Source: Patescibacteria group bacterium
GTDB lineage: Bacteria; Patescibacteriota; Microgenomatia; UBA1406
DNA length: 64,000 nt
Direction: 5' to 3'
Assembly: GCA_041665145.1 (NCBI GenBank)
Contig: JBAYJK010000001.1
Coordinates: 165,629-229,628, forward strand
In this document: in pieces, positions 1 to 64,000 of the stretch
Layout of the letters: every line of letters begins with the position of its first letter
Numbering within the stretch: position 1 is the first letter of the stretch
The notes under the pieces: model-generated
Databases searched by the model: none
What the model was told of the DNA's origin: nothing
Seen by the model: only the letters and a program-made list of their open reading frames with translations
Made by a program: the position numbers and the translations under genes

Positions 1-696
1 ACACGGCTCTTGGACGGGAATAAACCATTTCTTGCTCAGGCAGATCCTCTGTCATTAAAGACATTTGCCGATGGTATGGCCGCGACCATAATCCAACCTG
101 GAGTGACTCATAGACCGGTGACACATTTCCCCTTGACCGTGAATTATGGCAAGCAAACCATAGTACTTAACTCGTATCCGTGGGTGATTCCGGATGAAGA
201 TCATGCATTAGATGGGAACGTTCCTTATTTACAGTACATGACGCAAGGAGGTCCATGGTTTGAGCAAGTAGACAGAAAAGAAATGATACGGCTTAACCAG
301 CCGGTCGGTCGTTCTCAGATTGAAATGCATGGAGAAGCAACTGCACGTGGTTTTTTGGGACCACTTGTTCCACATATTGAAGCGGTGTGGAAACAGTTTC
401 AACAGGAAAACCCGGGGGCACGGCTCGCACATTTTGTTATTCATCACGCAAGTCCCGGTGTTAACGGTATTGCTGAAAGAAAAGTGCAAAGAATGGGAAT
501 TGCGGAAACAGTTCCTTTCGTGCTTGAGGGCGGTAATTCCAGCTCCTCAACTATGTTGCGTGCGTATGTACGCTTGATGCGTGAATTCAAGCCGGAAGAT
601 TATGTCATGATAGTATCGTTTGGTGCAGGAATGTCTTTTACAGTTTTTATCATGCAAATGGGCTCGTTTGACCGCTCTTTACTGCACAATCACTAA
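1..696 (+). CDS. Thiolase-fold condensing enzyme, KAS III (FabH) / type III PKS-like, C-terminal part; 5' end lies outside the window
   Basis: The frame is open to position 1. C-terminal motifs match FabH-like enzymes: HHASPGVN (HxA[NS]), EGGNSSSS (GN[ST]S) and SFGAGMSF. Confidence 0.55.
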   Translation, partial: TRLLDGNKPFLAQADPLSLKTFADGMAATIIQPGVTHRPVTHFPLTVNYGKQTIVLNSYPWVIPDEDHALDGNVPYLQYMTQGGPWFEQVDRKEMIRLNQPVGRSQIEMHGEATARGFLGPLVPHIEAVWKQFQQENPGARLAHFVIHHASPGVNGIAERKVQRMGIAETVPFVLEGGNSSSSTMLRAYVRLMREFKPEDYVMIVSFGAGMSFTVFIMQMGSFDRSLLHNH

Positions 697-734
697 CCCG
701 GGTATCGAATTGGTATTTTGTATAGAATGAGAGT

Positions 735-2678
735 ATGTATGACATTTCTATGCTTGAAAAGCTGGCGAAGCTAATCCGGTATTACATTCTTGTTTCAACC
801 ACAGCAGCGGGAAGTGGCCATCCGACGTCGTCGTTATCCGCCGTGGAACTTATGGCCGGGCTATATTTCGGAGGTATTCTGCGGTACGATATAGAACATC
901 CGGAAAATCCCGCAAATGACCGGGTGATTTTTTCCAAAGGACACGCAGCCCCTCTCTTCTATAGTCTGTATGCGGCAGCAGGTATTGTTACCGAAAAAGA
1001 ACTGCTGACGTTACGGAGTTTCGGTTCCCGACTGGAAGGCCATCCGACCCTTGAATTTTCCTATACCGAAGCGGTAACCGGTAGTTTGGGTCAGGGACTC
1101 TCGATCGGAGTGGGGTATGCGTTGGCCATGCGTCTCAATAGTGAGATTGCTTCGTCGATTACTCCTCGCAATGACGCCGTGAATCCTAAAATATATGTGC
1201 TTTTGGGAGATTCGGAAATGGCTGAGGGTCAAAATTGGGAAGCGATGCAGGTGGCATCATACTATAAGCTCGGAAACCTGATTGCTGTTGTTGATGTTAA
1301 TCGCCTTGGCCAACGGGGAGAGACAATGATTGGGTGGGACACGGAAACATATATCGAACGGGCAGAAGCTTTCGGGTGGAAAACAATACTTATCAAAGAC
1401 GGGCACAATTTTGAGCAAATCTCTCAGGCATTGTATATTGCCCGAGAAAATCAGACTAAACCAATGATGATAATTGCCAAAACCACAAAAGGAAAGGGAG
1501 TATCTTTTCTTGAAGACAAAGAGAACTGGCACGGCAAACCGTTGAACGAAACACAATTGCGAGAGGCGTTGAAAGAACTGGGATCGATAGATAAAAGAGT
1601 AGTTGGGGAAATTACAAAACCAAATTCGAACATGCAGTCAGTAGTCGGTAGTCGGCAGATAGCTCTGGATGATCGAGATCAAATACGGCAGTTACTGGCA
1701 AAACTTATTGTGAATAAAGAAGAGCAAATAAAGGAGGCACAGAAAATTGATCGCGATAAACCGGCAGCTACCCGCAGCGAGTATGGCTCGACGTTGGTTG
1801 AGCTTGGGAAGAAATTTCGAGATGTAGTTGTACTGGATGCTGAAATGGCAAACTCCACCATGTCCGAGAAATTTAAGGCAGAGTTTCCTGAAAGATTTCT
1901 TGAGATGTTTATTGCCGAGCAGAATATGGCAAGCGTTGCCGTCGGATTGTCGAAGAACGGCTATATTCCATTCGTTTCCACGTTTGCGGCGTTTCTGACC
2001 CGAGCATACGATCAAATCCGTATGGCCCGTTATAACAATTCGAATATAAATTTTATCGGGTCACATGGAGGACTTGCTGCGACACAAGACGGGATATCCC
2101 AAATGGGACTTGAAGATTTCTCGATGTTTCAGAGCATTCCCGACAGTTTGGTTTTTTACCCTGCAGATGAAACAGCAACGCTGAAGCTTGTGTACCGTAT
2201 GTATGAACAACAGGGCATTGCCTACATGCGGACCACAAAGATTAAAACTGATGACCTGTACAATGCAACAGATGAGTTTTTCGCGGGCGGTTCCAAAGTG
2301 CTTCGTCAAAACAAGGAAGATGTCTGTGCGGTGTTTTCCGCGGGTGTTCCTCTGTATGAAGCGTTAAAGGCATACGACGTACTTAAGAAAGCTAATATAC
2401 ATATAACTGTTGTCGATCTGTATTCAATCAAACCACTTGATACAGCTACAATCCGTTCGCTGGCTCAAAAAACCAAACACATCGTGACCGTGGAGGATCA
2501 CTATTTAAACGGTGGGCTTGGCCAATCGGTAAATTCCATAATCCGTGATTTGGGTGCAAAGGTAATAAACCTCGCAGTTACTAAAGTTCCTCGAAGCGGG
2601 AGTATTAATGAGCTTTTGCATTATTGTGAGATAGATGCGGAAGCTATTCAGAAATCCGTGAAAGATCTGTTAAAATAA
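735..2678 (+). CDS. tkt: Transketolase with N- and C-terminal halves fused in one polypeptide
   Basis: Has the TPP-binding N-terminal motif AAGSGHPTSSLSAVELMAGLYF and GDSEMAEGQNWEA, plus a C-terminal pyrimidine-binding/transketolase_C region (FIAEQNM, GSHGG). A -10 box (TAGAAT, 723-728) sits 6 nt upstream of the ATG. Confidence 0.9.
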   Translation: MYDISMLEKLAKLIRYYILVSTTAAGSGHPTSSLSAVELMAGLYFGGILRYDIEHPENPANDRVIFSKGHAAPLFYSLYAAAGIVTEKELLTLRSFGSRLEGHPTLEFSYTEAVTGSLGQGLSIGVGYALAMRLNSEIASSITPRNDAVNPKIYVLLGDSEMAEGQNWEAMQVASYYKLGNLIAVVDVNRLGQRGETMIGWDTETYIERAEAFGWKTILIKDGHNFEQISQALYIARENQTKPMMIIAKTTKGKGVSFLEDKENWHGKPLNETQLREALKELGSIDKRVVGEITKPNSNMQSVVGSRQIALDDRDQIRQLLAKLIVNKEEQIKEAQKIDRDKPAATRSEYGSTLVELGKKFRDVVVLDAEMANSTMSEKFKAEFPERFLEMFIAEQNMASVAVGLSKNGYIPFVSTFAAFLTRAYDQIRMARYNNSNINFIGSHGGLAATQDGISQMGLEDFSMFQSIPDSLVFYPADETATLKLVYRMYEQQGIAYMRTTKIKTDDLYNATDEFFAGGSKVLRQNKEDVCAVFSAGVPLYEALKAYDVLKKANIHITVVDLYSIKPLDTATIRSLAQKTKHIVTVEDHYLNGGLGQSVNSIIRDLGAKVINLAVTKVPRSGSINELLHYCEIDAEAIQKSVKDLLK

Positions 2679-2682
2679 CCAT

Positions 2683-3102
2683 ATGGAAAACTGTGCGTTC
2701 TGCAATATTGTTTCAGGTATTTGGCCCAGTTATAAAGTGTATGAAGACGAAAAGTATCTGGGATTTTTAGATATCCGACCCCTTAATCCCGGGAATGTCC
2801 TTCTGGTTCCCAAAAAGCATTACCGGTGGACGTATGATGTTGAAAACTTCGGTGAGTACTGGGAGCTTGCAAAGAAAGTCGGTTTGGCAATTCTGAAAAC
2901 ACAGAAAGCATTGTCCATTAATTATGTGACGGTGGGTGAGGAAGTACCACATGCACATATCCGCATTATTCCACGTTACAAAGACGACGGAAACGTGATT
3001 GTCTTAAATGAATACAAACAGAAATTAAGTGATGAAAAAATGAAGGAGGTTGCTTCGTCACTTTTCGTCGAACTAAGTTCTCCTCATCGTTCCTCGCAAT
3101 GA
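2683..3102 (+). CDS. HIT (histidine triad) family protein
   Basis: Has the CAFC N-terminus and the histidine-triad motif VPHAHIRIIPR. Size (139 aa) is typical of the family. Confidence 0.85.
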   Translation: MENCAFCNIVSGIWPSYKVYEDEKYLGFLDIRPLNPGNVLLVPKKHYRWTYDVENFGEYWELAKKVGLAILKTQKALSINYVTVGEEVPHAHIRIIPRYKDDGNVIVLNEYKQKLSDEKMKEVASSLFVELSSPHRSSQ

Positions 3103-3401
3103 CAACTGTTTTTCAGAACGTGCTTGATGTTATTGAAAAGATTCCCAAAGGGAAAGTAATGACGTATGGACAAATTGCGCAACTGTTAGGAATGCGGAAT
3201 GTGCAGGTAGTCGGATACGCTTTACACAGTAATCCTGATCCCCAGAAATACCCGTGCCATCGGGTGATCAAAAAAAACGGAGAACTCGCGGTCGGGTATG
3301 CATTTGGCGGTTGGCAAAAACAGAAAGAACTGTTGGAAAACGAAGGAGTTAAATTTACGGAAAACAGAGTGGATATGGAAAAACATCAATTTACTCCTTG
3401 A
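3099..3401 (+). CDS. MGMT-family protein (methylated-DNA-protein-cysteine methyltransferase DNA-binding domain)
   Basis: Has the YGQIA helix and the PCHRV active-site motif. At 100 aa it is the C-terminal domain only. Confidence 0.8.
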   Translation: MTTVFQNVLDVIEKIPKGKVMTYGQIAQLLGMRNVQVVGYALHSNPDPQKYPCHRVIKKNGELAVGYAFGGWQKQKELLENEGVKFTENRVDMEKHQFTP

Positions 3402-3702
3402 CCTCATCAAGGATTATTCTGTCAAGAAACTTTCCTTTTTCAGTATTCTTTTTCCGGCGTAACTCTTCCAGTGTTTCACGGGGGTAGTTTTTATATTCGC
3501 AAATGGTATAGATCACCTGTAGAAGATCTGCAAGTTCTTCCATATCACCACTCTTAATATATTCGTTCGCCTCCTCGATAAGCTTTGCTTTTAACTCGTG
3601 GTAGTATTCTTCCTCAGTCGCCACATGCACCACAGGTTTTTTACCCTGTTTTTCGATTATTTTGGCTATGCGGTCGCGGACTAGTTTGTGAAAGATAACC
3701 AT
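3391..3702 (-). CDS. MazG-like / phosphoribosyl-ATP pyrophosphohydrolase-like nucleotide pyrophosphohydrolase
   Basis: The protein is all-helical, and EEANE and EELADLLQV resemble the EExxE/D metal motifs. I moved the start to the ATG at 3702 because the longer ORF (to 3735) overlaps the tRNA. Confidence 0.6.
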   Translation of the reverse strand: MVIFHKLVRDRIAKIIEKQGKKPVVHVATEEEYYHELKAKLIEEANEYIKSGDMEELADLLQVIYTICEYKNYPRETLEELRRKKNTEKGKFLDRIILDEVKE

Positions 3703-3703
3703 G

Positions 3704-3775
3704 TGCCGAAGGAGGGAATCGAACCCCCGACCCATCGCTTATGAAACGATTGCTCTACCTCTGAGCTACTTCGGC
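3704..3775 (-). tRNA. tRNA with CAU anticodon (elongator Met or lysidine-dependent Ile2), discriminator A, no encoded CCA
   Basis: Hand-folded cloverleaf: acceptor GCCGAAG/CUUCGGC, D stem GCUC/GAGC, anticodon stem AUCGU/GCGAU with loop UUCAUAA, T stem GGGGG/CCCUC with loop UUCGAUU. Length is 72 nt. Confidence 0.85.
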
Positions 3776-3840
3776 GTTTACCTGTATACCAATTGTATCA
3801 CGCACCTCTATTGGGTTCTAGTCTTTGTTACAATAATTCA

Positions 3841-5604
3841 ATGTTTGCCGCAGGCATTATAACCGTATTGTCTTTGACCTCTTATATATCTTCCGTACTT
3901 TTAACTTATTTTGAAAAAGAATTTATTTTACGATGGGTCGCATTCGGGCTTTCTCTGGTTCCTGTTATTTTAACCGGGTTCTGGATGTTCTTAAAACTGG
4001 TAAGGGGAAAGATAAGTCCGCTATTCTTAAGATCTTTTTATACCCGCGACGTTCTGTTGAGTATCGGTTTGTTGATTATTGTTTTATCCGTTGCTGCCAC
4101 CTTGCGTTTTCTGTTTCTCGGTTCATATCCGTTTGTTTCCGTGGGCGATGAAGTACGTGACGGAGGGTTACATGCATTTGAGATTGCGACCGGATTGCGT
4201 ACGGAGATATTTTCATATGGGGTGTATGAATCGCACGGTTTGATTATTGCTACAGCAGTCAGCTTTCTCTATCGCATATTTCAACACTCTGTGTACTCTT
4301 TCAGAGTCGCAGCAGCGCTTGTCGGTATCGCGGATGTTTTTATTTTATATGTATTTCTTCATAAATCACTCAACAAGTGGACCGCTTTTTTTGCTGCATT
4401 GATTCTGGCATGTTTGCCGATACATCTATTCTATAGTCGCACAGAGATAGTGGTGATTTTCAGCAGTTTTTGGACGACAGTGATACTTCTTTCCATGTAC
4501 CTGATGATTACCAAAAAAACGACGGCATTCATTATCTGGGCCGGTACCATCCTGGGTTTTGTCGCAGGTTTTCATACTTCTGCACGAACTGTTGTTTTCG
4601 GCGCATGTCTCATACTGATAACGTTTCTGGGCTCATGGTTAACTCACGCATTAATCGCACATAAACGTCGGGCAATCCGGTTACTGCAGTGTGCGGGTTT
4701 TATATTTTTCTTTTTTGCTGGTTTTGGACCACGTATATTGTATTCACCTGTGCACATCTTTTTTCAGAGCAGATCACTTAATGTGCACTCGTCACAAGTA
4801 CGGCCCGGTGAGAATTGGATACAGCAAGTTACAGATATTTCCATAAGCCTGAAAGATACGTATATAGACTCGTTCCTGGTATATCTGCAAAACCCCACGC
4901 TTTCGCACTATCCCGATCATCGACCCATACTACCACCCTTACTTGCATTGTTTTTTTTAATCGGTCTAACGGTGGCGGTCCTGATACTTAACGGGAAAAT
5001 ATGGAAAATCGTGGCTTTCTTAACATTGCTTATTCCGTTCACAAACAGCGCAATGACCGAAGCCGTAAATAATGATCACCGTCTTGCCCCGATGTTTGTA
5101 TTTGCTTCGATACTGAGCGGAATCGGTGTATGGTTTGTGGTATTTCGTTCGAAAGGGTTGCGGTTCGTACAGTGGTTGCTCGGCGCTGTTATCGTGCTCT
5201 ACATTATGTTGCACGGCGTTATGTTTTTCGGCGATCAGCCGGCAAGTAAAGATCGATATGTGCGTGATTATTTAGGTATGCACTTAATATACCAGTTACA
5301 ACAGCAACCGAAAATGTACCAAGACAACCATATCTGTTTACGTGTAAATCCGGGGATGGCCGAGTATCTTAACTTCATCCATGTTCGTGAGCAGTTTAAC
5401 TATTTTATCCCGAAACTGTATTACGACGTAGCCGCATCCGATACCGCTGTTAAGCCTAATGAACTGTATGTCATGGCAGATTGTGCAAAAGACTTGGGCC
5501 TATATCAGACCTTTCGCATTTCGTGTAATAGTGCGTTTGATTTCCGTTGCCCGATTACAGAACCGCAGTATAAAGAGTTTATTCTTCACGTAGCCCGGTA
5601 TTAG
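3841..5604 (+). CDS. Polytopic membrane glycosyltransferase, GT39/ArnT/PMT_2-like
   Basis: There are at least 10 predicted TM helices and an early loop with a DE-containing motif (VGDEVRDGG). The start is set at ATG 3841, which lies 6 nt after an extended -10 (TGtTACAAT, 3826-3834). Confidence 0.55.
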   Translation: MFAAGIITVLSLTSYISSVLLTYFEKEFILRWVAFGLSLVPVILTGFWMFLKLVRGKISPLFLRSFYTRDVLLSIGLLIIVLSVAATLRFLFLGSYPFVSVGDEVRDGGLHAFEIATGLRTEIFSYGVYESHGLIIATAVSFLYRIFQHSVYSFRVAAALVGIADVFILYVFLHKSLNKWTAFFAALILACLPIHLFYSRTEIVVIFSSFWTTVILLSMYLMITKKTTAFIIWAGTILGFVAGFHTSARTVVFGACLILITFLGSWLTHALIAHKRRAIRLLQCAGFIFFFFAGFGPRILYSPVHIFFQSRSLNVHSSQVRPGENWIQQVTDISISLKDTYIDSFLVYLQNPTLSHYPDHRPILPPLLALFFLIGLTVAVLILNGKIWKIVAFLTLLIPFTNSAMTEAVNNDHRLAPMFVFASILSGIGVWFVVFRSKGLRFVQWLLGAVIVLYIMLHGVMFFGDQPASKDRYVRDYLGMHLIYQLQQQPKMYQDNHICLRVNPGMAEYLNFIHVREQFNYFIPKLYYDVAASDTAVKPNELYVMADCAKDLGLYQTFRISCNSAFDFRCPITEPQYKEFILHVARY

Positions 5605-6641
5605 GTTATGAAATGGTTAAGATGCGTACGGGGCATCCGATCCAGATGAGTGATATCAGTACAGATGATCCCTTTTTGGTACTTATAGAATGCGGCAACT
5701 CCGATCATGGCAGCATTGTCGGCAGTGAGGTTCTTGGAAGTCGGAAAGTAAACAGGTGTGCTTCCAAATCCCAATTGACGAACATATTTTCTGAGAAATT
5801 TATTATCCGAAACACCACCACCGAAAACAATCTGTTTCGGTTGAAACTGCTGCACTGCTTTTTTAAGCTTTAAAACAAGAGATGTGACAATTGCCGATTG
5901 TGCGGCCTGCGCAAGATGAGCAAGTTCTTGTGGTAGTTCTTTTTCGGGAATAGACTCGTATAATCGTACAAAAGCAGTTTTCAGACCGGAATAAGAAAAA
6001 TCAAGTGATGTATGGTTTAGCATTGGGATAGGGAGTTTGTACCGTTCAGACAATGTACTATCACGCGCCAGTTTTTCAATCACTGCGCCACCGGGATATC
6101 CCAAGCCCATTGTCCGAGCGATTTTGTCGAATGCTTCTCCGGCAGCGTCATCCAGCTTTTGCCCGAGGATTTCATAGTGCACATGATCCTTCATGAGAAT
6201 AAGGTCGGTGTGCCCACCGGAAATGATGAATGCAAGAAGCGGGAACTTAAAGTCACGGATGGGCAAACCGTTTCTATTTTGAGCAAAAGATGAGTAAATG
6301 TGTCCTTCTATATGATCGACGGGAATAAGAGGTTTGTTATTAGTTGTTGCAAGCTCTTTCGCCTTGTTCAGACCTACTTCTAGCGCGGGGGCGAGGCCGG
6401 GTCCGAAAGTAACCGCAAACGCATCGATGTCTCTTTCAGCAATATGGACTCTTTGCAACGCTATTTTTACTGCAGGGTTTATTTTTGTTAAATGCTCGCG
6501 CTTTGCTACCGTGGGATAGACCCCACCGAATTCCGCATGGTATTTAACCTGCGAAAAGATAACGTTTGTAAGAATTTTACGCCCTTCGGTTATAGCGACG
6601 GAAGTGTCGTCACAACTCGTATCGATTGCCAAGATTTTCAT
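5601..6641 (-). CDS. tsaD: tRNA N6-adenosine threonylcarbamoyltransferase TsaD
   Basis: Has ILAIDTSCDDTSVAI, HIEGHIYS and GGVSDN motifs of the Kae1/TsaD family. Its start overlaps the stop of the upstream tsaC-tsaE gene. Confidence 0.9.
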   Translation of the reverse strand: MKILAIDTSCDDTSVAITEGRKILTNVIFSQVKYHAEFGGVYPTVAKREHLTKINPAVKIALQRVHIAERDIDAFAVTFGPGLAPALEVGLNKAKELATTNNKPLIPVDHIEGHIYSSFAQNRNGLPIRDFKFPLLAFIISGGHTDLILMKDHVHYEILGQKLDDAAGEAFDKIARTMGLGYPGGAVIEKLARDSTLSERYKLPIPMLNHTSLDFSYSGLKTAFVRLYESIPEKELPQELAHLAQAAQSAIVTSLVLKLKKAVQQFQPKQIVFGGGVSDNKFLRKYVRQLGFGSTPVYFPTSKNLTADNAAMIGVAAFYKYQKGIICTDITHLDRMPRTHLNHFIT

Positions 6642-7711
6642 AGTTCATATATTGAAAAACTTCTGCTGTTTTCGTCAAGAATTTCTATCTGACAATACAA
6701 AGCGATTGCCTTTTTACCTTTTAAAAGATTTTGTACAGAACCGATTTTTTCACCCCATTCGAAAACAAGTACATTACGAGGTTGCAGTAGTTTATTGATT
6801 TCAAGATTCTCCAGATCATCCTGATTCTCCGCACGATATAAATCAAAATGGTGGAACTTTGTGATAACTGAATGATTAGTAGTGTATTCATAGTAAAGCA
6901 CAAAAGTTGGCGAGACAACGTGTTCGGTATCTAGGTATTCGCCGATTCCTTGGGAGAAAACCGTCTTTCCGGCTCCTAAATTTCCCTGAAGTATTAAAAT
7001 AACCGGCATTTCGTGCGCCGCTTTCAAATACTTTGTAAGTAATGCAACAGCAAGTTGTTTAGTCTGACCGGCGGATACTGTTACCTTTCTCTCTATAAGT
7101 TTTAACTTCATGTCACCTTTTCTCAAAGTCGGCAAGGTGGATTCACTGAGATTCACGATGGTTGAAGGCAGGTTGTGCGGAAGCGTACCGTAATCAACGA
7201 TGAGATCAAGCAAGTTCTTTTTTGTATCCGAAAGAGTGTTAAGAAGCGCCTCAATCGAATAGTGTGGACCGCGGGCATGTATGTTAGCCGATGTTGCTGT
7301 GTATGGAAACGGCACAGTTTTTGAAAGCTGATGGAGAAACTCATAGTCCGGTATGCGTATCCCGAGAGTTTTGTCTTCTGCTTCCAATTGCGCGGATACG
7401 GTGTGGAGCGACGGTAATACTATAGTATATGCACCGGGAAGTATCATGTTCAGGGTCTGTTCCTGTTGTTTCGTCAGTGCAATATATTTTTTTGCATGAA
7501 CCAAGTCTTTCACCGCGATGGAAATTGCCTGACCGCGTGGTCGGTCCTTGAATGCCAGTAGCTTATTCACTGCCTTTTCCGAGTCCGCTCGTGCAGCAAG
7601 GCCGTACACTGTATCAGAAGGGAAAACGACCAGTCCATCGGTTAAAAGCGTTTTTTTAACTTCCTGTAATACTGAATTCCGATTGTTTGCGGTAAGCTGT
7701 ATGCGTCTCAT
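6638..7711 (-). CDS. tsaC/tsaE: Fusion of L-threonylcarbamoyladenylate synthase (TsaC/YrdC domain) and the t6A ATPase TsaE
   Basis: The N-terminal half has YrdC motifs (PSDTVYGLAA, KDRP, TSAN, PSTIV). The C-terminal half has TsaE motifs (GNLGAGKT, SPTF, HFDLYR, EWG). The start is set at ATG 7711, 7 nt after TATAAT (7719-7724, minus strand). Confidence 0.8.
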   Translation of the reverse strand: MRRIQLTANNRNSVLQEVKKTLLTDGLVVFPSDTVYGLAARADSEKAVNKLLAFKDRPRGQAISIAVKDLVHAKKYIALTKQQEQTLNMILPGAYTIVLPSLHTVSAQLEAEDKTLGIRIPDYEFLHQLSKTVPFPYTATSANIHARGPHYSIEALLNTLSDTKKNLLDLIVDYGTLPHNLPSTIVNLSESTLPTLRKGDMKLKLIERKVTVSAGQTKQLAVALLTKYLKAAHEMPVILILQGNLGAGKTVFSQGIGEYLDTEHVVSPTFVLYYEYTTNHSVITKFHHFDLYRAENQDDLENLEINKLLQPRNVLVFEWGEKIGSVQNLLKGKKAIALYCQIEILDENSRSFSIYEL

Positions 7712-7804
7712 GGGTAGTATTATACCAATCTGATGCTCTCCGGGATTTGACAAACGGGGCAAATTGCATTATTGTAGTAGTAATTATTTGTTTATTCATA
7801 ATCT

Positions 7805-8272
7805 ATGGCCACCACAAAAAATGGTAGCGATTGGAAAACGTACCTGGTCAAGCTCGAGGACACCTTCGATCTGTATTTAGTTAAGAAAGCACCGACAATT
7901 CCCAAAGCGTGGAAAGAAATGATCGTGTCATTTTCGCCATGGTTGACAGTTATTATGCTTGTGCTTCTGCTACCTGTAGTTTTTGCGATATTCGGTTTAT
8001 CAATGTTTGCAATGCCCTTTGCATACATGGGAGGGTTTAGGGCAGGCACCGGCTTTATCGTTTCGTGGGTTTTTAGTATTGTTACTCTCGTGCTCTATGG
8101 TCTTGCTATACCGGGACTTTTCAAGAGACAGAAGAAGGCGTGGACGTTCATGTATTACGCGGCGCTCATAACAGCGGTAGAAAATCTCGTTTCATTCAAC
8201 ATTGCGGGATTTGTAGTCGGAACGCTTATTTCCATGTACGTTCTGTTCCAGATAAAAGAATACTACAAATAA
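7805..8272 (+). CDS. Hypothetical small membrane protein (3-4 TM helices)
   Basis: The ORF has hydrophobic segments. I recognise no family motif. Confidence 0.45.
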   Translation: MATTKNGSDWKTYLVKLEDTFDLYLVKKAPTIPKAWKEMIVSFSPWLTVIMLVLLLPVVFAIFGLSMFAMPFAYMGGFRAGTGFIVSWVFSIVTLVLYGLAIPGLFKRQKKAWTFMYYAALITAVENLVSFNIAGFVVGTLISMYVLFQIKEYYK

Positions 8273-8274
8273 GT

Positions 8275-8412
8275 CTAAAGTCGTAAGTTGTAAGGTGAAA
8301 TAAAGGCTAAAGTTGTAAGTAAAAATAAGGACTAAGGTTGTAGGCGTATGTTTGTTCAACTTGCGACTTAACCAGCTACAGCTTTAATACAACTTACACC
8401 TTACAACTTCAT
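8275..8412. repeat. Array of about six copies (3 direct, 3 inverted) of an AAGTTGTAAG-like motif forming a long imperfect palindrome
   Basis: AAGTTGTAAGGTG (8285-8297) is the exact reverse complement of CACCTTACAACTT (8397-8409). Further copies start at about 8310, 8334, 8357 and 8389. The array ends 5 nt before the valS extended -10. Confidence 0.7.
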
Positions 8413-8428
8413 GTTATAATCTTATCCT

Positions 8429-10618
8429 ATGGATACTCGTTTTGTGCCTAAAGAACAAGAAGAGCGAATATATTCTCTGTGGGAAAAAAGCGGTGCATTT
8501 GCGCCCGAATCGGGAAAACCGTACACCGTACTTATGCCTCCACCAAATGCCAATGCGTCACTGCATGCCGGACACGGTATGTATGTAGTTGACGATATTA
8601 TTACACGATGGAAACGTCTTCAAGGCTACGCATCTCTCTGGATTCCCGGACGCGATCACGCGGGATTTGAAACCCAGTACGTGTATGAAAAAAAGCTTGC
8701 CAAGGAAGGTAAGTCGCGGATGGATTTTGACAGACAAACACTCTACAACAACGTATTCCAATTTGTGAATGATAACTCCGGCCTTATTTTCCAGCAGTTT
8801 CGTCGGCTTGGTTTCCTCGCCGATTGGAAGCGTAGCGTCTTTACGCTTGATCCGCATGTCTTGAAGCGAGTATTTTTGACTTTTCAACAAATGGAGAAGG
8901 AAGGTTTAGTCTATCGTGATAATTACATCGTCAATTATTGTACGCACTGCGGCACGTCGCTTGCCGAGCTTGAGGTGTTACATGAGGAACGAATTGACCC
9001 ATTGTACTACATGAAATATGGCCCGTTTACTCTTGCAACAGTTCGTCCGGAAACAAAATTTGGTGACACGGCAGTTGCGGTGCACCCGAAAGATAAGCGG
9101 TATGCTCAATGGGTGGGAAAAGAGGTTGGGGTTGAAGGACTCTTGGGGAAATTCAAGATTAAGGTGATTGCTGACGAAATGGTGGATATGAAATTCGGAA
9201 CGGGAGTCGTGAAGGTAACACCGGCACACGACCCGAATGATTTTGAAACAGGAAAACGACACGGACTTGAAGTAAAACAGGTGATTGACCTGAATGGCCG
9301 GTTAAACCACTATGCCGGGCCATATGCCGGACTTAAAGTGAAGGAAGCACGGAAACGAATCGCGGAAGACATGGAAAAAAAAGGTTTGATGGAGAAAGTC
9401 GATACAAACTATCTGCATGCCGTGACTGTCTGCTACAAATGTAGGCATGATTTGGAGCCAATGGTTATGCCGAACTGGTTTATTAAAGTAAAAGATCTGA
9501 AACAACCGGTTATTAAAGTTGTGAAAGAAAACAAGGTAAAATTCCACCCGGCAAAGTATAAGAAACAAATACTGCAGTGGTTGGAGAATATGCACGATTG
9601 GCCGATCAGCCGACAAATTGCATGGGGTATACGCATTCCTGTTTGGTACAGTGTGACGGAAAATCCGGAAATGTTTGTAACATTTCTTAACAGAGATAAA
9701 CAGATAGTCACTCTGAAAGTAAAAGATGCTCTCTCTCAGTTTTCGTTTAATGAGATAGAATCGGGTCTTCAAAAAATCTCAGCGCCTAAAAATGCCGCAT
9801 ATATAGTCTCGGAAACAAAACCTGAGGGTGAATTTTTGCAGGAAACCGACACGTTGGATACATGGTTTTCTTCCGGTCAGTGGCCGCTGGTGACATTGAA
9901 GGACGACGAGTATCAGTCGCGTTTTCCGACAGACTTTATGGGGACACTTGCGGATATACTTAACTTCTGGGTGTCGCGCATGATTATGTTTTCTTTATAC
10001 ATTCGGAAAGAAGTGCCTTTCAAAAACGTATATCTTTGGTCTATGGTGGTCGATGGGAAAGGCCAAAAAATGAGCAAGAGCAAAGGCAACGTGATAAACC
10101 CGATGGATCTGGTGGATAAACACGGTGCAGATGCGTTTAGGGCAGCTCTGTTGTTTGGGGTTTCACAAGGAGGACGGGTACCCTTATCAGAAGATAAAGT
10201 GATCGCGATGCGTAACTTTGCCAACAAGATTTGGAATATCGGACGATTTATTGATATGAGTAAAAACTCGAAGTCCGAAATCCGAAATTCGAAACAAGAA
10301 CCAAATAGTGAAATCATCGAAAACTTGAAAAAGGAGTTTGGGGAATTGAAAAAGAAAACGGTTAAAAATATGAATAGCTACAAATTTTCCCAGGCATTTA
10401 ATGATCTTTATGAGTTCGTATGGCACCGATATGCCGATTTTTACATTGAGGCATTGAAAGAAGACTTGCGAAATGGTAACATAGAGACGTGGAATAGTTT
10501 GAAAACGGTATTGTGTGACTCGTTGAAGCTACTGCACCCGTTTATGCCGTTTGTTACTGAGGCGGTATATCAGGAATTGGAAGGTACAAAAGTTATGATT
10601 ATAAGTTCAACGCTTTAA
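8429..10618 (+). CDS. valS: Valyl-tRNA synthetase (short form, 729 aa)
   Basis: Has the class I motifs [13 protein letters not shown] (HIGH) and KMSKSKGN, plus the [10 protein letters not shown] ValRS signature. An extended -10 (TGtTATAAT, 8412-8420) sits 8 nt upstream of the ATG. Confidence 0.9.
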
Positions 10619-10619
10619 A

Positions 10620-10769
10620 ATGGCTTACAAAGGCAATAAAACATCGAAAATTAAGAGAATTCGTACTCACGGTTTTCGTAAACGTATCAGCTCGAAAGAC
10701 GGACTTAAAGTATTAAAACGACGTCGGGCTGTTGGTCGGAAGCGACTTGCTGTTACGGTTCATAAATGA
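10620..10769 (+). CDS. rpmH: 50S ribosomal protein L34 (49 aa; absent from the ORF track because it is under 60 aa)
   Basis: My translation is [49 protein letters not shown], which carries the classic L34 signature (R.HGFR.R....G..VL..RR..GRK.L). Confidence 0.9.
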
Positions 10770-11629
10770 AAAAGTCAGGAATAGTTCTCTTACTAGGCAG
10801 ACCAAACGTGGGGAAGTCAACGCTTCTGAACACGCTCATTGGTCAGAAAGTTAGTATTACATCCCCAAAGTCTCAAACAACTCGCGCACCTCTTAAAGCG
10901 TTATTTGAGGATGAGCGGGGACAGCTTTTGTTTGTGGATACTCCCGGAGTTTTTTTGAAAGCGCAAGACAAGCTCTCAAAAACAATTAATCGACGAACCC
11001 TGTCTGCCGTAGAAGAAGATTTTGACGTGGCTGTGTACATGGTCGACCAAACGCGTGCGCGCAATTTTGAAGAGGGAAGAGTTGCCGGGATAGTCCGCGG
11101 TATTTCAAAACCCAAGATACTGGTCATTAATAAAATTGATGCAGAAGGACCCAACCACTATGCTGAGTACAGATATTTAGAAGATGAAATCCCGGAAGTG
11201 TACAAAATTTCCGCATTAAAACAGAAACATCTCAAGCCTCTTTTGGATGGAATCTTTGAAAAAGTGAACAGACCCTATCCCATCGTGCCACCTGAAGATG
11301 TCGGCCATCCAGGCTTAACTCTTCACAGCACACAGTTTGTTGAAGAAATAATACGTGAAAAAATTTATCTGTTTACCCGTGAAGAAGTTCCGTATAAAAC
11401 AGGTGTTCATGTGGAAGAAATAACAGAACGAAAAAGCGGACTACTCTATATAAAAGCACAGATATTGGTTACTGACAAACGGTACCGCAAGATGCTTATC
11501 GGAAGAGAAGGCCGGATGGTAACGGAAATCGGCCGTGCTGCACGTAAAGAACTGGAGCTTGCCCGTGGAAAGAAAGTATTCCTGGATCTGCGGATTGAAA
11601 CCGATTATCACTTGCTCGATAATGTTTAG
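10766..11629 (+). CDS. era: GTPase Era
   Basis: G1 is [10 protein letters not shown]3 is DTPG and G4 is NKID. The C-terminus is a KH domain. ATGA start/stop overlap with rpmH. Confidence 0.9.
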
Positions 11630-12438
11630 TTTTTCAAAGTAAAGAAAGACCTGTCTCCAATTTGAATTGGTATGGTCGTTTTGTAGCCTGAATATACTGC
11701 TGCAGCATGACTACTCTCTTGGTTCGAAGTAAACAGGGGTCTTAATACGTCGGTAGGAATTGATGCCACCTCTTTCATGGTATGTGCGTAGGCAAATAAT
11801 GACGCAGTTGTCGGAGCTCCTACGCAAGCACCAACACATGCCGAAAGATGCAACAACACGGCCAAATATTTTTCTGAAAGTTCAAATTTATCTGCCTCTG
11901 CGCTGAACGCTTGTAGAAGTCGTAGAGACTGAAAACTGTGTGCTGCAGTAAATTCGCGAGGAGACGCTTTTACCATAGGTGCTAAATACGGAGCTTCCAG
12001 ATTGTTTATGTATAAGACGTATCCCAATTGTATAAGGAAATCTGGACGTATTGTTTCAGGGATACCATCAAACCAGTTTTTGATTGCTTCAATTGTTTTT
12101 TTCCCTTCCCATATGCCGTTCGGCATAGTTCTCCGAAGCGGTGCGCAACAATCAGCCATTCTTTGAATTGTTAGCGCTTCGGCTGCTGAAAAGAATTCTG
12201 TTGCTGAAATTACTGCCTGCGCTGCGATACTTTGTTCGAGTGTTGGGGGGTTGTTCAACTGATCAACAACAAATCTTTGAGCTTCTTGTAAGTTTAGGTC
12301 AACCCCAAAACCCATAGGCAGAGCCAGTCCTTCAATTTTAATTACGCTACCTCGGGGAACAGTGAACTGGTTAAGTAATGCAGAAGTTTTTTTATAGTCT
12401 GTTCCCGGTTTAAGACTATAGAGATGCTCTAAAGACAT
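11626..12438 (-). CDS. Hypothetical protein (270 aa, no recognised family)
   Basis: The long ORF has a leaderless-type start, with TATAAT 5 nt upstream of the ATG on the minus strand. It contains the segment SACVGACVGAP. Confidence 0.5.
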   Translation of the reverse strand: MSLEHLYSLKPGTDYKKTSALLNQFTVPRGSVIKIEGLALPMGFGVDLNLQEAQRFVVDQLNNPPTLEQSIAAQAVISATEFFSAAEALTIQRMADCCAPLRRTMPNGIWEGKKTIEAIKNWFDGIPETIRPDFLIQLGYVLYINNLEAPYLAPMVKASPREFTAAHSFQSLRLLQAFSAEADKFELSEKYLAVLLHLSACVGACVGAPTTASLFAYAHTMKEVASIPTDVLRPLFTSNQESSHAAAVYSGYKTTIPIQIGDRSFFTLKN

Positions 12439-12508
12439 ATGGGATTATACCACAAAACTATAGGACACTAAAACCATTAGTCCATTATGTATGGTATTAT
12501 GTATCTAT

Positions 12509-13246
12509 ATGGAACTTAAAGGCAAAAAATTTTGGGATACCATTGCTCCGACATTCGTTAACGAATCAACCTTCAGCAGAAAATATGTGTTTGTACCCCA
12601 GTTAATAAAGATTCTTGGTAATGTTAAAAATAAGAAGATTTTCGAAATCGGTTGCGGACCGGGAAAAAATTTGATGATTTTTGCCCAAAAAGGGGCAATT
12701 TGTGCCGGGATAGATTATTCTGAGGACATGATCTCAGTCGCACGTCAGGAAGCCGAAAGAAAAAATGTGTACATAGACTATTCCGTTGTCGACGCACTAA
12801 ATCTCAAAAGTGTTACCGGCACATTTGATTTTGTGCTGATTGCTAACTTCCTGATATTTTTGAAGGGTAAAACAAATGTAGAGCGTGTTTTAAAGCATGC
12901 TGCACGATTATTAAGTCCTACCGGGAAGCTTGTTATCGGAGAACCGCATCCGGCCTTCGATTACTACATGAGAACCCACCTAAACGAGAATAAATTTGAT
13001 TATTTTACGAGCGGAATGTCGTATCAATTCTCCATGGATTTACCTTCAGGCAAATATTCATCGCACGCGTACCGCATAACGCTCGAAGATTATGCGCGCG
13101 TACTTCGCGCATCGGGGTTTGGAATACGTAATATTTATGAGCCGAAACCTGTTGCAAAGGCGTTCACGGAGCAGCCGGAAACGGCAAAGCAAAAATCACA
13201 TTTCCCGCCGTATATTTTTTTTGAATGCACGAAAGCTCAGTTTTGA
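12509..13246 (+). CDS. Class I SAM-dependent methyltransferase
   Basis: Has motif I EIGCGPGKN and a post-I acidic residue (GIDYS). The start is set at ATG 12509, 8 nt after TGgTATTAT. Confidence 0.75.
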   Translation: MELKGKKFWDTIAPTFVNESTFSRKYVFVPQLIKILGNVKNKKIFEIGCGPGKNLMIFAQKGAICAGIDYSEDMISVARQEAERKNVYIDYSVVDALNLKSVTGTFDFVLIANFLIFLKGKTNVERVLKHAARLLSPTGKLVIGEPHPAFDYYMRTHLNENKFDYFTSGMSYQFSMDLPSGKYSSHAYRITLEDYARVLRASGFGIRNIYEPKPVAKAFTEQPETAKQKSHFPPYIFFECTKAQF

Positions 13247-14652
13247 GCACCTATATTTCTGAGTCTATCAGAAACTCTTTCCTTGCCGATTATTTCCATT
13301 CCCTCGAATAACGGGGCAGTGACTTTCTGATTCGAAAGCGCAAAGCGGAGATCCATATAGAGTTTTACCGGTTTTACATTATGCTTGTTTGCGACATCTT
13401 CCGCAGTTTTGTAGATTTTGGTATGTGCCCATTGGTCCAATGAGTACAATGAATCTAATAAGTCCAATTTGACTAGCTTTAAAGTTTCCAGGGGAAATTC
13501 AATTTTGTCCGGTTGCTCAAATATAAACCGGACCAGTGGCCAATAATCAGAAAGCTTTTTCATTCGTGTTTGTACAAGTGGAATAGTTTTCTCTACAATC
13601 GCAGGGTCCAATTTTTTATCTTTGTACCTCTCCATATACTCCAACACTTTAGACTTTAAACTTTTTACTTTATACTTCCGTATGTACTCCCCGTTCATCC
13701 ATTCAAGCTTGGTTAAATCAAACTTGGGATTAATAGGGTCAAGATCCTTAAAGTCGAAAAGCCTAACAAACTCTTCAAAATCAAAAATCTCTTTTTGCTC
13801 CGGGTGGCTCCAACCGAGAAGTGCAATAAAGTTTAAGACTGCTTCCGGTAAATAACCCTGCTCCTGATACCAAGAAACACTAGCGTGACCGTTTCGCTTG
13901 GCCATTTTCGAACCATCCATGTTTGTGATCAGGGGAGTATGGGTCACGACAGGCATGTCCCAACCGAAATAATCGTAGAGCAGTTTATGTTTCGGATAAC
14001 TCGGTAGCCATTCCGGTCCACGAAGGATGTGTGTTGTTTCCATCAGGTGATCGTCAACAACAACTGCGAGATGATAAGTAGGGAACCCGTCAGTTTTAAG
14101 AATTACCTGATCATCAGTAAGTGATGAGTCGAAAGATACGTCGCCGCGAATGAGGTCATGCACGATGATTGTGGTATTTTCGGGAATCTTCATTCTGATA
14201 ACATATGGTTCTCCTTTTGCAATTCTTTCTTTTGATTCGGCGAGTGGAATATTTCGGCACTTTTTGTCATAAATAGAGGGCTTTTTTTCGAGCTGATTTT
14301 TTTTACGGACTTCATCTAGTCTCTCCGCGGTACAGAAACAATAATATGCATGATTCTTCTCTACAAGTTCAAGTGCATATTTCTTGTACAATTCTAGTCT
14401 CTCGGATTGTTTATATGGACCGTACTTTCCCGGATTCCGGGGACTTTCATCCTCGGTTAATTTGAACCAGTCAATCGATTCATAGATCTTGTTTTCCGCA
14501 CCTTCGACAAATCGTTTCTGGTCGGTGTCCTCTATGCGTATAAAAAACGTTCCATTATTTTTTGTTGCAAATGCCCGATCAAGCATCGCTTGATATACCG
14601 TTCCGATATGGGGAAAGCCTGTCGGAGAAGGGGCAATTCTTGTACGTACCAT
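13237..14652 (-). CDS. gltX: Glutamyl-tRNA synthetase
   Basis: Has RIAPSPTGFPHIGT (HIGH region) and SKMAKRNG (KMSKS). The start is set at ATG 14652, 6 nt after TATAAT (14659-14664, minus strand). The longer ORF to 14733 runs through repeat DNA. Confidence 0.9.
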   Translation of the reverse strand: MVRTRIAPSPTGFPHIGTVYQAMLDRAFATKNNGTFFIRIEDTDQKRFVEGAENKIYESIDWFKLTEDESPRNPGKYGPYKQSERLELYKKYALELVEKNHAYYCFCTAERLDEVRKKNQLEKKPSIYDKKCRNIPLAESKERIAKGEPYVIRMKIPENTTIIVHDLIRGDVSFDSSLTDDQVILKTDGFPTYHLAVVVDDHLMETTHILRGPEWLPSYPKHKLLYDYFGWDMPVVTHTPLITNMDGSKMAKRNGHASVSWYQEQGYLPEAVLNFIALLGWSHPEQKEIFDFEEFVRLFDFKDLDPINPKFDLTKLEWMNGEYIRKYKVKSLKSKVLEYMERYKDKKLDPAIVEKTIPLVQTRMKKLSDYWPLVRFIFEQPDKIEFPLETLKLVKLDLLDSLYSLDQWAHTKIYKTAEDVANKHNVKPVKLYMDLRFALSNQKVTAPLFEGMEIIGKERVSDRLRNIGAQN

Positions 14653-14678
14653 ATCTGTATTATACACATAATCATTTA

Positions 14679-14772
14679 AGCACGAAATTCGAATTTCGAA
14701 AACCGAAACAAATTCAAATTTTTTAAATTTCAAAGATATTTTCGGATTTCGTGCTTCGGATTTCGGATTTCT
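14679..14772. repeat. Inverted repeat plus CGAAAT/TCGGATTTCG micro-repeats in the divergent gltX / 14788 intergenic region
   Basis: AAGCACGAAATTCGAA (14679-14694) matches the reverse complement of TTCGGATTTCGTGCTT (14742-14757) with one mismatch. TTCGGATTTCG is tandemly reiterated at 14756-14772. Confidence 0.7.
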
Positions 14773-14787
14773 TTGTATACTGAATGT

Positions 14788-15864
14788 ATGACTCTTACGG
14801 AACTTTCATATCAGTCGCGAATCATCGCAAAACTGGCGCTTTTGTTTGTCGGAGGAAGCCTGGTTTTCTATGTCATGATGCTGCTTATGATCCAACTTTT
14901 GCAGCGCCCACAAAGTGTGCATGTGACGTTTAAACCCGCATTCGGCAAACTTGAAGCACCGGCGTTTGAACAAGCTCAGCGACCGAAAGACTTGGATTTT
15001 GTTCTCGACACTGTTGACGGAACCCTTCCACAAACAACACCCTCAGGACAAATCTTTTTCATCCCCCAGAAGCAAGCAACTCTTTTATATTTAACGAGAG
15101 CAAATGCTCTGGCGCAGAGTTTCGGTATCGACACTGAAGAATATCCTCAACAAACGGTCGATGATTCATGGGTACGGTTTGCGACTCCGTCCGATGAGTT
15201 GAAAGTAAACACGAAGTATTTTCACTTTAATTACACAATGAACCCGACCACCGCATTGCAACAGTTAATTGAAACGACCCCTTCCGCAAAGTTTACGCAA
15301 CTTGAGGATCAATTTGTGCAAACTGCAAAAGACGCCCTACTTGCCCGTTCTGCATATACTCCTGACGTTGCGGCAGGAAAAACGAACATTGTTTACTTGC
15401 GGTACAATCTTGATGCAAAGCAGTTTTATCCTATCACCGCAGACGAGGTTCCGCAGGCAGTAAGAATCGACTTTTTCCGCAAGGACGAATTGTTCAGCGT
15501 AGTTTCCCCACAGTATTTTGTAAGCCAAAACTATGTGATTCTTGCGCCATTGACCAATACAGCAAGCGCTGTGGCGATGCAATACAAGAGTTATGACGTA
15601 CTCAGAGATACAACCGGCGATTATCCCCTCAAATCTGCCACGATTGCGTGGGACGAGCTGACGAGCGGGGAAGCGGCAATCATATCGTTGCAGGATAATC
15701 CGACTGGCACGATCAGAATAAAACAGATCTTTTTGGCCTATTACGATCCGGAATCATATCAAAAATATCTCCAACCGGTGTTTGTCTTTTTGGGAGATCA
15801 GAATTACGTCGGATATTTGCCCGCAGTTCAATCAGACTATCTTATTCAATTGAAGAGTAAGTAA
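14788..15864 (+). CDS. Hypothetical membrane-anchored protein (N-terminal TM helix, large extracytoplasmic part)
   Basis: The ORF has one N-terminal TM helix (LALLFVGGSLVFYVMMLLMIQLL). The start is set at ATG 14788, 6 nt after TATACT (14776-14781). Confidence 0.5.
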   Translation: MTLTELSYQSRIIAKLALLFVGGSLVFYVMMLLMIQLLQRPQSVHVTFKPAFGKLEAPAFEQAQRPKDLDFVLDTVDGTLPQTTPSGQIFFIPQKQATLLYLTRANALAQSFGIDTEEYPQQTVDDSWVRFATPSDELKVNTKYFHFNYTMNPTTALQQLIETTPSAKFTQLEDQFVQTAKDALLARSAYTPDVAAGKTNIVYLRYNLDAKQFYPITADEVPQAVRIDFFRKDELFSVVSPQYFVSQNYVILAPLTNTASAVAMQYKSYDVLRDTTGDYPLKSATIAWDELTSGEAAIISLQDNPTGTIRIKQIFLAYYDPESYQKYLQPVFVFLGDQNYVGYLPAVQSDYLIQLKSK

Positions 15865-16771
15865 GGTTCGTATTCACAAGATCGATGAGTAGTCGTGTAT
15901 CGGCGAAACGATCTTCGCTCTTAAGTATGACAATCGCCAATTGTTTGCCGTTTTTGGTGTAATAGGAAATGAGATTTTGTCCTGCCAGTTCCGTCGTTCC
16001 GGTTTTCAAACCGCCAAGATGCGGAATTTCCCCGACTAATTCGTTCAAGTTAGACAAATAATGATAGCGGGTATAATCTGCGTCGGTTACGGTAATGTAT
16101 TTTGTGGAGGTGATGTTTAGCAGAAATGGGTGGTATATGAATTCCCGTGCCAGAAGAGCCAGATCCCGCGCAGTCGTTGTTTGTTGTGGGTCGTCAAAAC
16201 CGATAGGGTTTGTGAAGTGTGTCTGATTCATGTGTAGTCTCTGAGCCAATGTGTTCATTTCCTCCACGAACGCCGGAATTCCTCCGGTGTAATGCTCCGC
16301 AAGAGTATATGCTGCATCATTCGCCGAATACATGAGTGCTCCGTAAAGAAGATTAAGTACGCTGATTCGTTCGCCAACAGTCAGATCCATTTTTGTCTCT
16401 TCTTCTATGGTGCTTTTTACCGTGACCACATCATCCAACTTATAGTGAGTGTAGGAAACCAAAGATGTTGCGAGCTTGACGGTTGATGCGGGCATCATGG
16501 ATTTTGTCGCATTTTGAGAAATAATAGGGGTAAATGAATCAAGATCATAGATAGCGTATGCATGTGCAGAAATCTGCGGAACCGTAGCATTTGTCAGAAA
16601 CGGAAGCGGAAACGGCTGGAATGGAGTTACTGGACGCGGTAAGAATGCGGATGGGTTTTTGGAATACCATTCCAACGGTTGTTGCTGGCCGGGATACAAT
16701 ATAAACATCAGCCCACATAACACATATAAGAAGTATTTGCCGAATTTTCTTACATTATTTTTTGCGTGCAT
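15842..16771 (-). CDS. D-alanyl-D-alanine carboxypeptidase (peptidase S11, PBP5-like)
   Basis: Has the SxxK (ASTVK), SxN (YSAND) and KTG (LKTGTT) motifs and an N-terminal signal/anchor. Confidence 0.8.
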   Translation of the reverse strand: MHAKNNVRKFGKYFLYVLCGLMFILYPGQQQPLEWYSKNPSAFLPRPVTPFQPFPLPFLTNATVPQISAHAYAIYDLDSFTPIISQNATKSMMPASTVKLATSLVSYTHYKLDDVVTVKSTIEEETKMDLTVGERISVLNLLYGALMYSANDAAYTLAEHYTGGIPAFVEEMNTLAQRLHMNQTHFTNPIGFDDPQQTTTARDLALLAREFIYHPFLLNITSTKYITVTDADYTRYHYLSNLNELVGEIPHLGGLKTGTTELAGQNLISYYTKNGKQLAIVILKSEDRFADTRLLIDLVNTNLTYSSIE

Positions 16772-18167
16772 TCGTTGATAGCCCCAATTCTAGTAACTGT
16801 TCGGTACTGGGTTCACTCGGGGCATCCATAACGGCAGTTTTTCCGCTCGAATTCATGGGGAAGGCAATAGCCTCTTTTAATGAATTCTGGCGGGACATTA
16901 TCATTACGTGCCGATCAAGACCGAGAGCAATCCCTCCGTGCGGAGGTGTTCCATAACCGAATGCATCGATAATATGTCCGACGCTTGCCGATGTTTCCTC
17001 GTTACTGTATCCCATAATGCGGTATGTTGCTTCCAGAATTTCGCTTTTATGTGCGCGTATGCTTCCCCCTCCTGCCTCATAGCCGTTACACACAAGATCA
17101 TATTGGGTAGTAGTAATCTCATCAACATGAGTTCCTGCAAGGTGCCATTCGAGGTGCTCGGGTATCGGCATGCTGAAAGGGTTGTGTGTGAAAGTCCATC
17201 CGCTTTTACCATCCGTAACTTCTGCCCGGTCCTGTTTGTCGACTTTCTTGAAAAAGGGGAAATTTATGACCCAAGCGAATGCCAAAACGCCGTCTGCTTT
17301 TTCCTGCTCAGATCTGAGATCAAATTTATCAGCCCCGAATTGCTTTATGGCATCGTTATAACTGAACACGGGAAACGTATCTTTTTGCAGCTTTCCTCCG
17401 GTGGCTTTAACCGCATTTTTGACGATCTCTTCGACCGTAGCCATTACATCCTCGCGATTCACGAAACTCATTTCGATATCAAGTTGCGTGTGTTCAAAAC
17501 CGCGATCCGCACGCAAATCCTCGTCCCGTATACAACGTGCAAATTGGAAGTACCGTTCGACTCCCGAGACCATCAGCAGTTGTTTATATTGTTGCGGCGA
17601 TTGAGGAAGTGCGTAAAATTTTCCGGGTTGCAATCGCGATGGAACCAGAAAATCCCGAGCCCCTTCTTTAGTTGCTTTTGTGAGCATAGGAGTCTCTACT
17701 TCAATAAACGACTTTTTTCCCAATTCACTTCTGAGAGCACGATAGTAGTCTGATCTTAATTTCAGTGTTTCCATCATCCGTGCTCTCCGTAAATCAAGAT
17801 AGCGATATTTCAGACGAAGCTCTTCATCAATTTCAAGACCATCGGTGTCGATAGGGAACGGAGGAGTTTTTGCATGGCTCAGAATATCGAGGGATTCCGC
17901 CTGTATTTCAATAGTACCTGTTGGAATATCTTTATTGATCAGTTTCTCCGGACGTTCTTTCACAAGACCGATGATATGAACAACATCTTCACTGCTCACG
18001 TCTCCGAGCGATTTGTCCCCGACAACCTGCACGATTCCCGTATGGTCTCGGATATCAAGAAAAACTAGCTTACCATGTTCGCGTTTGCTGAAAACCCACC
18101 CGAACAAATCAACTTTTTCGCCCGTGTGTTTCGCAAGGTCTTCGAAAAATATTTTTTTAGTATCCAT
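16755..18167 (-). CDS. aspS: Aspartyl-tRNA synthetase, bacterial type but lacking the GAD insertion domain
   Basis: Has the OB-fold N-terminus, motif 2 FRCIRDEDLRADRGFEHTQLDIEMSF and motif 3 GGIALGLDR. Only about 30 aa separate DKFDLRS and WVINFPFF, where the GAD domain normally sits. Confidence 0.9.
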   Translation of the reverse strand: MDTKKIFFEDLAKHTGEKVDLFGWVFSKREHGKLVFLDIRDHTGIVQVVGDKSLGDVSSEDVVHIIGLVKERPEKLINKDIPTGTIEIQAESLDILSHAKTPPFPIDTDGLEIDEELRLKYRYLDLRRARMMETLKLRSDYYRALRSELGKKSFIEVETPMLTKATKEGARDFLVPSRLQPGKFYALPQSPQQYKQLLMVSGVERYFQFARCIRDEDLRADRGFEHTQLDIEMSFVNREDVMATVEEIVKNAVKATGGKLQKDTFPVFSYNDAIKQFGADKFDLRSEQEKADGVLAFAWVINFPFFKKVDKQDRAEVTDGKSGWTFTHNPFSMPIPEHLEWHLAGTHVDEITTTQYDLVCNGYEAGGGSIRAHKSEILEATYRIMGYSNEETSASVGHIIDAFGYGTPPHGGIALGLDRHVMIMSRQNSLKEAIAFPMNSSGKTAVMDAPSEPSTEQLLELGLSTNARKK

Positions 18168-20298
18168 GTACACGGAATATGAAATTATTATTTGTTTGAT
18201 AAATAGGACTCCCTATTTTATAAAATTTCTTGTAATTTAGCGAGGGGTATTTGTCGCGTTCGAACTTGGAAACCACAATGTATTTGACATTGTACTTTTT
18301 TAAAATTGAACTGACGGTTGAAATGTCCTTTTCGTCGCTCTCGTAAATTTGCTGCACTTCCTGAGCACGAGGTCCGACAATGTCATACGATCCTCTCCAT
18401 AACCATTCGTGTACTGGCCATCCGACAATGGTAGGAATTCCGGTTTGTGCAGAAAATATATCGTAATCCGTGTACGAGTCCCCGTGAGCCTCAACTATTG
18501 CAAAGGGGTGATCGGGGTCTTTTAGGTTATTTAGGACGGTTATCATTTCCGAGACTTCCGGAAAAGACTCTTTTATCCAATGTGAGCCATCGAGTGTTTT
18601 GAATTTCAACTCACCGAAGTATGACGGGACCGAGAAAAACGGGTAAATGGATATTAAAAAAAGTGTGGGAACCATGATAAGAAGATATACGATGCGTTTC
18701 TTCAGTTTTACTATTCCATCGACGAACAGGGAATTGACGATTACGACGGCTGAAAGAACCGACATAATAATAAAGGCCTGATAACCAAGTTTGAACATGG
18801 TGTTCGCCCTGAAATGTGCCGGGTAAATATCTTTAAAATAGAAAAACTCGGAAAACATAGTCAACAGAATGGAATAAACAAAACCAAAAAAAATAAAATA
18901 CGTAATTTTATGGCTTGTCGATAGGGAGTCTTTGACTTTAAAAAAGGTGAATCGCAAGAAAGCCGCGAATTGAATCCAAAAGAACCCCCACAAAACTCCA
19001 AGCATCCATATGGGACTTGTTTGGCATTTGTCTTTTTCGAAAACAAACGGCCCGATGCGTTCTTTTTGTACAAGAAACGAAGGTGCGCAATTAACCCCCA
19101 ACGCACTCGCAAACGGTTTGAAACTGATCGAAAACGGCAAAGTAACTACGAGCGCGAGAAGAAGGACAGAAATGTAGTTGAGCAGCACATGTTTTATTGA
19201 ACGATATTTGATTACGGTAACAAAAAAGAACAGTGCCCCATAAACAAGATAATCGGTAGAGTTGGTCATATAAGCTATGCCGAGGGCAAGTATGATGAGT
19301 CCGTTCGTTATGAGATGGGTTTTCTTCTCAGTGTTGACGAGAAATACAATAAAAAGACTTAAAAGAAAAAGCACAAACGGTATATCGAGAACATGTCCAT
19401 GCAGATCTGAAACAACATATGAGTACGAAGGAAATTCGTGGATTGTATAGGGGATAAAACGAGTGGCATTTGGATACCAATAGGCTCCCGGGTTAAACCA
19501 TGAAATAATGTTCCAAAACGGAACAGGATTGTCATTTGGGTAGCCCTTTGTAAAGAGGTAGATGGTATGTAGATTACCTCCGAGATTTGTTATATATGCG
19601 GCAATGATACCGACGATAATGGCGTACCAGATCCGCCGGGGAGATTTGCTGTTGTCCAAAAACAAAAAAAGGTTGAATCCGATAGAAAAACAAATAGTTG
19701 TGCTGAGCGCAAATATCGTAGCGATCATCAGGTTGTATGTTACGGTGGGTGGCAGGTTGGTGAGACGCGTCATGAACGCAACAATGAAATGGCCGAAATA
19801 ATAGTAATTTATAGGAAAGGAAGTGTTCTGTGTTGCCGCAAACCACATGTCTTGGGGAGGTAAATATTTACTATTCAGGATGCTTTGAATAAATCCGAAA
19901 TCCATATATTTTTCCAGGCTATGAATTGACGGCTCGGTCCCTTTTATAAATGCCCAAAAGGCAAGCATCACAAAAAAGAAGACTTCATATAGAATAATGG
20001 TTTTGAGACTTGGACGATTAGCGGGCAGATACTTACGGGCAAGAACAATGACGATCAAAAATAAAAGCAAGACTACAAATATCGACTCCGTGGAAATGGT
20101 AAGTAATTTAAGCCGTGACAGAACAAATAGGGAGTATCCGCATATGCTGAGTGTGAGTAATCGATATATAGGATAACCTTTATCGGCGAACTTCTTGAAG
20201 ATTACTGATCCGAGGGGAAATGCGAGTAAACTGAGTACGAGCCACCCAACGTACCATATGCCGATAACGCTGAGCCAATACACAAACTGTGCAAACAT
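18157..20298 (-). CDS. DUF2298 / Chlor_Arch_YYY-domain polytopic membrane protein (putative glycosyltransferase)
   Basis: Has many TM helices and the eponymous motif FPINYYYFGHF. The start is set at ATG 20298, 7 nt after TATAAT (20306-20311, minus strand). Confidence 0.75.
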   Translation of the reverse strand: MFAQFVYWLSVIGIWYVGWLVLSLLAFPLGSVIFKKFADKGYPIYRLLTLSICGYSLFVLSRLKLLTISTESIFVVLLLFLIVIVLARKYLPANRPSLKTIILYEVFFFVMLAFWAFIKGTEPSIHSLEKYMDFGFIQSILNSKYLPPQDMWFAATQNTSFPINYYYFGHFIVAFMTRLTNLPPTVTYNLMIATIFALSTTICFSIGFNLFLFLDNSKSPRRIWYAIIVGIIAAYITNLGGNLHTIYLFTKGYPNDNPVPFWNIISWFNPGAYWYPNATRFIPYTIHEFPSYSYVVSDLHGHVLDIPFVLFLLSLFIVFLVNTEKKTHLITNGLIILALGIAYMTNSTDYLVYGALFFFVTVIKYRSIKHVLLNYISVLLLALVVTLPFSISFKPFASALGVNCAPSFLVQKERIGPFVFEKDKCQTSPIWMLGVLWGFFWIQFAAFLRFTFFKVKDSLSTSHKITYFIFFGFVYSILLTMFSEFFYFKDIYPAHFRANTMFKLGYQAFIIMSVLSAVVIVNSLFVDGIVKLKKRIVYLLIMVPTLFLISIYPFFSVPSYFGELKFKTLDGSHWIKESFPEVSEMITVLNNLKDPDHPFAIVEAHGDSYTDYDIFSAQTGIPTIVGWPVHEWLWRGSYDIVGPRAQEVQQIYESDEKDISTVSSILKKYNVKYIVVSKFERDKYPSLNYKKFYKIGSPIYQTNNNFIFRVHGY

Positions 20299-20305
20299 AG
20301 CCCTT

Positions 20306-20317
20306 ATTATATACAAT
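20306..20317. promoter_or_regulatory. Back-to-back -10 boxes of two divergent, apparently leaderless genes
   Basis: The sequence is ATTATATACAAT. TATAAT on the minus strand (20306-20311) is 7 nt from ATG 20298, and TACAAT on the plus strand (20312-20317) is 7 nt from ATG 20325. Confidence 0.6.
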
Positions 20318-20324
20318 TAGAATT

Positions 20325-21329
20325 ATGCGCGTTGGTATACATAACAAAGGAATACTGGATTTATCCGTAGTTCGTGGAGTCGGAAGTTATGTAACAATGA
20401 TGCTTGAAGCAATCGGACAATATGGTGAACGCTATGATTTGAAATTGGATCAATCAAATTATGATGTACTTGTTCATCCGGGTTTCTTTCCATTTGTAAC
20501 TCCGGAACTTAATAAAAAGAAAAAAAACGCCGTTGTTATCCATGATCTTATACCAATTAAATACCCACAGTTTTTTCCAGCCGGCTGGAGGGGAATTTGG
20601 AAGTGGTTCAAAAATAGTCAGGCATTGTTGGGGAGCGATGCCTTTATTACGGATTCGCATGTGGTACAGGCAGAAATAGCACGGCGGTTGTCCGTACCGA
20701 TTGCGAATATTGATGTTGTATATCCAGCGGCAAAAAAAGTATTTTATAGCCCGAAAAAGCTGAAAGAAAACCTCATTCAGAGAGCAGCGTTACCTGCAAA
20801 ATATGCGTTATATGTGGGAGATGTAACGTGGAACAAGAATCTCGAAACTCTTGCACGGGCTGTGCAGGAGGCTAATATCACTCTTGTTCTTGTAGGTAAG
20901 GCATTAGCTCAGCGGGATACAATCTCTCATCCATGGCAAAGAAGTTTCAGAAAATTTCTCTCGCTAACTGAAGGTGATAAACGGTTTATCTTTCTCGGAT
21001 ACGTTCCTGATGAGCAAGTAGTTTCGTTGTATCAACATGCTGTCTTTACAATCCTACCCTCATATGACGAAGGATTTGGTCTGCCGTGGTTGGAAGCCGC
21101 ACTCTCAGGGTCTCCGGTTATCGTCTCGAAAATACCGGTCATTGAAGAAATAACGCAAGGCGTGTCCGTCTATTGTGATCAGACAGATGTGCATGCGATG
21201 GCACAAACAATGGGTGAAATGTACTTTAATAGGGTAGAAGTAGATCTTTCCGCACAATTGAAGCAGGCGAAGAAATTTTCTCAAGAAGCGTTCGTTAAAA
21301 GTCTTGCCCACTGTCTTCACAAACTGTAA
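20325..21329 (+). CDS. Glycosyltransferase family 4 (GT-B, GT1/GT4)
   Basis: Has the C-terminal EGFGLPWLEAALSGSPVIVS motif (E(x7)E type). Confidence 0.8.
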   Translation: MRVGIHNKGILDLSVVRGVGSYVTMMLEAIGQYGERYDLKLDQSNYDVLVHPGFFPFVTPELNKKKKNAVVIHDLIPIKYPQFFPAGWRGIWKWFKNSQALLGSDAFITDSHVVQAEIARRLSVPIANIDVVYPAAKKVFYSPKKLKENLIQRAALPAKYALYVGDVTWNKNLETLARAVQEANITLVLVGKALAQRDTISHPWQRSFRKFLSLTEGDKRFIFLGYVPDEQVVSLYQHAVFTILPSYDEGFGLPWLEAALSGSPVIVSKIPVIEEITQGVSVYCDQTDVHAMAQTMGEMYFNRVEVDLSAQLKQAKKFSQEAFVKSLAHCLHKL

Positions 21330-21769
21330 TGTTAAATTATTGGATGATCGCTGCAGGTGTTGTTTTTATGATATTCGAAATTTTGTTTGGTGCTCTCACA
21401 GGTCTTGACGTTTTTTTTCTCGGCGTCGGATTTGTTATCGGCGGCGTTGTATTGATGTCCGGTGGGGCCGTTGAGTTTTCATTAGTAACTGTCGGAATTT
21501 TCTTTTTATTTTATACCGTTTACCTGCGAACACCATACAAGAAAACTTTCTTGGTTTTTTTGCAAAAAGCCGGATTGGATTGTATCGTCGGAAAATACGG
21601 AATTGCATGTACAAACATCACCTCGTTTAAAACCGGTGAGGTTGTCGTAGACGGTGAACTGTGGATTGCAAAATCAGCAGAATCAATTAAAAGTGGAGCA
21701 AAAATAGTGGTCATCGAATACACCTCCGGTCTTCTGGTAATTGCAAAACCCTCACCTCCTGCTCTCTGA
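21329..21769 (+). CDS. NfeD-family membrane protein
   Basis: Has N-terminal TM helices and a C-terminal OB-like segment GEVVVDGELWIAKSAESIKSGAKIVVIE. Confidence 0.65.
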   Translation: MLNYWMIAAGVVFMIFEILFGALTGLDVFFLGVGFVIGGVVLMSGGAVEFSLVTVGIFFLFYTVYLRTPYKKTFLVFLQKAGLDCIVGKYGIACTNITSFKTGEVVVDGELWIAKSAESIKSGAKIVVIEYTSGLLVIAKPSPPAL

Positions 21770-21803
21770 GTTTAAAAAACTTCAATATTCTGCTATAGTG
21801 GTT

Positions 21804-23837
21804 ATGATGATTGCTCTCCCTTTTTTTCACAAAAAAACAGAAGTAAGTGCAGGGTATGTTTTTCTCCTATTTTTGGCTGGAGAAAAGATTTATGGAATCG
21901 CCTTTAATAAGAATAACCCTCAGGTAAAATCTTCACTGTATGTCGAACACGCCGACCCGTTTTTGAAAGATGCGGCGATAAAGCTCGATAAAATCCTCGC
22001 TAACTGCGAACGGGATTTAGGAAAAAACATTTTTCTCAAGGAGACTGTGCTTTTTGTTAATTCATTATATGTGACAGAATCAGGAACTATACGTGAAGAT
22101 TTTCTAAAAAGTATTAAAAAACTTCTTCACGACATGGAGTTGGCCAATGACGGATATGTCAATTTTTATGAAGCATTGGCACATGAGTATGGTAAACACC
22201 ACCAGCACTACTATCTGTTTGAAGAAAGTATGTATGACTATGTTATATATGAATTGTCAGGAACAAAACTGGTTAAGACGGTAAAAGTAGCTAAAACTCA
22301 GAACGAAAAGACCGATATCACGCAGCTTTTGGAACTTTGTCCTCCTGAGGCACACGTATTTGCTTTCTATTCGCATAAAATGAAGGGACCACTGTTTGCA
22401 CATGAAAAAGTGATCGAAGATAAGGACTTGGGCGACCTGTTCATGCACCTGTATTTGCAGAGCGATTCTAAAACAACCGCAGAACAGATCGGTGAGGTAC
22501 CGACGGTAGTGAGCGAATCAGAAAAAAAACAGACAAAGCTCCACACCGCCCCGGGGTTTGTTGTGGAAGAGTTGGGTACCGTGAAGCAGGTGACTCATCA
22601 GACAGTTTTGGATGAGCGGGCGTTGGTTCCTGAAGAAACAGAAGAAGCGCTTTTTGAAGATGTGCCTGAGGCGGTTGCTGAAAATAAAACGAAATTCTCT
22701 TTTGACAAGATGAAATACCTATTACCAAAGTTTCAGCGACGTTATTTGTTGGCTCTTCTACCTGTTTTGGTTATTTTGATGATAGGCATATATGTTCTAA
22801 AAATTCATGGGGCAACTGTTTACGTAACTACGGAAAAAGAGAATTTTTCAACACAGACGAGTTTTGTAGTAGGAAAAGCAGCGAGTCTCGGAAAGTCGTA
22901 CACTGCGCATTTTTCGGAAACAGCGTCGATGGCAACAACCGGGCAAAAATCTATCGGGAGTGTGTCAAAAGGCGAAGTAACAATTTACAGCGGCTTGTTC
23001 CAAACAAAAACGCTTCCGGCAGGAACCCAAATGAAAACATCTTCCGGTGTTTCGTTTACACTCGCGAAAGACACTACGGTCCCGGGGGCAACAACATCAG
23101 GAACGCTTGATACGGGTGGCATTGTCACGAAACCCGGAAAAATAACGCTCACGGTTTCATCATCACAGATAGGTCCGGAGGGAAACATAAATCAAAATAC
23201 AAAAATGTTCGTGAATCAAATCAGTGAAACGGATATGTATGGGGTCGCTAACCAGGATTTTACCGGTGGGTACCGACGTAAGGTGCGTGTTTTTTCCGAA
23301 GCCGATGCGGCTGCTTTGGAAAAAAAAGTACTTGCCCAAGCAACTCAAAGTATTCAAAAAAAATTGTCAGCTGATAATTCGGTAGATACGATTGTTTTTA
23401 ACGAGACGGTAGCTGTCGATAGCGGAGATAAGCAGTTTTCCGAAAAAGTCAATACGGAGACGGACGACGCGACTCTGACTTATTCGGGTGACGCATCTAT
23501 TTTATATGCTCCCAAAGATGAACTGATTCGAAAAGTCCAACAAGAGAAATTGAAAAATAAGGAATTCGTTGCCGGCACGTTTACCTTGAGCAAGCTCAAG
23601 CTTTCTGACACTGATAAAACCGGTTATACATATTCAGCGCAGGTAAATGGAAAAGTACAACGATTTGTCGATAAGAAAACACTCGCGCAAGAGGCCTCTG
23701 GCAAAACAACTTCAGCTGCGATTAAAGCTCTTTTATCACAACACAATATTACAAATGCCCGGATTGCGACAAAACCGATCCCGATTCCTTTTATACCGTG
23801 GGACGCATCACGGATTAGTATTCAATTTGAAAACTGA
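21804..23837 (+). CDS. Hypothetical protein: cytoplasmic N-domain, single central TM helix, Thr/Ser/Gly-rich extracytoplasmic C-domain
   Basis: The long ORF has a TM helix at YLLALLPVLVILMIGIYVL. An extended -10 (TGcTATAGT, 21791-21799) lies 4-7 nt before the tandem ATGs at 21804/21807. There is no C-terminal LPXTG. Confidence 0.5.
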   Translation: MMIALPFFHKKTEVSAGYVFLLFLAGEKIYGIAFNKNNPQVKSSLYVEHADPFLKDAAIKLDKILANCERDLGKNIFLKETVLFVNSLYVTESGTIREDFLKSIKKLLHDMELANDGYVNFYEALAHEYGKHHQHYYLFEESMYDYVIYELSGTKLVKTVKVAKTQNEKTDITQLLELCPPEAHVFAFYSHKMKGPLFAHEKVIEDKDLGDLFMHLYLQSDSKTTAEQIGEVPTVVSESEKKQTKLHTAPGFVVEELGTVKQVTHQTVLDERALVPEETEEALFEDVPEAVAENKTKFSFDKMKYLLPKFQRRYLLALLPVLVILMIGIYVLKIHGATVYVTTEKENFSTQTSFVVGKAASLGKSYTAHFSETASMATTGQKSIGSVSKGEVTIYSGLFQTKTLPAGTQMKTSSGVSFTLAKDTTVPGATTSGTLDTGGIVTKPGKITLTVSSSQIGPEGNINQNTKMFVNQISETDMYGVANQDFTGGYRRKVRVFSEADAAALEKKVLAQATQSIQKKLSADNSVDTIVFNETVAVDSGDKQFSEKVNTETDDATLTYSGDASILYAPKDELIRKVQQEKLKNKEFVAGTFTLSKLKLSDTDKTGYTYSAQVNGKVQRFVDKKTLAQEASGKTTSAAIKALLSQHNITNARIATKPIPIPFIPWDASRISIQFEN

Positions 23838-23843
23838 CCTTTT

Positions 23844-24578
23844 ATGAGATATGCCTACGTCAAAAAAGAATATAAATACAAGCGCCCTGCGGTAATCATA
23901 TTTTCGACTTTATCGCTTATCATCGGGACAACAACGCTTTTATGGGCTTTTTTTCCCATAATTACTTATCAATTTGCACACTTGTTTTCTTTTGCCGAAG
24001 AGATAAGTCCGCTTCCGCGAAGTGTATTGGCCTCTTCACTACAGAAAGGGTTACGGGTTTATGACAGTGAGAATTTGCCGTATTATTCGAGTTATCTAAA
24101 GGATTTCACGCGTGTCCAAGAGTGGTTTCCCAAGCAACCTCAACTATTAACTCACAAGAAAAAAGTGAAAGATTACACAATCGATGTCTCAAAAATCAGC
24201 GTTCATGGTGCATCAGTGACTATCGGTGGTGATGATCTTGCAACATCCTTGGTCCAATACGGCGACCAGGTTGTTCCCGGTGAAATCGGGAATGTCGTTA
24301 TTGTAGGGCATTCAACTCTTCCGCAGTTATTCAAAGACAAAGATTATAAGTCAATTTTCTCCTACTTGCCTTCGATCGAGCGGGGAGACAAGATTCAGGC
24401 TAACGTTAATGGTTTTACGTACACATATGACGTGTACGACATGTTTGTTGTAGAGCCCGAAGAAGTATGGGTCCTCGATCCCAAATCGGACGAAGCGACA
24501 TTAACGCTTATTTCGTGTGTTCCTCCCGGAACTGTTTGGAAACGCCTCGTTGTCAAATCGAGGCTCAGTAGCCTCTAA
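23844..24578 (+). CDS. Sortase-family transpeptidase
   Basis: Has an N-terminal TM anchor, the catalytic His (VGHSTL), the TLISCVPPG Cys motif and a downstream Arg (WKRLVV). Confidence 0.8.
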   Translation: MRYAYVKKEYKYKRPAVIIFSTLSLIIGTTTLLWAFFPIITYQFAHLFSFAEEISPLPRSVLASSLQKGLRVYDSENLPYYSSYLKDFTRVQEWFPKQPQLLTHKKKVKDYTIDVSKISVHGASVTIGGDDLATSLVQYGDQVVPGEIGNVVIVGHSTLPQLFKDKDYKSIFSYLPSIERGDKIQANVNGFTYTYDVYDMFVVEPEEVWVLDPKSDEATLTLISCVPPGTVWKRLVVKSRLSSL

Positions 24579-24638
24579 TCGCTGTTTACTTGTCCTATAA
24601 CAAGTGTTATAATTCGGTTGTTATTTTTCCTTATATTT

Positions 24639-26852
24639 ATGGTGATTGACAAACTGCTGGTATTTTTTGTTTCAGCATGTATCTTTGTGGGTGATGTGGT
24701 CTTACGAGTTGTCATGCTCCCTTTTTTGCTTTTGGAATTGCTCATAAGAATTATCCGAAAAACGTCGGTATTGTTGCTTGAGAATTTTTTCAAGGCACTA
24801 GCTGTTGGTGTTTGGCAATTTTTTAAGCGGCCGAAACACAGAAAGAAAGCATTATTTTCGGTCAGTTACTACCTGTTTTTCTATAGGATAAAATACTTTG
24901 TCTTAGGTTTCTTGATAGCGACCATACTATTTTTTGTCAAAACCTCAATAGATTTTATAGGTACTCTGCCAAATCCTGCATTGGTAGAGAATTATCACGC
25001 AAGTCTATCTACACATATTTATGACCGTAACGGGAAGCAGCTGTATGAGATTTATCGCGAACAGAACAGAACTCCCGTCAAGCTGACTGAATTGCCTTCT
25101 TATGTCATGCAGGCCACGATAGCTATTGAGGACAAAAATTTCTACAAGCATCCAGGTGTTTCTATTGTCGGAGGAATCGGTAGGGCGATAGTTGAAATGG
25201 CAATGCACAAGCGGCTACAGGGAGGTTCGACGATAACACAGCAACTTGTTAAGAGTGCTCTTTTATCTTCCAGCAGAACGATTGAACGAAAGGTGAAAGA
25301 AATAGTTCTGGCATTACTCGTTGAACGTAAATACTCTAAACAACAAATTCTTGAAATGTATTTAAACCAGGTTCCGTATGGTGGTACTGCGTGGGGTATT
25401 CAGGAGGCTTCTCTTTTATATTTTGGCATTGATGCGAAACACCTATCGCTAGCACAAGCTGCTCTGCTTGCCGGCTTACCTCAGGCGCCGTCGGATTATT
25501 CTCCTTTTAGTAATCCCCAAGCGGCGACGAACAGGCAACGAGCCGTCCTGACACAAATGTATCAGGAACACTATATAACAAAAGCGCAGTACGATGCCGC
25601 TCGAAGTACCCGACTTACATTTCGTCGGCCGAGCAGCACGATTCTCGCACCGCATTTTGTTTTTTATGTAAAAGACCAGCTTGAGTCTATGTACGGAATA
25701 AAATCGGTTCAGGAGGGTGGGTTTAGGGTGTACACAACTCTTGATTATAAAATACAATTACTTGTTGAAAAAATTCTGAAAGAGGAAATGGCAAAACTGC
25801 AGGATTTGTCCGTTGGGAATGGGGCAGTGCTTGTAACACAACCTTCCACGGGTGAGATACTTGCAATGGTCGGTTCGAAGGATTTTTTTGACGGGCAATA
25901 TGGTGCCTTCAATGTGACAACAGCACTCAGACAACCGGGGAGTTCGGTAAAACCAATTACTTACACCCTCGGGTTGGAGAAAGGGCTAACTGCCGCATCG
26001 CTTATACAGGATACTCCGACTAATTTTGCACTGCAGGGAGCGACTCCTTATTCACCGGTTAATTATGACGGGAAGTTCCATGGAATCGTTCCTCTCCGTT
26101 ACGCCTTGGCCAATTCCTATAACATTCCGGCGGTGAAAGTATTGCAGCAAGTTGGGGTAGGCAGTTTTATTGATTTTGCTGCACGGATGGGTATCACCAA
26201 CTGGCAAACAGACAGAGAACGATATGGACTGTCGCTTACGCTCGGCGGTGGAGAAGTAACTATGATCGAAATGGCAACTGCATATGGGACGATTCGAAAC
26301 CTCGGTGTGCGACATACGCTTGATCCACTTTTAAAGATAGAAGATCCGGTAGGACAAGTGCTTTATCAGCACACTTCAGAAGGTGAACGGGTAACGAGCG
26401 CCGGAGAGCCCTTTATTATCTCGGATATTCTTGCGGACAATGTCGCTCGTGGCTGGGCATTTGGTCCGAATTCCGTATTAAATTTCGGGAACGGTATTGT
26501 CTCTGTAAAAACAGGAACGACAGATGAAAAGAAGGATAATTGGACAATTGGGTATACCCGACCTACAACTAATGAGCGACAGGATGACGTGCTGGTAACA
26601 GTATGGGTAGGAAACAATGACAATCAACCCATGAACCAGGCGTTGACTTCGGGGATTACGGGTGCTGCTCCGATCTGGAGAAGGGTAATGGAAAAACTGG
26701 TTAATACCGATTTACTTAAAGAATCTCTGTACGTTCCTCAGACAGTCGAGAAGAAAAACTGCTATTTCGGAAGAGCAGAGTACTTTGTTGCAGGAACATC
26801 CTCAACTATAAATTGCTCCGGGTACAAGCCCAGTCCGACACAGGTACAATAG
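24639..26852 (+). CDS. Bifunctional penicillin-binding protein 1A (GT51 transglycosylase + transpeptidase)
   Basis: GT51 motifs are IAIEDKNFYKHPG and GGSTITQQLVK. Transpeptidase motifs are SSVKP, SYN and KTGTT. I chose the ATG start at 24639; the track starts at the TTG at 24618. Confidence 0.9.
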   Translation: MVIDKLLVFFVSACIFVGDVVLRVVMLPFLLLELLIRIIRKTSVLLLENFFKALAVGVWQFFKRPKHRKKALFSVSYYLFFYRIKYFVLGFLIATILFFVKTSIDFIGTLPNPALVENYHASLSTHIYDRNGKQLYEIYREQNRTPVKLTELPSYVMQATIAIEDKNFYKHPGVSIVGGIGRAIVEMAMHKRLQGGSTITQQLVKSALLSSSRTIERKVKEIVLALLVERKYSKQQILEMYLNQVPYGGTAWGIQEASLLYFGIDAKHLSLAQAALLAGLPQAPSDYSPFSNPQAATNRQRAVLTQMYQEHYITKAQYDAARSTRLTFRRPSSTILAPHFVFYVKDQLESMYGIKSVQEGGFRVYTTLDYKIQLLVEKILKEEMAKLQDLSVGNGAVLVTQPSTGEILAMVGSKDFFDGQYGAFNVTTALRQPGSSVKPITYTLGLEKGLTAASLIQDTPTNFALQGATPYSPVNYDGKFHGIVPLRYALANSYNIPAVKVLQQVGVGSFIDFAARMGITNWQTDRERYGLSLTLGGGEVTMIEMATAYGTIRNLGVRHTLDPLLKIEDPVGQVLYQHTSEGERVTSAGEPFIISDILADNVARGWAFGPNSVLNFGNGIVSVKTGTTDEKKDNWTIGYTRPTTNERQDDVLVTVWVGNNDNQPMNQALTSGITGAAPIWRRVMEKLVNTDLLKESLYVPQTVEKKNCYFGRAEYFVAGTSSTINCSGYKPSPTQVQ

Positions 26853-26855
26853 ATG

Positions 26856-26864
26856 TGATATAAT
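26856..26864 (+). promoter_or_regulatory. Extended -10 promoter (TGaTATAAT) for the GNAT-M20 unit
   Basis: TG at 26856-26857 and TATAAT at 26859-26864, directly after the PBP1A stop and 6 nt before ATG 26871. Confidence 0.5.
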
Positions 26865-26870
26865 GCTTTC

Positions 26871-26924
26871 ATGTTCTGGAAAACCGTAAACACTATCGCT
26901 ACCTCACTCATCCGTAGGCGCTAA
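26871..26924 (+). CDS. Candidate leaderless 17-codon upstream ORF (MFWKTVNTIATSLIRRR)
   Basis: The ATG lies 6 nt after the -10 box, the same geometry as the validated gene starts in this window. A 65-nt pyrimidine-rich leader follows before the ATG at 26990. Confidence 0.3.
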   Translation: MFWKTVNTIATSLIRRR

Positions 26925-26989
26925 GCCTCTATCCTCCCTCCTTTTCCATAAACAATCTTTCTTTTTCTTTTACAAATTAACGTATTACT

Positions 26990-27607
26990 ATGAAAATCGA
27001 ACATGCATATGTGCCTGTACCAGCAGGACTACAGCCTTGGCAGATTGAGCCGGGGTTACTTTCAGTGTTTAACAATCAAGCCGCTATTCCGGTCAGCAAC
27101 AATCTGTCTATCGCCAGGCCGTTAGTGCAACATACAGATAATATTCTGGCACTTCTTAATGGTGAGGCTGCCCTTGTCCCCGTGCAAGGGGCGGAGATTG
27201 CGCAGACCATTGCAGCCGGTCTGAACCTTATCGCGTACGATCATGCGGCAGGTGCGGTTGTCGGGTACCAATCGATTGGTCTCTGGAATCAACTAGGCCT
27301 GCTTGAATTACGGTCGGCAAAGGTTTTGCCGAACTACCGGGGTAACGGGCTCAACACCGTTATGAAACAGCTTGCAATATCAATTGGTATGCAACAGTTT
27401 CCGGGACGGAAATTTTTGGGATTTACCGAAGCAGAGAGCAAGAGTCGGGGAATATTATCCAAACTTGGGTTCCAAGAGATGACAATGCAACAAGTTGCTG
27501 CGAAATGGCAGGAGTTGTCGTCAATTTGTCCCGACCAATGCTTTATTAAAACAGGCCATCCGTGTGGCTGTAAAGTTTATATACTTGATCCATATGAAAC
27601 CAAATAA
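26990..27607 (+). CDS. GNAT-like acetyltransferase (weak assignment)
   Basis: The C-terminal half has a VLPNYRGNGLNTVMKQL segment resembling the GNAT acetyl-CoA (R/Q-x-x-G-x-G/A) motif. Confidence 0.4.
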   Translation: MKIEHAYVPVPAGLQPWQIEPGLLSVFNNQAAIPVSNNLSIARPLVQHTDNILALLNGEAALVPVQGAEIAQTIAAGLNLIAYDHAAGAVVGYQSIGLWNQLGLLELRSAKVLPNYRGNGLNTVMKQLAISIGMQQFPGRKFLGFTEAESKSRGILSKLGFQEMTMQQVAAKWQELSSICPDQCFIKTGHPCGCKVYILDPYETK

Positions 27608-27608
27608 T

Positions 27609-28679
27609 ATGTCAAAAACAATAACCGAGGTTTTTATGGATTTAGTGCACATACCATCACCGAGCGGCAACGAAAAAAAAGTAGCTGAATATGTGACTCA
27701 ATTTCTGAAACCGCTTGGTTGGAACACATTCATTGACGATAAAGGGAATGTTATCGCACGTACTTCGCACCGTACCGTAAAACCGGTGGTATTTGTTGCT
27801 CACATGGATACGGTTCAAAAACCGGGTGAGATTGTGCGTCCGCAATTTGATGGCATACATTTTACCAGCGATGGTACTACGATTTTGGGAGCAGATGATA
27901 AAGCGAGTGTTGCTGTACTTCTTGCCTTGGCAAGAAGTTTTTATGAAAGCAAAACTGAACCTCCTGTCGTGCTCATATTTACCACCCGAGAAGAGGCGGG
28001 AACGATGAGTTCGTCTGCTCTTTCTTTTGAGGAGATAAATCCACTATTTATCTGTAATGTTGATGGATCAAATGCTTTGGGGACAATTGACTATCGATCA
28101 TATGGTCAAACAATATTCGAGTTGTCGATCCACGGCAAAGCAGCGCATGCCGCTATTGAGCCAGAGAAAGGAGTACACGCTATTTCGATTCTCGCTCGGA
28201 TAGTAAGTGGTTTGCGTATGGGCAAGTCAAAGTCACGAACCCTAAATATTGGCAGTATTTCTGGGGGCGGGGCAACTAACATTGTTCCTGCTACTGCATC
28301 TGTACGTGGCGAGGTGCGGAGTTATAGACAAGCTATGATCAAATCAACACTTGATAAGATCCTGCAGGATGCAACCCGCATAGCGAAAAAATATGGTGCT
28401 ACTGCTCGACTAAAGATAGTAGAGAACACTCCACCATTTATTGGGGCTAAGTCATCTTTTGCGGTAAGTCGTGTTGTAAATGCACTGAAGAAATCCGGCG
28501 TTGCTCCGATAGTACAGAGTGCGACCTATACAAGCGATTCAGGGTATTTGTCTGCTTCGGGGTATCCGACTGTAACGCTTTGTAAGGGTGGATTAAATCC
28601 CCATAGCACGAGCGAATCGATTACTCTGGTGGAGATGGAGATGCTTCTTGAAATTGTGCAAAAGATAATTATTGATTGA
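27609..28679 (+). CDS. M20-family metallopeptidase/amidohydrolase (PepT/ArgE-like)
   Basis: Has IPSPSGNEKKVAEY, VAHMDTV, GADDKASVA, TTREEAG and a dimerisation-domain pattern. The start is moved to ATG 27609 because the track ORF from 27495 overlaps the upstream gene. Confidence 0.8.
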   Translation: MSKTITEVFMDLVHIPSPSGNEKKVAEYVTQFLKPLGWNTFIDDKGNVIARTSHRTVKPVVFVAHMDTVQKPGEIVRPQFDGIHFTSDGTTILGADDKASVAVLLALARSFYESKTEPPVVLIFTTREEAGTMSSSALSFEEINPLFICNVDGSNALGTIDYRSYGQTIFELSIHGKAAHAAIEPEKGVHAISILARIVSGLRMGKSKSRTLNIGSISGGGATNIVPATASVRGEVRSYRQAMIKSTLDKILQDATRIAKKYGATARLKIVENTPPFIGAKSSFAVSRVVNALKKSGVAPIVQSATYTSDSGYLSASGYPTVTLCKGGLNPHSTSESITLVEMEMLLEIVQKIIID

Positions 28680-28704
28680 CAAGTTTAGTACGTACTAGTA
28701 TACT
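28676..28704 (+). promoter_or_regulatory. Sigma70-type promoter TTGACA-17-TATACT driving a leaderless TrpR-family gene
   Basis: TTGACA at 28676-28681, a 17-nt spacer and TATACT at 28699-28704. The ATG at 28713 is 8 nt downstream. Confidence 0.7.
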
Positions 28705-28710
28705 AGTACG
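28691..28710. promoter_or_regulatory. TrpR-type operator: perfect 20-bp palindrome CGTACTAGTATACTAGTACG
   Basis: The core GTACTAGTATACTAGTAC differs from the idealised E. coli trp operator GTACTAGTTAACTAGTAC only at the two central positions. It covers the -10 box and the predicted transcription start. Confidence 0.8.
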
Positions 28711-28712
28711 GT

Positions 28713-28973
28713 ATGAAAAACAAAGCAGAAATCGAACAGCTGGTACATGTATTACTTAATCTTAGCAACAAGGAAAGAATGGTGGATTTTCTAGAGGGTA
28801 TTTTGACACCTTCAGAACTTGAGGAAGTTGCTCATAGGCTGCAGATAGTAAAAATGTTGAAACTAGGTGTACCGCAAAAAAATATAGCTAAGGAATTGGG
28901 TGTCGGTATTGCAACCGTTACCCGGGGATCTCGTGAGTTGAAGCAAAACAGATTTTCGTATCTTTGGCAATAA
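28713..28973 (+). CDS. TrpR-family (Trp repressor / YerC-YecD-like) DNA-binding protein, 86 aa
   Basis: Has the HTH region NIAKELGVGIATVTRGSRELK (compare E. coli TrpR ELGAGIATITRGSNSLK). The preceding helix motif is LTPSELEEVAHRLQIV. Confidence 0.85.
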   Translation: MKNKAEIEQLVHVLLNLSNKERMVDFLEGILTPSELEEVAHRLQIVKMLKLGVPQKNIAKELGVGIATVTRGSRELKQNRFSYLWQ

Positions 28974-28977
28974 AGCT

Positions 28978-29024
28978 GGCTCGTGTGTGTTTTCTGAGAA
29001 GAGAACGTGCACGAGCCATTTTTT
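28978..29024 (+). terminator. Intrinsic terminator after the TrpR-family gene
   Basis: GGCTCGTG (28978-28985) pairs with CACGAGCC (29010-29017), and T6 follows at 29019-29024. Confidence 0.65.
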
Positions 29025-29117
29025 GTGGCAATTATTATTAGTTACAAATAACTGTTATGTCAGCTGAAAATGCTTTTCCAGTGATCGGAGACGTGGGACT
29101 CGTCTCATCCAGGTTTA

Positions 29118-29783
29118 TTGAGTTACAAAATGGGTTTCCCTGGCGTCATAAAAACACATATAGTCGGGGACGGTATTGAAGGGTTTGACCGCGTGCACGA
29201 AATGACCGAACTTACCTCAAATGCTTTTGGAGTTATGATGGACGAACCGGATGTTGCTCGGCATCTGCTTGGGCACCTTGTGGTAGATGTGGCAGTTGAA
29301 AACAGATCGATAGGGTTTGCAAGCGCCAAGTATTTCAGAACTCAAGCAGGAAACGTCTTATATATTTCCGGAATGGCAATCCATAAAGATTTTCAAGGCC
29401 AGAGAATTGGACCATTGTTGGTTTCTGAAATGTACGACTATTACCAACAGGCAGGAAAAGATGTTGCATATATAGCAGGAAGAACATCAAATCCAAGAGT
29501 AGCCCGATCACGAAGGGTATATTGCGAGGGTAATGGTACATATCCGATTGACCGTGCACCCGACGATAAAGTGGTTGTTGTGGCACAGCATATCCGACAG
29601 GCATTGGGTATGGTGGGAGCTTTTGATCCGTCAACTTTGGTATGTAAAGATGTATATCGCCAACCCTTATACATTGAGCGCCCGAGTAGCGGCGACCAAA
29701 AAATCGATACATTCTTTTTAAGAAATGTAGGAACACGTGATGCGGTTTTTATAATCGGAATTCCTGATTTTAGCAGTTCATAG
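29118..29783 (+). CDS. GNAT-family acetyltransferase-like protein
   Basis: Has ISGMAIHKDFQGQRIGPLLVSEMYDYY (Q-x-x-G-x-G/A-like CoA motif). The start is uncertain: TTG at 29118 or ATG at 29130. Confidence 0.5.
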   Translation: MSYKMGFPGVIKTHIVGDGIEGFDRVHEMTELTSNAFGVMMDEPDVARHLLGHLVVDVAVENRSIGFASAKYFRTQAGNVLYISGMAIHKDFQGQRIGPLLVSEMYDYYQQAGKDVAYIAGRTSNPRVARSRRVYCEGNGTYPIDRAPDDKVVVVAQHIRQALGMVGAFDPSTLVCKDVYRQPLYIERPSSGDQKIDTFFLRNVGTRDAVFIIGIPDFSSS

Positions 29784-29792
29784 AAACCGACC

Positions 29793-30710
29793 ATGTTACC
29801 AGAATTAATTATAGACACAGATGCGGGTCACGACGATATTTTGGCCATTATACTGTTGGTTAAATCAAAACTTTTTAGTATTAAGGCTATTACTACGGTG
29901 GCGGGAAATTCCTCAATTAGAAATGTAACGCGGAATGTATTTTATGTGCTTAACTTATTGCATGAGTCAAATATTCCCATATATTCGGGTTTCCCGTCAC
30001 CTCTTAAACGAAGACTTATTAAAGCAGTTATACACGGCAAAAACGGACTCTCCGGTGCGGACACATCAAAAACAAAATATCACCTGACTAAAGATGCTCC
30101 GGAACAATTAATCAAGATTGTCAAAAATTCACCCCGAAAAGTAACAATCTTGACACTCGGTCCATTATCAAATATTGCGCGGGTGTTGCAAAAAGACCAC
30201 TCAATTGCGACTTCAATAGACAAGATAGTTATGATGGGTGGGTCGTTAAACGGTTATGGTAATAAAAGCAGAGTTGCTGAATTTAATATGTTTGTAGACC
30301 CGGAAGCCGCAGATATTGTATTTAAATCACCCATTCAAAAAATATTACTTCCACTAGATGCTTGTAACGAATGCGCATTTTCTTTAAAAAGCTTTACGCA
30401 ATTACCTACATCCGTTTTGAATACAGCTATTACACAGATGATGAGAGAATATATCTCGAAGATAAAAATTCGGACAGGTATAGAAGGAACTCTGGTTTAT
30501 GATGCGCTTGCGGCTTATTACCTTATCAGTCCAACAGTCTTTACAACTCGCCTTATGGATATCGTGATTGAGAAAAGAGGAAAATATACATCCGGGATGA
30601 CAGTAGCTGAGCGGCGGTTTAGTGTTGTAAAAAAGAATAATGTGAGCGTTATAGAAAAAGTAGAGTACGAAAAGTTTAAGAGTTACTTTTTTGCTTTGTT
30701 AAAAAGTTAA
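29793..30710 (+). CDS. Inosine-uridine-preferring nucleoside hydrolase family (IUNH), copy 1
   Basis: Has the N-terminal Asp cluster LIIDTDAGHDDILAI (DxDxxxDD) and the family-typical length of 305 aa. Confidence 0.85.
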   Translation: MLPELIIDTDAGHDDILAIILLVKSKLFSIKAITTVAGNSSIRNVTRNVFYVLNLLHESNIPIYSGFPSPLKRRLIKAVIHGKNGLSGADTSKTKYHLTKDAPEQLIKIVKNSPRKVTILTLGPLSNIARVLQKDHSIATSIDKIVMMGGSLNGYGNKSRVAEFNMFVDPEAADIVFKSPIQKILLPLDACNECAFSLKSFTQLPTSVLNTAITQMMREYISKIKIRTGIEGTLVYDALAAYYLISPTVFTTRLMDIVIEKRGKYTSGMTVAERRFSVVKKNNVSVIEKVEYEKFKSYFFALLKS

Positions 30711-31014
30711 AGTAACCTCCGCACCCGCGATAAAGCCAATGGGCAACGCGGGTGACGGTTGCAGTTGATGTTTTTAATTTTTTAGCAATTTCCTTATATG
30801 AACTGCCGGTAAAAATAAGGCGGGCCATCTCGAGACGGTTGGCAAACTCTTCTATTTCAGCAGGGGTTAGCATGTCCCGCATAAGCGCTGCCGCTGCAGC
30901 CGTATCTTTCAATGAAGCAAATGCTCGTGTTAAATTTTCCTCCTTAATGTTACGGGGAGAAAAGTGCTCTGACTGTTTAAATTTACTAACAACACCTGTC
31001 CGCGCTTTTACCAT
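30676..31014 (-). CDS. TrpR-family / YerC-YecD-like regulator, copy 2 (112 aa)
   Basis: Has LTPAEIEEFANRLEMARL and the HTH EIAKKLKTSTATVTRVAHWL. The leaderless-type start has TGaTATAGT 6 nt upstream on the minus strand. Its 3' end overlaps the IUNH copy 1 gene by 35 nt (convergent). Confidence 0.8.
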   Translation of the reverse strand: MVKARTGVVSKFKQSEHFSPRNIKEENLTRAFASLKDTAAAAALMRDMLTPAEIEEFANRLEMARLIFTGSSYKEIAKKLKTSTATVTRVAHWLYRGCGGYFNFLTKQKSNS

Positions 31015-31033
31015 ATTTCTACTATATCACAGT

Positions 31034-31061
31034 CACTCCATTTAATTGTTTAAATGGAGTG
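31034..31061. promoter_or_regulatory. Candidate operator: perfect 12-bp inverted repeat CACTCCATTTAA-N4-TTAAATGGAGTG
   Basis: It sits between the divergent promoters of the TrpR-family copy 2 gene and the PRT-HAD operon, and abuts the plus-strand -35 box. Confidence 0.65.
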
Positions 31062-31062
31062 C

Positions 31063-31091
31063 TTGACATCAATGTATTAATGTGATAATAT
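31063..31091 (+). promoter_or_regulatory. Promoter TTGACA-17-TAATAT with TG extension
   Basis: TTGACA at 31063-31068, a 17-nt spacer, TG at 31083-31084 and TAATAT at 31086-31091. Confidence 0.7.
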
Positions 31092-31100
31092 GTTGAAGTC

Positions 31101-31169
31101 ATGAATATTTTACGCAAAAATATAGTTAGTCAAGAAATGCATCATAGCCCCACTCATTCGGGGCAATAA
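31101..31169 (+). CDS. Candidate 22-codon leader peptide MNILRKNIVSQEMHHSPTHSGQ
   Basis: The ATG is 9 nt after the -10 box. The His codons at 31140-31145 immediately precede hairpin arm 1. The stop at 31167-31169 lies just past arm 2. Confidence 0.35.
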   Translation: MNILRKNIVSQEMHHSPTHSGQ

Positions 31170-31198
31170 ATTTACCGCAACAAAATAGAAATTTATCA

Positions 31199-31220
31199 CC
31201 CCGCCAATGGCGGGGTTTTT
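31199..31220 (+). terminator. Leader terminator/attenuator hairpin CCCCGCC-aat-GGCGGGG + T5
   Basis: A 7-bp GC stem is followed by TTTTT, 36 nt upstream of ATG 31257. An alternative pairing of CGGGG (31159-31163) with CCCCG (31199-31203) is possible. Confidence 0.6.
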
Positions 31221-31256
31221 AGTGGGTTAAAACATTAATAATTAAAACAAAAAAAC

Positions 31257-32840
31257 ATGAAACCAGAAATACCAAAGTACATATTGACTGATGATAGCCG
31301 GGCACTTTTCTCTAAGTTAAACGGAGGAGAAGACATTATTGAAGATAGAGTATTTAACCAGGCTGCATCAAAATATTTTGCGATCATTAATCAGCAAATC
31401 GAGCAGGCATTTGATGGGCCACTGAAGATAGTTGGGGAAACGGAAAGAAGAATTGAAAGCCGACTGCAAAGCAGGGTTCGCTCCATTCTGAAATCGGATC
31501 AGAATGTAGTCTGTATTTGTCTGGACCGGTTTCTCTTCGCTGATTTTGATAAAGACCAGACCTTTGCTGACAGGTTTTTTAGATTTAGTACGTGTCGGAC
31601 TATTGACGGACGAAAAGAACCTCGACAAGGAAATCCTTCGTTTGCAGACCAAATTCAGAACTTGCTGAGAAGCATTCCCGATATTAGAAATAGGAAGGTG
31701 GTTGTCGTCGATGACGGTCTGTTTTCTGGCGGTACTATTAATGATTTCCTGATGTTACTCAAAAGTAACGGGATTGAAATAAATCTGGAAAAAATAATCG
31801 GATACATGGGTCCCCGATCGGTCATGAAAGCTTCAGACAGAAAAACTGAAATCCTGCAGCCCATAGACAATTTATTTGAATGGGTGGATGTGCGTGATTT
31901 TAGCCCGCTTGGAGGTAAAAAACTAAATGCCAGTGCCAATAATATGGTAACCACATCAATCCCATATTTATACCCATGGAGTGAGGGAAGTGCGGCAACA
32001 CTCGATATGTCTCCCGCATTTTTTGATACCAGTATCGCGATTATGAAAGGATTCAGACAATTAGTAGTAACGTACGAACTTTTGCGAAATACCAAATTAA
32101 GGTTCAGAGATTTGATTAAGGCCGGTTACCCTTTACCAACCGATAAAGAAAAGACTGTTCCCATCTCAATTAATGACACTGTTACCGATTATTTGGATCG
32201 TTGTATTGGTTTGGTGGAACAAGAGAAAAATAGAAAAGTGGTTATTTGCGACATGGATGGAACGTTTTACCAGCTTGATGGTAAAGGAGGTGGTTATCAA
32301 AATTCTAAGCTAGAGTTAGCAGTACAAACCAATGCCTTATTATTTATACAACGTAGAGAGAAATGCACACCCGATCAAGCACAGTTAATATTTTCTAGAG
32401 CCCAACAAGATCCAGTGGGGGCAAGTTTGTTCTTAGCGGAGAAATATGGAATTTCCCGTACAGATTATTTTAATGAAGTCTGGAATATCGATCCTGCTGG
32501 AATAGTTGTTAATTACGAAGTTGCAACTGGGTCGTTGTGCCAGTTTAAAGGAAAGTACCCGGGGGTGAAACTAGTTTTATTAACGTCAGCTCCCAGAGTT
32601 TGGGCTGAAAAAGTTTTAAAATTCTTGGGTATCAGGGAGCAATTTGAGCTTATATATACCGGAGAACAATTTGGGTCAAAAACAGAAGTTTTTGCACTGC
32701 TAGCTGGTCGTTATAAACCGGAAAACATGCTGTCTATTGGTGATCAGCAGGCAACTGATATTGAACCAGCTCAACAATTGGGAATGAGCACTCTCGTAAT
32801 TAATAGCCCCGACGAAGTTAGTAGAATATTACAATTATGA
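31257..32840 (+). CDS. Fusion protein: type I phosphoribosyltransferase-like N-domain + HAD-superfamily hydrolase C-domain
   Basis: Has the PRPP-binding motif KVVVVDDGLFSGGTI. HAD motif I is VVICDMDGTF, motif II is LLTSAP and motif III/IV is SIGDQQATD. Confidence 0.7.
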   Translation: MKPEIPKYILTDDSRALFSKLNGGEDIIEDRVFNQAASKYFAIINQQIEQAFDGPLKIVGETERRIESRLQSRVRSILKSDQNVVCICLDRFLFADFDKDQTFADRFFRFSTCRTIDGRKEPRQGNPSFADQIQNLLRSIPDIRNRKVVVVDDGLFSGGTINDFLMLLKSNGIEINLEKIIGYMGPRSVMKASDRKTEILQPIDNLFEWVDVRDFSPLGGKKLNASANNMVTTSIPYLYPWSEGSAATLDMSPAFFDTSIAIMKGFRQLVVTYELLRNTKLRFRDLIKAGYPLPTDKEKTVPISINDTVTDYLDRCIGLVEQEKNRKVVICDMDGTFYQLDGKGGGYQNSKLELAVQTNALLFIQRREKCTPDQAQLIFSRAQQDPVGASLFLAEKYGISRTDYFNEVWNIDPAGIVVNYEVATGSLCQFKGKYPGVKLVLLTSAPRVWAEKVLKFLGIREQFELIYTGEQFGSKTEVFALLAGRYKPENMLSIGDQQATDIEPAQQLGMSTLVINSPDEVSRILQL

Positions 32841-33745
32841 ATCAAATAATCATTGATACAGATCCGGGAGTTGACGATGCCTTAGCGATCGCCCTAGCTT
32901 GTCTTTCAAAACTGAATGTGGTCGCTCTGACAACGGTTTATGGTAATGTCAATATTGCCGATTCAACTCGCAATGCACTGACGATATTGTCAGTCATTAA
33001 TAAAAAAGTTTCCGTATACCAAGGGGCGAGTAAACCTTTGATAAATAATGCGATCAAGGCGCAATCTCACGGAGAAAAAGGATTGGGTGGATTCGCAACC
33101 AAACTTAATTGGCAAAAAAGCCGGCGTAGTGCACGAAAATACTTGGAAGATACCTTTGGCTCAGCAGCGGATACGTCTATTACGCTTGTATGTATTGGTC
33201 CTGCAACTAACATTGCCAAATTATTTATTGCCAATCCTCAATCTGTAACAAAAATAAAAGACCTCGTGATTTTAGGTGGGGTATTTAACGAAAAAGGGAA
33301 TATGTCTCAATATTCCGAGTTTAATGCTATCAATGACCCTGAAGCATTAAAAATAGTTTTAAATGCCAATTGCAATAAGGTGCTGATACCTATAAACATT
33401 TGCAGGAAGGTTGTCTTTAAAAAAAGTGATTTTAATAAACTAATAAATAAGAAATTACAGCGATCTTTTGGCGCTATTGCCGATGCTTATATCAACTATT
33501 ATACCTCTGGAAGTAAATATGGTCAGTTTACCGGTGGAGTAATGTACGATTTGCTCACTGTTGTCTATCTTCTAGAGCCGAAGTTATTTAAAACTATAGA
33601 TGCAAATGTAAATGTCATCACAAGATTGGGCCCAATGTACGGTAGGACCATAATAAAGAAAATAGGAAAAGTGAATTGCCGCGTCGTCAGCGAAATTAAG
33701 CCAAGAAAAGTAAAGCAAGTATTTTTTAACGTTTTAAATAAATAA
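32837..33745 (+). CDS. Inosine-uridine-preferring nucleoside hydrolase family (IUNH), copy 2
   Basis: Has IIIDTDPGVDDALAI. Its start overlaps the stop of the upstream gene (ATGA). Confidence 0.85.
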   Translation: MNQIIIDTDPGVDDALAIALACLSKLNVVALTTVYGNVNIADSTRNALTILSVINKKVSVYQGASKPLINNAIKAQSHGEKGLGGFATKLNWQKSRRSARKYLEDTFGSAADTSITLVCIGPATNIAKLFIANPQSVTKIKDLVILGGVFNEKGNMSQYSEFNAINDPEALKIVLNANCNKVLIPINICRKVVFKKSDFNKLINKKLQRSFGAIADAYINYYTSGSKYGQFTGGVMYDLLTVVYLLEPKLFKTIDANVNVITRLGPMYGRTIIKKIGKVNCRVVSEIKPRKVKQVFFNVLNK

Positions 33746-33747
33746 AA

Positions 33748-34839
33748 ATGGAACTAACAAAAATTCTTTCTAAGCTAATCACAATTCCTTCTTTTGTCGA
33801 TGAGAAAAACAACGAGCAAAAACTTGCCGTTTTTATCGAAAGTTATTTGAAGGTTAATGCTCCTTGGCTTAACTTGTCGCGCCAGTATGTGGCTGAGGAC
33901 CGATGGAATATTATCGCCGGTGAAGCTAAAAACCCGGAACTGGTTTTTGTCTGTCACATGGATACGGTGCAACCTACAGGTGATACGCAAAAAATGCTCT
34001 CTCCGTCAGAAAAAGACGGGTATATCTATGGGCTTGGAGCAGCCGACATGAAAGGCGGAACTGCAGCATTGCTTGCGGCGATAAAAGCTGTTGGTCCGAC
34101 AAAAAATGTCGCATATGTGTTTGACTGCGACGAAGAATATTACTTCAAGGGAGCCAAACAGTTATTGAAAAAATGTAAGTGGAATCCCCAACTGGTTATT
34201 TGTCCCGAACCGACGGATATGGAAATCGTAAACGGTTGTCGTGGAATTATTGAGATAAAATTAGACGTAATCGGAAAAAGTGCGCATGCCGGACGGCCTG
34301 ATTTTGGAATCAATGCAATCGAAAAAGCTGTTGCTGTTATCTCGGAACTTAAGAGTAAGATAGGCGAGTTTGATGAGAAGAAACTCGGTAGAACAACAGT
34401 GAACTTAAGTAGATTGGATGGGGGGAAATTACAGAATGGACAGATAATTACCCAAGGGAATGCAGTCCCCGATGTTGCGCGCGTACTCTTGGACATACGA
34501 CCGGCAAGCAATAAATTGAATGGCGATAGAATAATAAGGATGCTTATGACTATTGCGAAAAGGAATAATGTGACGTTGTCAGGTCCGACTGTTACGATTG
34601 ATTATCCGGCATATTATTCAATTCCGAACGAATGTATTAATAGGCCATATCGAGCCAATTTAGGAAAAGGTGGTTTTTACGAAGCGGCTTTATTTTCCCG
34701 AGCCTGGCAATGTACGGCATTTACATTCGGTCCGGGTGACGCAAGTACTTCGCACAGCCCTGATGAGCGGGTAAAACTAGCTGACTTGACGAGTGTAAAG
34801 AAGGTATTCGAAAAGCTTCTATTGACATATCGTGTATAA
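33748..34839 (+). CDS. M20-family amidohydrolase (ArgE/DapE-like), copy 2
   Basis: Has CHMDTV, GAADMKGG, DCDEEY and SAHAGRP motifs. Confidence 0.8.
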   Translation: MELTKILSKLITIPSFVDEKNNEQKLAVFIESYLKVNAPWLNLSRQYVAEDRWNIIAGEAKNPELVFVCHMDTVQPTGDTQKMLSPSEKDGYIYGLGAADMKGGTAALLAAIKAVGPTKNVAYVFDCDEEYYFKGAKQLLKKCKWNPQLVICPEPTDMEIVNGCRGIIEIKLDVIGKSAHAGRPDFGINAIEKAVAVISELKSKIGEFDEKKLGRTTVNLSRLDGGKLQNGQIITQGNAVPDVARVLLDIRPASNKLNGDRIIRMLMTIAKRNNVTLSGPTVTIDYPAYYSIPNECINRPYRANLGKGGFYEAALFSRAWQCTAFTFGPGDASTSHSPDERVKLADLTSVKKVFEKLLLTYRV

Positions 34840-34853
34840 TTATCATAGTTAAA

Positions 34854-35142
34854 AGCTTTGATAGAGACCGAGTAGCCCCGACGAGTCGTGGGTGAATTAC
34901 ACTCTAGAGCTGTAAGCTGAAAAGCAAGTAAGCCGAGCCGGGTGCGCCCCGTGATAGCGCAAGAGTATGTCAGCGTAAGCCGGAGTACTCGATAATGAGC
35001 GTTTGTGCTTTTAATCGAGTCCCGCATAATGGCGGGATTTTTTTTAGCATAAACTGGAAGACAAGGTGGTACCGCGAGCATTAAGCCCTCGCCCTTGTTG
35101 TGAGTCATATTTTTATGACTGACAGGGGTGAGGGCTTTTTTT
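34854..35142 (+). promoter_or_regulatory. T-box riboswitch leader (transcriptional), minimal Stem I, probable Tyr (UAC) specifier
   Basis: The T-box sequence is GGUGGUACCGCG (35065-35076). The antiterminator has helix A1 ACAAGG/CCUUGU, a 7-nt bulge UGGUACC and helix A2 GCGAG/CUCGC. It competes with a 15-bp terminator (35084-35098 / 35122-35136) followed by a T-run. The Stem I base is a K-turn: AGC-UUU-GA (34854-34861) opposite GA-GCU (34907-34911). The specifier loop reads ACCGAGUA / GAAUUACA. TATAAT at 34835-34840 is upstream. Confidence 0.75.
35020..35045 (+). promoter_or_regulatory. Stem III-position hairpin TCCCGC-ataatg-GCGGGA followed by T8 (terminator-like)
   Basis: A 6-bp GC stem plus U8 lies inside the T-box leader. 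It belongs to the CCCGC/GCGGG hairpin family seen at 31199, 52233 and 53241. Confidence 0.55.
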
Positions 35143-35259
35143 GTGGAAATGAAACATTTTAAAAACAGATGCACAGGAAGCAGGAATTTTTATTATATTC
35201 AGCCCTTCTATGGAGGGCGATGGTTGTTTGCTTTTATAAATTGGAAATCAAAAATTACT

Positions 35260-36294
35260 ATGAAAAAACAAAAAATGTTATGGTTTCAGGATGATTTAAA
35301 GCTAGGTGCTCGTAAGTCATGTTGGCAGAGAATAGATTCCCTCACAGGAGCTCTTGTACGAGCAGTTGGTCATCCGAATATGGATCATGAAATTGTGGAT
35401 CCAAGACCACATATAAGTGCGCTTGCTGAAAAGCTCCCACGGGACGCAACATGCGTTATTGACTTAACAAATGGCCAACTTATGGGAGTGCTGTCAGGAT
35501 TATTTGAGAGCAGCACTCTTGTTACTGGTTTCCATTTGAGCAGGCTGCGAGTTGTGTCTTCGGCACGGTTGGATGGTTCAGGTTTTATGTTAAATAAGAC
35601 AGTGAGAGAATTCGCTGCCTTACCATCGCTTATTGACACCTTCCGGACAGTGATACTGGATGATGTTGGTTGGTCTGGAAGATCAGCACTTGAGGTGTGC
35701 CGACTCTTTGGTCTTCCAGTAGCACAAACCACCTTTGGGTTTGTTATGGGTAATGCCGGTGAGTTTGGTCCTTCACCGGGAGCTGTAAATTTATTGCAGA
35801 GTCTGGGAGGTCGAGTAGTTACTGGTGGTTTGGTTGCGACACCCCGTGACGACGGATTTCATGTTTCAGATTTCTGTAGCACTAATAACATTTCTCATTC
35901 CGAATTAATAGAAGCTTTGTTGGTAATTCAGAGTTTGCGAGAGCATGCTGCTCAATTTCCTGGAGAGAGCAAAGAAGTAGAAAAAAGAATAATGCAGCTT
36001 TTTAAGGAGGCTCGCGATCTGCTCTTTCCAAACGCTCTTAGTTCGACTATGATAAAAGAATTAATGCGAGAGGGAAAGGTAATTTGTATGAACGGTATAC
36101 CAAAAGATGCACTCTTTCAGACGAATCCATTAAATTGGTTACTTCCTTCTTTTGCTAAGCGTGTTCGAAGTGAAGATTTGCAACAGAATTTGGCAATTGT
36201 CATTGGCTCTTTAGATGAGTTACGGGCGATCAAAGAAGAAGGTAATGTGCAAGGAATAGAAGGTAACTTTCTAAATATGGAGATGAGACTATGA
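35260..36294 (+). CDS. PRT-like protein (degenerate PRPP motif), paralogous in layout to the N-domain of the 31257 protein
   Basis: Has TVILDDVGWSGRSALEV (hydrophobic strand, DD, small residues). The start is moved to ATG 35260 because the track ORF from 35128 runs through the T-box terminator. Confidence 0.5.
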   Translation: MKKQKMLWFQDDLKLGARKSCWQRIDSLTGALVRAVGHPNMDHEIVDPRPHISALAEKLPRDATCVIDLTNGQLMGVLSGLFESSTLVTGFHLSRLRVVSSARLDGSGFMLNKTVREFAALPSLIDTFRTVILDDVGWSGRSALEVCRLFGLPVAQTTFGFVMGNAGEFGPSPGAVNLLQSLGGRVVTGGLVATPRDDGFHVSDFCSTNNISHSELIEALLVIQSLREHAAQFPGESKEVEKRIMQLFKEARDLLFPNALSSTMIKELMREGKVICMNGIPKDALFQTNPLNWLLPSFAKRVRSEDLQQNLAIVIGSLDELRAIKEEGNVQGIEGNFLNMEMRL

Positions 36295-36818
36295 CAAAGA
36301 AAAGAAAGATTCAAATAGCAGTTGTTGGTTCAATGTTCGACTTGCCGCAAAACCGGTCTACTATCGCGCTTGCAAGAGATATTGGAAGAGAATTAGCCAC
36401 TAATAAAGCAGTTTTGTTATATAGCTTCGAAGGGGATAGTCAATCACTTTCTTATATAGCAGCTAGAGAAGCTGAAAAATGTGGTGGAGAAATTATCGCA
36501 TTTCTTTGGGGTAATACGAAAGTGACGGGCTCTGTAGTAGGAAAAGCAGTTCGAACCGGGCAACTCCGAGGAGGAGGCAGAGAATTCCCACTAATTTTAA
36601 GTGCTAACGCTGTTATAAGTATTGGTGGTGGATCAGGGACTCTTATGGAGATAGCTATGTCTTATCAAGCGGGAATTCCTGTCATTGCTCTCGAAAATAC
36701 TGGTGGATGGAGTGAACGCCTGATGAATACGTTTATGGATGAAAGAAAAAGAAATAAAGTGCTTTCAGCAAAAGATGCTCGAAGTGCAGTGCTTCTGGCG
36801 ATAAAGGAAAGTATTTAG
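36291..36818 (+). CDS. TIGR00725 / LOG (SLOG)-family Rossmann protein
   Basis: Has IAVVGS at the N-terminus and the ISIGGGSGTLMEIAMSYQAGIPVIAL motif (GGGxGTxxE). ATGA overlap with the upstream gene. Confidence 0.7.
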   Translation: MTKKRKIQIAVVGSMFDLPQNRSTIALARDIGRELATNKAVLLYSFEGDSQSLSYIAAREAEKCGGEIIAFLWGNTKVTGSVVGKAVRTGQLRGGGREFPLILSANAVISIGGGSGTLMEIAMSYQAGIPVIALENTGGWSERLMNTFMDERKRNKVLSAKDARSAVLLAIKESI

Positions 36819-38632
36819 CCTTTCATGATTTTCTCGAATTCGTCCTGATCAAGCGTTTCTTTCTCGAGAAGCTCTTTGGCGACGGCATCAAGCTGAGGTT
36901 TGTGTTCTTTCAGTGTGGCTACTGCTTTTTTGTAGCAGGCATTAATGAGCTTACTTATCTCTGCGTCAATTTTTGCCAATGTTTCTTGCGACAAACTTGA
37001 ACCTTCTCCGCGTGACCAGCTGGTCACATCAAAGTCGTCACCGAGATTAATCGGGCCAAGGCTACTCATTCCGTATTCAGTAACCATTTCGCGGGCAACA
37101 GCAGTTGCCTGATTGAAATCGTTTGCTGCACCGGTGGTAATTTCGTTAAAGATGAATTCTTCTGCTGCACGTCCGCCGAGCATCGCAGTAATTTGGTTTA
37201 CTAAGTGAGTTTTAGTTTCATGCACGATATCCTTCTGTGGAGGAATAAGTGTGTAACCCAATGACATACCGCGCGCAACGATCGAAATTCGGTGAACTGG
37301 GTCCATTCCCGGGAGCGATCTGGTGACTACTGCATGACCCGCTTCGTGATAAGCGGTAAGTTTTTTATCTTCATCGGTTTGCATTCGTTTCTTTTCGGGA
37401 CCAAGTTTAACCTTGGTGGCCGCTTCTTCAAGAATATTCATGGTGATTTTATCCTTACTCATGCGCGCGGTAAGAATGGCAGCCTCATTTAACATATTTT
37501 CCAGATCCGCACCGGAGTACCCGACTGTTCGACGCGCAAGCCGTTTCCAATCGACACCTTTTTCAAATGGTTTACCGGTTGAGTGTAATTTCAAAATAGC
37601 TTCACGCTCTTCAAGGTCAGGGTAATGTACTACGATACGTCGATCAAAACGTCCAGGTCGCATAAGAGCTGGGTCAAGCAAATCACCACGGTTTGTAGCT
37701 GCTATCACAACAACTTTTTCAGTTGGTTGAAAACCGTCCATTTCGACCAGGATCTGATTGAGTGTCTGCTCCCGTTCGTCGTGTCCACCCATGACTCCAC
37801 TGGAACGTGCTCGGCCGATTGCATCTATTTCATCAATAAAAATTATCGACGGGGCGTTGAGCTTTGCGGTCTTAAACAAGTCGCGAGCTCGTGCGGCTCC
37901 GATACCGACAAGCATTTCCATAAATTCTGAACCTGCGATTGAGAAGAACGCGACATTTGCTTCACCTGCAATTGCCTTTGCCAGCAGTGTTTTTCCGCAC
38001 CCGGCAGGGCCAACAAGCAGAACACCTTTCGGTGTGCGCGCGCCGATTTTTTTATACTTATCCGGGTTTTTCAGAAAATCGACAACCTCCTGCAATTCCT
38101 CTTTAGCTTCTTTGATGCCGGCAACATCCTTAAAGGTAATTCGCGAAGTGCCCTTATTGAATCGCTTTGCCCGGGATTGACCGAATGAAAATATCGAGTC
38201 TTGTGTTCCCCGTGCTTGTCGGAATAAGAATACGAAAAAACCGATCATCAGAAGTGTAGGTACGATATTGATCAGTATATTGGCGATAGTTCCAAATTGT
38301 GAGCTGTTATTGTTTTTGATGGTAACAGATAAAGGATTAATTCCTGAATCTTTGAGCATCTCAAAGACCGTGGCATTGGGCTCTTTTGTTGTTTTCGCAA
38401 ACGTTCCATTTTTATATTGAATGAGCAATTTATCTTCAACGACTTCGATTTCTTTCACTTTGGATTTTTTAACGTCGGTTAAGACGCTTGAAATTGATTT
38501 CTCAGGTATGGTTTTGTCGATGTAATCTTTGCCGCTTAGTGCAATCGACAAGATAAAAAACCCGATTATGAGTACAAAAAACACGAACTGAAGATTGAAT
38601 TGAAGCTTGAATTGCTGTTTCTTTTGTGCCAT
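36815..38632 (-). CDS. ftsH: ATP-dependent zinc metalloprotease FtsH
   Basis: Has Walker A GPAGCGKT, the SRH region and the zinc site HEAGHAV, plus two N-terminal TM helices. Confidence 0.95.
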
Positions 38633-38648
38633 CGGAACCTACATTATA

Positions 38649-38963
38649 TCATCCCCAGAATATTTTTGTCGCAATCTGTGCAAGCCAATATGAAAGTGCC
38701 AGCATAATAATCCCGACTATGGAATTTGTTATGCGGGATTTTGCTTTTTTAATAAGTTCGGGACTGTTCCAGCTGCGTGCCATATCGAAACCCGACCACA
38801 GGAGATATATAAATAAGACAAAAAGAGCAAGCGGAAAAACTGCTTGCATGACAACGGTCACCACGTCTCCGATAGTGGCAAATTTTGCAGGCAGGGGTCC
38901 GTTAAGGGTAAATGAACCCTGCGTCCCGTTAATCGTTAAAGCTTGTGCCAACAGATGCTTCAT
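38649..38963 (-). CDS. Small two-TM protein resembling CPR 'T4SS pilin' (TrbC/VirB2-like)
   Basis: The pattern is ...LFIYLLWSGFDMARSWNSPELIKKAKSRITNSIVGIIMLALSYW, i.e. TM, G.PE..KKAK..I.N.I.G, TM. The start at ATG 38963 is 6 nt after TACAAT (minus strand). Confidence 0.55.
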   Translation of the reverse strand: MKHLLAQALTINGTQGSFTLNGPLPAKFATIGDVVTVVMQAVFPLALFVLFIYLLWSGFDMARSWNSPELIKKAKSRITNSIVGIIMLALSYWLAQIATKIFWG

Positions 38964-38990
38964 ATCCACATTGTATAACTTAATAATTAT

Positions 38991-39019
38991 TTGACAAGCA
39001 CTCTAAATTTCTTCATAAT
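38991..39019 (+). promoter_or_regulatory. Promoter TTGACA-17-CATAAT for leaderless clpC, sharing its -35 region with the divergent minus-strand promoter
   Basis: TTGACA at 38991-38996 and CATAAT at 39014-39019, with ATG 39026 6 nt downstream. On the minus strand, TTGTCA (38992-38997) -16- TACAAT (38970-38975) drives the pilin-like gene. Confidence 0.65.
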
Positions 39020-39025
39020 GGTCAC

Positions 39026-42000
39026 ATGGGTATGTTTGATTTTTTGGGAAGTAAGAAGAATGACCAGTCAGGAAGCCCCAGCCAAGATGCGCAAGGGACA
39101 ACGACCTCATCAACGGTGACGACGGTAACCACTGATCAATCATCTGTGCAATCAGCGCAGAGTGGCACCATGTATAATGGTGTTGGTTCTGCTCCTGCAG
39201 GTGCGGTAACAACAGATGGAATAACGCCACCTCAAGCCCCAAAAGCAGCACAACCTTCGGGACAAACGCAGACAGCGGGGATTCCCACAGCAGCTGCTAA
39301 CACGCAACAACCTGCTACACCAATGGATAAGAAAACAGGAATGGATATAATGACTCGTCTTACACAACGCTCGAACAGAGTTCTTCTTGTTGCGGCACAA
39401 AAAGCGCAAGCGCTCAACAATCCTCTTGTTGACAGCGAGCATGTTCTATATGGTTTGTTGGCAGACCAGGAAATTTTCAATTTGCTTTCTCAACTCAAAC
39501 TGATTCCACAGGAAGTCGTTAAGCAGTTGGAAGCAACGTTCCATAAAGGAACAACTCCGACAAAACCTCAACTTGCTCCCCGGGTAAAGAAGATTTTGGA
39601 AGACGCACTGATTGTAGCGCGTAAGCTGGGATACGAATTTATCTCCCCGGAACATATTTTGTATGCCCTGTATCATGAGGGCGAAGGAGTCGGTTCGCGC
39701 ATTTTAGTTAAGGTAGGATTAAACAAGGACGAATTGAATATCAAGGTTCTTGGTAAGAAAAAAGGTCTTGAGACACAACAACAGGAAGAAAGAAAACAAA
39801 GCGCATTGGAAAAGTACACAACAGACCTTACGGCAAAAGCTGCTGCAGGGCAGCTTGATCCGGTAGTTGAACGGTCTCAAGTCATCGAGCGCGTAATTCA
39901 CATTCTTTCTCGAAGATCAAAAAATAATCCTGTCTTGACCGGCGAGGCGGGAGTCGGAAAAACGGCAATTGTTGAGGGTCTGGCCGAAAAAATAGTTTCG
40001 AAAGAAGTCCCTGAAACCTTGTTAAATCACCGTGTTTTGCAACTCGACCTTATGGCGATTCTAGCAGGCGCTTCACATAGGGGTGAATTTGAAGAGCGTT
40101 TGAAAGGGGTTATGGACGAATTGAAAGCCATGATGGGCAAAGTTATTCTTTTTATAGATGAGATTCACAACATCGTCGGCGCAGGTGGGGAGGCTGGGTC
40201 AGGAGACGCGGCAAACATTATTAAACCGGCGCTTGCGCGAGGCGAAGTTCAGCTAATCGGTGCAACTACCACCTCAGAATACCGAAAATATATTGAAAAA
40301 GATCCGGCACTTGAACGGCGTTTCCAGCCGATAGAGGTTCCCGAGCCATCGGAAGATGCGGCCATAAAAATGCTTCGAGCCATACGTGATAAATATGAAG
40401 CCTTTCATAAAGTTAAAATTCCTGATGAGGCAATCGAAGCTGCTGTTAAGCTCTCTAAACGGTACGTCGGCGGACGATTTCTTCCTGATAAGGCAATCGA
40501 TCTTATAGATGAAACAGCCTCAGCTGTGCGTCTTCCGATTATCTCTCTACCTGAAGAAATAAAGTCTCAAGAAGAAAAAATAAAAGCGATGCAGCAGGAA
40601 CGAATGGAGGCTCTGAAGATTAATAACAAAGTAAAGGCCAATATCTATGAAAAGAAAATAATCGATGCACAAGACCTCCTCAAGCAGAAGCAGGAGGAAT
40701 ACTTGCAGAAAAAAGCTATGTCTGTCGGTGTTGTTAATCTTCAAATGATTAAGGACGTAATTGCCCGGTGGACGGGAATTCCGGTAAATAAAATTACGGA
40801 GTCGGAAAAGGATAAAATTTCCAACCTCGAAGACATCATGCATAAGCGTCTCATTAATCAGAAAGTGGCAGTTGCCGCGGTAGCTCAGGCGATCAGACGC
40901 GGAAGAGCTGGTCTTAAATCAACGCAGCGACCTATCGGAAGTTTTATCTTTCTCGGTCCCACGGGTGTAGGAAAAACAGAATTGGTGAAAACACTCGCTG
41001 AGGTTTTGTTCGGAACCGAAGATTCCATGGTGCGATTCGACATGACGGAGTACATGGAAAAACACGAAGTCGCAAAATTGTTAGGCGCTCCTCCAGGATA
41101 TGTTGGATACGAAGAAGGAGGAAAGCTTACCGAAGCAGTCAAAAGAAAGCCGTATAGCGTTGTGCTGTTTGATGAGGTGGAAAAAGCACATCCTGATATT
41201 TTTAATATTTTGCTTCAGATTCTTGACGATGGGCGATTGACTGACAACAAGGGCCATACTATCTCTTTTAAAAATACGGTGGTTATATGTACTTCAAATA
41301 TCGGTTCACGCACTATTCAACAAGAATTAATGAAGAGTGGCAAGGATCAAATAGAAGAGCCTCTCGCGCTTAATACGTATGTTGTTTCGCCGCGGGGACG
41401 TGCTATTGTAACTGTCGGTAACACGGTGTTTTTGAAAGAGGCAGAAACAAATACCTGGGCGGAATCGATATTGCGCGATTATTTTGCAGGGCAAAAAATT
41501 TTAACAATAGACGAGAATGGTAAAGACAAGGAAGTTGATTTTTCTTTGTTCAAAATTCAGACGCATGCAATATCACCACAAGGGTCAGAATACATAACCG
41601 CAGAGGAGAATTTGTATGTGAGAACAGCCACAACGGCGAAAGAGTGGCGCCTGATGAAGTTGCTTGATTACGCAAAAGACGCTGTGGTAGTAAATGGATT
41701 ACCTGATACTCCCGAGGAGCAATTACCGACCATCAAGTTCCACACGCACGCCTTCACTTCGCAAGAAGAAGAGATTGTGACGTACAAAAATAGAATGTGG
41801 AAAAGAAAAACGGGAACGAACGACTGGCAAACCCAAACTCTTTCGGAATATTTGAATGGAGCAAAAACCTCGGATAATAAACCGTTGCCGGTTGCATATT
41901 GGAATATTCATCTATTCAATTCTAAGGGTGAGGAATTGATTGTGGTTGGAGAAATGGTGTATCACAGATCAGGTACGGTATGGGAAGCAAAGCCGGTGGT

Positions 42001-42745
42001 TGAATTCTTCGGAGAAGGGTTCCCATTGCAAGCCGAAATAAAACGGATGCAGGAAGTTCAGGAAGAAGTTGATAAACAAAAATTTGGCAAAATCAAAGAC
42101 AGAGTCATGGATGAACTGATGAAGTTTATGCGTCCTGAACTGGTTAACCGGTTTGACGAGGTGGTGGTTTTCGAACCGCTCCGATATGAGCACATGTTGC
42201 TGATCGTGAAACTACAAATAAAAGGATTGCGCACGTTGCTTGAAGAGCAAAGTTTCGGACTTGAAGTTACGGAGGCCGCTCAAAAAGAAATCGTCAGGGT
42301 GGGGTTTGACCCGGTATTTGGTGCACGACCCCTGAGACGCGCATTACAGAAGCTAGTTGAAAATCCGATTTCTGAGCTGATAATTGCCCAGAAAGTTAAG
42401 GAGGGTGAAGCAATATTAGTAGATTATGACGGTGAGAACTTTACGTTTACCATGGCACAGGCCGAGCTTAATCCTCAACAGGAGGAGAAGAAAGAGTCAT
42501 TCACCTGCCAATACTGTCAGTATAAATTTGAAACGATCGTCCGGAAAGGAAAAAGCACCGTAGTTTGTTCGAAGTGTGGGAAAGGGCAAAAGGAAAAGAA
42601 AGACGATAACAAACAGCAGGCTTCGGATAAAAAAGAAGATGAGAAGAAAACCGAGCCGGCAATATCAATGACATTGCCTCCAACAGCAGATATTAACGGG
42701 AAGGCTGCTCAGAATAATTTTCAACCGCAACTCGCCACGTTGTAA
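39026..42745 (+). CDS. clpC: ClpC/ClpB-type AAA+ chaperone-unfoldase with N-terminal low-complexity extension, about 220-aa repeat insertion in AAA2 and C-terminal zinc ribbon
   Basis: Has Clp_N repeats, Walker A1 [15 protein letters not shown], a short M-domain, Walker A2 [15 protein letters not shown] and sensor-2 GARPLRR. The insertion lies between TSNIGS and [10 protein letters not shown]. The C-terminal CxxC...CxxC is FTCQYCQ...VVCSKCG. Confidence 0.85.
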
Positions 42746-42785
42746 ACAATTTTCAATTTTTAGTTCTTAATTTTTATTCAGTTTT

Positions 42786-42869
42786 CAGCTGAAAAAGTTT
42801 TCAAACACATAGGCGTTTGAAATTTGAGTCTTGGAAATTGATTGAAAACTGCAAACTAAAAACTGAAAA
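42786..42869. terminator. Cluster of palindromic hairpins between convergent clpC and yidD (bidirectional terminator region)
   Basis: TTTTCAGCTGAAAA is a perfect 14-bp palindrome. TTTCAAAC/GTTTGAAA is an 8-bp inverted repeat. GTTTTCAG also pairs with a distal CTGAAAAC. Confidence 0.5.
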
Positions 42870-43106
42870 CTATTTCACCGGGTCATATCCGCCCTTGTTC
42901 CACGGATGGCATCGCATAACACGTTTGAGTCCGAGCACACTTCCTTTCAGGGCTCCATATTTTTCAATTGCCTGGTAGGTATATTGAGAACAAGTCGGAT
43001 GAAAACGACAAACGTCAGATACCATGAGCAATCGCTTAAGTATATCTAAATGAAGACTCTGGGTTTTTTGATAAAAAATAATAACTCTCAGGAGAAACGA
43101 CTTCAT
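42870..43106 (-). CDS. yidD: Membrane protein insertion efficiency factor YidD
   Basis: Has [19 protein letters not shown]...[13 protein letters not shown], the canonical YidD signature. Confidence 0.85.
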
Positions 43107-43807
43107 GTGAATTTCTCATTAAAAATGTGAGATTCAGGAACGGTGAATTCGGTACGCAAAGCCTTTTTGACTTCATCAACTGTATTTGGGCGTCCACATA
43201 GGTAAAATTCATGACTGAGGAGAAAATTATTGTTCGGAAAAAGTATGCGCAAACCGTCTTGTACATATCCTTTAAGCTCGGTTGTGTCCTCGGGATCCTC
43301 TCGTGAATAGCAGATGTGGTAATGAAAGTTGCGATTAAGTCTATCAAGATTGTTCAATTCCCGTTTAAAATAAGCATCCTTATGCGAACGTAATCCCCAT
43401 AAAATATGATAGTCTTCAACGAATGCCCGATGCGCTAAATCAAGCACCATGGATTTTATCGGGGCGATCCCTGTTCCGGTTGCAAGGAAAATTTTTGGTA
43501 GATTTGTTTTCTGTAACATAAAGACCCCTAACGGAGCCCGAAACGTAACCTGTTCACCGAGTTTGAATGCTTGTAAGTACTTTGAGCCAATACCCATCGG
43601 TGCAATGTCTACAATTATTTCAATCTCGTCAGTCTGGTGAGGCGAAGAGGAGATCGAATACTGACGATATCCGCCAGGAACATTAAGTAATAAATATTGA
43701 CCGGCATTAAACGCTATGCTTTTGTCTGGCAGGGTGAAAACAAAACGAAAAACGCCCGGTGCGATTTCCTCTTTTACAATTGTCGAAGCGGTATAAGTTT
43801 GCAGCAT
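43103..43807 (-). CDS. Ferredoxin-NADP reductase-like FAD/NAD(P)-binding oxidoreductase
   Basis: Has the RQYSISS (RxYS FAD motif) and LATGTGIAP (NAD(P) motif). Confidence 0.75.
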
Positions 43808-43813
43808 TGTAAC

Positions 43814-44356
43814 TTAATCTCTCTCGGGAGTCCAAAATGATTCACCTGCGCTTGTGTAAGGGAGCCTGTTCTCATCGGGTTTATCTTTATCAAATTGCTC
43901 GTTCATAAAATAGAAAAGCTCTGCGGCTCTGTTCGAAAAATTTGCACAGCCATGTGCAACTCCATGTGGTATGAATATGAGATACGATTTTCCGTATCCG
44001 CACGACAGTCTCATTTTAATGTCGTTAGTTGGTGAGTTTGTACGTGTGTCCCACAATCCGACAACAAGATGACTGGTCGGTAAAACAAACCAAACCTCGT
44101 CTTGTTTGAAATGCAAGTGCCACGCTTTAATTGCTTTCGGAAACATGGAAGTACGACTGATTTGGCGTATGTGAAAATTCGGGAATTCTGCTATATCACC
44201 ATTTTGCGCTAAGCGTAAAACTTCTCCGAAATCGCCCTCTTCACCGACGAAGTTTGTGAGCGGGACAACTTTCACGCCTTCAATTACCGGCTTCTTTTCG
44301 TAGCTTTGTACGTATAATTTCTTTTGCAACAAGGCTCCTAAATCGTGTTTATCCAT
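43814..44356 (-). CDS. RmlC-like cupin (dTDP-4-dehydrorhamnose 3,5-epimerase family)
   Basis: Has FGEVLR, KAWHLH, VVGLWDTRTNSPT and IPHGVAHG motifs. The start at ATG 44356 is 6 nt after TATAAT (minus strand). Confidence 0.65.
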   Translation of the reverse strand: MDKHDLGALLQKKLYVQSYEKKPVIEGVKVVPLTNFVGEEGDFGEVLRLAQNGDIAEFPNFHIRQISRTSMFPKAIKAWHLHFKQDEVWFVLPTSHLVVGLWDTRTNSPTNDIKMRLSCGYGKSYLIFIPHGVAHGCANFSNRAAELFYFMNEQFDKDKPDENRLPYTSAGESFWTPERD

Positions 44357-44408
44357 AGTGTCATTATAGGCGGAATGCATGTTTGTGTCAAATTGGTATA
44401 ATATGGTT

Positions 44409-45206
44409 ATGACGCGATCTATTAAGCTTTCAGTAGGTATTGCAGCACGCAACGAAGAACAGAATATTGCGCGTTGTATTAAATCGGTTTATGAACTTGC
44501 TGATGAAATTGTTGTGATAGATGCCACATCTACGGACAAAACTGTTTCAATTGCACGATCTTTTGGAAGTAAAGTAAAAGTGTTTGTAGAAAAGCATGTT
44601 TCCATGTTTCATATAAATAAGCAGAAAGCACTAGAAAAGGCGCGAGGCGAATGGATAGTACAGCTTGACGCAGATGAAGAAGTAACAGACAATCTTCGAG
44701 ACGAGATCTCTCAGATTGTAAGCTCGAAACTCGAAGCTCGAAGCTCGAAAACTCCTGTTGCTTTTTCAATTCCAAGATTAAATTATTTTCTCGGAAAGCC
44801 CTTAAGGAAAGGTGGGCAATATCCGGATTATACAATCAGACTTTACAGAAACGGTGCCGCCAAATTTCCATGCGAATCTATACATGAACAGGTTACCGTA
44901 CAAGGAGAAATTGGATTTTTGAAGAACCCGATAAACCACTATCCGTACAAGACATTCACTGATTATATTGCTAAATGGGATCGTTACTGTGATTTGGAAG
45001 CACAAAATCTGTACGATAGAAAAATTAAACTGACTTTTTGGCTATTTTTGGAATACTTTCTTGTCAAACCGAAAACGTGGTTTGTTGTTACGTACTTCAG
45101 ACATAAGGGGTTTATGGACGGATTTCCGGGATATATTTTTTCCTTATTCTCTTCGATGAGATTTCTTCTTATTTATATAAAGTTATATGAAAAAAACAAC
45201 AAATAA
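44409..45206 (+). CDS. Glycosyltransferase family 2
   Basis: Has LSVGIAARNEEQNI, VIDATSTDKT and QLDADE (DxD). The start at ATG 44409 is 6 nt after TGgTATAAT. Confidence 0.8.
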   Translation: MTRSIKLSVGIAARNEEQNIARCIKSVYELADEIVVIDATSTDKTVSIARSFGSKVKVFVEKHVSMFHINKQKALEKARGEWIVQLDADEEVTDNLRDEISQIVSSKLEARSSKTPVAFSIPRLNYFLGKPLRKGGQYPDYTIRLYRNGAAKFPCESIHEQVTVQGEIGFLKNPINHYPYKTFTDYIAKWDRYCDLEAQNLYDRKIKLTFWLFLEYFLVKPKTWFVVTYFRHKGFMDGFPGYIFSLFSSMRFLLIYIKLYEKNNK

Positions 45207-46338
45207 TTTCCGAAATCTGAAAGTAGCGTTGGTTCACGATTATTTCCGTGAGTATGGCGGTGCGGAACGGGTACTGGAGGAGATCCATAATATGTTTCCG
45301 GACTCCGATGTGTTTACTGCTTTGGTGAATCCGAAAAATTTGCAGGTACATTGGTATCGGTTATCCGATTGGAATTTCAAAGTATCATGGTTCGGCAAGA
45401 TTCCGTTTGTCAGAGATTATCCCTCATTGTTCAGATTCTGGTCTCCCCAGATTTGGGAAAGTTTCGATCTTTCACAGTATGATTTAGTGATCTCTTCCTC
45501 AGGCTGGTTTATGTGCAAAGGGGTTATTACCCGTCCGGAGACACTCCATATTTCATACGTTCATCACCAAAACAAGTTTCTGACTTATTATGAAACTCCG
45601 GATGATTGGCAACAGAATTTCCTTAAACGACTATACGGATATGCCGTAGGGACACCGTTACGGATGTGGGACTTTATCGGTTCACAGCGGCCGGATGTAT
45701 TGGTCGCAAATTCCGAAGAGACGCAACGGAGAATCACCAAATATTATCGTCGTGATTCCGCCGTAATTTATCCGCCGATTTATAATCCACATATCAATAT
45801 CGGTGAAAAACTGAAAAAAACCCAAGATTACTATATTACGATAAATCGTCTCGCGAAACCGAAGCACGTTGATGTACTTATACAAGCAGCGCACGACGCC
45901 AATGTTCCGTTATATGTTGTCGGAAAGGGTAAAGAATACGGTTACCTTAAATCAATGGCAGGGACAAATATTACATTTACCGGGGAGGTAAGCGATATTG
46001 AACTTGAACGGTTAAAACTCGGTGCAAAAGCATTTTTATTTGCCTCTGTTGACGAGGAGTTCGGCATGGCTCCTGTTGAAGCCATGATGTATGGAGTTCC
46101 CGTCATTGCATATAAAAGCGGCGGACTGAAAGAAACAATTGTTGAAAACACAAACGGATATCTTGTGGATGAACTAACTCCTCAAGCATATGTGCGCGCT
46201 ATTAAAAAAATTACGAACAAGAATTATCAATCTTTAGCTGAGGGAGCGGCTTCTCTTGCTGAGCGGTTTGATGTTGCGGTCTTTCGCGAAAAGATGATAC
46301 GGCTTGTTACCGACCATTTGAAATCACGGAATGCTTAA
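45187..46338 (+). CDS. Glycosyltransferase family 4 (GT-B)
   Basis: Has the N-terminal VALVHDYFREYGGAERV and the C-terminal EEFGMAPVEAMMYGVPVIA. Confidence 0.8.
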   Translation: MKKTTNNFRNLKVALVHDYFREYGGAERVLEEIHNMFPDSDVFTALVNPKNLQVHWYRLSDWNFKVSWFGKIPFVRDYPSLFRFWSPQIWESFDLSQYDLVISSSGWFMCKGVITRPETLHISYVHHQNKFLTYYETPDDWQQNFLKRLYGYAVGTPLRMWDFIGSQRPDVLVANSEETQRRITKYYRRDSAVIYPPIYNPHINIGEKLKKTQDYYITINRLAKPKHVDVLIQAAHDANVPLYVVGKGKEYGYLKSMAGTNITFTGEVSDIELERLKLGAKAFLFASVDEEFGMAPVEAMMYGVPVIAYKSGGLKETIVENTNGYLVDELTPQAYVRAIKKITNKNYQSLAEGAASLAERFDVAVFREKMIRLVTDHLKSRNA

Positions 46339-47053
46339 GCTCCAAAATATTACCGTATCGTTCCAAGAAAAGGTTATTGTTCATAATGTCAGTCTGGAAT
46401 TGCAACGGGAAACCATTACCGTACTCATGGGACCGAACGGGTCGGGTAAATCAACCTTAGCCAGTGCACTCATGGGACATCCGTTTTATCGTATGGATGC
46501 CACATCACATATTGAACTTGACGGCGAAGATATCGTGAATCTACCGCCGAATGAACGAGCTCAGAAAGGTCTGTTTATGGGTTTTCAGAATCCGGTAGCT
46601 GTGGCGGGCGTTAGTCTGACTAAACTGCTGAGAGAGACGAGCGACCCGAAAACGATGGACACGAAGCATTTTATGCAGGATCTTCGCTATCTTGCCAAGG
46701 GTCTTCAGTTTTCTGAAGGACTACTCATTCGCGGATTAAATGACGGATTCTCTGGTGGGGAAAAGAAAAAAATTGAGATGGTACAGGCGCGGTACTTGGC
46801 AAGGAAGTATGCTTTGTTTGATGAAGTAGATACGGGACTCGATGTGGATGCATTGAAAAAAGTTGCCGTTATGATGAACGAATTGAAAAGAAAAACCGTT
46901 GGGTGTCTGATCATTACCCATCACCCACGATTAATAGAGTATCTTGATGTCGATCGGATTATCGTCATGTCAAAAGGGGTTATTGTTGATGAGGGAGGCA
47001 GGGAACTCGTTAAAAAAATAGAACACGCCGGGTATGCAGGATACACACACTAG
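46331..47053 (+). CDS. sufC: Fe-S cluster assembly ATPase SufC
   Basis: Has Walker [10 protein letters not shown], the signature FSGGEKKK and Walker [11 protein letters not shown]. Confidence 0.9.
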
Positions 47054-48419
47054 TCAATGGGATTTTAAGGACAATACAAAGTATTCGTTCGTTGCCAAAA
47101 AAGGACTGACCGAAACACTGGTCCGACAAATCTCAAAAAAAAAGAATGAGCCGGAATGGATGCTCGACTTTCGATTGGCGGCATTGAAAATATACTACGG
47201 AAAAAAAATGCCGTTATGGGGTGGCGACCTTTCGGGCATAGATTTCGAGAATATTCATTATTATTTGCGTTCACAAGAAAAGCAGGCAAAAAGTTGGGAG
47301 GAGCTACCGTCAGATATCAAAAAAACCTATGATTATCTCGGTATTCCGGAAGCTGAAAAAAAGTTCCTTGCCGGAGTATCCGCACAATACGAATCGGAAG
47401 TCCTCTATAAATCCATTCAAAAAGAACTTACTAAAAAAGGAGTCGTGTTTTTGGATACCGATTCCGGGTTGCGGGAGTATCCCGAAATTTTCAAGAAATA
47501 TTTCGGTAAGTTGATTCCTCCGGGTGATAACAAATTTTCAGCACTTAACTCTGCCACGTGGTCCGGTGGAAGTTTTGTCTATATTCCGAAGAATGTAAAA
47601 GTGACAATGCCTTTGCAGGCATATTTCAGAATTAACGCTCAGAACGTCGGTCAGTTTGAACGAACACTCATTGTTGCAGAAGAAGGCAGCTCTGTACATT
47701 ATATAGAAGGGTGCAGTGCACCAGTTTACTCGACCTCCTCACTTCATGCTGCAGTTGTCGAGATTTTTGTTCATGAGAACGCACATGTCCGATACACGAC
47801 AGTTCAGAATTGGAGTCCGAATATCTATAATCTTGTCACTAAACGGTCGCGGGTAGAGAAAAATGGTGTAATGCAGTGGATAGACGGCAACCTTGGTTCC
47901 CGGCTTACCATGAAATATCCCAGTTGTTATCTGGTTGGTGAAGGTGCCAAGGGAGAAGTATTGTCCATAGCTTATGCAGGACGTGGGCAGCATCAGGATG
48001 CCGGGGCAAAGATGATACATCTTGCACCGCACACAACGTCCCGTATTGTTTCGAAATCAATATCCAAAGATGGAGGGCGCACGTCGTACCGGGGGTTAGT
48101 GCATGTTCGCAAAGGAGCACATCATGTTATGTCGAAAGTTGTCTGCGATGCACTTATATTAGATGAACATTCCAGATCAGACACATACCCCACCATGAGT
48201 ATCGACGAACAAAAAGTGAAAATAGAACACGAAGCAACAGTATCTAAAATAGGCGAAGAGCAGTTGTTTTATCTGCAGTCCAGGGGAATTAAGAAAGAGC
48301 GAGCCGAAGCGCTTATCGTAAATGGTTTTTTGGAATCTGTTGTTAAGGAATTGCCACTTGAGTATGCTGTTGAATTAAACCGTTTGATGATCATGGAAAT
48401 GGAAGGAAGCGTAGGGTAA
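47034..48419 (+). CDS. sufB: Fe-S cluster assembly protein SufB
   Basis: Has the typical SufB beta-helix core and the C-terminal [12 protein letters not shown]...A..L.V.GF motif. Confidence 0.9.
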
Positions 48420-48434
48420 AAATTCAAAATTCAA

Positions 48435-49067
48435 ATGACAAATCCACAAATCAAACTCAAAATTCGAAAGAATCCCAAACAAGTGAAAGTGGCGACTACT
48501 AAAGGGGAGAAGAAAATAGTTGTTGTTGTTTTTAACTATCGGGATACCGTCGCAACGGTGCCGGTTACTTTATCAATTGCCGAGAATAGTCAGGTATTTT
48601 GTGTTATTTGTTGCAATTTACTGGGAAACAGCAATGTGTCGTTAGTGACGAATCAGGACCACAATAATATGGGAGGAGTGTCCCACCTCTTGTGTAAAAC
48701 CGTTTCACACGACGGGTCGAAATTTTCTTTTTCCGGTACAATCACTATTTCCAAAAAAGGCCAAAAAAGTCATGCGTATCAGCGAAATGAAAACTTACTG
48801 TTGGGGACTGAAGGAGCGGTTACGTCTGAACCGAAACTACAGATACTGGCAAATGATGTTTTTTGTACTCATGGTTCGACAACAGGATATCTTGATGAAG
48901 AACAAGTGTTTTATCTTCAGTCACGCGGTTTGTCAAAAGAAAAAATAAAAGCGCTTTTATCAAAAGGATTTTTACTTTCGGGAGTCGACATGTTGGTGAA
49001 TGCCGGTCTGCCGCTGCCGGTTATTCAGGATCTCTCCGACGAGGTTGAAAAGGCCTTATTGGTATAA
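48435..49067 (+). CDS. sufD: SufD-like Fe-S assembly protein (short, 210 aa)
   Basis: Has the SufB/D C-terminal motif EEQVFYLQSRGLSKEKIKALLSKGFL. Its position after sufB supports the call. Confidence 0.7.
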   Translation: MTNPQIKLKIRKNPKQVKVATTKGEKKIVVVVFNYRDTVATVPVTLSIAENSQVFCVICCNLLGNSNVSLVTNQDHNNMGGVSHLLCKTVSHDGSKFSFSGTITISKKGQKSHAYQRNENLLLGTEGAVTSEPKLQILANDVFCTHGSTTGYLDEEQVFYLQSRGLSKEKIKALLSKGFLLSGVDMLVNAGLPLPVIQDLSDEVEKALLV

Positions 49068-49075
49068 TACAAAGC

Positions 49076-49438
49076 ATGCACGACGATCTATACCGTGAAG
49101 AAATTCTTGATCATTATCATCATCCGCGAAATGCGGGGAAACTCGATCACTGTTCGCATCACGCGTTGAAAGATAATCCGTTATGTGGCGATAAAATCGA
49201 GATTTTTTTGCAGGTTGAGGTTGGAACGATCAGAAAAATTAATTTTGTTGCCACCGGATGTGCGATTTCTGTTGCATCGGCAAGTATGCTCAGCGAAATG
49301 GTTACAAACTGGAAGATCGAAAGAACCAAAAAATTAGCAGCAAAGGATATTCTGGAAATGCTTAAAATTGAGTTAACCCCGACACGGCTTAAATGCGCAC
49401 TGCTTTCACTGGAGACTCTTCAAAGAGCATTACCGTAA
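49076..49438 (+). CDS. sufU: SufU/IscU-type Fe-S scaffold protein
   Basis: Has the NPLCGD, GCAIS and RLKCALL cysteine motifs. Confidence 0.8.
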   Translation: MHDDLYREEILDHYHHPRNAGKLDHCSHHALKDNPLCGDKIEIFLQVEVGTIRKINFVATGCAISVASASMLSEMVTNWKIERTKKLAAKDILEMLKIELTPTRLKCALLSLETLQRALP

Positions 49439-49473
49439 TGCTGTTAGCGGTCCCGGCCACTTATATTTCCGTT

Positions 49474-49501
49474 TTGCATTTAGCAGTTTTTCGTGTATAA
49501 T
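49474..49501 (+). promoter_or_regulatory. Promoter TTGCAT-16-TATAAT for leaderless rpsO
   Basis: TTGCAT at 49474-49479 and TATAAT at 49496-49501. ATG 49509 is 7 nt downstream. Confidence 0.6.
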
Positions 49502-49508
49502 CCATCCC

Positions 49509-49949
49509 ATGGTTAAAGAAACAAAAAAAGAAAAAACAGTCAAGAAGGCTGTCAAAACCCCTGAAAAAACAGTTAAAGAAGTGAAGACCAAGAAGGTTGT
49601 CGCTCCCAAAAAAGAAGAGAAGGTTGAGGTAAAACCAGTGAAGGTTCCCGTAGTAAAGCCGGTTACCACAGCCAAAAGTGAAGAAGACGAGAAACAAGAT
49701 GTTATTAAAGAATTTGCCACGCAGGCAAATGATACAGGATCTCCCGAGGTTCAGGTAGCCATACTTACTTGGAAGATTGTTCGCCTCCAGAAACATTTGG
49801 CCGAAAATCCAAAAGACAATCATTCTCGACGCGGACTTCTTAAAATCATTTCAAAGCGCCGCCGTATCATGAACTATCTGAAGAAAAAAGACGAAAAACG
49901 ATACACGGTACTTGAAGCAAAAATCCAGGACTATCAGAAGCGGGGGTAA
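49509..49949 (+). CDS. rpsO: 30S ribosomal protein S15 with an N-terminal Lys/Val/Glu-rich extension of about 60 aa
   Basis: The C-terminal 85 aa carry the S15 signature (GSPEVQVAILT..I..L..HL..N.KD.HSRRGLL..I.KRR....YL). The N-terminus is KKEKTVKKAVKTPEKTVKEVKTKK... Confidence 0.85.
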   Translation: MVKETKKEKTVKKAVKTPEKTVKEVKTKKVVAPKKEEKVEVKPVKVPVVKPVTTAKSEEDEKQDVIKEFATQANDTGSPEVQVAILTWKIVRLQKHLAENPKDNHSRRGLLKIISKRRRIMNYLKKKDEKRYTVLEAKIQDYQKRG

Positions 49950-49959
49950 TTAGGGTTGT

Positions 49960-52041
49960 ATGAAACAAATTAATAAATCAATCGAACTGGCAGGACGAAA
50001 GCTGGTCTTTCGTATTGGCGAGGTTGCCGAACAAGCAACTGCCGCTGTTATAACTCAATACGGTGAAACAACAATTCTCACCACTGTTGTCGTCGGAAAA
50101 GAAAATCCTGACCTCGACTATTTTCCTCTTGGCGTAGAGTACGCTGAAAAACTGTATGCTGGTGGACGAATTAAAGGTTCTCGTTGGGTAAAGCGTGAAG
50201 GACGCCCGAATGACAGCGCCATACTTGCTGCACGACTAATTGATCGATCAGTTCGTCCGTTATTTGACGATTCATTCCGCAGAGACGTACAGGTCATTAA
50301 TACTGTTTTGTCGATCGACGGAGTTAATTCCCCTGAAATTGTTGCTGCTCTTGGTTCCTGTTGCGCATTATCATTATGTTCAATTCCCTGGAATGGTCCA
50401 GTGGCGACGCTTGAAATCGGATTGGTAAACGGTGAAAAAGGCGGAAAAGGACAATACATCGTTAATCCAACTTCACAGGAAGATAAATTATCAAGAATGA
50501 GCCTCATAGTTTCTGCTACGAATAAAAAGGTCGTCATGATCGAAACGAAGGCTGAGGAAGTTTCGAACGAGGAAGTTTCGGAAGGTATTAAACTTGCCAA
50601 AAAAGAAATGCTTCCCCTTATTGCTTTGTTTTCAGAACTTCGTAAGGAGGCAGGCGTAAAAGATTATGTTGCAAAAGCTACGGAAGAGAAAAAAGATGTT
50701 GTAACGTTAATCTCCAAAAAATACCATGAAGAACTTATAAAACGTCTTCAAGATATGGCTGATAAGGAAAATGTCGATGCATCAGGAGATGAACTGGTTA
50801 CAAAGATTGCGGAAGAGTTCCAACTCGAAGAAAAAGAAGCGCCAAAAGTTTTGAAGAAAATATATAAGAAACTGATGAAAGAGCTTGTTCTGAAAATGGG
50901 CAAGCGAGCTGACGGACGTAAAATGGATCAAGTCCGACCATTGTCCGCACAAGTAGGTGTCATTCCCCGAATTCATGGTTCAGCGATATTTAAGCGCGGA
51001 GCTACGCAAGTATTATCGATTGCTACCCTCGGCCCGCTTTCATTACAGCAATGGATTGAAAACCCGGAAGGCGAATTCATGAAACGTTATATTCATCATT
51101 ACTTTATGCCTCCGTACTCTGTCGGAGAAACGGGACGCGTCGGTACACCAAATAGGCGTGAAATCGGACATGGTGCATTGGCAGAAAAAGCCATTGAACC
51201 AATGTTGCCTGAGGAAATAAAATTCCCCTACACTGTCAGAATTGTTTCGGAAGTTTTGTCTTCGAACGGATCAACCTCAATGGCGTCCACGTGCGGATCA
51301 AGCTTGGCTCTTATGGACGCGGGAGTTCCTATCAAAGAGCAAGTCGCTGGTATTGCCATGGGACTTGTTCGCGAAGACGACACGAAGTATCAAATACTTA
51401 CCGACATTATTGGGATTGAAGACTTTTTCGGCGAGATGGATTTTAAAGTAGCCGGAACAAAAAACGGGATTACTGCTATTCAACTTGATGTCAAAAACGA
51501 CGGTATTAACGATGCAATGATTGATACCGCCTTATCAGGCGCTCAAGTAGCGCGAATGACCATTCTTGATGTCATGAATAAGGCGATCGACAAGCCACGT
51601 AAAGAGCTGTCGAAGTACGCACCTCGTGTTGTTATGCTTACACCTCCGGCTGACAAGATCGGCGAGATCATCGGACCGGGAGGAAAAAATATTAAAAAGC
51701 TCATCGCAGATACCGGTTGTGAAATCGATATCGACGACGACGGTAAAGTGTCAATCTCAGGCGTGAACGCCGAAGGGGTTGAACGGGCTGTCAGAGCAAT
51801 CGAGGCAATGTCCAAAGAATACAAACTTGGAGAAGTATACGAAGGAACAGTCATTAAAATACTTCCGTTCGGAGCAATCGTCGAGATTGGTCCAGGAAAA
51901 GAAGGCCTTTTACATGTCTCTCAAATGGGTATGGGATTTGTGAAAGATGCCAATGAAGTGTTCAAAGAGGGTCAATCAGCCAAGGTTGAAGTAGCTGAGT
52001 TAGATGATAGGGGCCGTATGAAATTCAAATTGGTGAAATAA
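49960..52041 (+). CDS. pnp: Polyribonucleotide nucleotidyltransferase (PNPase)
   Basis: Has two RNase PH domains, a KH domain (GPGGKNIKKL) and a C-terminal S1 domain (GTVIKILPFGAIVEI). Confidence 0.95.
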   Translation: MKQINKSIELAGRKLVFRIGEVAEQATAAVITQYGETTILTTVVVGKENPDLDYFPLGVEYAEKLYAGGRIKGSRWVKREGRPNDSAILAARLIDRSVRPLFDDSFRRDVQVINTVLSIDGVNSPEIVAALGSCCALSLCSIPWNGPVATLEIGLVNGEKGGKGQYIVNPTSQEDKLSRMSLIVSATNKKVVMIETKAEEVSNEEVSEGIKLAKKEMLPLIALFSELRKEAGVKDYVAKATEEKKDVVTLISKKYHEELIKRLQDMADKENVDASGDELVTKIAEEFQLEEKEAPKVLKKIYKKLMKELVLKMGKRADGRKMDQVRPLSAQVGVIPRIHGSAIFKRGATQVLSIATLGPLSLQQWIENPEGEFMKRYIHHYFMPPYSVGETGRVGTPNRREIGHGALAEKAIEPMLPEEIKFPYTVRIVSEVLSSNGSTSMASTCGSSLALMDAGVPIKEQVAGIAMGLVREDDTKYQILTDIIGIEDFFGEMDFKVAGTKNGITAIQLDVKNDGINDAMIDTALSGAQVARMTILDVMNKAIDKPRKELSKYAPRVVMLTPPADKIGEIIGPGGKNIKKLIADTGCEIDIDDDGKVSISGVNAEGVERAVRAIEAMSKEYKLGEVYEGTVIKILPFGAIVEIGPGKEGLLHVSQMGMGFVKDANEVFKEGQSAKVEVAELDDRGRMKFKLVK

Positions 52042-52064
52042 TATTTGAAACGTACGATTTGCGC

Positions 52065-52094
52065 TTGACTATTTTTTTATTCGTAGTCTAAAAT
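52065..52094 (+). promoter_or_regulatory. Candidate promoter TTGACT-18-TAAAAT downstream of pnp
   Basis: TTGACT at 52065-52070 and TAAAAT at 52089-52094. Confidence 0.4.
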
Positions 52095-52120
52095 ACTACC
52101 GTTACATATCTGATGTATAA

Positions 52121-52144
52121 AACTCCACGTGTTGGAGTTTTTTT
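52121..52144 (+). terminator. Intrinsic terminator AACTCCA-cgtgt-TGGAGTT + T-run (pnp terminator and/or leader attenuator)
   Basis: A 5-7 bp stem is followed by T7. An 11-codon ORF (52113-52148, MYKTPRVGVFL) reads through it. Confidence 0.6.
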
Positions 52145-52232
52145 GTGAAATAAATTGATTTATTAGCTGATGATTACGCACAAAATTGTTCTTTGCATTA
52201 CAAATAAAGAGCTTTGGCTCTTGAAATTTTAA

Positions 52233-52257
52233 CCCCGCTTAAAGCGGGATTTTTTTT
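52233..52257 (+). promoter_or_regulatory. Terminator-like hairpin CCCGC-ttaaa-GCGGG + T8, ending 4 nt before ATG 52262
   Basis: A GC stem plus U8 sits immediately upstream of the start codon, with no SD sequence between them. Confidence 0.5.
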
Positions 52258-52261
52258 GACT

Positions 52262-53161
52262 ATGACAGATAGATTACGTAGCGGTTCAATAACAGAAGAG
52301 CACGTTCGAAGAATCACCGAGTACCATGGTCGACGGTTAGTTATCATAACGGGCAGTCTGCCCTCCACACAAGAAATTTACGCCCAAGGAGGAATCCAAC
52401 TGAGTGGAGATCCTGCTTTGCGTTTATTTTCAGGCAGGGGGGAAGATTATTACGGAAAAACAAGTGGTGTCGGGCCGATTGTCAATTCACACAGAGCGCA
52501 TTCTCATACGGTCGAAGCGGCTGGAGCTAAAACTATCGGCGTGATGGTTGGAGTTCAAACACACCCTGAGCTTTTGCAGACTGATATTACTGATCTGGCG
52601 CTGGGTACTCGTGATACCGCACATTCATTCGTGAGTCCGGATGGCACCGTTCAGACGGTGCTCAATAAGGCTGATAAAGGTGACTCTACACAAATTGACG
52701 CTTTGGCTCGGCAGTTTTTTATTATGGCAGAGCGGGGAGATCGGGCTAGCATTGCAACGTCGATGGCGCAATTAAGTCCCGATCATAATTCAATTCGACT
52801 CCTTTTAACTCGACTGCACTATGGAGTCGTCGCTCCTGAAATTTCTGAGGAGGAGCTGAAGGAATATATGCTTGCGCATGGTGCAGGAATTGCCGGAAGC
52901 ATCGACTGGTTAGTTGCGGTAAAAATGGGTGTTATCCAGCCGTTCAATAGAGCCACGTTCGTTCATCAACAACTTACTATCGGAGCAGATTCTCCGGAAG
53001 TTGCACCACAGGATTTATGGAGATGGATGCGAACGTCTCCTCAGGAAAGGGAACCGCTTCAGGTTGTTGACGAAGTACGCGGTGAACTTCCGTTTTGCCC
53101 TGGAGATCCTGCAAACCGGCAGCAGCTTCTTTTGCTCAGTCGAGGTATTTTAACCCAATAA
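52262..53161 (+). CDS. Hypothetical protein (300 aa); possible Rossmann/SLOG-like N-half (very tentative)
   Basis: The ORF starts at ATG 52262; the track's TTG at 52214 would read through the hairpin. The segment RLVIITGS...AAGAKTIGVMVGV weakly recalls TIGR00725-type proteins. Confidence 0.45.
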   Translation: MTDRLRSGSITEEHVRRITEYHGRRLVIITGSLPSTQEIYAQGGIQLSGDPALRLFSGRGEDYYGKTSGVGPIVNSHRAHSHTVEAAGAKTIGVMVGVQTHPELLQTDITDLALGTRDTAHSFVSPDGTVQTVLNKADKGDSTQIDALARQFFIMAERGDRASIATSMAQLSPDHNSIRLLLTRLHYGVVAPEISEEELKEYMLAHGAGIAGSIDWLVAVKMGVIQPFNRATFVHQQLTIGADSPEVAPQDLWRWMRTSPQEREPLQVVDEVRGELPFCPGDPANRQQLLLLSRGILTQ

Positions 53162-53163
53162 AC

Positions 53164-53192
53164 TTGCAATCCGTCTATTCGCTCGGTATAAT
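53164..53192 (+). promoter_or_regulatory. Promoter TTGCAA-17-TATAAT
   Basis: TTGCAA at 53164-53169, a 17-nt spacer and TATAAT at 53187-53192. Confidence 0.7.
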
Positions 53193-53197
53193 TAAAC

Positions 53198-53266
53198 ATG
53201 GATAGGTTGGAATCCGACAGTAGGAAACTGTTTTTATTAGCCCCGCATTTTTGCGGGGTTTTTTAG
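53198..53266 (+). CDS. Candidate leaderless 22-codon upstream ORF MDRLESDSRKLFLLAPHFCGVF that reads through a terminator hairpin
   Basis: The ATG is 5 nt after the -10 box. The ORF covers the hairpin at 53241-53264. Its stop (TAG, 53264-53266) is followed by GGGGGA (an SD-like sequence) and ATG 53279. Confidence 0.35.
   Translation: MDRLESDSRKLFLLAPHFCGVF
53241..53264 (+). terminator. Leader terminator-like hairpin CCCCGC-attttt-GCGGGG + T6
   Basis: A 6-bp GC stem and U-run sit between the promoter and the HD-gene start. Confidence 0.55.
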
Positions 53267-53278
53267 TTGGGGGAAACT

Positions 53279-54700
53279 ATGAGTGCAGAACAAACAATCA
53301 TTTATCAAAAAATATCAGACAGAGCCCGGGGAGTGAGAAACTGTTACCCGTATGATTCAAGCCCCCCGATGGTCTTTCATAATGGGGACAAACCGGTCCA
53401 TCTTCGAGATTATCTGCTAAAAAGTAAAGTTGACGAAGAACATATCATTCGGTTGGAACAAGCACTCAACAATGGACCAAAAGATCGTATTGGCACTATA
53501 AATTCATATAGATTGCGAGATTATGTAGAACAGATTCAAGAAAGAAAAAGGATAGAAAATCGAAAAGCTCCACGAATCGCACGTCGTCATGCTGGTAAAA
53601 AGGAACGGCAAGTCTTACAGTATTGGCTAGCCCAAGCTGGTGAACAATCAAATCTACCCGATTTAAATCCCTACAAACTTGATCTTGGTGATTTATTTTC
53701 ATTAATGAATAACCGGCTTGCATGTGTCTTCGAAGCGGTAAATCCTTCTCTTGATGAATCATTACCCCTCGGGTTCAATAAGCATGGTGAACAACATGTC
53801 ACTAATGTTACCTTACAAACATTGGCACTACTGCGGATAAGGCAACATCTGCTATATGGGGGCAAAGTTCCTCTTGAACGACAAAAAGAAGAGCATGCTA
53901 TTTTAGCACGAGGAACTGCCATCGGTATGGGGCACGATGTTGGAAATCTTCTCAACAGAGATAATCACGAAGCGCTTTCTCCAGCCATATTAGGTACGCT
54001 TATCCCCGAACTGCTCTGCGACGCGCACGAGTGGGACAGAATTACACAGGGAATTGCGTTTCACAACGATTCTCTTATAGAACTTGTTTTTGCTGCTCAT
54101 GGCTTTACAACTCGTGCAGAAGAAATTAATTGGCTGAGAGATAATTTATGGCCTGATGCACTTGCGGTACTTGTCAGCGACATATCTCAATCCGTGGGTC
54201 GGGACAGAGTTTCGGATAAGCCAGATACTCGGGCAGCAGTTGATGCAGACAGACATCTTGCGTTGAGCCTGCTATTTCAATATGGAGAGCTTTCACTTTC
54301 TGAGGACGGAAAACATATGCTTTGTCCGCTCGATTTTACTCCTGGATTATCAAAGGAAGAAGAAGCCAGATATAGTCAATTTGCCCGTGGTAAAGCAAAT
54401 CAAGTGGTTGTTCCGACGCACACACATCAAATACACAGTGAATACGGAATTCCTCACCTATTCACCGAGGATTCAGATCTGAAGCACGTTTTTTTTGACA
54501 AGATAGTGCTCATGGTAGAAGCGGCATTTGCTCTGTTTCCCACGCTTGAAATATTTGATTTCCAAACAACCGATAGAGTGCCTGGTTCTCAAGGGGGAAC
54601 AATAATTATCGAAAGAATTTCGAGAGCTGGAATAGAAGCTGACATTGCTCAACTAAAACTTAAATATGTTACCAAAGAAGCAAAACAGGATGGCAACTAA
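53279..54700 (+). CDS. HD-domain metal-dependent phosphohydrolase
   Basis: Has H...HD motifs: KHGEQHVTNV and AIGMGHDVGN. SD-like GGGGGA lies 5 nt upstream of the ATG. Confidence 0.65.
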   Translation: MSAEQTIIYQKISDRARGVRNCYPYDSSPPMVFHNGDKPVHLRDYLLKSKVDEEHIIRLEQALNNGPKDRIGTINSYRLRDYVEQIQERKRIENRKAPRIARRHAGKKERQVLQYWLAQAGEQSNLPDLNPYKLDLGDLFSLMNNRLACVFEAVNPSLDESLPLGFNKHGEQHVTNVTLQTLALLRIRQHLLYGGKVPLERQKEEHAILARGTAIGMGHDVGNLLNRDNHEALSPAILGTLIPELLCDAHEWDRITQGIAFHNDSLIELVFAAHGFTTRAEEINWLRDNLWPDALAVLVSDISQSVGRDRVSDKPDTRAAVDADRHLALSLLFQYGELSLSEDGKHMLCPLDFTPGLSKEEEARYSQFARGKANQVVVPTHTHQIHSEYGIPHLFTEDSDLKHVFFDKIVLMVEAAFALFPTLEIFDFQTTDRVPGSQGGTIIIERISRAGIEADIAQLKLKYVTKEAKQDGN

Positions 54701-55337
54701 AATAATTACCATAGTCGGCAATATCGGGTCTGGAAAATCGACGCTGCTTCCTGTTGTGACCAAAGCCCTCAAAGCCAAAATGCTTGATGCCGATAGTTTG
54801 TTTCAAACTACTGACCCATTCAGAGAACTTTATCTGAGAGATTTAAAAAGATGGGCATTTGCGAATGAGCTGTGGCTCACGACACAGCGGGCAAGCATGT
54901 TGGAAAAACACGTTCGAAAATATCAGGGAAAACTAACCGTCATTGATAGCGGGCTTCTGATGAGTTGGGTATATACCTACAGCCATTTTGTAACAAAAAA
55001 TATTACCAAAGCGGAATGGGACTTATATCAACAGCTGTTTAAGGGATTAACAAAAAATTCACTTGAGGGGTCTCTCGTTATTTTTCTGGATTGTTCCATA
55101 AAAACTCTTCTGCAGCGAATTAAAAAAAGAGGCAGAGGCTATGAATTAAAGTTCTATACGGCTTCCTATTTGAGGCAGATTCAAAAAGGATTACGAGCGC
55201 TTAAACAACAATTTAAAAAATGGAATATTAGGGCGGTCGTAGTTTCTGAGAAGGCAGCCGGAAATTTTGATCAAGACAAGAAAGATAGACAAAAAATAAT
55301 TAAAATCATTTATAAATCTTACAACAACCGGAAATGA
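54690..55337 (+). CDS. Deoxynucleoside kinase family protein
   Basis: Has the P-loop IVGNIGSGKSTL, the LID-like RIKKRGRGYE and ERS-like motifs. The start at ATG 54690 overlaps the end of the HD gene by 11 nt. Confidence 0.8.
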   Translation: MATKIITIVGNIGSGKSTLLPVVTKALKAKMLDADSLFQTTDPFRELYLRDLKRWAFANELWLTTQRASMLEKHVRKYQGKLTVIDSGLLMSWVYTYSHFVTKNITKAEWDLYQQLFKGLTKNSLEGSLVIFLDCSIKTLLQRIKKRGRGYELKFYTASYLRQIQKGLRALKQQFKKWNIRAVVVSEKAAGNFDQDKKDRQKIIKIIYKSYNNRK

Positions 55338-56512
55338 ATCATGTCGATGTCGAACCGGTGGGACTCGAGCGCCATACCGCCCAACAGTTAGTTCAGGGAT
55401 TATTTCAAAACTCCGGTTTGCATGTTGTTAATATGGAACCACTCCAACAGGGTGCATTCTCGAGAGGGAGAGTTGTTGTCGTTCAAAATGGGGGTATCGA
55501 TACGCGGAGGTTGTTTTTGAAGCATCCGACACATATCACCGGGGTACTTACGCACTCGCACATGGACGAGCTGCATACAAATGCCCGTGCAATACCTCAT
55601 GGTATGACTACTCACGGCGTACTTGGAATGCGCAACGACCATGTTTTACATCCATTGGAAGCGGGGCATCGTGTTGAACGAATATATATGGTTTTAGACG
55701 CATTACCGGCTGAATCGATAAAGCTCACACGACTGCTGAGCCACTACGGTTTAGACACTGTTCAATCTGAAAGAACTCCCGTCGTAGACGCGGTCCACAT
55801 GGCGTTTCTTTTGAATAATATGAGTACTATATACAGCAACGTAATAGATGTGCTTGCAACTATTCATGAAGGAGCGCTTCCTCCAGAAAATGAGCGCGCA
55901 CGTTTGTATGCTGCCGGCCTTCAGAACATAATTACCGACCCAATCCGACTTGACGGAATAGCCAGTATTTATTTTGGATTTGGACAGGAATCCGCACTCA
56001 ACCATGATGCCTTCATGATGTTACGGAAGCGAATGGTATTACTTGCCCAAGCAAAAGGTGGCGAAGCGCAACGTTTGCGTACTGTTCATGGTGATTCATG
56101 GGGACCGAATATATTTGTGGACAACCACTTACAAACCCATTTTATAGATCCGGCAATTGCGCTTTCCGACGCAGGACTTGATGTTGTATTTGCTACGGCT
56201 GATATTGCGCATATTGCTATTAAGGAAGGAGTTCCTGAAGCTCCACAGATTTTTCTCGGTTTTGCGGACGAACTGGTAGACCATTATGCTCGAAAAACGG
56301 GAGACGTATCGATAAGAAAAAATATGGCTTTATTCTACGGTTTTAAAGGATTTGTTCGGGCTGTCTTTGACGCAAAAACGGAAGAATCACGGATGCAGGC
56401 ATTTTGCGGTGCACTTGGAGCAGTCACTCTAGCATTACGGGACCCTAATTTTGAATTCAGATTCTCTGACTTGGGAAAATATGCTGCCGTTGGAAAACAA
56501 CAATTACACTAA
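55334..56512 (+). CDS. Aminoglycoside/choline-kinase-like phosphotransferase (protein-kinase-like fold)
   Basis: Has a catalytic-loop-like VHGDSWGPNIFV and a downstream FIDPA...SDAGLD (Brenner/DxD-type motifs). ATGA overlap with the upstream gene. Confidence 0.6.
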   Translation: MNHVDVEPVGLERHTAQQLVQGLFQNSGLHVVNMEPLQQGAFSRGRVVVVQNGGIDTRRLFLKHPTHITGVLTHSHMDELHTNARAIPHGMTTHGVLGMRNDHVLHPLEAGHRVERIYMVLDALPAESIKLTRLLSHYGLDTVQSERTPVVDAVHMAFLLNNMSTIYSNVIDVLATIHEGALPPENERARLYAAGLQNIITDPIRLDGIASIYFGFGQESALNHDAFMMLRKRMVLLAQAKGGEAQRLRTVHGDSWGPNIFVDNHLQTHFIDPAIALSDAGLDVVFATADIAHIAIKEGVPEAPQIFLGFADELVDHYARKTGDVSIRKNMALFYGFKGFVRAVFDAKTEESRMQAFCGALGAVTLALRDPNFEFRFSDLGKYAAVGKQQLH

Positions 56513-57112
56513 GAAATTGTTTCCATATTCAAGTCGCTTATGAGCGAGGATTAGTCCAATTTTTCGAATTTCTGGGTGAATGAACGTGGGCAATCTCCAA
56601 TTAATTACTTCCTTATTCACAAACCGTTCATTGTCAGCTTTTGAAAATGTCGGTTTCACGCGGTCCACGTCAATCATTCCCAACGTATCCGCCTCCATAA
56701 TGGAAATTTCATCGACGCCTTTCAAGGAATCAACTTTGTCGTGAATCCATACGAGATGTGCTGTTTCGTTAATCTGTTGGCTGTTGACGAATTGAGAGCA
56801 GGAACTGTTTAATAAGTGTTTTACTTTTTCGGCACCTCTGTCCATATGTGAAAGTTTTTGTTTAGCGATTTCTTTGGGGTCATCGCTGTTAAAACCATCA
56901 AATAATCCGATATATCCCCAGTCATGCGCATAGGCTGCCGGAATCATTACATACGGGTCAAGGTCATTCTCTGTATTGTTCAAAATGTATTTCATCCAAA
57001 AGACAACTGCTTCGGTGTGGGGCCGATCAAAATTTTTCCGTCCTCGGTCGAGATCCGGAAGTATAGCGTGTTGGAGAATCTCTTCAAATACTGGAGGAAT
57101 ACTTTTCGGCAT
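56504..57112 (-). CDS. HD-domain phosphohydrolase
   Basis: Has RPHTEAV ... AAYAHDWGY (H..HD). The start at ATG 57112 is 6 nt after TATAAT (57119-57124, minus strand). Confidence 0.7.
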   Translation of the reverse strand: MPKSIPPVFEEILQHAILPDLDRGRKNFDRPHTEAVVFWMKYILNNTENDLDPYVMIPAAYAHDWGYIGLFDGFNSDDPKEIAKQKLSHMDRGAEKVKHLLNSSCSQFVNSQQINETAHLVWIHDKVDSLKGVDEISIMEADTLGMIDVDRVKPTFSKADNERFVNKEVINWRLPTFIHPEIRKIGLILAHKRLEYGNNFLV

Positions 57113-57160
57113 GCAGCTATTATATAGCAACAATTTCTGAGTTTGTATATAATTGGTCAC

Positions 57161-59299
57161 ATGGGACGACACAAACAGATGAAGATTCCGTTTTTGAAAA
57201 TGAAGCTGAAGTCGGGTACGATTTACAGTATTTTTGCGCTCCTTATGTTTTTGGCATTTTTGTTGACCATTTTTTCGTTTTACCAGAAAGCGACATTTCT
57301 TAATTCACTTAACGAACTGTTGGTGTTTTATTTTGGAAAGGGTGCAATATTCACTCCGGTTATGTTTTTGTTTGCCGCCGGCGTGATGATTCAAACAAAG
57401 AAAATGCGCATTGTCAAACCTCATTGGTTTTTGGGTTATATGATTATGTTTGTGTCGTATCTCATTATTCTTAATGCCGGTTATTTCGGTTCGACATTCA
57501 GTTCGCAGATTTCGGACTTTATTTCACGGCCGGGTACGATTGTGTCATTTGTTATCATCTTTCTAATCGGAGCACTGGTTATGTTTGAAATGTCGATTAT
57601 AGACGGGATTAAGGTAGTGGCAAACTTCGTTGCTTCGCTGTCGGGTCAGATGGAAAAAATGCAGGGAACTCTCAGTAAGGGTAAAGAAAAGAACGAGCTA
57701 CTCAGCCGCGGTAACAAAGATGATTTTGTAGGAGGCGGTAACAAAAAGGAACATGATCATATGCTGATACCCAAGTCCAATGTGACTCTTTCCAAAGACA
57801 CGCCGATAAAAGGCACTATCGACGGTTCATTCAAGCCAATAGAGCATAAATCCACCGGTGTTGCCTGGAAATTTCCTCCTTTATCATTATTGGATGCAAG
57901 TAAAGGAACAGATGCTGACAGAGGAGACGTAAAGCATAATTCTGACATGATCGAGGAAACACTCGACAGTTTCGGCATTAAAGCCCGTGTTGCAGACGTA
58001 AATTATGGTCCTGCTATCACCCAATATGCGATACAGATTGCCAAGGGAGTTAATCTTAGCAAGGTAACCGCTTTATCAAACAACCTTGCTCTTGCACTGG
58101 CTGCTCCCAACGGACAAATCCGTATTGAGGCGCCGATTCCCGGAAAATCACTTATTGGTATAGAGGTTCCAAATATCCGTTCTCAAGTAGTGACTCTGAG
58201 ACAAATGCTGTCTGATCCGATCTTTGGCGACCGGTCAAAATTGCTACTTGTTCCGATGGGGGTTGATGTTTCTGGTCAACAAGTGGCTCTGGAAATTAAT
58301 AAAATGCCCCATGTGCTTGTTGCGGGAACTACTGGCTCAGGAAAGTCGGTTATGCTTTCTTCGTGGATATGTACCCTCATGTTCAGAACAACTCCTGACG
58401 AGGTCGGCTTGGTACTGATTGACCCGAAACGCGTGACATTCATGATGTTTGACGAAACCCCACATCTTATTACTCCCGTTATAACTGATCTTACACAGAC
58501 GGTATCGGCACTGAAATGGGCAGTCAAAGAAATGGAAGACCGCTACAAAACCCTTGCTGATGCGCGGAGTAGGGATATTTTTTCTTATAATGAAGCAGCT
58601 GAACGTGATAAACGCATGCGACTGATCATTATATGTATTGATGAGCTTGCTGATCTTATGATGTATGCTTCAAAAGAAGTGGAAGACTCGATAACGAGGA
58701 TTGCCCAAAAGGCGCGTGCTGTCGGGATTTATTTAGTAGTAGCAACGCAACGGCCTTCGGTCGATGTTATTACCGGTCTCATGAAAGCGAATATACCCGC
58801 ACGTATTGCTTTTAATGTTTCGAGTATGATTGATTCGAGGGTTATTATCGACATGCCAGGTGCGGAAAAATTGCTCGGTCGTGGTGATATGCTTTTCCTG
58901 TCACCCGAGCAATCGAAACCACGGAGAATTCAAGGTCCGTTTGTTACCGACAAAGAATTGAAGAGTATGGTCGAGTTTCTGAAAACAACTACTCCAGTTG
59001 TTCATTATACCGAGGAAGTTACCCAACAATCCGTGAAGCAAGTGATGGACTCTAAGGGTAATGTATCAATAAAATCGACAAATCACGATGCATTATTTGC
59101 GGATGTAGTTCGGTTTGTCTGTCAGACTAAAAAAGCATCATCATCTCTGTTGCAACGTAAATTCTCTATCGGATATTCCCGAGCGGCGCGTATTGTTGAC
59201 GAGCTAGAACAGGCAGGCGTTGTGGGACCTGCTGACGGCCCGAAAGCTCGCGATATTCTCGTGAGTGATCCGGAAGAATTTTTGAAAAGTCTCTCGTAA
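57161..59299 (+). CDS. ftsK: DNA translocase FtsK
   Basis: Has N-terminal TM helices, the motor-domain Walker A GTTGSGKS, Walker B IIICIDELADL and the C-terminal gamma winged helix (LLQRKFSIGYSRAARIVDELE). ATG 57161 is 7 nt after TATAAT (57148-57153). Confidence 0.9.
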   Translation: MGRHKQMKIPFLKMKLKSGTIYSIFALLMFLAFLLTIFSFYQKATFLNSLNELLVFYFGKGAIFTPVMFLFAAGVMIQTKKMRIVKPHWFLGYMIMFVSYLIILNAGYFGSTFSSQISDFISRPGTIVSFVIIFLIGALVMFEMSIIDGIKVVANFVASLSGQMEKMQGTLSKGKEKNELLSRGNKDDFVGGGNKKEHDHMLIPKSNVTLSKDTPIKGTIDGSFKPIEHKSTGVAWKFPPLSLLDASKGTDADRGDVKHNSDMIEETLDSFGIKARVADVNYGPAITQYAIQIAKGVNLSKVTALSNNLALALAAPNGQIRIEAPIPGKSLIGIEVPNIRSQVVTLRQMLSDPIFGDRSKLLLVPMGVDVSGQQVALEINKMPHVLVAGTTGSGKSVMLSSWICTLMFRTTPDEVGLVLIDPKRVTFMMFDETPHLITPVITDLTQTVSALKWAVKEMEDRYKTLADARSRDIFSYNEAAERDKRMRLIIICIDELADLMMYASKEVEDSITRIAQKARAVGIYLVVATQRPSVDVITGLMKANIPARIAFNVSSMIDSRVIIDMPGAEKLLGRGDMLFLSPEQSKPRRIQGPFVTDKELKSMVEFLKTTTPVVHYTEEVTQQSVKQVMDSKGNVSIKSTNHDALFADVVRFVCQTKKASSSLLQRKFSIGYSRAARIVDELEQAGVVGPADGPKARDILVSDPEEFLKSLS

Positions 59300-59310
59300 A
59301 GACAAACCCT

Positions 59311-59922
59311 ATGAAAACGATCAGCGATATTTTGACGGAGCGTCGTACCGAACTTGGATTAAGTATCTCTCGAGTTAATAAAGATACCAAAATTCCGGTT
59401 CAGTACCTTACGGATGTGGAGGCGGGCGTCTGGAAAAATTTCTCATCGACGACATTAGCGCAGGGCGTAGTTAAAAAATACGCCGGTTATTTGAAGTGTG
59501 ACAATAAAAAAATCAGCGCAATGTTACGACGGGAACTTATTGAAGACCCGACCAAATTTATACTCGAATCGAGTTATAAAGAAAAAACGTCGATCGTGAC
59601 CCATCAGTTAATTCTATTTATTTTTCTTCTTATTTTTGTAGCTTATTTTGGGATTCAGGTAATTATATTCGCGCGTAAACCGCCGATACAACTCCGACCA
59701 CTTCCTGCAGTTATCAGGTCAAGTCAGCCGTTTGTTATTGAAGGCACAACAGAGAAAGGGGCGCTTGTATATTTAAATGAAGAGAGAGTGTATCAGAATA
59801 GTAAGGGGGTATTTCGTGAAGAGATGTATTTAAAAAAAGGAAAAAAGGTTATTACGCTTAAAGTCATCGGGACAAATGGTACAATTGAGAGCAGAATAAT
59901 TACAGTTACCGTTACCGAATAA
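59311..59922 (+). CDS. RodZ-like HTH-domain membrane protein
   Basis: Has an N-terminal XRE-type HTH (LTERRTELGLSISRVNKDTKIPVQYL), one TM helix and an extracytoplasmic C-domain. Confidence 0.6.
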   Translation: MKTISDILTERRTELGLSISRVNKDTKIPVQYLTDVEAGVWKNFSSTTLAQGVVKKYAGYLKCDNKKISAMLRRELIEDPTKFILESSYKEKTSIVTHQLILFIFLLIFVAYFGIQVIIFARKPPIQLRPLPAVIRSSQPFVIEGTTEKGALVYLNEERVYQNSKGVFREEMYLKKGKKVITLKVIGTNGTIESRIITVTVTE

Positions 59923-59924
59923 AA

Positions 59925-60248
59925 ATGATTACTATTGACGATTTTTCCAAACTCGATATCCGTATTGGTACTATCGTGGCCGTAGAGAAGGTTGAAAACG
60001 CCGACAAGCTTCTCAAATTTGAGATAAATTTTGGTGACGAACAGAGGCAGGTAATGAGCGGTATAGCCGAATTCATTCCGGATCCATCGACGCTTATCGG
60101 GAAACAGGTTCCTGTTTTGCTGAATCTTCCTTACAGAAAGTTTCGTGGATTCGAAAGCCAGGGAATGATTTTAATGGGTGACGATGGCGTTGAACCGGTG
60201 CTTCTGCATCCTGCAAAAAGCATAACGGCAGGGTCTTCGGTTCGGTGA
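59925..60248 (+). CDS. tRNA-binding domain protein (CsaA / MetRS C-terminal EMAP-like OB fold)
   Basis: Has DIRIGTIVAVEKVENADKLLKFEINFGDEQRQVMSGIA. Confidence 0.75.
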   Translation: MITIDDFSKLDIRIGTIVAVEKVENADKLLKFEINFGDEQRQVMSGIAEFIPDPSTLIGKQVPVLLNLPYRKFRGFESQGMILMGDDGVEPVLLHPAKSITAGSSVR

Positions 60249-60295
60249 GTTAAATGTGAGTTGACTATTCCGTTGTTTTATTAGATCATGTATCC

Positions 60296-60556
60296 ATGAA
60301 CCTTGAAACAATTCAGATTGTTATTGTGGCAGCGCTTTCAGTTTCCACAATACTTATTGTCATTATTGGTATACAAGTCGTGCTTCTCCTAAAAGATCTG
60401 CGAAAGATTGTCCGTCGAGTCGAGAAAATTACCGCGGGAGTGAGTACGGTTTCGACATTTATCGAGAAATCTCTTCTTGATGTAGGCTCACTTGCCGATG
60501 TTGGAAAAGGCGTTTTCAAAATAATCGCCAAAATTATTGATCGAAAAACAGCATGA
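60296..60556 (+). CDS. DUF948-like small membrane protein
   Basis: Has an N-terminal TM helix followed by an amphipathic helix (LLKDLRKIVRRVEKITAGV). Confidence 0.45.
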   Translation: MNLETIQIVIVAALSVSTILIVIIGIQVVLLLKDLRKIVRRVEKITAGVSTVSTFIEKSLLDVGSLADVGKGVFKIIAKIIDRKTA

Positions 60557-60825
60557 GTATGCATAATGAAAACCATCAGGAAGGAAATTTCTTTACTGGC
60601 ATGATCATGGGATGCGTGCTTGGGGCGGGTGCAGTGTACTTAACCATGACGAAAGAAGGCAGGAAAATTGCTCACGCACTTCTTAATGCTGCCGAAGAAT
60701 TGGGTGAAAAAGGCGAGGTGTACTACCAGGAGTTGGTATCTGAAACGGAAAAAACAGCAGTAAAAGATAAAGATACAGGCTCAAAGGTGAAAATTAAGAC
60801 CTTGATGGAGAAGCTGAAGAAATAA
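60553..60825 (+). CDS. YtxH-like small membrane/stress protein
   Basis: Has the G-rich TM helix FFTGMIMGCVLGAGAVYL followed by a charged helical tail. Confidence 0.5.
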   Translation: MSMHNENHQEGNFFTGMIMGCVLGAGAVYLTMTKEGRKIAHALLNAAEELGEKGEVYYQELVSETEKTAVKDKDTGSKVKIKTLMEKLKK

Positions 60826-60840
60826 GCGTTAAAAAGGGTC

Positions 60841-60869
60841 TTGACAGTGGCTTGAGCGTAATGTATACT
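60841..60869 (+). promoter_or_regulatory. Promoter TTGACA-17-TATACT upstream of rpoB (72-nt leader)
   Basis: TTGACA at 60841-60846, a 17-nt spacer and TATACT at 60864-60869. Confidence 0.65.
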
Positions 60870-60941
60870 AACAACTCGCACGTAGTCGAGCGTACTCTTT
60901 GTACGCTTTTCTTTTGTTTTATGTTCAAGTAGCACGAACTA

Positions 60942-63900
60942 ATGTCTAAACAAACTACTCTAAAAAAACCCGAAGACGAAAATATTCGGAAATTATTATC
61001 TCCACGTGCCCAAAGCACTGATTTCTCTTCGCTCGACTTTGTCTCATTCCAGAAAGAGTCGTACAGCAGCTTTCTTTCCACAGAATTTGAGGAAATCTTA
61101 CGGGAGTTTTTTCCAATAGAAGACTATACTCATAAAAACTGGACACTATACTTAGAAAAAGTAGAATTTCAAGCTCCCAAAATTACCGAAGAAGAAACAT
61201 TCGAGAAACAACTGACGTACCAATTTCCTGTTTACCTTCATGTTTCCTTAAAGAATAACCAAACCGGCAAAACCAAATCACAACGTCTCTATTTCTGTGA
61301 TTTGCCGACCATGACGGAAAGAGGCACATTTATTGTCAATGGTATTGAGCGGTGTGTTATTGGACAAATCGTTCGCGCTCCCGGTGTTTACTATACTGGG
61401 GAGCTTGAGCGCTCAACCGGTGTTACTGTATATAATGCTGAAGTCCGTCCGTACATCGGCGCATGGCTTGACTTTTTCATCGGAAAAACCAAACAAATCG
61501 AATCGAAAATAAATAAGCGCCGTAAATTTCCGGCAACACTGTTGTTGAAAATCTTCGGAATGACGAAGGAAGAGATTCTTAAAGAGTTCTCTGACCTTGA
61601 TCAGACGCTGTTCAAAGATTATGTCCTTGGCACTCTTGAGAAAGACAGATCGGAAAACTATGAAGAAGCAGTACTTGAGCTCTACAAGAAAATCAAGCCT
61701 GGTGAGGCTCTTGTTCTTGAGAATGCAAAAGAAACGATTCAAAACCTTTTTTTCAACCCACGCAGATATTCACTTGCTCCGGTTGGACGGTATAAGATAA
61801 ACAAGAAGCTCAACCTGAAAGTCCCAGAGGACAAAGAACACTTTTTGTTGAATAAGGCGGATTTGGTTGCGATCTTGAAATATCTTATTACCAATACCAA
61901 GACTCGTGCGGGATTTGATAATATCGATCATCTCGGTAACCGTCGCGTCCGACGCGTTGGCGAACTCTTGGGTATGTATGGTATTCGTGTTGGTATGATG
62001 CGTGTTGAGCGGGATACAAAAGAACGCATGAGTCTTATTTCTACTGCAAACGATGTAACTCCGTCTCAAATGGTCAACCCGAAACCTCTTATTGCATCGA
62101 TTAACTCGTTTATCAAGACAAGCCAACTTTCGACAATTCTCGATCAGACGAATATATTAGCAGAACTGGACAACTTGCATCGCTTGACCGTCGGAGGCCC
62201 AGGTGGTATTCAAAAAAACCGCGCGTCATTCTCGATTCGTGACATTTCTCCTTCACAGTATGGTCGTATTTGTCCGATCAGAAGTCCTGAGGGACCGAAT
62301 ATCGGTGTTGTCACTTATATGGCACTTTATGCGCGGATTAATCCCTATGGATTCATTGAAGCGCCATACGCGCAGGTTGTAAAAGAAGAAAAAAACGGTG
62401 TCGTTAAGATGCGACAGACAGACAAAATTGTTTACTTGCAACCTGATGATGAGGAAAAATATTTCATCACTCATTCAGGTGTGCACAAAGACGAAAATGG
62501 ATACTTACTTGATCTTCGTGTTCCTGCCCGCCACAAGGGTGAATTTATTGAAACGTCAACTTCTGAGATTCAACTCATAGACATATCGCCGCGTGAAGTT
62601 GTCGGATTATCTGCTTCACTAATTCCGTTTTTGGCAAATGACGACGCAAGTCGTGCTCTTATGGGTACTCACATGCAATGTCAGGCCGTTCCTTTGATCA
62701 GAGCAGAAGCTCCAATTGTCGGAACAGGAATCGAAAAAACCATAGCGCAAAGCGATCAACGCACTATTCACGCTCCGGAAGATGGAACAGTAAAATACGT
62801 CGACGCCAAAAAATTGGTTTTCGTTGGTAAAAGCGGTAAAGAGTATGTTTACAATCTTCATGTTTTCCGGAGGACTAACAAAGACACCAGTTTTTCACAA
62901 ACTCCAATCGTGGAAAATGGTCAAAAAGTCAAAAAACTGGACACGCTTGTCGATGGTCCGACAACTAAAAACGGTGAAATTGCAATCGGTCAAAATCTTC
63001 TCGTTGCCTATATGGCATATGAAGGTTTAGGCTTTGAAGACGCTATTGTCATCTCCGAACGTGTTCTAAAAGAAAATTTCCTGTCCTCAATCGTTATTGA
63101 AGAATTCCGAGCTGACGTAGTTAATACAAAACTAGGACCCGAGGAAATTACTCGCGACATACCGAATGTGCGTGAAGAAATACTTGCCAATCTTGACAAA
63201 AAGGGAATTGCTATCGTCGGATCTCAGGTAACCGGAGGAGACATCCTTGTCGGAAAAGTAGCTCCGAAGGGTGAAAAAGAACTTACTGCAGAAGAGCGGC
63301 TCCTGAAAGCAATTTTTGGTGAAAAAGCGAAGGAAGTACAAGACACATCGCTCACCGTTCCTTACGGAAAAGGCGGAACAGTTGTTGATGTGAAAACCTT
63401 AACGGAAAAAGACGGTGCGGAGCTTGAACCAGGTGTTTTACGAAGAATTGTCGTTCGTTTGGCAGAACTTCGGAAAATTATGGTCGGTGATAAGCTTGCA
63501 GGACGTCATGGTAACAAGGGTGTTGTCTCAAAAATTGTAGCGGTTGAAGACATGCCATATATGGCAGACGGTACTCCGATCGATATAATTATTTCACCGC
63601 TTTCCGTAATTTCACGTATGAATTTGGGTCAGTTATTTGAGACATACATCGGTATGGCTGCCCGCTCACTTGGCTACAAAGTTGCTGTTCCTGTTTTCGA
63701 TCGTATTCCGGAAGAAATACTTATTGGCGAAATGAAGAAAGCAGGATATCCTGCTGACGGAAAATTCACACTGTATAACGGGAAAACCGGAGAAGCATTC
63801 AAAAACCAAATTGTCGTCGGTAACGAATACATACTGAAGCTCGCACACATGGTGAAGGACAAGATCCATGCGCGTTCAACCGGACCTTACTCTTTGGTTT

Positions 63901-64000
63901 CACAGCAACCTCTCGGTGGTAAAGCACAGATGGGTGGTCAGAGATTCGGAGAGATGGAGGTTTGGGCACTTGAAGCACATCGTGCAGCTTATACACTCCA
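60942..64000 (+). CDS. rpoB: DNA-directed RNA polymerase beta subunit, 5' portion (runs off the window; not in the ORF track)
   Basis: My translation from ATG 60942 reads MSKQTTLKKPED...FPIEDYT...TERGTFIVNGIERCVIGQIVRAPGVYY... Later it has GGPGGI, SQYGRICPIRSPEGPNIG, RALMGTHMQCQAVPL, GRHGNKGVVSKI and QQPLGGKAQMGGQRFGEMEVWALEAH. The frame is open to the window end. Confidence 0.95.
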   Translation, partial: MSKQTTLKKPEDENIRKLLSPRAQSTDFSSLDFVSFQKESYSSFLSTEFEEILREFFPIEDYTHKNWTLYLEKVEFQAPKITEEETFEKQLTYQFPVYLHVSLKNNQTGKTKSQRLYFCDLPTMTERGTFIVNGIERCVIGQIVRAPGVYYTGELERSTGVTVYNAEVRPYIGAWLDFFIGKTKQIESKINKRRKFPATLLLKIFGMTKEEILKEFSDLDQTLFKDYVLGTLEKDRSENYEEAVLELYKKIKPGEALVLENAKETIQNLFFNPRRYSLAPVGRYKINKKLNLKVPEDKEHFLLNKADLVAILKYLITNTKTRAGFDNIDHLGNRRVRRVGELLGMYGIRVGMMRVERDTKERMSLISTANDVTPSQMVNPKPLIASINSFIKTSQLSTILDQTNILAELDNLHRLTVGGPGGIQKNRASFSIRDISPSQYGRICPIRSPEGPNIGVVTYMALYARINPYGFIEAPYAQVVKEEKNGVVKMRQTDKIVYLQPDDEEKYFITHSGVHKDENGYLLDLRVPARHKGEFIETSTSEIQLIDISPREVVGLSASLIPFLANDDASRALMGTHMQCQAVPLIRAEAPIVGTGIEKTIAQSDQRTIHAPEDGTVKYVDAKKLVFVGKSGKEYVYNLHVFRRTNKDTSFSQTPIVENGQKVKKLDTLVDGPTTKNGEIAIGQNLLVAYMAYEGLGFEDAIVISERVLKENFLSSIVIEEFRADVVNTKLGPEEITRDIPNVREEILANLDKKGIAIVGSQVTGGDILVGKVAPKGEKELTAEERLLKAIFGEKAKEVQDTSLTVPYGKGGTVVDVKTLTEKDGAELEPGVLRRIVVRLAELRKIMVGDKLAGRHGNKGVVSKIVAVEDMPYMADGTPIDIIISPLSVISRMNLGQLFETYIGMAARSLGYKVAVPVFDRIPEEILIGEMKKAGYPADGKFTLYNGKTGEAFKNQIVVGNEYILKLAHMVKDKIHARSTGPYSLVSQQPLGGKAQMGGQRFGEMEVWALEAHRAAYTL

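Follow-up and report, generated by a model that had tools for sequence, protein, structure and literature searches.

The kinds of attenuators considered here are already known, and no report of them in the phylum Patescibacteria was found in the literature. In the E. coli pyrBI attenuator, the leader ORF spans the hairpin of the terminator, U-rich stretches precede this hairpin and UTP is sensed. Regarding T-boxes, the distal platform of Stem I stacks on the tRNA elbow, and actinobacterial ileS T-boxes reportedly have an ultrashort Stem I and regulate translation through sequestration of the SD sequence. Stem III is variable in length and sequence, and in glyQS a transcriptional pause is known in its loop (PMC5570125, PMC13001445, the variability being described in PMC5570125). 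In Deinococcus deserti, leaderless leader peptides have been predicted 5' of aminoacyl-tRNA synthetase genes (PMC4007540).

The leaders described below belong to an uncultivated small-genome member of the Patescibacteria (CPR, Microgenomates-like), the genes of which are otherwise mostly leaderless. Within the window (i.e., the whole stretch of 64,000 nucleotides analyzed), the pattern CCCGC-N3-7-GCGGG followed by a T-run has four matches, at 31200-31214, 35021-35036, 52234-52248 and 53242-53257 (sites 1 to 4), where the original prediction had placed them, while 100 dinucleotide shuffles of the window gave a mean of 0.10 matches and never reached four. All four hairpins lie on the + strand and are directly followed by T5 to T8, with one A between the stem and T8 at site 3, and all four have the shape of an intrinsic (Rho-independent) terminator, defined as a GC-rich stem of at least 5 bp, a loop of 3-8 nt and a U-tract immediately after. 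As had also been proposed, each is located between a promoter-like site (31063-31091, 34822-34849, 52065-52094 and 53164-53192) and a start codon, at a distance from the latter of 5-214 nt. These start codons are backed by orthologous loci (31257), by the N-termini of homologues (35260), by the homologue P0087, aligned from query residue 17 (52262), and by the related locus L016 (53279). From the T-run to the start codon there are 36 nt at site 1, 5 nt at site 3 and 13 nt at site 4, gaps too short to hold a separate promoter, so that the genes after these three sites would be transcribed only via read-through. Throughout, the promoters, the starts of transcription and the points of termination are predicted from sequence, promoter-like hits being slightly commoner than in shuffled sequence. 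Since -10 elements are found 5-9 nt 5' of many start codons, leaderless mRNAs seem to be the rule here. We consider it probable that each of the four hairpins is the intrinsic-terminator module of its own, independent regulatory unit in a 5' leader, and that the likeness of their cores reflects a design typical of the lineage and not descent from a cassette. The units would be separate gene switches: a His-codon leader peptide, a tRNA-Tyr-sensing T-box and two further leaders.

Site 1 comprises the following features:

31063..31091, + strand: promoter-like element (TTGACA, 17 nt, TAATAT, TG-extended)
31101..31169, + strand: leader ORF, MNILRKNIVSQEMHHSPTHSGQ and stop, starting about 10 nt after the -10 element, near-leaderless
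31147..31164, + strand: hairpin 1:2, GCCCC-N8-GGGGC, in the MFE and centroid folds
31159..31203, + strand: antiterminator 2:3, 31159-31173 pairing with 31189-31203
31198..31221, + strand: terminator 3:4, ACCCCGCC-aat-GGCGGGGT and T5, then AGTGG, -15.3 kcal/mol

On these features, site 1 is a predicted ribosome-mediated His leader-peptide attenuator of the his/trp type. Its ORF of 22 codons has no SD, and CAT-CAT...CAT lies just before region 1 (His codons at 31140-31145 and 31155-31157). Short ORFs with HH or HxH (HH, HHTHAH, HYH) are orthologous in the related loci L010-L014, and His accounts for 15 of 122 residues in the leader ORFs versus a background of 2.2%. The antiterminator cannot coexist with either the 1:2 or the 3:4 hairpin and, in folding, becomes the MFE structure once the terminator is deprived of its 3' arm; the same mutually exclusive helices are present in L010 and L013. 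Moreover, regions 2, 3 and 4 co-vary, reading GGGGC/CCCC/GGCGGGG in the window, GGUUGGUGG/CCCACCAAACC/GGUGGG in L014 and GGCGG/CCGCC/GGCGG in L006. ORF and structure are conserved in five further Patescibacteria genomes, with the same phosphoribosyltransferase-phosphatase fusion gene (PRT-HAD) downstream: an equivalent promoter was found in L010, L011, L013 and L014, where the His-rich ORF and terminator precede the orthologous PRT-HAD genes, and L012 has the leader ORF with a clean terminator absent. Among covariance models, Rfam Trp_leader matched below threshold (19-22 bits vs 41, terminator part only, E 2.4) and His_leader was not among the matches.

During His-tRNA shortage, a ribosome would stall at the CAT codons and mask region 1, region 2 would then pair with region 3 as antiterminator, and RNA polymerase would read into the operon; without a stall, the 1:2 and 3:4 hairpins would form and transcription would stop at 31216-31221. 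The operon that would be put under His control in this way encodes nucleoside-salvage-type enzymes (PRT-HAD, nucleoside hydrolase and M20) and not His biosynthesis, which counts against this reading. The PRT-HAD and nucleoside hydrolase pair is kept in L011, L012, L013 and L015, and in L014 with another gene order, while SLOG and PfkB genes follow PRT-HAD in L010 instead of nucleoside hydrolase. Of note, a tRNA-His gene lies between attenuator and gene in L013 and L014, and in L012 hisS is found further downstream, behind a separate YYY leader.

Site 2 has a different architecture:

34822..34849, + strand: promoter-like element (TTGACA, 16 nt, CATAGT)
34849..35142, + strand: Tyr-specific T-box leader, Rfam RF00230, 62.6 bits against a gathering threshold of 93, E 2.3e-12
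35001..35054, + strand: composite Stem III, outer helix 35001-35009 with 35046-35054, enclosing hairpin 2
35017..35045, + strand: hairpin 2, GAGTCCCGC-ataatg-GCGGGATTT and T8, apical part of Stem III

Although missed by a scan at the gathering threshold, the match to RF00230 is full-length (model 1-219) and includes a shortened Stem I, Stem II, IIA/B, the composite Stem III, antiterminator and terminator. The specifier UAC (34898-34900) is followed by a purine (UAC-A, 34898-34901), and GAAUUACAC aligns to the specifier region of the model. The hallmark T-box sequence AAGGUGGUACCGCGAG (35063-35078) lies in an antiterminator (35062-35097) whose UGGN bulge, UGGUACC, belongs to a structure competing with the true terminator, at 35085-35135 followed by T7 (to 35142). 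The fold z-score of the leader is -5.5. The Stem I distal platform (AG bulge and distal loop) is absent, with 11 nt vs the model's 53, and Stem I of L003 is likewise short (32 nt vs 84); orthologous T-boxes were found in L003, L002 and L007. Among the related loci, tyrS stands at the operon end in L002, L004 and L007, while the window operon consists of a 344-aa PRT-like protein and a SLOG protein, with no tyrS, and ends at 36818 against the convergent ftsH. In L004, L006 and L003, leader peptides with YYY or YYYY stand in for the T-box or occur beside it, L003 having leader peptide and T-box in tandem, and the Tyr leaders of L003, L006 and L012 show the same mutually exclusive 1:2, 2:3 and 3:4 helices as site 1.

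The terminator of the T-box itself is at 35085-35142, and hairpin 2 is inside Stem III. By its predicted structure, hairpin 2 is located in a Tyr (UAC) T-box and is not the switch terminator, the decision presumably being taken at the downstream antiterminator/terminator (35062-35142). Hairpin 2 and its U8 may act as a programmed pause or a partial early-termination checkpoint, and this would give tRNA-Tyr time to dock before synthesis of the terminator. Against this explanation, a hairpin with U8 within a T-box should terminate transcription before the sensor is finished. The strongest competing reading, doubtful in our view yet the best of the alternatives, is that this hairpin is a functionless structural extension ignored by the polymerase, its likeness to a terminator being incidental. 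It fits with the known variability of Stem III (PMC5570125), with the plain Stem III of L002, which has no U-run, and with the (A)GTGG motif, which follows none of the three Stem III U-tracts yet follows 12 of the remaining terminator hairpins in these loci. However, an outer helix and an inner hairpin with U7-8 recur in Stem III of three orthologous leaders (window, L003 and L007) with different sequences, the inner stem of L007 being CACCUG/CAGGUG, and this recurrence with different stems argues for selection on the arrangement of hairpin and U-tract itself.

Sites 3 and 4 flank the gene for a 299-aa protein downstream of pnp, and L016 and the P0087 contig share this gene order (pnp, 299-aa gene, next gene). 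The features of the two sites are as follows:

52065..52094, + strand: promoter-like element 3' of pnp (TTGACT, 18 nt, TAAAAT)
52120..52146, + strand: first leader hairpin, AAACTCCA-cgtgt-TGGAGTTT and T-run, earlier taken for the pnp terminator
52233..52257, + strand: hairpin 3, CCCCGC-ttaaa-GCGGG, A, T8, ending 5 nt before ATG 52262
53164..53192, + strand: site 4 promoter-like element (TTGCAA, 17 nt, TATAAT), with ATGGAT 5 nt later at 53198
53239..53266, + strand: hairpin 4, AGCCCCGC-attttt-GCGGGGTT and T-run, -15.4 kcal/mol, followed by AGTTGGGGGAAACT and ATG 53279

At site 3, L016 retains TTGACT with the GTTACATATC after it, as well as the first leader hairpin (ACTCCA-tggaag-TGGAGT and T6), and hairpin 3 is absent from L016. 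Site 3 appears as an additional hairpin specific to the lineage, preceded by a conserved promoter and a conserved hairpin 3' of pnp. Since the hairpin at 52121, earlier classed as a housekeeping terminator, is downstream of the conserved promoter at 52065, it belongs to the site 3 leader. Two further hairpins had been put in the same class: the one at 42786 is not convincing as a terminator, and that at 28978 (28977) is the 3' neighbor of an unlisted 87-aa TrpR-like gene.

Sites 3 and 4 would be promoter-proximal terminators needing read-through for downstream expression, and our best guess is that ribosomes on short leaderless ORFs, on reaching or crossing hairpins 3 and 4, interfere with hairpin formation. 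It is unlikely, though less so than the readings that follow, that sites 3 and 4 and the hairpin at 52121 are ordinary terminators of the pnp and 299-aa transcripts, with fortuitous promoter hexamers and unregulated, leaky read-through downstream. Same-strand genes are indeed located upstream, their stop codons 192 nt (pnp, hairpin 3) and 78 nt (299-aa gene, hairpin 4) away, folding revealed neither an alternative pairing at site 3 nor an antiterminator at site 4, promoter-like hits barely exceed those in shuffles, and the short ORFs of both leaders are not conserved (at site 4, MDGIKTIFDL in L016 vs 22 aa in the window). Nevertheless, despite only 30-41% identity between the proteins encoded here and those of L016, this locus retains the hexamers of the site 4 promoter with the same spacing and, where transcription is predicted to start, ATGGAT, while the stretch from the 5' arm of hairpin 4 to the ATG is near-invariant (41/43 nt identical, loop included), which exceeds the needs of a generic terminator; in addition, with start codons 5 and 13 nt after the T-runs, any expression requires read-through. 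Quite improbable is a small-RNA gene (promoter, ~65 nt, terminator) instead of a cis-acting leader at site 4, and possibly at 52101-52146: the compact, conserved unit of promoter and terminator and the fold z-score of -3.4 at site 4 would suit it, but conservation extends from the hairpin to the downstream ATG while the 41-43 nt between start and hairpin are poorly kept in L016, the downstream gene lacks a separate promoter, and no Rfam family is significant.

Finally, the common cassette that had been envisaged as a link between two islands, taken here as acquired, is largely refuted already and barely credible, be it with the four hairpins as copies of a repeated or mobile element (REP/MITE-like) or as products of leader duplication, for, notwithstanding the fourfold occurrence of core and T-run in one orientation vs 0.1 expected and a 26-nt stretch 77% alike in sites 1 and 2, the aligned 140-nt flanks are identical only in CCCGC...GCGGG(G/A)T5, the loops differ, no terminal repeats were found around the four hairpins, site 2 is embedded in a T-box and each leader has its own orthologue at the same syntenic position in other genomes. 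The longer shared element sought by aligning the flanks is thus lacking, and the notion of two islands fares no better: GC shows no anomaly (0.37-0.47 throughout the window), and synteny of the gene clusters and of their leaders extends to distant relatives. The CCCGC/GCGGG core recurs in leaders of related genomes; all CCCGC hairpins in the related loci lie in leaders, a count biased by the fetching of these loci for containing these genes. Of the original prediction, the placement in leaders and not at gene ends stands insofar as the hairpins are leader (premature) terminators, except that sites 3 and 4 could also end upstream transcripts, and attenuation is the right category, although the four sites have no single mechanism in common and use at least two.

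Compared with the enterobacterial hisL and trpL leaders, site 1 shares a short ORF whose regulatory codons cluster right before region 1, overlapping 1:2, 2:3 and 3:4 helices and a GC-rich 3:4 hairpin with a U-tract, and its core resembles the stem of the E. coli trp attenuator (GCCCGC/GCGGGC, Rfam alignment). Unlike the enterobacterial leaders, it occurs in the phylum Patescibacteria with a near-leaderless ORF devoid of SD, leaders of its type have 2-4 His codons vs 7 in the enterobacterial his leader, and its targets are PRT-HAD, nucleoside hydrolase and M20 (tRNA-His in relatives) instead of the biosynthesis genes of the his operon. Site 4 is like E. coli pyrBI in that the leader ORF crosses the terminator hairpin, U-rich stretches precede it and the downstream operon is nucleotide-related (dNK), but its ORF is not conserved in L016 and nothing points to UTP sensing.

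Like the Bacillus subtilis tyrS T-box (RF00230), site 2 has a purine after its UAC specifier, a T-box sequence with UGGN bulge and a terminator in competition with the antiterminator, with tyrS likewise in the operon, but in relatives only. In contrast to the B. subtilis leader, its Stem I has no distal platform, its Stem III bears a terminator-like apical hairpin with U8, its operon is devoid of tyrS and its score is below the Rfam gathering threshold. The truncated Stem I together with retained Stem II and IIA/B is shared with actinobacterial ileS T-boxes, from which the canonical transcription terminator sets it apart. A hold point in Stem III before the antiterminator would be shared with the glyQS pause at position 138 (PMC5570125, PMC13001445), the glyQS Stem III being without a GC hairpin and U8 resembling a full terminator. 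The Deinococcus deserti leaders (PMC4007540), although from another phylum, are alike in that the transcription start is the start codon of a short peptide rich in the cognate residue, 5' of aminoacyl-tRNA synthetase or amino-acid genes, and leaderless mRNAs predominate in the genome; what distinguishes the present leaders is that one operon family alternates between leader peptide and T-box, both of them occurring in L003.

The four CCCGC/GCGGG hairpins are real and non-random, and lie where the original prediction had described them. The pattern CCCGC-N3-7-GCGGG has exactly four matches in the 64 kb, for a mean of 0.10 in shuffled sequences (none of 100 shuffles reached four). All four lie on the + strand with T5-T8 directly 3', and each is preceded by a predicted promoter-like site. 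A custom scan of the window for stable hairpins followed by T5 or more returned few strong candidates, of which the strongest on the + strand are given below with a weaker one at 52120; site 3 (52234) was missed because one A separates its stem from the T-run.

Hairpin sites with predicted promoter-like sites, and hairpins returned by the scan
31198-31221, +: site 1, before the phosphoribosyltransferase-phosphatase fusion (PRT-HAD) gene (31257); promoter-like site 31063-31091; scan hairpin at 31198, -15.3 kcal/mol
35017-35045, +: site 2, before a 344-aa gene (35260); promoter-like site 34822-34849; scan hairpin at 35017, -13.6 kcal/mol
52233-52257, +: site 3, before a 299-aa gene (52262) downstream of pnp; promoter-like site 52065-52094
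53239-53266, +: site 4, before a 473-aa gene (53279); promoter-like site 53164-53192; scan hairpin at 53240, -15.4 kcal/mol
28977, +: scan hairpin, -27 kcal/mol
35091, +: scan hairpin in the T-box terminator region, -21.3 kcal/mol
52120, +: weaker scan hairpin, -7.9 kcal/mol

Attenuation, which had been proposed as the kind of mechanism, proved to be the right category, while the single family or mobile cassette that was to link two gene islands is wrong. When 140 nt around each hairpin were aligned, nothing beyond CCCGC, GCGGG(G/A) and the T-run proved identical. The four loops all differ (aat, ataatg, ttaaa, attttt), and no longer direct repeat joins the sites. The GC content of the window is flat, hence there are no compositional islands. 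Likeness among GC-rich terminator stems is weak evidence of shared origin, and since regions 2 and 4 of an attenuator (pairing segments of the leader) are necessarily near-copies, the G-rich block is doubled. The same core is found in relatives, with 11 hairpins in 156 kb (window and related loci), 11 of 11 in leaders, a sample biased by the picking of loci around such leaders.

Such leaders stand out in this genome. Many window genes have a TATAAT-like -10 hexamer 5-9 nt before the ATG, with Shine-Dalgarno sequences rare or absent. Leaderless mRNAs are thus seemingly the norm, against which a gene equipped with promoter, leader and hairpin is conspicuous.

Examples of genes with a close -10 element
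8429, 14788, 20325, 57161: +
38632, 20298, 14652, 12438, 7711: -

At site 1, a leader ORF (31101-31169) starts about 10 nt past the -10 element and encodes MNILRKNIVSQEMHHSPTHSGQ followed by a stop, its CAT CAT codons (31140-31145) being located directly 5' of region 1. Folding of the complete leader gives hairpin 1:2 (31147-31151 with 31160-31164) and the terminator. When folding leaves out the terminator 3' arm, the minimum free energy structure pairs 31159-31173 with 31189-31203, a helix predicted to be the antiterminator, formed from region 2 and the terminator 5' arm. By the logic of the classical his and trp attenuators, a ribosome stalled at the two His codons would cover region 1 and so make region 2 available.

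An alignment-based scan of species-representative genomes yielded six loci with orthologous PRT-HAD genes, while a genome-contig scan with the PRT-HAD protein alone as query gave no loci; relatives of the PRT-HAD protein come from Roizman-, Woese- and Beckwithbacteria. In five of the six (L010-L014), a promoter is followed by a short His-codon ORF, behind which a hairpin and a terminator are found in L010, L011, L013 and L014, L012 being without a clean terminator. Histidine accounts for 15 of 122 residues in these related, hence not independently sampled, peptides, versus 2.2% in window proteins. Regions 2, 3 and 4 co-change among the leaders (L014: GGUUGGUGG / CCCACCAAACC / GGUGGG). Between attenuator and PRT-HAD gene, L013 and L014 each carry a tRNA-His (GTG) gene, with a second CCCCGC hairpin beside it, upstream of the tRNA in L014 and downstream, just ahead of PRT-HAD, in L013. 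In L012, hisS is located farther downstream in the PRT-HAD gene string, past a distinct YYY leader.

His leader peptides (each ending at a stop codon) and tRNA-His (GTG) genes
L010: peptide MKSLTLQTSKIVHHNLAPAG
L011: peptide MIIKLLSSLHHTHAHAG
L012: peptide ...SLHHTLN
L013: peptide MTLKNIRQAHYHANL; tRNA-His genes 2810-2884 and 3773-3847
L014: peptide MNTFVSNLVHHTNRV; tRNA-His gene 3776-3847

Site 1 is followed by genes for the PRT-HAD fusion, a nucleoside hydrolase of the inosine-uridine type and an M20 hydrolase, to which SLOG and PfkB genes are added in relatives. Two small TrpR/YerC-like regulator genes are present nearby: the first (28676-28975; 87 aa, under the ORF-list cut-off) has a palindrome, AGTACGTACTAGTATACTAGTAC, overlapping its near-consensus promoter, and the second (30676-31014, -) is oriented divergently to the His-attenuated operon. 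In L010 and L012, the orthologous promoters are likewise overlapped by palindromes, for instance TTAACACGTTAA.

Regarding site 2, an Rfam scan of the window at the gathering threshold returned one tRNA and nothing else, while a permissive search matched the T-box model over its full length at 34849-35099, with 62.6 bits (E 2.3e-12) versus a gathering score of 93. Truncation of Stem I (11 nt versus 53 in the model) and a long Stem III insertion explain the low score of this T-box (34849-35142), which standard Rfam pipelines therefore overlook. Stem II and the IIA/B elements are kept.

Features of the T-box
Specifier region, GAAUUACAC: UAC, then A
T-box sequence: AAGGUGGUACCGCGAG
35085-35135 followed by U7, +: competing terminator
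34849-35142, +: whole leader, fold z-score -5.5

The site 2 hairpin is an insertion within Stem III of the Rfam model, in which an outer helix (35001-35009/35046-35054) surrounds GAGUCCCGC-AUAAUG-GCGGGAUUU with U8. In the T-box of L003 (E 1.6e-4), Stem III has CCCGC-ACACAA-GCGGG and U8 within another outer helix, and in L007 the architecture is that of the window with an inner stem CACCUG/CAGGUG and U7. The hairpin and U-tract are thus conserved despite stem variation and are no accident of the window genome; L002 has a plain CCCGCC...GGCGGG without U-run. Rfam gave no score to the T-boxes of L002 and L007, which are truncated at the 5' end and were recognised visually by AAGGTGGTACCG and the terminator. 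In published work on glyQS, transcription pauses within the loop of Stem III, a delay proposed to buy time for tRNA binding (PMC5570125, PMC13001445); by analogy, the site 2 hairpin may be an exaggerated pause of this type or a partial early terminator.

The 344-aa protein encoded downstream (35260-36294) has eight homologues and no more, and no Pfam, NCBIfam or PDB match. In L002, L004 and L007, the operon runs from the 344-aa gene via a SLOG gene to tyrS, in keeping with the Tyr specifier of the T-box. Comparison of the family with the PRT-HAD N-domain (gene 31257-32840) points to a weak PRT-like core (hhalign probability 30%, E 6e-4), and the protein bears a PRPP-loop-like motif, ILDDVGWSGR. 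The uncharacterised proteins encoded in L011 and L014 are no homologues of it. In L006, an in-frame TGA (about 2950-2960) occurs at a conserved Trp of the family (IF*FQDG versus LWFQDD) and the gene caller placed the start after it, which suggests that this lineage reads TGA as a sense codon.

On this operon family, T-box and leader peptide seem, from the leaders compared, to interchange or to stack. L006 has no T-box; a near-leaderless ORF encoding MKIRITTSSYYYTPGLGGVIFSG and a stop precedes a hairpin, then a terminator (CCGCC-GAAAG-GGCGG and U6), with 2:3 alternative pairing present. L004 follows the same logic with a Tyr leader ORF, MIASNRPQTTSAYYYTPASGRMVACRMG and stop. The L003 leader (4618-5032) has a Tyr T-box and, after it, a Tyr leader peptide, MCKKNLIKQFTYYYYQLLYRRAIF and stop, then CCCGCC-GGACA-GGCGGG and U6, an arrangement that reads as two different sensors of one tRNA in tandem. 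The window segment 35149-35259 shares the frame of the 344-aa gene; it reads ...NFYYIQPFYGGRW... (MKHFKNRCTGSRNFYYIQPFYGGRWLFAF...), has a hairpin at 35202-35218 with neither stop codon nor terminator, and looks like the remnant of a leader peptide of the L003 type; one gene caller merged it into a 381-aa protein called at 35149. In L012 (6497-6627), a YYY leader, MKTQRTQSHWYYYSIRTVGRVFVA and stop, with a terminator, precedes a radical-SAM/SPASM-like gene, then hisS. A Tyr-codon leader ahead of a radical-SAM enzyme is unusual.

The start of the 299-aa gene was set at ATG 52262 because its 62%-identical homologue P0087 aligns from query residue 17, which puts site 3 within the leader, ending 5 nt ahead of the start codon. 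Another gene caller gave a 315-aa call from 52214, taking leader sequence into the gene. The spacing is kept on the P0087 contig (pnp, 220 nt, gene, 129 nt, next gene). Metagenome-contig scans for the 299-aa family gave no loci, and a word-based search found no homologue of the 473-aa protein; L016, a distant relative, has homologues of both (30% identical in alignment and 41%, respectively). Downstream of pnp, L016 conserves the promoter TTGACT, the GTTACATATC block and a hairpin ACUCCA/UGGAGU with a U-run, the counterpart of the window 52121 hairpin; the site 3 hairpin is absent from this locus. The site 4 unit is conserved nearly base for base (TTGCAA, 17 nt, TATAAT, 5 nt, ATGGAT, about 35 variable nt, then CCCCGCAYTTTTGCGGGGTTTTTTAGTTGGGGRAAACTATG, window versus L016), with 41 of 43 positions identical from the 5' arm to the ATG.

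The short ORFs at the predicted transcription starts of sites 3 and 4 are not conserved with respect to L016; at site 4, MDRLESDSRKLFLLAPHFCGVF runs through the hairpin to a stop in the window and MDGIKTIFDL ends 11 nt before the hairpin in L016. Leu-codon or UTP sensing gets no support from conservation of these ORFs, and folding found no alternative antiterminator pairing for either site. As the start codons lie 5 and 13 nt past the T-runs, the two genes would be expressible solely via read-through, and the hairpins would thus act as attenuators, conditional or constitutive. Upstream of rpoB (ATG about 60942), the interval 60841-60915 has a near-consensus promoter (TTGACA, 17 nt, TATACT) and, about 20 nt after it, a hairpin, GAGCGTAC-tcttt-GTACGCTT, with a T-rich run, which may be another promoter-proximal hairpin.

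In the window and related loci, T5-8 then (A)GTGG follows 12 GC-rich terminator hairpins, among them an ordinary terminator (28977) and that of the T-box (35136). Among 1204 T-runs, 16 have (A)GTGG versus about 6 predicted from composition, and 12 of the 16 come directly after hairpins; the motif is absent after all three Stem III hairpins. The pattern appears to be a terminator design typical of the lineage, in which (A)GTGG possibly extends the termination signal downstream.

Positions of T-runs with (A)GTGG
Window: 29019, 31216, 35136
L004: 4773
L006: 2862, 2917
L010: 3960
L012: 6558, 6611
L014: 3691, 3746

Elsewhere in the window, ClpB (39026-42745; 1239 aa) has about 280 residues between AAA_2 (635-770) and D2-small (1052-1132), and a long N-terminal extension ahead of Clp_N; the extra residues are possibly an intein or insertion domain.

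Only four amino acids have tRNAs that bear queuosine at position 34, and histidine and tyrosine are two of them. Behind the His and Tyr leaders and the Tyr T-box are genes for nucleoside hydrolases, PRT-like and LOG/SLOG-type proteins and a PfkB kinase, with a radical-SAM enzyme in L012. It is conceivable, and in our view very improbable, that the leaders sense the queuosine status of NAY-decoding tRNAs, not amino-acid supply, and switch on a nucleoside/queuine salvage module; if true, a leader peptide or a T-box would here be sensing a tRNA modification. Homology gave no support for queuosine salvage: the radical-SAM enzyme looks SPASM-like, the nucleoside hydrolases look RihC-like, and the 344-aa protein has no match in the three databases.

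Finally, the regulatory RNA of CPR is an almost unexplored field, and our literature search found no report of T-boxes or leader-peptide attenuation in CPR. For annotation, leader sequence was swallowed into coding regions by two gene callers (52214, 35149). Two features will concern specialists: the use of T-box and leader peptide in exchange for each other or stacked within a single operon family, and the terminator-like apical hairpin of Stem III, a concrete case on the role of Stem III and the pause in T-box kinetics. The elements at sites 1 and 2 are a leader-peptide attenuator and a T-box, known classes here encountered in Patescibacteria, and these small-genome bacteria appear to sense tRNA charging by both classical systems, with leader peptides driven from leaderless transcripts.

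Follow-up and report, generated by a model that had tools for sequence, protein, structure and literature searches.

A conserved phosphoribosyltransferase-like/HAD phosphatase fusion protein of Patescibacteria in an operon predicted to respond to uncharged tRNA-His

What would a cell gain from a protein that could place ribose-5-phosphate from PRPP on an acceptor and then strip off the phosphate, if the next gene encodes an enzyme that could undo the work? A large part of bacterial diversity belongs to the Patescibacteria (CPR), whose genomes measure about 1 Mb and which are believed to rely on partner organisms for nucleotides and amino acids. The question is raised by an open reading frame at 31257-32840 of the window, the whole 64-kb stretch of DNA that was analysed; features lie on the forward strand unless stated otherwise. 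A preliminary description of this DNA had reported a 527-aa fusion of a PRT-like and a HAD domain. The ORF, with an ATG start, was found exactly so, and all of the quoted motifs were located (KVVVVDDGLFSGGTI at aa 147-161, CDMDGTF at 331-337, LLTSAP at 441-446 and SIGDQQATD at 493-501). If PRT, phosphatase and hydrolase all acted on one base, the net reaction would be PRPP to ribose, PPi and Pi, a futile cycle.

The N-domain (aa 1-322, 31257..32222) was examined by domain search and modelling, as the preliminary description had allowed that it might not have a PRT fold. Together, Pfam, AlphaFold2 and Foldseek identified a fold of the type I PRTs in which the PRPP loop (aa 147-160, 31695-31736) is conserved. 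The Pfam Pribosyltran profile (PF00156) was passed marginally (E=4.9e-7, 29.6 bits against a gathering cut-off of 26.3) by a match that spans aa 130-174 only, which is the PRPP loop, and 38 of the 39 family members scanned matched it at E<=0.01. Modelled alone, the domain reached a pLDDT of 91.3. Searched against the PDB with Foldseek, this model retrieved HGPRT, OPRT and APRT at probability 0.9-1.0 (E=2e-3 to 3e-2), and the top matches were essentially type I PRTs with one clear exception, a pyridoxal reductase at rank 36. Since the superpositions covered about 155 aligned columns of 322 residues at TM 0.3-0.48, the fold is that of a PRT but a highly divergent one.

The core fold and the PRPP motif, VVVVDDGLFSGGT, are like those of APRT, HGPRT, OPRT and UPRT/PyrR (four hydrophobic residues, DD, SGGT), whereas family-specific additions of about 55 aa at the N-terminus and 110 aa at the C-terminus set the N-domain apart. 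These additions carry invariant motifs of their own (LDR, R109/R114/R123, WxDxRDF, GGK and PYxxPWSxGxxA). The invariant residues of the domain include D90, R109, R114, R123, Q132, D152, G154, G158 and T160, the last four within the PRPP motif, as well as W209, D214, G220, P236-Y237 and P240-W241-S242. D153 is at least 90% conserved, the second acidic residue of the motif being missing in a few members. Candidates for the PPi loop, the flexible catalytic loop and the acceptor hood are L89-D90-R91, which comes after a strand of the core, and a hairpin with R109/R114/R123; beyond the PRPP loop, alignments of profiles to those of UPRT and APRT cannot be relied on. A PDB profile search with the N-domain gave PRPP-loop matches only (E>=0.048), and hhalign against E. 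coli Upp and Apt, for which approximate query sequences were used, gave probabilities of 7% and 23%. Assignment of the domain to a specific PRT family by sequence was dropped in favour of the fold. As similarity to PRTs outside the PRPP loop is not significant, catalysis by the N-domain is proposed from its fold and conservation.

The HAD-IA phosphatase domain (aa 323-527, 32223..32840) is complete, as had been proposed. It matched the Pfam Hydrolase/HAD profile (E=4.9e-10, 40.6 bits, cut-off 26.4) and carries motif I DMDGT at 332-336 (D332, D334), motif II T443/S444, motif III K475 and motif IV GDQxxTD at 495-501 (G495, D501), all at least 90% conserved among HAD-bearing members. In the model, a C1 helical cap (helices 351-433) lies between strands 328-332 and 438-442. 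The domain resembles nucleotidases, to judge from profile matches and superpositions. The pyrimidine 5'-nucleotidase model TIGR01993 was matched full-length by 35 of the 36 HAD-bearing members among 39 scanned, a family-wide resemblance rather than membership, since the target scored 30.5 bits against an equivalog cut-off of 142.9. The top superpositions were SDT1 (3onn/3opx) and XMP phosphatase (7ef6/7ef7), at a TM of only about 0.55. Yeast Sdt1, a pyrimidine/NMN 5'-nucleotidase, and the plant XMP phosphatase share the four motifs, including DxDGT, and the C1 cap with the target, whose HAD domain differs in being fused to a PRT-like domain.

AlphaFold2 modelled the full protein with a pLDDT of 94.3 and a pTM of 0.90, the two domains being held in a fixed arrangement. 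In the N-domain alignment 24 columns are invariant, with a mean identity of 47%, and the HAD motifs hardly vary, so that both domains of the fusion are, by this measure, under strong constraint. Conservation and modelling together show that the gene encodes a genuine conserved protein, predicted to be bifunctional, with a divergent type I PRT-fold domain, whose PRPP/5-phosphoribosyl-binding loop is intact, and an SDT1-like HAD-IA phosphatase domain with all catalytic motifs. The net conversion of base to nucleoside that had been suggested for it is plausible, with an acceptor that need not be a canonical nucleobase.

About 74 full-length N-domain-HAD relatives were found, mostly in Microgenomates, and the N-domain superfamily comprises 477 cluster representatives. 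Almost none of its distant members bear names. Pattern scans of genomes and metagenomes gave 6 and 16 loci, respectively, with degenerate but strict patterns, enough for a census but short of a survey across the whole taxonomic range. Synteny at the loci extends to housekeeping genes (HisRS, RF1, L31 and ribosomal proteins). The N-domain is also found by itself, joined to a guanylate-kinase-like domain, or in the reverse order HAD-N-domain (P0132). The guanylate-kinase-like partner has Arg where the Walker-A Lys is expected, and may therefore bind rather than phosphorylate its ligand. Both partner types, HAD nucleotidases and guanylate kinases, act on nucleoside 5'-monophosphates; the independent fusions thus point to a shared ribose-5'-phosphate ligand.

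The preliminary description did not recognise this architecture among characterised enzymes. Our literature search likewise found no description of PRT+HAD fusions or of the operon, nor of histidine biosynthesis in CPR, but a mechanistic precedent does exist. In CriT-CrpP of Hib Bcs3 and in the T. composti ribofuranosyltransferase 7shg, PRPP-dependent glycosyl transfer is followed by removal of the 5-phosphate by a HAD domain in one polypeptide (PMC10299916). The target would follow the same logic, and 7shg was retrieved through its HAD domain. The transferase domains of these proteins, however, are specific for glycans, with a fold described as new among GTs, act on polysaccharide acceptors and are encoded in capsule or O-antigen loci, whereas the target N-domain is nearest to classical type I PRTs (7shg and Bcs3 were absent from the top 50 Foldseek matches) and its context is a hydrolase and the translation apparatus rather than glycan synthesis.

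The target is the first gene of an operon that continues with an IUNH-family nucleoside hydrolase (32837..33745, Pfam IU_nuc_hydro E=2.8e-74) and ends with an M20 (ArgE/DapE-like) amidohydrolase (33748..34839, Pfam and NCBIfam). The hydrolase gene, correctly named before as the next gene, overlaps the target by 4 nt and is translationally coupled to it. An IUNH gene lies directly 3' of the PRT-HAD gene in 15 of 23 assessable loci, and a SLOG gene takes that slot in one (L001). The linkage extends to kinase-fused, permuted, stand-alone and Deltaproteobacteria members; it is absent from the most divergent fused subgroup (L007, L027-29, L031-32) and from L033. The M20 gene occupies the same slot in L024 and L026 and adjoins a stand-alone N-domain in L010.

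Would the hydrolase reverse the reaction, as the preliminary description suggested? The enzyme is real and the puzzle of the futile cycle is conserved across the family, but the partner departs from the standard IU-NH in having Tyr where the catalytic His is expected. PDB alignments place GGVMYD of the window enzyme against GGPVHD in YeiK and RPMHD in 8qnd; Tyr stands at this site in 17/17 linked Patescibacteria hydrolases and Cys in the Deltaproteobacteria one. With RihA/B/C, IU-NH, IAG-NH and QueK the partner shares the DTDPGxDD Ca2+/ribose motif, EFN and the Asp after the acid position, and it matches solved IU-NH enzymes at E=1e-35 to 1e-37, yet it scores below all NCBIfam equivalog cut-offs.

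What defines the biology, and is missing from the preliminary description, is the regulation and the setting: a predicted His-codon attenuator, a TrpR-family regulator, a parallel Tyr-T-box module and, in relatives, tRNA-His genes, HisRS and HisA. A TrpR-family (YerC/YecD-like) regulator is encoded divergently from the target (30676..31014, minus strand, Pfam Trp_repressor E=1.7e-16), and such a gene lies directly upstream in 9 loci. Between the two genes, a consensus scan (10/12 matches) predicted a promoter-like site, TTGACA-17-TAATAT with a TG extension (31063..31091). It is followed by a leader mini-ORF encoding MNILRKNIVSQEMHHSPTHSGQ* (31101..31169), in which CAT CAT at 31140-31145 and CAT at 31155-31157 encode His, by a hairpin 1:2 (GCCCC...GGGGC, 31147..31164) seen in RNAfold predictions of the leaders of the window and relatives, and by an intrinsic terminator, ACCCCGCC-AAT-GGCGGGGT and a T-run (31198..31221), 35 nt before the ATG. 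We infer from the predicted structures an antiterminator in which element 2 could pair instead with the 5' arm of the terminator; the predicted folds of lowest energy for L001, L009 and L010 contain this 2:3 pairing, which the leader in the window could also form.

The operon is thus predicted to lie behind a His-codon leader-peptide attenuator. Mini-ORFs or TrpR-tail ORFs with His runs were found in 10/24 loci, compared with 3.6+-1.7 in shuffles, and accompany four protein architectures; a terminator stands within 150 nt upstream in 19/26 loci, compared with 0.17+-0.43 in shuffles. As in enterobacterial hisL, there is a short ORF with consecutive His codons, alternative hairpins and a terminator just 5' of the gene. 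Unlike hisL, the runs are short (2-4 His codons), the regulated genes form no recognisable his operon, the hosts are Patescibacteria, and in several genomes the His codons lie in the C-terminal tail of the upstream TrpR-like ORF, with no separate mini-ORF. Rfam gave no match in the target leader at E<=5, and none upstream of the Deltaproteobacteria member. Further links to histidine come from gene neighbours. tRNA-His genes lie directly upstream in five loci and HisRS downstream in five; HisA is present in L006 (PRT-HAD, IUNH, HisA) and in the syntenic L033, where the same leader controls a remote PRPP-loop protein with HisA directly after it. HisRS, HisA, EamA, PfkB and NUDIX homologues were not found in the 64-kb window, which is too small to decide the matter.

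Directly 3' of the operon lies what looks like a parallel module. A T-box leader with a terminator (34849..35142; Rfam match 34849-35099, RF00230, 62.6 bits, E=5.2e-12) has the specifier UAC (Tyr), U as the discriminator-pairing base and the conserved T-box sequence GGUGGUACCGCG. The orthologous T-box of L035 (87.6 bits, E=2.3e-19) has the same specifier; both match the full-length model and fall below its gathering score of 93. The T-box controls X388 (35260..36294, within the ORF 35128-36294), which belongs to a family of 7 proteins, bears the PRPP-loop-like motif VILDDVGWSGRS and had no hit in Pfam or NCBIfam. BLASTP, HMM and hhalign searches gave nothing significant for X388 as a paralogue of the N-domain; a weak collinear family-to-family hhalign match (probability 16%) makes remote homology possible. 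Coupled to X388 is a SLOG/LDcluster4 protein (TIGR00725, LOG-like; 36291..36818, Pfam LDcluster4 E=8e-18), and the same family takes the place of the IUNH after the PRT-HAD gene in L001. In L035, the X388 orthologue is followed by HAD and IUNH genes. By analogy with LOG/PpnN nucleotide N-glycosidases, the placement of the SLOG proteins would be consistent with base release from a ribotide, although the LDcluster4 subfamily is uncharacterised.

Taken as a whole, the module appears to be switched on by uncharged tRNA-His, which points to a ribose-linked pathway tied to histidine, and the context suggests a putative acceptor that is a histidine-related heterocycle (imidazole- or purine-type) rather than a standard salvage base. 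The explanation that we tentatively prefer, while giving it somewhat less than an even chance, is PRPP-dependent loading of a nitrogenous acceptor, 5'-dephosphorylation and release by the hydrolase, induced by uncharged tRNA-His. The N-domain would move ribose-5-phosphate from PRPP onto the acceptor to give a ribotide, the fused HAD domain would strip its 5'-phosphate to give a riboside, and the downstream hydrolase would later free the base; in some genomes the LOG-like SLOG enzyme would act directly on the ribotide instead. The ribose-phosphate would then be a transient handle in a module of loading, dephosphorylation and release. Under shortage of charged tRNA-His, ribosomes would stall at the CAU-CAU leader codons, the antiterminator would form and the operon would be read through.

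What is defined here is a conserved enzyme family of 477 cluster representatives not previously described in the literature searched, and a putative module of three activities (phosphoribosyl transfer, 5'-dephosphorylation and N-riboside hydrolysis) tied to tRNA-His by a predicted His-codon attenuator and by linkage to tRNA-His genes and HisRS, with a sister module behind a Tyr T-box. The analysis also defines a nucleoside hydrolase clade without the canonical catalytic His, and offers candidates from CPR bacteria for control by T-boxes and by leader-peptide attenuation of the classical kind. Either outcome would be of consequence: the module could disclose a new metabolic route that links PRPP or ribose chemistry with the supply of amino acids, perhaps another way of taking the first step of histidine synthesis, or it could disclose a new means by which minimal cells couple nucleotide turnover to translation status.

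The three activities need not be consecutive. It is possible, though we think it on the unlikely side, that the HAD domain dephosphorylates ordinary NMPs, the hydrolase splits the nucleosides and the PRT re-salvages the base, induction by uncharged tRNA being a stringent-like adjustment of nucleotides and ribose or a replacement of the adenine nucleotide and PRPP used in histidine synthesis. Protozoa that are auxotrophic for purines typically salvage them with a nucleoside hydrolase and a PRT, and PpnN (LOG family) is activated in E. coli during amino-acid starvation. A Deltaproteobacteria MAG has the classic salvage layout, an N-domain-family gene followed by IUNH and PfkB (ribokinase-like), and the genes downstream in L001 encode SLOG, PfkB and NUDIX proteins. 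In L010, a HAD gene forms an operon of its own with IUNH on the strand opposite the stand-alone N-domain, a layout that fits a HAD enzyme feeding the hydrolase better than one processing a PRT product. Such a scheme, however, would fuse two non-adjacent steps, in both domain orders, and would rely on hydrolases that lack the general acid employed for canonical purines. It gives no reason for His-specific control (Tyr-specific in the parallel module) or for two PRT-like families, and the path from NMP through nucleoside and base back to NMP remains futile.

The preferred loading reading can also be drawn more sharply, at the cost of becoming unlikely. The PRT-like proteins would then be amino-acid-specific entry enzymes of a new class of pathways controlled by tRNA charging, in which ribose-5-phosphate from PRPP is put on a histidine-related compound (tyrosine-related in the T-box module) and later removed by HAD and a Tyr-type hydrolase or a LOG-like enzyme; in its sharpest version the N-domain family would be a non-homologous type-I-fold HisG replacement in Patescibacteria, the phosphatase and hydrolase disposing of an imidazole ribotide by-product in cells without PurH. 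Taken by itself, a HisG analogue whose HAD and Tyr-type hydrolase (or SLOG) partners clear the by-product AICAR is a decidedly doubtful proposal. It would account for a His-codon attenuator where hisL would sit, for the link to tRNA-His and HisRS, for HisA after the PRPP-loop protein or the PRT-HAD and IUNH genes, and for the HisRS catalytic core without anticodon-binding domain in L005, a HisZ-like architecture. As an N-ribosyl imidazole, AICA-riboside would, moreover, have no use for a His that protonates N7. Against it, neither the loci nor the 20 window ORFs scanned showed any further his genes, the HisA clade is very small (5 close relatives), and Patescibacteria are generally held to be amino-acid auxotrophs. 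The Deltaproteobacteria member would have no need of the function, and the Tyr-T-box module has the same partners although tyrosine synthesis has no PRPP step. The N-domain has no homology to HisG in Pfam, NCBIfam, PDB or Foldseek searches, which leaves functional analogy only.

A further proposal, that the PRT-like domain senses PRPP or a nucleotide and gates the fused nucleotidase rather than acting as a transferase, we regard as improbable. PRT-fold sensors are well known (cf. PurR, PyrR), the PRT is recognisable in sequence at the PRPP-binding loop only, and the canonical SGGT 5'-phosphate loop decays in distant clades where other invariants persist. Stand-alone N-domain proteins, however, occur in operons without a fused enzyme to regulate, and the domain has entered three different partner arrangements. 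Outside the PRPP loop, some 20 polar or aromatic residues are invariant, and together with the 170-residue family-specific elaboration they resemble a substrate pocket.

Still more improbable is salvage of queuosine or 7-deazaguanine, in which Q-5'-MP and queuosine would yield queuine or a preQ base through the HAD domain and the Tyr-type hydrolase (or SLOG), and the leader, rich in CAU, would sense that tRNA-His deficient in Q decodes poorly. Of the four Q-tRNAs, tRNA-His and tRNA-Tyr are those that the two control devices read, and the leader His codons are CAT over CAC by 23:3, whereas the window genes prefer CAC (60:42). Known enzymes act on both substrates: the queuosine hydrolase QueK is of the IUNH family, and Q-5'-MP is cleaved by Qng1 (PMC11130926). 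Loss of the catalytic His would suit a 7-deazapurine, which offers no N7 for protonation. But queuine salvage needs no PRT, tgt and queA are in none of the loci, and a T-box responds to aminoacylation rather than to Q status. The leaders are rich specifically in His rather than Asn, Asp or Tyr, and histidine itself is indicated by the HisRS and HisA of the operons.

That two genes were mis-called as one, or that the protein belongs to an anti-phage or conflict system, has next to no probability and is effectively refuted. Weak matches to Pfam PRTase-CE are shown by 19 of 39 members (best E=8.8e-6), defence systems are known to include SLOG domains and the SLOG neighbour matches Thoeris ThcA very weakly (E=0.055), but the fusion spans 97-100% of the query in 73 relatives from many samples, its domains are fixed relative to each other in the model, PADLOC matched among 10 cluster proteins only a small HTH protein (28713-28973) to two weak CasR models (E 3e-4 and 1e-3), and the loci share housekeeping synteny. 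The GC content, about 0.38-0.39 here against 0.40-0.46 in the remainder of the window, is not anomalous.

Pfam also identified a GNAT acetyltransferase (29118-29783) and a second Tyr-type IUNH (29793-30710), which groups with the IUNHs of L010 and L035.

The gene at 31257-32840 on the forward strand starts with ATG and encodes one polypeptide of 527 aa, in which all the motifs quoted in the preliminary description are present: the PRPP loop KVVVVDDGLFSGGTI (aa 147-161), CDMDGTF (aa 331-337), LLTSAP (aa 441-446) and SIGDQQATD (aa 493-501). The reported observation, a PRPP motif joined to a HAD core in a single ORF, is thus confirmed. In Pfam, PF00156 matched with 29.6 bits (cut-off 26.3) over the PRPP loop only (aa 130-174). 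Likewise, a family profile of the N-domain (aa 1-322) matched solved phosphoribosyltransferases (PRTs) only at this loop (E≥0.048), its alignments to UPRT and APRT being unreliable outside of it. The PRT fold, undecidable by sequence alone, was settled by structure prediction. The full-length model reached a pLDDT of 94.3 and a pTM of 0.90, and the N-domain modelled alone a pLDDT of 91.3. The whole chain retrieved only HAD proteins in Foldseek; the top matches of the N-domain were type I PRTs (HGPRT, OPRT and APRT, probability 0.9-1.0), and the sole clear non-PRT among them was a pyridoxal reductase at rank 36. The possible objection that the domain is not of PRT fold therefore fails. These alignments spanned only about 155 columns (TM 0.3-0.48), and the N-domain is predicted to add about 55 residues at the N-terminus and about 110 at the C-terminus to a PRT core. 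In a 39-sequence family alignment (mean identity 47%), 24 columns were invariant, almost all in the N-domain (D13, L89-D90, R109, R114, R123, Q132, D152, G154, G158, T160, W209, D214, G220, P236-Y237, P240-W241-S242, G244 and A247), which argues for a constrained active site rather than a decaying module.

The HAD core proved as complete as described. PF00702 covers aa 327-509 (E=4.9e-10, Pfam), and the four motifs, including the DxDGT phosphatase signature, are all intact and near-invariant. In the model, this half carries a helical C1 cap and superposes best on yeast SDT1 (3onn/3opx) and plant XMP phosphatase (7ef6/7ef7), with TM ~0.55. NCBIfam gave only sub-threshold matches to the target, the most informative being that of its C-terminal half to TIGR01993, the SDT1-type pyrimidine 5'-nucleotidase family, over the full length. 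Of 39 members scanned, 36 bear the HAD domain, and 35 of these matched TIGR01993, ahead of every other named family, with scores far under the family cut-off in all of them. The HAD half is best described as putatively 5'-nucleotidase-like, yet outside the SDT1 equivalog.

About 74 full-length relatives of the fusion were found (37-52% identity), the named ones belonging to Roizman-, Woese- or Beckwithbacteria or to "Patescibacteria group". Five species-representative MAG records with close relatives (L012-L016) are titled "uncultured Gammaproteobacteria bacterium", which may be a placeholder or wrong taxonomy. The full-length relatives, the pTM of 0.90 and PADLOC effectively exclude that the fusion is mis-called or part of a defence system. 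An exhaustive N-domain profile search yielded 477 cluster representatives at E≤1e-3 (116 at E≤1e-10). This superfamily includes numerous proteins in which the N-domain stands alone (290-365 aa), a 797-aa protein in Deltaproteobacteria, a reverse-order fusion with the HAD domain first (P0132), and proteins that join the N-domain to a P-loop domain resembling guanylate kinase (P0121, P0123 and P0138). At a mean identity of 16%, the residues D90-R91, R114, R123, Q132, D152-D153, R213-D214, G219-G220, P236-Y237 and P240 persist throughout, and the SGGT phosphate loop is progressively lost in distant clades. Since two unrelated partner domains both have nucleoside 5'-monophosphates as substrates, and HAD is fused in both orders, the N-domain arguably makes or binds a ribose-5'-phosphate compound. 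In the guanylate-kinase-like partner (for instance L008, 3154-4974), G-x-G-R-[ST]-T replaces the Walker-A G-K-[ST]; this partner may bind nucleotides without phosphate transfer.

The architecture had also not been recognised from characterised enzymes. Literature searches found no paper describing a PRT+HAD combination, and to that extent the remark stands. A mechanistic precedent exists for a PRPP transferase and a HAD 5'-phosphatase in one protein, namely CriT-CrpP of Bcs3 (PMC10299916) and 7shg of T. composti. The transferase domains of both have a glycan-specific fold, unlike the N-domain of the target. The target is a new architecture assembled from two known superfamilies, within a sizeable uncharacterised family.

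The regulatory and genomic context of the target was unexpected, and a predicted His-codon leader is the main new finding. A TrpR-family gene (30676-31014, reverse strand) is divergent from the target. Between them lie a promoter-like site (31063-31091), a leader mini-ORF of 22 codons encoding MNILRKNIVSQEMHHSPTHSGQ (31101-31169), a hairpin that overlaps the end of this mini-ORF (GCCCC at 31147, GGGGC at 31160), and a perfect intrinsic terminator (31198-31221) 35 nt before the target ATG. The GGGG of the hairpin has the CCCC arm of the terminator as alternative partner. This arrangement has the geometry of a classical His-codon transcription attenuator and is predicted to act as one. No Rfam family matched the target's leader. 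Among the fetched loci bearing relatives, leader ORFs end, just before the stop codon, in KIVHHNLAPAG (L001), SLHHTHAHAG (L004), FIHHHHSFEG (L006), MVNLSITHLHHHIA (L008), VAHHTF (L009), SIHHHHPLIFSPGGC (L010), LSHHTHAKAG (L018) and LVNHHHSFEG (L033), and they hold the runs NSNHHIH in L019 and NNHHHD in L022. The design of the target's leader thus recurs in relatives, each of these ORFs leading into a hairpin and, beyond an AT-rich spacer, a terminator. A His-His run with a stop at most 14 codons on was found in 10 of 24 loci, against 3.6±1.7 in shuffles (maximum 8), and 19 of 26 loci have a perfect-stem terminator in the upstream 150 nt, against 0.17±0.43. The leader runs use CAT 23 times and CAC 3 times, and the genes of the window favour CAC (60:42).

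In five loci (L003, ~7606-7917; L009, 5624-5935; L018; L019; L022), a TrpR-like ORF on the same strand, upstream of the N-domain gene, ends in the His codons and the first attenuator hairpin, and this regulator gene may double as leader peptide. A palindrome, ATGTTA-N6-TAACAT, overlaps the -10 just upstream of the leader ORF in L001, L004, L006, L020 and L033 and is a candidate TrpR-family operator; the palindrome is less distinct in the window (31063-31100). The leader ATG is nearly at the predicted transcript start. The 20 extra N-terminal residues annotated for the relative P0063 in L004 (= L012; 7001-7060) hold the attenuator terminator, CCGCCTCACGGCGG followed by T9; translation really begins at the next ATG, at ~7061.

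A second module begins directly after the M20 amidohydrolase gene of the operon (33748-34839) with a T-box leader (34849-35099, terminator to ~35142), which matched the full-length Rfam model (E=5.2e-12). Aligned to the Rfam consensus, its specifier reads GAA-U-UAC-A, that is Tyr, a Leu specifier (UUA) being less probable. The base that pairs with the discriminator is U, in keeping with A73. Behind the T-box, and controlled by it, are a gene at 35260-36294, the start of which is probably 35260, for a protein with a PRPP-loop-like motif (VILDDVGWSGRS), and a translationally coupled SLOG gene (36291-36818). The family of the PRPP-loop-like protein has only 7 members; it resembles the N-domain weakly, with four motifs in collinear order (hhalign probability 16%). 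In a Daviesbacteria locus (L035, 7675-10785), a T-box of identical specifier (E=2.3e-19) precedes an orthologue, after which come overlapping genes for a HAD protein and a Tyr-type nucleoside hydrolase (IUNH), in which Tyr replaces the catalytic His. The three-activity set thus occurs a second time, here governed by another tRNA.

As previously proposed, the gene following the target encodes a nucleoside hydrolase (32837-33745, forward strand; Pfam IU_nuc_hydro, E=2.8e-74), with a 4-nt overlap. In a scripted neighbour census over 32 fetched loci, 23 distinct loci with the fusion could be assessed. In 15 of these, IUNH was the next gene downstream, mostly overlapping the stop codon, and in one more it was within 1.8 kb. 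In L001, a SLOG/LDcluster4 protein, then PfkB and NUDIX, stand in its place, and six loci, the most divergent subgroup, had neither IUNH nor SLOG. The linkage is kept with the kinase fusion (L008), the permuted fusion (L009), the stand-alone N-domain (L010) and the Deltaproteobacteria member (L034). At the group-I catalytic-acid position, YeiK has GGPVHD, 8qnd RPMHD and the window enzyme GGVMYD; the catalytic His is Tyr in 17 of 17 operon-linked Patescibacteria hydrolases and Cys in that of Deltaproteobacteria (L034). The Ca2+/ribose motifs of the Tyr-type hydrolases are intact. With the catalytic His replaced, their substrate may be other than a canonical nucleoside. They look like a distinct clade. 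Tyr is shared by the Patescibacteria hydrolases linked to either module, in L003-L026 and L035 as in both hydrolases of the window (32837-33745 and 29793-30710). The second of the window comes last in an upstream region (27495-30710) that also has genes for an M20 peptidase, a TrpR-family protein (28713-28973, with a 19-bp-stem terminator after it at 28977-29018) and a GNAT protein; the operon cluster appears to be partly duplicated there. In L010, an M20 and GNAT pair likewise follows the stand-alone N-domain.

The futile-cycle problem raised by the hydrolase next to the target is real and conserved in both the His-leader and the T-box modules, as one base passing through all the enzymes amounts to mere PRPP hydrolysis. 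Since evolution has kept the arrangement under starvation-type control, a plain cycle is unlikely. The earlier interpretation is partly supported. Tentatively, we favour a load, dephosphorylate and release module induced by uncharged tRNA-His. Here, the N-domain would load a nitrogenous acceptor onto PRPP-derived ribose-5-phosphate, the fused HAD domain would strip the phosphate, and the base would be freed by the Tyr-type hydrolase or, from the ribotide, by SLOG, the ribose-phosphate being a transient handle. Uncharged tRNA-His would turn the module on through the attenuator. The folds, motifs, conservation, fusions, gene linkage and leader architecture are observed, and catalysis, step order, acceptor and attenuator response are what we infer. 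A salvage or turnover triad whose enzymes do not act consecutively is a less probable reading; it would agree with L034, where IUNH is followed by PfkB, and with L010, whose unfused HAD and IUNH genes share an operon divergent from the stand-alone N-domain.

Links to histidine extend beyond the leader. A tRNA-His(GUG) gene lies at most ~250 nt upstream of the fusion in L013, L014, L015, L024 and L025, which belong to clades without a clear His-run leader, and of 11 tRNA genes across the loci, 8 are tRNA-His. L003, L008, L009 and L010 have HisRS a short distance downstream in the same direction, and in L010 a tRNA-His gene directly follows it. Downstream of IUNH in L005 (9454-10335) is a 293-aa HisRS catalytic core without anticodon-binding domain, an architecture resembling HisZ. 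In L006, a HisA homologue comes after IUNH (TIGR00007, E=1.4e-56). The syntenic L033 has the same His leader and a 374-aa remote PRPP-loop protein with HisA directly after, and neither HAD nor IUNH in this locus; between L033 (8847-10705) and L006 (7001-10217) there has been an in-situ replacement behind that leader. This HisA clade has only ~6 members. The HisA adjacency and the hisL-like leader would suit a HisG analogue with AICAR disposal, which we nevertheless consider improbable given the tyrosine module and the absence of other his genes from the loci. The 64-kb window itself yielded no his genes, which is not decisive. A role of the N-domain as a sensor domain seems slightly less probable still. 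Finally, the His and Tyr tRNAs both carry queuosine, a 7-deazapurine without N7, the leader is biased to CAU and QueK is an IUNH enzyme (PMC11130926), but queuosine salvage is very unlikely, as this pathway needs no PRT, tgt is not among the linked genes, and what a T-box reads is charging.

Elsewhere in the window, translation of 39026-42745 reads as a 1239-aa ClpB/ClpC-like AAA+ protein with an N-terminus of low complexity, a large insert separating its ATPase modules and, at the C-terminus, a CxxC...CxxC tail resembling a zinc ribbon.

Follow-up and report, generated by a model that had tools for sequence, protein, structure and literature searches.

The window analysed here, 64,000 nucleotides of DNA from a Patescibacteria group bacterium, holds a compact group of five genes between pnp (49960-52041) and ftsK (57161-59299). 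The first of the five (52262-53161, plus strand) encodes P1, a protein of 299 residues from an ATG that is also the start used by NCBI, where it is annotated as hypothetical (WC775_02750). It is followed on the same strand by a sigma-70-like promoter sequence (53164-53192; TTGCAA-17-TATAAT, 10 of 12 positions matching) ahead of P2, and by a 5′ leader (53198-53278) with a terminator-like hairpin (53239-53260) and a U-run that ends 12 nt 5′ of the next ATG. Inside the leader lies a possible leaderless mini-ORF on the plus strand, MDRLESDSRKLFLLAPHFCGVF (53198-53266), whose reading frame crosses the hairpin. Three plus-strand genes come next, encoding P2, a member of an HD-superfamily hydrolase family (53279-54700, 473 residues), a deoxynucleoside kinase or dNK (54690-55337, 215 residues) with the motif GNIGSGKST, and a fructosamine-kinase/APH-like kinase (55334-56512, 392 residues) with the motif HGDSWGPNIF. 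A small HD phosphohydrolase of 202 residues is encoded on the minus strand (56504-57112), convergent to the kinase gene. The genes for P2 and the dNK overlap by 11 nt, those for the dNK and the kinase by 4 nt (ATGA), and those for the kinase and the small HD protein by 9 nt. The five open reading frames, their overlaps, the quoted motifs and the site near 53164 that a preliminary description of this DNA had named are all present in the sequence. Three of the four proteins encoded from P2 onwards carry a “hypothetical” label in public records.

These last four genes make up a cassette that recurs in related genomes of other ultra-small bacteria of the Patescibacteria. The order P2-family HD, dNK, kinase and convergent small HD is identical in L010 (Ca. 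Woesebacteria) and L011, and partial or rearranged forms occur in about seven further genomes: dNK, kinase and convergent HD in L008, P2, dNK and convergent HD in L012, dNK and convergent HD alone in L025, and rearranged versions in L015 and L022. Elsewhere, a P2-family gene lies near genes for a small HD protein and a uridine-kinase-family protein (L039) or is followed by PNP (L041). A 337-residue protein encoded between P2 and the small HD gene of L039 was considered as a kinase-like relative and found to be unrelated. Between loci that lie at different genomic positions and encode proteins of 33-55% identity, gene order is preserved, as are the start/stop overlaps and the convergent one. 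The genes are thus not scattered in relatives, and of the three-gene operon originally described as flanked by an orphan and a convergent HD gene, the overlapping trio is indeed conserved, but the convergent HD gene is a member rather than a flank. Full-text literature searches brought up no genetically linked cassette like this one.

P1, which had been grouped with these genes, is a lineage-specific neighbour outside the conserved cassette. Relatives are absent from all 41 related loci searched, even at E < 10, and no match was found in Pfam, NCBIfam, PDB sequences, PADLOC or phage genomes. Across codon positions, its gene shows the GC pattern of ordinary coding DNA. A phage derivation is unsupported, there being no phage or plasmid relatives among the matches, and homology to the ~280-residue protein that occupies the first slot of the cassette in L002 and L004 was ruled out by comparison. 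This slot-mate replaces P2 in L002 to L007 and L037, and in L002 and L004 is not homologous to P2 either. It has invariant FDVDDxTH, YVTAR and FIDDS motifs (L002, L004 and L015) and sub-threshold matches only, to HAD-IA and pyrimidine 5′-nucleotidase families (E 0.04-0.19), at motif IV; a HAD assignment found no support in the PDB or by hhalign against the HAD-domain protein of the window itself. A first slot that holds either an HD hydrolase or a protein with DxDxT and DD motifs fits a phosphohydrolase role.

The genes around the cassette in relatives are in every case nucleotide-salvage genes (PRTases, GuaA, TK, PNP, Udk and SHMT): TK, GuaA and a PRTase in L010, PNP and a PRTase in L022, and NrdR and RNR in L002. 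Within two genes on either side of the small HD gene in 29 genomes, SHMT was found 14 times, PRTase 10, dNK 6, GuaA and an endonuclease-IV-type gene 5 each, and Ham1 and PNP 2 each. The nucleoside theme first seen in the window itself is strengthened by this context. The suggested link to a first “island” of the same window fared worse, none of its genes lying within 8 kb on either side of the cassette in any relative. Nor does the word island find compositional, repeat, tRNA or mobile-element support, even though presence and position of the cassette vary between lineages: GC3 is 0.31-0.42 in the region and 0.38-0.42 in housekeeping genes, and a search for flanking direct repeats, a tRNA or a mobile-element signature found none. 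A foreign origin was rejected on these grounds.

By its sequence, the 215-residue protein is a bona fide member of the PF01712 dNK family (82.1 bits against a gathering cut-off of 27, E 6e-23, profile positions 1-198 of 203), as had been proposed from its P-loop. Besides GNIGSGKST, it has an arginine-rich LID, RIKKRGRGYE (R143-x3-R147-G-R149-x2-E152), and ten cassette-linked homologues all keep G10, N11, G15, K16, R143, R147, G148, R149 and E152. Classical dNK, dCK and dGK proteins carry an E-R-S motif. The corresponding segment here is D86-S87-G88, DSG in all ten homologues, and the protein is therefore treated as belonging to a divergent subgroup.

The 392-residue protein is, at superfamily level only, a predicted fructosamine-kinase/APH-like small-molecule kinase with a protein-kinase-like fold, which bears out the APH-like kinase of the preliminary description. 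Its family is rare, with two relatives among 5.8 billion proteins searched and five from the related loci, giving eight members with the window copy. All eight match Pfam Fructosamin_kin (E ≤ 0.1), four match APH and five EcKL, with the matches confined to the C-lobe. The window copy scores 13.8 bits for Fructosamin_kin against a gathering threshold of 22.4, which P0003 (22.7) and P0004 (22.4) just reach. The family profile matches ribulosamine-3-kinase 6oid (E 3e-5). G40, S43, G45, H252-G253-D254, N259 and D272 are invariant in the eight sequences, and the catalytic loop HxDxxxxN and the metal-binding Asp align with those of APH(3′) 1nd4 and ribulosamine kinase 6oid.

P2 is more divergent. 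A word-indexed homologue search returned P2 alone, and it took an exhaustive HMMER search to recover 144 representative relatives, which match residues ~125-470; the N-terminal extension formed by residues 1-125 is specific to the lineage. In 50 family members H169, H173, H219-D220, R227, D301 and R310 are invariant, and H230 and H262 are at least 90% conserved. P2 has the HD metal-ligand pattern H...HD...D (H169/H173, H219-D220, D301) as well as the six-residue pattern H..HD..H..H..D (H173, H219-D220, H230, H262, D301). It has no match of its own to Pfam HD (PF01966), to which 14 of the 50 family members match at E ≤ 0.01 (best 5e-8). Against PDB sequences, the profile matches Cas10-HD (0.0017) and the HD hydrolase 2pq7 (0.006); profile matches to Cas3 HD domains were also obtained. 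Single-sequence PDB searches with P1, P2, the kinase and the small HD protein gave nothing meaningful, nanobody matches of P2 being spurious. Foldseek searches of PDB and BFVD with the AF2 model of P2 (pLDDT 88) yielded nothing below E 0.2; the best PDB match had E 0.48, and no dNTPase was among the PDB matches. P2 belongs to an uncurated family of ~400-residue HD proteins, a call that holds at superfamily level only. HD phosphatases have a strictly conserved arginine shortly N-terminal to the first metal histidine (PMC8177086). No arginine is invariant or at least 90% conserved ahead of H169/H173 in the P2 family, the only such columns being M1, L158, G165 and N167.

Of the cassette members, the small HD protein is conserved best and distributed most widely, with 49-55% identity to its cassette partners in other lineages and a family of 553 clusters in Patescibacteria, many with PF01966. 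The window copy scores 17.3 bits for Pfam HD against a threshold of 22, which relatives pass (28.2 and 24.1). About 20 of 29 small-HD loci are without dNK and kinase, and the protein thus has a role of its own. Its profiles, even with 53 sequences, gave no match to PDB sequences. With its AF2 model (pLDDT 96.3), the ~30 best Foldseek matches were almost all HD/PDE folds (probability up to 1.0), among them YGK1 (top), SidE-type PDE, HD-GYP, YpgQ and YedJ, all weak at TM 0.4-0.6. H32, H63-D64, H89, H124-D125, E140 and D142 are invariant and include the six-residue pattern (H32, H63-D64, H89, H124, D142). Both HD proteins thus show a dinuclear-type ligand pattern in primary sequence. This pattern is associated with dinuclear HD sites and is also found in oxygenases, Ap4A hydrolase and cyclic-dinucleotide phosphodiesterases (PMC8177086). 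The ligands, the Pfam HD matches of relatives and the fold matches of the small protein uphold the earlier recognition of two HD proteins at superfamily level.

The promoter-like site at 53164-53192 is one of the two best of the region, the other being at 52065-52094 (both 10/12), and downstream of each, just 5′ of a start codon, lie a GC hairpin and a T-run. The stem CCCGC-N3-8-GCGGG occurs four times in the 64 kb, where 0.17 are expected, always on the plus strand (31200, 35021, 52234 and 53242). The hairpin family that the cassette was said to have in common with the first island exists in this stem, but the four leaders have no likeness outside stem and T-run. The cassette leader (53198-53278) has an MFE of -27.5 kcal/mol (z = -3.2), and its layout is also present in L002 and L004, so that three lineages have the same architecture; the -35, the extended -10 and a downstream AAC-ATGGA of the promoter are kept in these two relatives despite their non-homologous first gene. 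The intergenic region of L004 is divergent, which rules out that the hairpin of this locus ends the transcript of a preceding gene. The leader had no Rfam match at gathering score, a tRNA being the only such match in the window, and a relaxed scan of 52030-53290 gave nothing below E 0.05. A regulatory role of the leader is putative. In relatives, a riboswitch-like RNA that is not listed in Rfam, and gave no match in Rfam scans, lies ahead of related operons; the window contains no copy of it. Its alignment was anchored on conserved boxes, as raw MAFFT misaligned the variable helices and RNAalifold was uninformative. Guanine-II riboswitches, which have a three-way junction, were rejected as its identity, the relatives' motif being a rod.

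To our knowledge, Patescibacteria have no de novo nucleotide synthesis and live on host-derived material. The gene order and overlaps, the superfamily memberships, the conservation of this cassette in relatives and the salvage genes around it, all directly observed, are probably best explained by a conserved Patescibacteria cassette that serves (deoxy)nucleoside salvage and the turnover of nucleotides and would most likely help salvage-dependent cells to manage DNA building blocks. A single transcript would run from the promoter at 53164-53192 through the terminator-type leader into the genes for P2, dNK and the fructosamine-kinase/APH-like kinase, with the small HD phosphohydrolase encoded convergently at its end and read-through of the leader terminator presumably tuning expression. 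The dNK would convert imported deoxynucleosides to dNMPs, and the two HD enzymes would strip phosphate or pyrophosphate from (deoxy)nucleotides, so that kinase and hydrolases might jointly set pool size and balance, like a kinase/nucleotidase substrate cycle. The second kinase may phosphorylate a sugar or nucleoside hydroxyl. The pool-editing module that had been proposed from the window is still putative, being inferred from gene content and context. HD phosphatases have known roles in (d)NTP pool control (PMC8177086).

Several other readings of the same evidence have to be weighed. The cassette could, with a modest chance, serve house-cleaning or specialised salvage of non-canonical (deoxy)nucleosides and nucleotides, the HD enzymes cleaving aberrant (d)NTPs or (d)NMPs and the kinases re-entering particular nucleosides or the sugar moiety, with no balancing of canonical pools. 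YpgQ-type NTP pyrophosphohydrolases and YGK1/YfbR nucleotidases among the nearest folds of the small HD protein, the Ham1/ITPase and endonuclease-IV-type genes that recur beside it, and the action of relatives of the kinase on modified sugars all point this way, but the dominant neighbours (PRTases, GuaA, TK, PNP and SHMT) are genes of canonical salvage and of dTMP synthesis. It is rather improbable that the HD proteins are instead phosphodiesterases or nucleases, or act as hydrolases on signalling nucleotides (Ap4A, (p)ppGpp or cyclic dinucleotides), and release or remove nucleotides upstream of salvage, the kinases simply receiving their products. The dinuclear-typical pattern of both families, the YqeK-like spacing of the small protein and its resemblance to HD-GYP and SidE-type PDE domains besides nucleotidases would suit such a role, and since P2 lacks the phosphatase arginine and has its best profile matches in HD nucleases of the Cas10/Cas3 type and in a generic HD hydrolase, it could be a phosphodiesterase or nuclease. 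However, a GYP motif, a nucleic-acid-binding domain and a sensor domain are all absent, the protein that takes the place of P2 in some lineages carries phosphatase-like (HAD) motifs, and the structural matches are all weak.

Fortuitous adjacency of independently working genes is very unlikely, even though the small HD gene often occurs without the others and small genomes are gene-dense; the order and overlaps conserved at this level of identity and in different positions largely refute it. Least credible is an anti-phage defence island that depletes nucleotides. Some defence systems contain HD dNTPases and nucleotide kinases, and the cassette is patchy across lineages, but PADLOC gave non-specific P-loop matches of the dNK only, P1 has no phage or plasmid relatives, and the setting is a housekeeping one (pnp and ftsK here, salvage genes elsewhere) with no sensor/effector architecture. 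As a tentative possibility, the cassette may represent an undescribed nucleotide route, in which a fructosamine-kinase-like enzyme acts on a (deoxy)nucleoside or (deoxy)ribose hydroxyl, together with a divergent dNK and two dinuclear-type HD hydrolases from families that may both lack a characterised member, within a Patescibacteria-wide salvage regulon under leader terminators. The window would then carry a short attenuator, possibly read through by the leaderless mini-ORF, and the relatives the riboswitch-like RNA.

On the preferred reading of salvage and turnover, the cassette supplies four candidate enzymes for (deoxy)nucleotide pool handling in Patescibacteria. One HD family, that of P2, has a confidently predicted fold without a solved relative, the other is found in hundreds of Patescibacteria lineages, and the candidate regulatory RNAs ahead of these operons are open to testing. 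Working out the substrates of the four enzymes would close a gap in how metabolism is reconstructed for a very large radiation of mostly uncultured bacteria.

Among known systems, neither HD protein fits the SAMHD1/dGTPase or the YfbR class, to one of which they might have been assigned, and both have the extended dinuclear-type pattern instead. P2 has an HD metal site like that of the SAMHD1, Dgt and EF1143 dNTPases and a loosely similar HDxGN..R..H segment, but no Pfam, NCBIfam, PDB-sequence or Foldseek match to them; with no sequence or fold similarity to solved dNTPases, it could not be assigned to this type of triphosphohydrolase. HD_assoc is a domain that accompanies HD in dGTPases, and it is not among the Pfam matches of P2 or its family members. 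For the small HD protein, SAMHD1 was a weak Foldseek match only (E 0.56). The 5′-deoxynucleotidase YGK1 is its top match (weak, E 0.02, TM 0.42-0.45), but YfbR and YGK1 have a mononuclear H..HD..D site, without the extra invariant H89 and H124, and no significant sequence match to it, and it could not be assigned to this type either. YqeK and YpgQ are, like it, all-helical HD proteins of ~190-200 residues, although without detectable sequence similarity. The NTP pyrophosphohydrolase YpgQ gives the best mutual TM (0.55/0.59), and the Ap4A hydrolase YqeK, a weak Foldseek match (E 1.1), is close in ligand spacing, with H21/H50-D51/H83/H109/D127 against H32/H63-D64/H89/H124/D142 (PMC8177086).

The cassette kinase has the HGDxWxxN loop, the D of xIDP, a D-x-x-x-x-x-x-D segment and an N-terminal GxxSxG loop in common with FN3K/ribulosamine kinase, MtnK and APH(3′). 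It differs in scoring at or below the family thresholds, in being 100-130 residues longer than FN3K, in a beta3 lysine that is not kept in all members and in the overlap that joins its gene to that of the dNK; the substrates of its closest relatives are ketosamines, methylthioribose or antibiotics rather than nucleosides. Leader-terminator attenuators are known from nucleotide operons such as E. coli pyrBI. The cassette leader has no sequence relation to these, and the mini-ORF peptides of cassette leaders are not conserved, but the layout is alike: a promoter, a short leader, a U-rich tract, a possible short ORF that enters the hairpin, and a GC hairpin with U-run directly 5′ of the first gene. 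The combination as a whole resembles the dNK/5′-nucleotidase cycles, in which mammalian dNK works with the HAD-type cdN and mdN, and which have HD-type counterparts in YfbR and YGK1: the cassette pairs a dNK with HD phosphohydrolases, in some lineages includes a protein with HAD-like motifs, and lies in a salvage context.

Four of the five genes at 52262-57112 form a conserved unit. The source of the window is a Patescibacteria MAG with the NCBI locus tags WC775_027xx, and the region is flanked by pnp (49960-52041) on the left and ftsK (57161-59299) on the right. The forward strand carries P1 (52262-53161, 299 aa), the HD-family gene P2 (53279-54700, 473 aa), a deoxynucleoside kinase gene (dNK, 54690-55337) and a kinase-like gene (55334-56512), followed on the reverse strand by a gene for a 202-aa "small HD" protein (56504-57112). 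P2 and dNK overlap by 11 nt, dNK and the kinase-like gene by 4 nt, and the latter and the convergent small HD gene by 9 nt. All five genes, with the motifs quoted in the preliminary description, are present in the sequence; four are "hypothetical" in public records, dNK being the exception. The region shows no shift in composition and carries no tRNA, mobile-element gene or flanking repeat. The small HD gene lies almost exactly between the arms of a 21-nt inverted repeat (18/21 complementary; 56508-56528 and 57122-57142); by a rough estimate, 0.1-0.5 such repeats are expected in the region by chance.

The two relatives of the kinase-like protein found by database search lie in two further lineages with different neighbourhoods, in both cases as a ~280-aa protein, dNK, kinase and convergent small HD, the last 49-55% identical to the window copy. 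Among 29 genome loci retrieved via the small HD, L010 (Ca. Woesebacteria) and L011 keep the window's exact gene order, P2-family gene included; the order is partial in L008 and L012 and rearranged in L015 and L022, and L025 has only dNK and the convergent HD gene. P2-family genes also occur in L039, where the small HD and a uridine-kinase-family gene are the neighbours, and in L041, next to PNP. The genes are thus not scattered in related genomes, and it is very improbable that they adjoin one another by chance. Two kinds of protein occupy the first slot: P2-family HD proteins or, in their place, an unrelated one that carries DxDxT, T and DD motifs and is tentatively a HAD protein. P1, which had been counted as part of the group, is missing from every related locus and must be dropped from the cassette; it also has no matches in Pfam, NCBIfam, PDB sequences, PADLOC or phage genomes. 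Many of the MAG records with a Patescibacteria-type small HD and its neighbourhood (L008, L009, L011, L012, L016, L019, L021-L023, L027 and L029) bear the title "uncultured Pseudomonadales bacterium", although an isolate name in one of them includes "PATE"; the titles look like a taxonomy-label artefact of the public records.

Ahead of the cassette, a promoter-like site (53164-53192, forward strand) is followed by a leader of ~65 nt that ends in a GC hairpin and U-run directly 5' of the P2 ATG. Hairpins of the form CCCGC-loop-GCGGG with a T-run occur four times in the window, all on the forward strand, against 0.17 expected: two in island 1, the other nucleoside-themed region (31200-31214 and 35021-35036), and two here (52234-52248 and 53242-53257), each directly 5' of a start codon. 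The proposed leader hairpin family common to both islands holds for this stem, but the four leaders are dissimilar outside the stem and T-run. Also within island 1, and 5' of an unannotated gene, 34900-35145 contains two consecutive structured-looking segments, each with a terminal GC hairpin and T-run; neither matches an Rfam family at gathering score. At 52065-52146, a strong promoter-like sequence (TTGACT-18-TAAAAT, 10/12) lies 24 nt past the pnp stop and is followed after ~30 nt by the hairpin CTCCA-CGTGT-TGGAG and T7; either this is the start of a very short transcript, or the hairpin is the terminator of pnp and the promoter match is due to chance.

The leader layout of the window recurs in L002 and L004, which share with it the -35, the extended -10 and an AAC-ATGGA ~6 nt past the -10, despite a first gene that is not homologous to P2. 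The L004 hairpin is not the terminator of the upstream gene, since the intergenic region is divergent. The window has a 22-codon ORF (53198-53266) whose ATG coincides with the probable transcription start and whose reading frame continues across the hairpin. The L004 mini-ORF (~6819-6899, 26 codons) also crosses the hairpin, and that of L002 (~8452-8484, 10 codons) stops 7 nt before it. The peptides have no conservation beyond M-D/E. A mini-ORF ending in or near a terminator hairpin suggests that the leader acts by attenuation, which could be of a leaderless leader-peptide type.

A different, rod-shaped RNA precedes the P2-family gene in L010, L011 and L022, and PRTase, GuaA or unannotated genes at other small-HD loci. 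The unannotated genes adjoin the small HD; the operons behind the RNA are of the P2-HD, dNK, kinase type or of the PRTase/GuaA type. It consists of a helix P1 (the helix names are unrelated to the proteins) with a U-run, a helix P2, a conserved internal loop (CCAAGUAACRAA / GGAAACCAAGU) and a variable P3, and ends in a terminator. Helix P2 comes in two sequence classes that are unrelated and yet both pair; 78% of cells are paired, compared with 62% in shuffled controls (0/500), and compensatory changes are seen in 7 of the 9 pairs. With a covariance model, R1, 16 of the 29 loci yielded 17 matches, of which four had no part in building the model. The matches are on the forward strand in L022 (4744-4815) and L028 (3879-3943) and on the reverse strand in L009 (7366-7440), L010 (11810-11875), L011 (11737-11805), L013 (7106-7201), L014 (1944-2040 and 2742-2835), L015 (3036-3104), L016 (11116-11194), L017 (9757-9839), L019 (11698-11783), L021 (8970-9063), L027 (5499-5569), L031 (10035-10105), L033 (10174-10244) and L036 (9343-9438). 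R1 has no instance in the window, L002 or L004, and the RNA has no match in Rfam 15. It is a candidate riboswitch, presumably with a purine- or nucleotide-related ligand.

On its own, P2 has no matches in Pfam, NCBIfam or PDB sequences, and a word-indexed homologue search returned only P2 itself. Exhaustive searching with HMMER brought up 144 representative relatives, which are ~400 aa long and align to residues ~125-470. In an alignment of 50, H169, H173, H219-D220, R227, D301 and R310 are invariant, and 14 of the 50 match Pfam HD. The family profile matches HD proteins among PDB sequences, and the confident AF2 model (pLDDT 88, pTM 0.87) gave nothing better than E 0.25 by Foldseek against PDB and BFVD. 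These results place P2 in an uncurated family of the HD superfamily; the HD assignment stands at the superfamily level, but a SAMHD1/dGTPase-like or YfbR-like class is not demonstrable.

The two kinase assignments hold at the superfamily level. The dNK clearly belongs to PF01712 (82 bits), with conserved P-loop and LID, and has DSG in the position of the classical dNK ERS. With five more relatives from related loci, all eight members of the kinase-like family match the Pfam fructosamine-kinase model, with scores at or below its threshold, and some match APH and EcKL; the profile matches ribulosamine-3-kinase 6oid (E 3e-5), and the HGDxWxxN catalytic loop and a downstream Asp are invariant.

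The small HD family comprises 553 clusters, nearly all from Patescibacteria. In line with the HD assignment, the best Foldseek matches of its model (pLDDT 96) are almost all HD/PDE folds, the nearest being YGK1, SidE-type PDE, HD-GYP, YpgQ and YedJ (TM 0.4-0.6). The HD ligands are invariant: H32, H63-D64, H89, H124 and D142 fit the six-residue pattern that is diagnostic of dinuclear sites according to a superfamily review (PMC8177086). With PDE folds among these matches, the HD proteins may be phosphodiesterases or nucleases, but this is unlikely.

In other genomes, the cassette lies near TK, GuaA, PRTase, PNP and NrdR/RNR genes, which supports a role in nucleotide metabolism and upholds the nucleoside theme. 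In the 29 genomes, the families most often encoded no more than two genes away from the small HD are SHMT (14), PRTase (10) and dNK (6), followed by GuaA (5), endonuclease-IV-type proteins (5), Ham1 (2) and PNP (2). Amid such neighbours, a role in defence is scarcely credible. House-cleaning of aberrant nucleotides is a possible though rather doubtful reading. None of these neighbours, island-1 genes, pnp or ftsK is a fixed companion, and the suggested co-occurrence with island 1 was not found within 8 kb on either side of the cassette in any relative; since none of them travels with the cassette, its position is lineage-specific. Short ORFs matching IMPDH, GATase and GMP_synt_C adjoin the cassette in L004 (5903-6706) and L005 (4824-6144); they resemble fragments of guaB and guaA and are possibly decaying genes. 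By the Pfam table, island 1 (29118-36818) encodes an acetyltransferase, two IU-nucleoside hydrolases, two small Trp-repressor-family proteins, a 527-aa PRTase-HAD fusion, an M20 peptidase, an unannotated 339-aa protein and an LDcluster4 (LOG/SLOG-like) protein.

We lean towards a salvage or turnover unit, in which the dNK and the phosphohydrolases would act on a common nucleotide pool, and the second kinase and the terminator-type leader would complete the cassette. The preliminary interpretation is thus supported in part. A salvage operon is a known kind of system, and this putative one is made of largely uncharacterised enzyme families.
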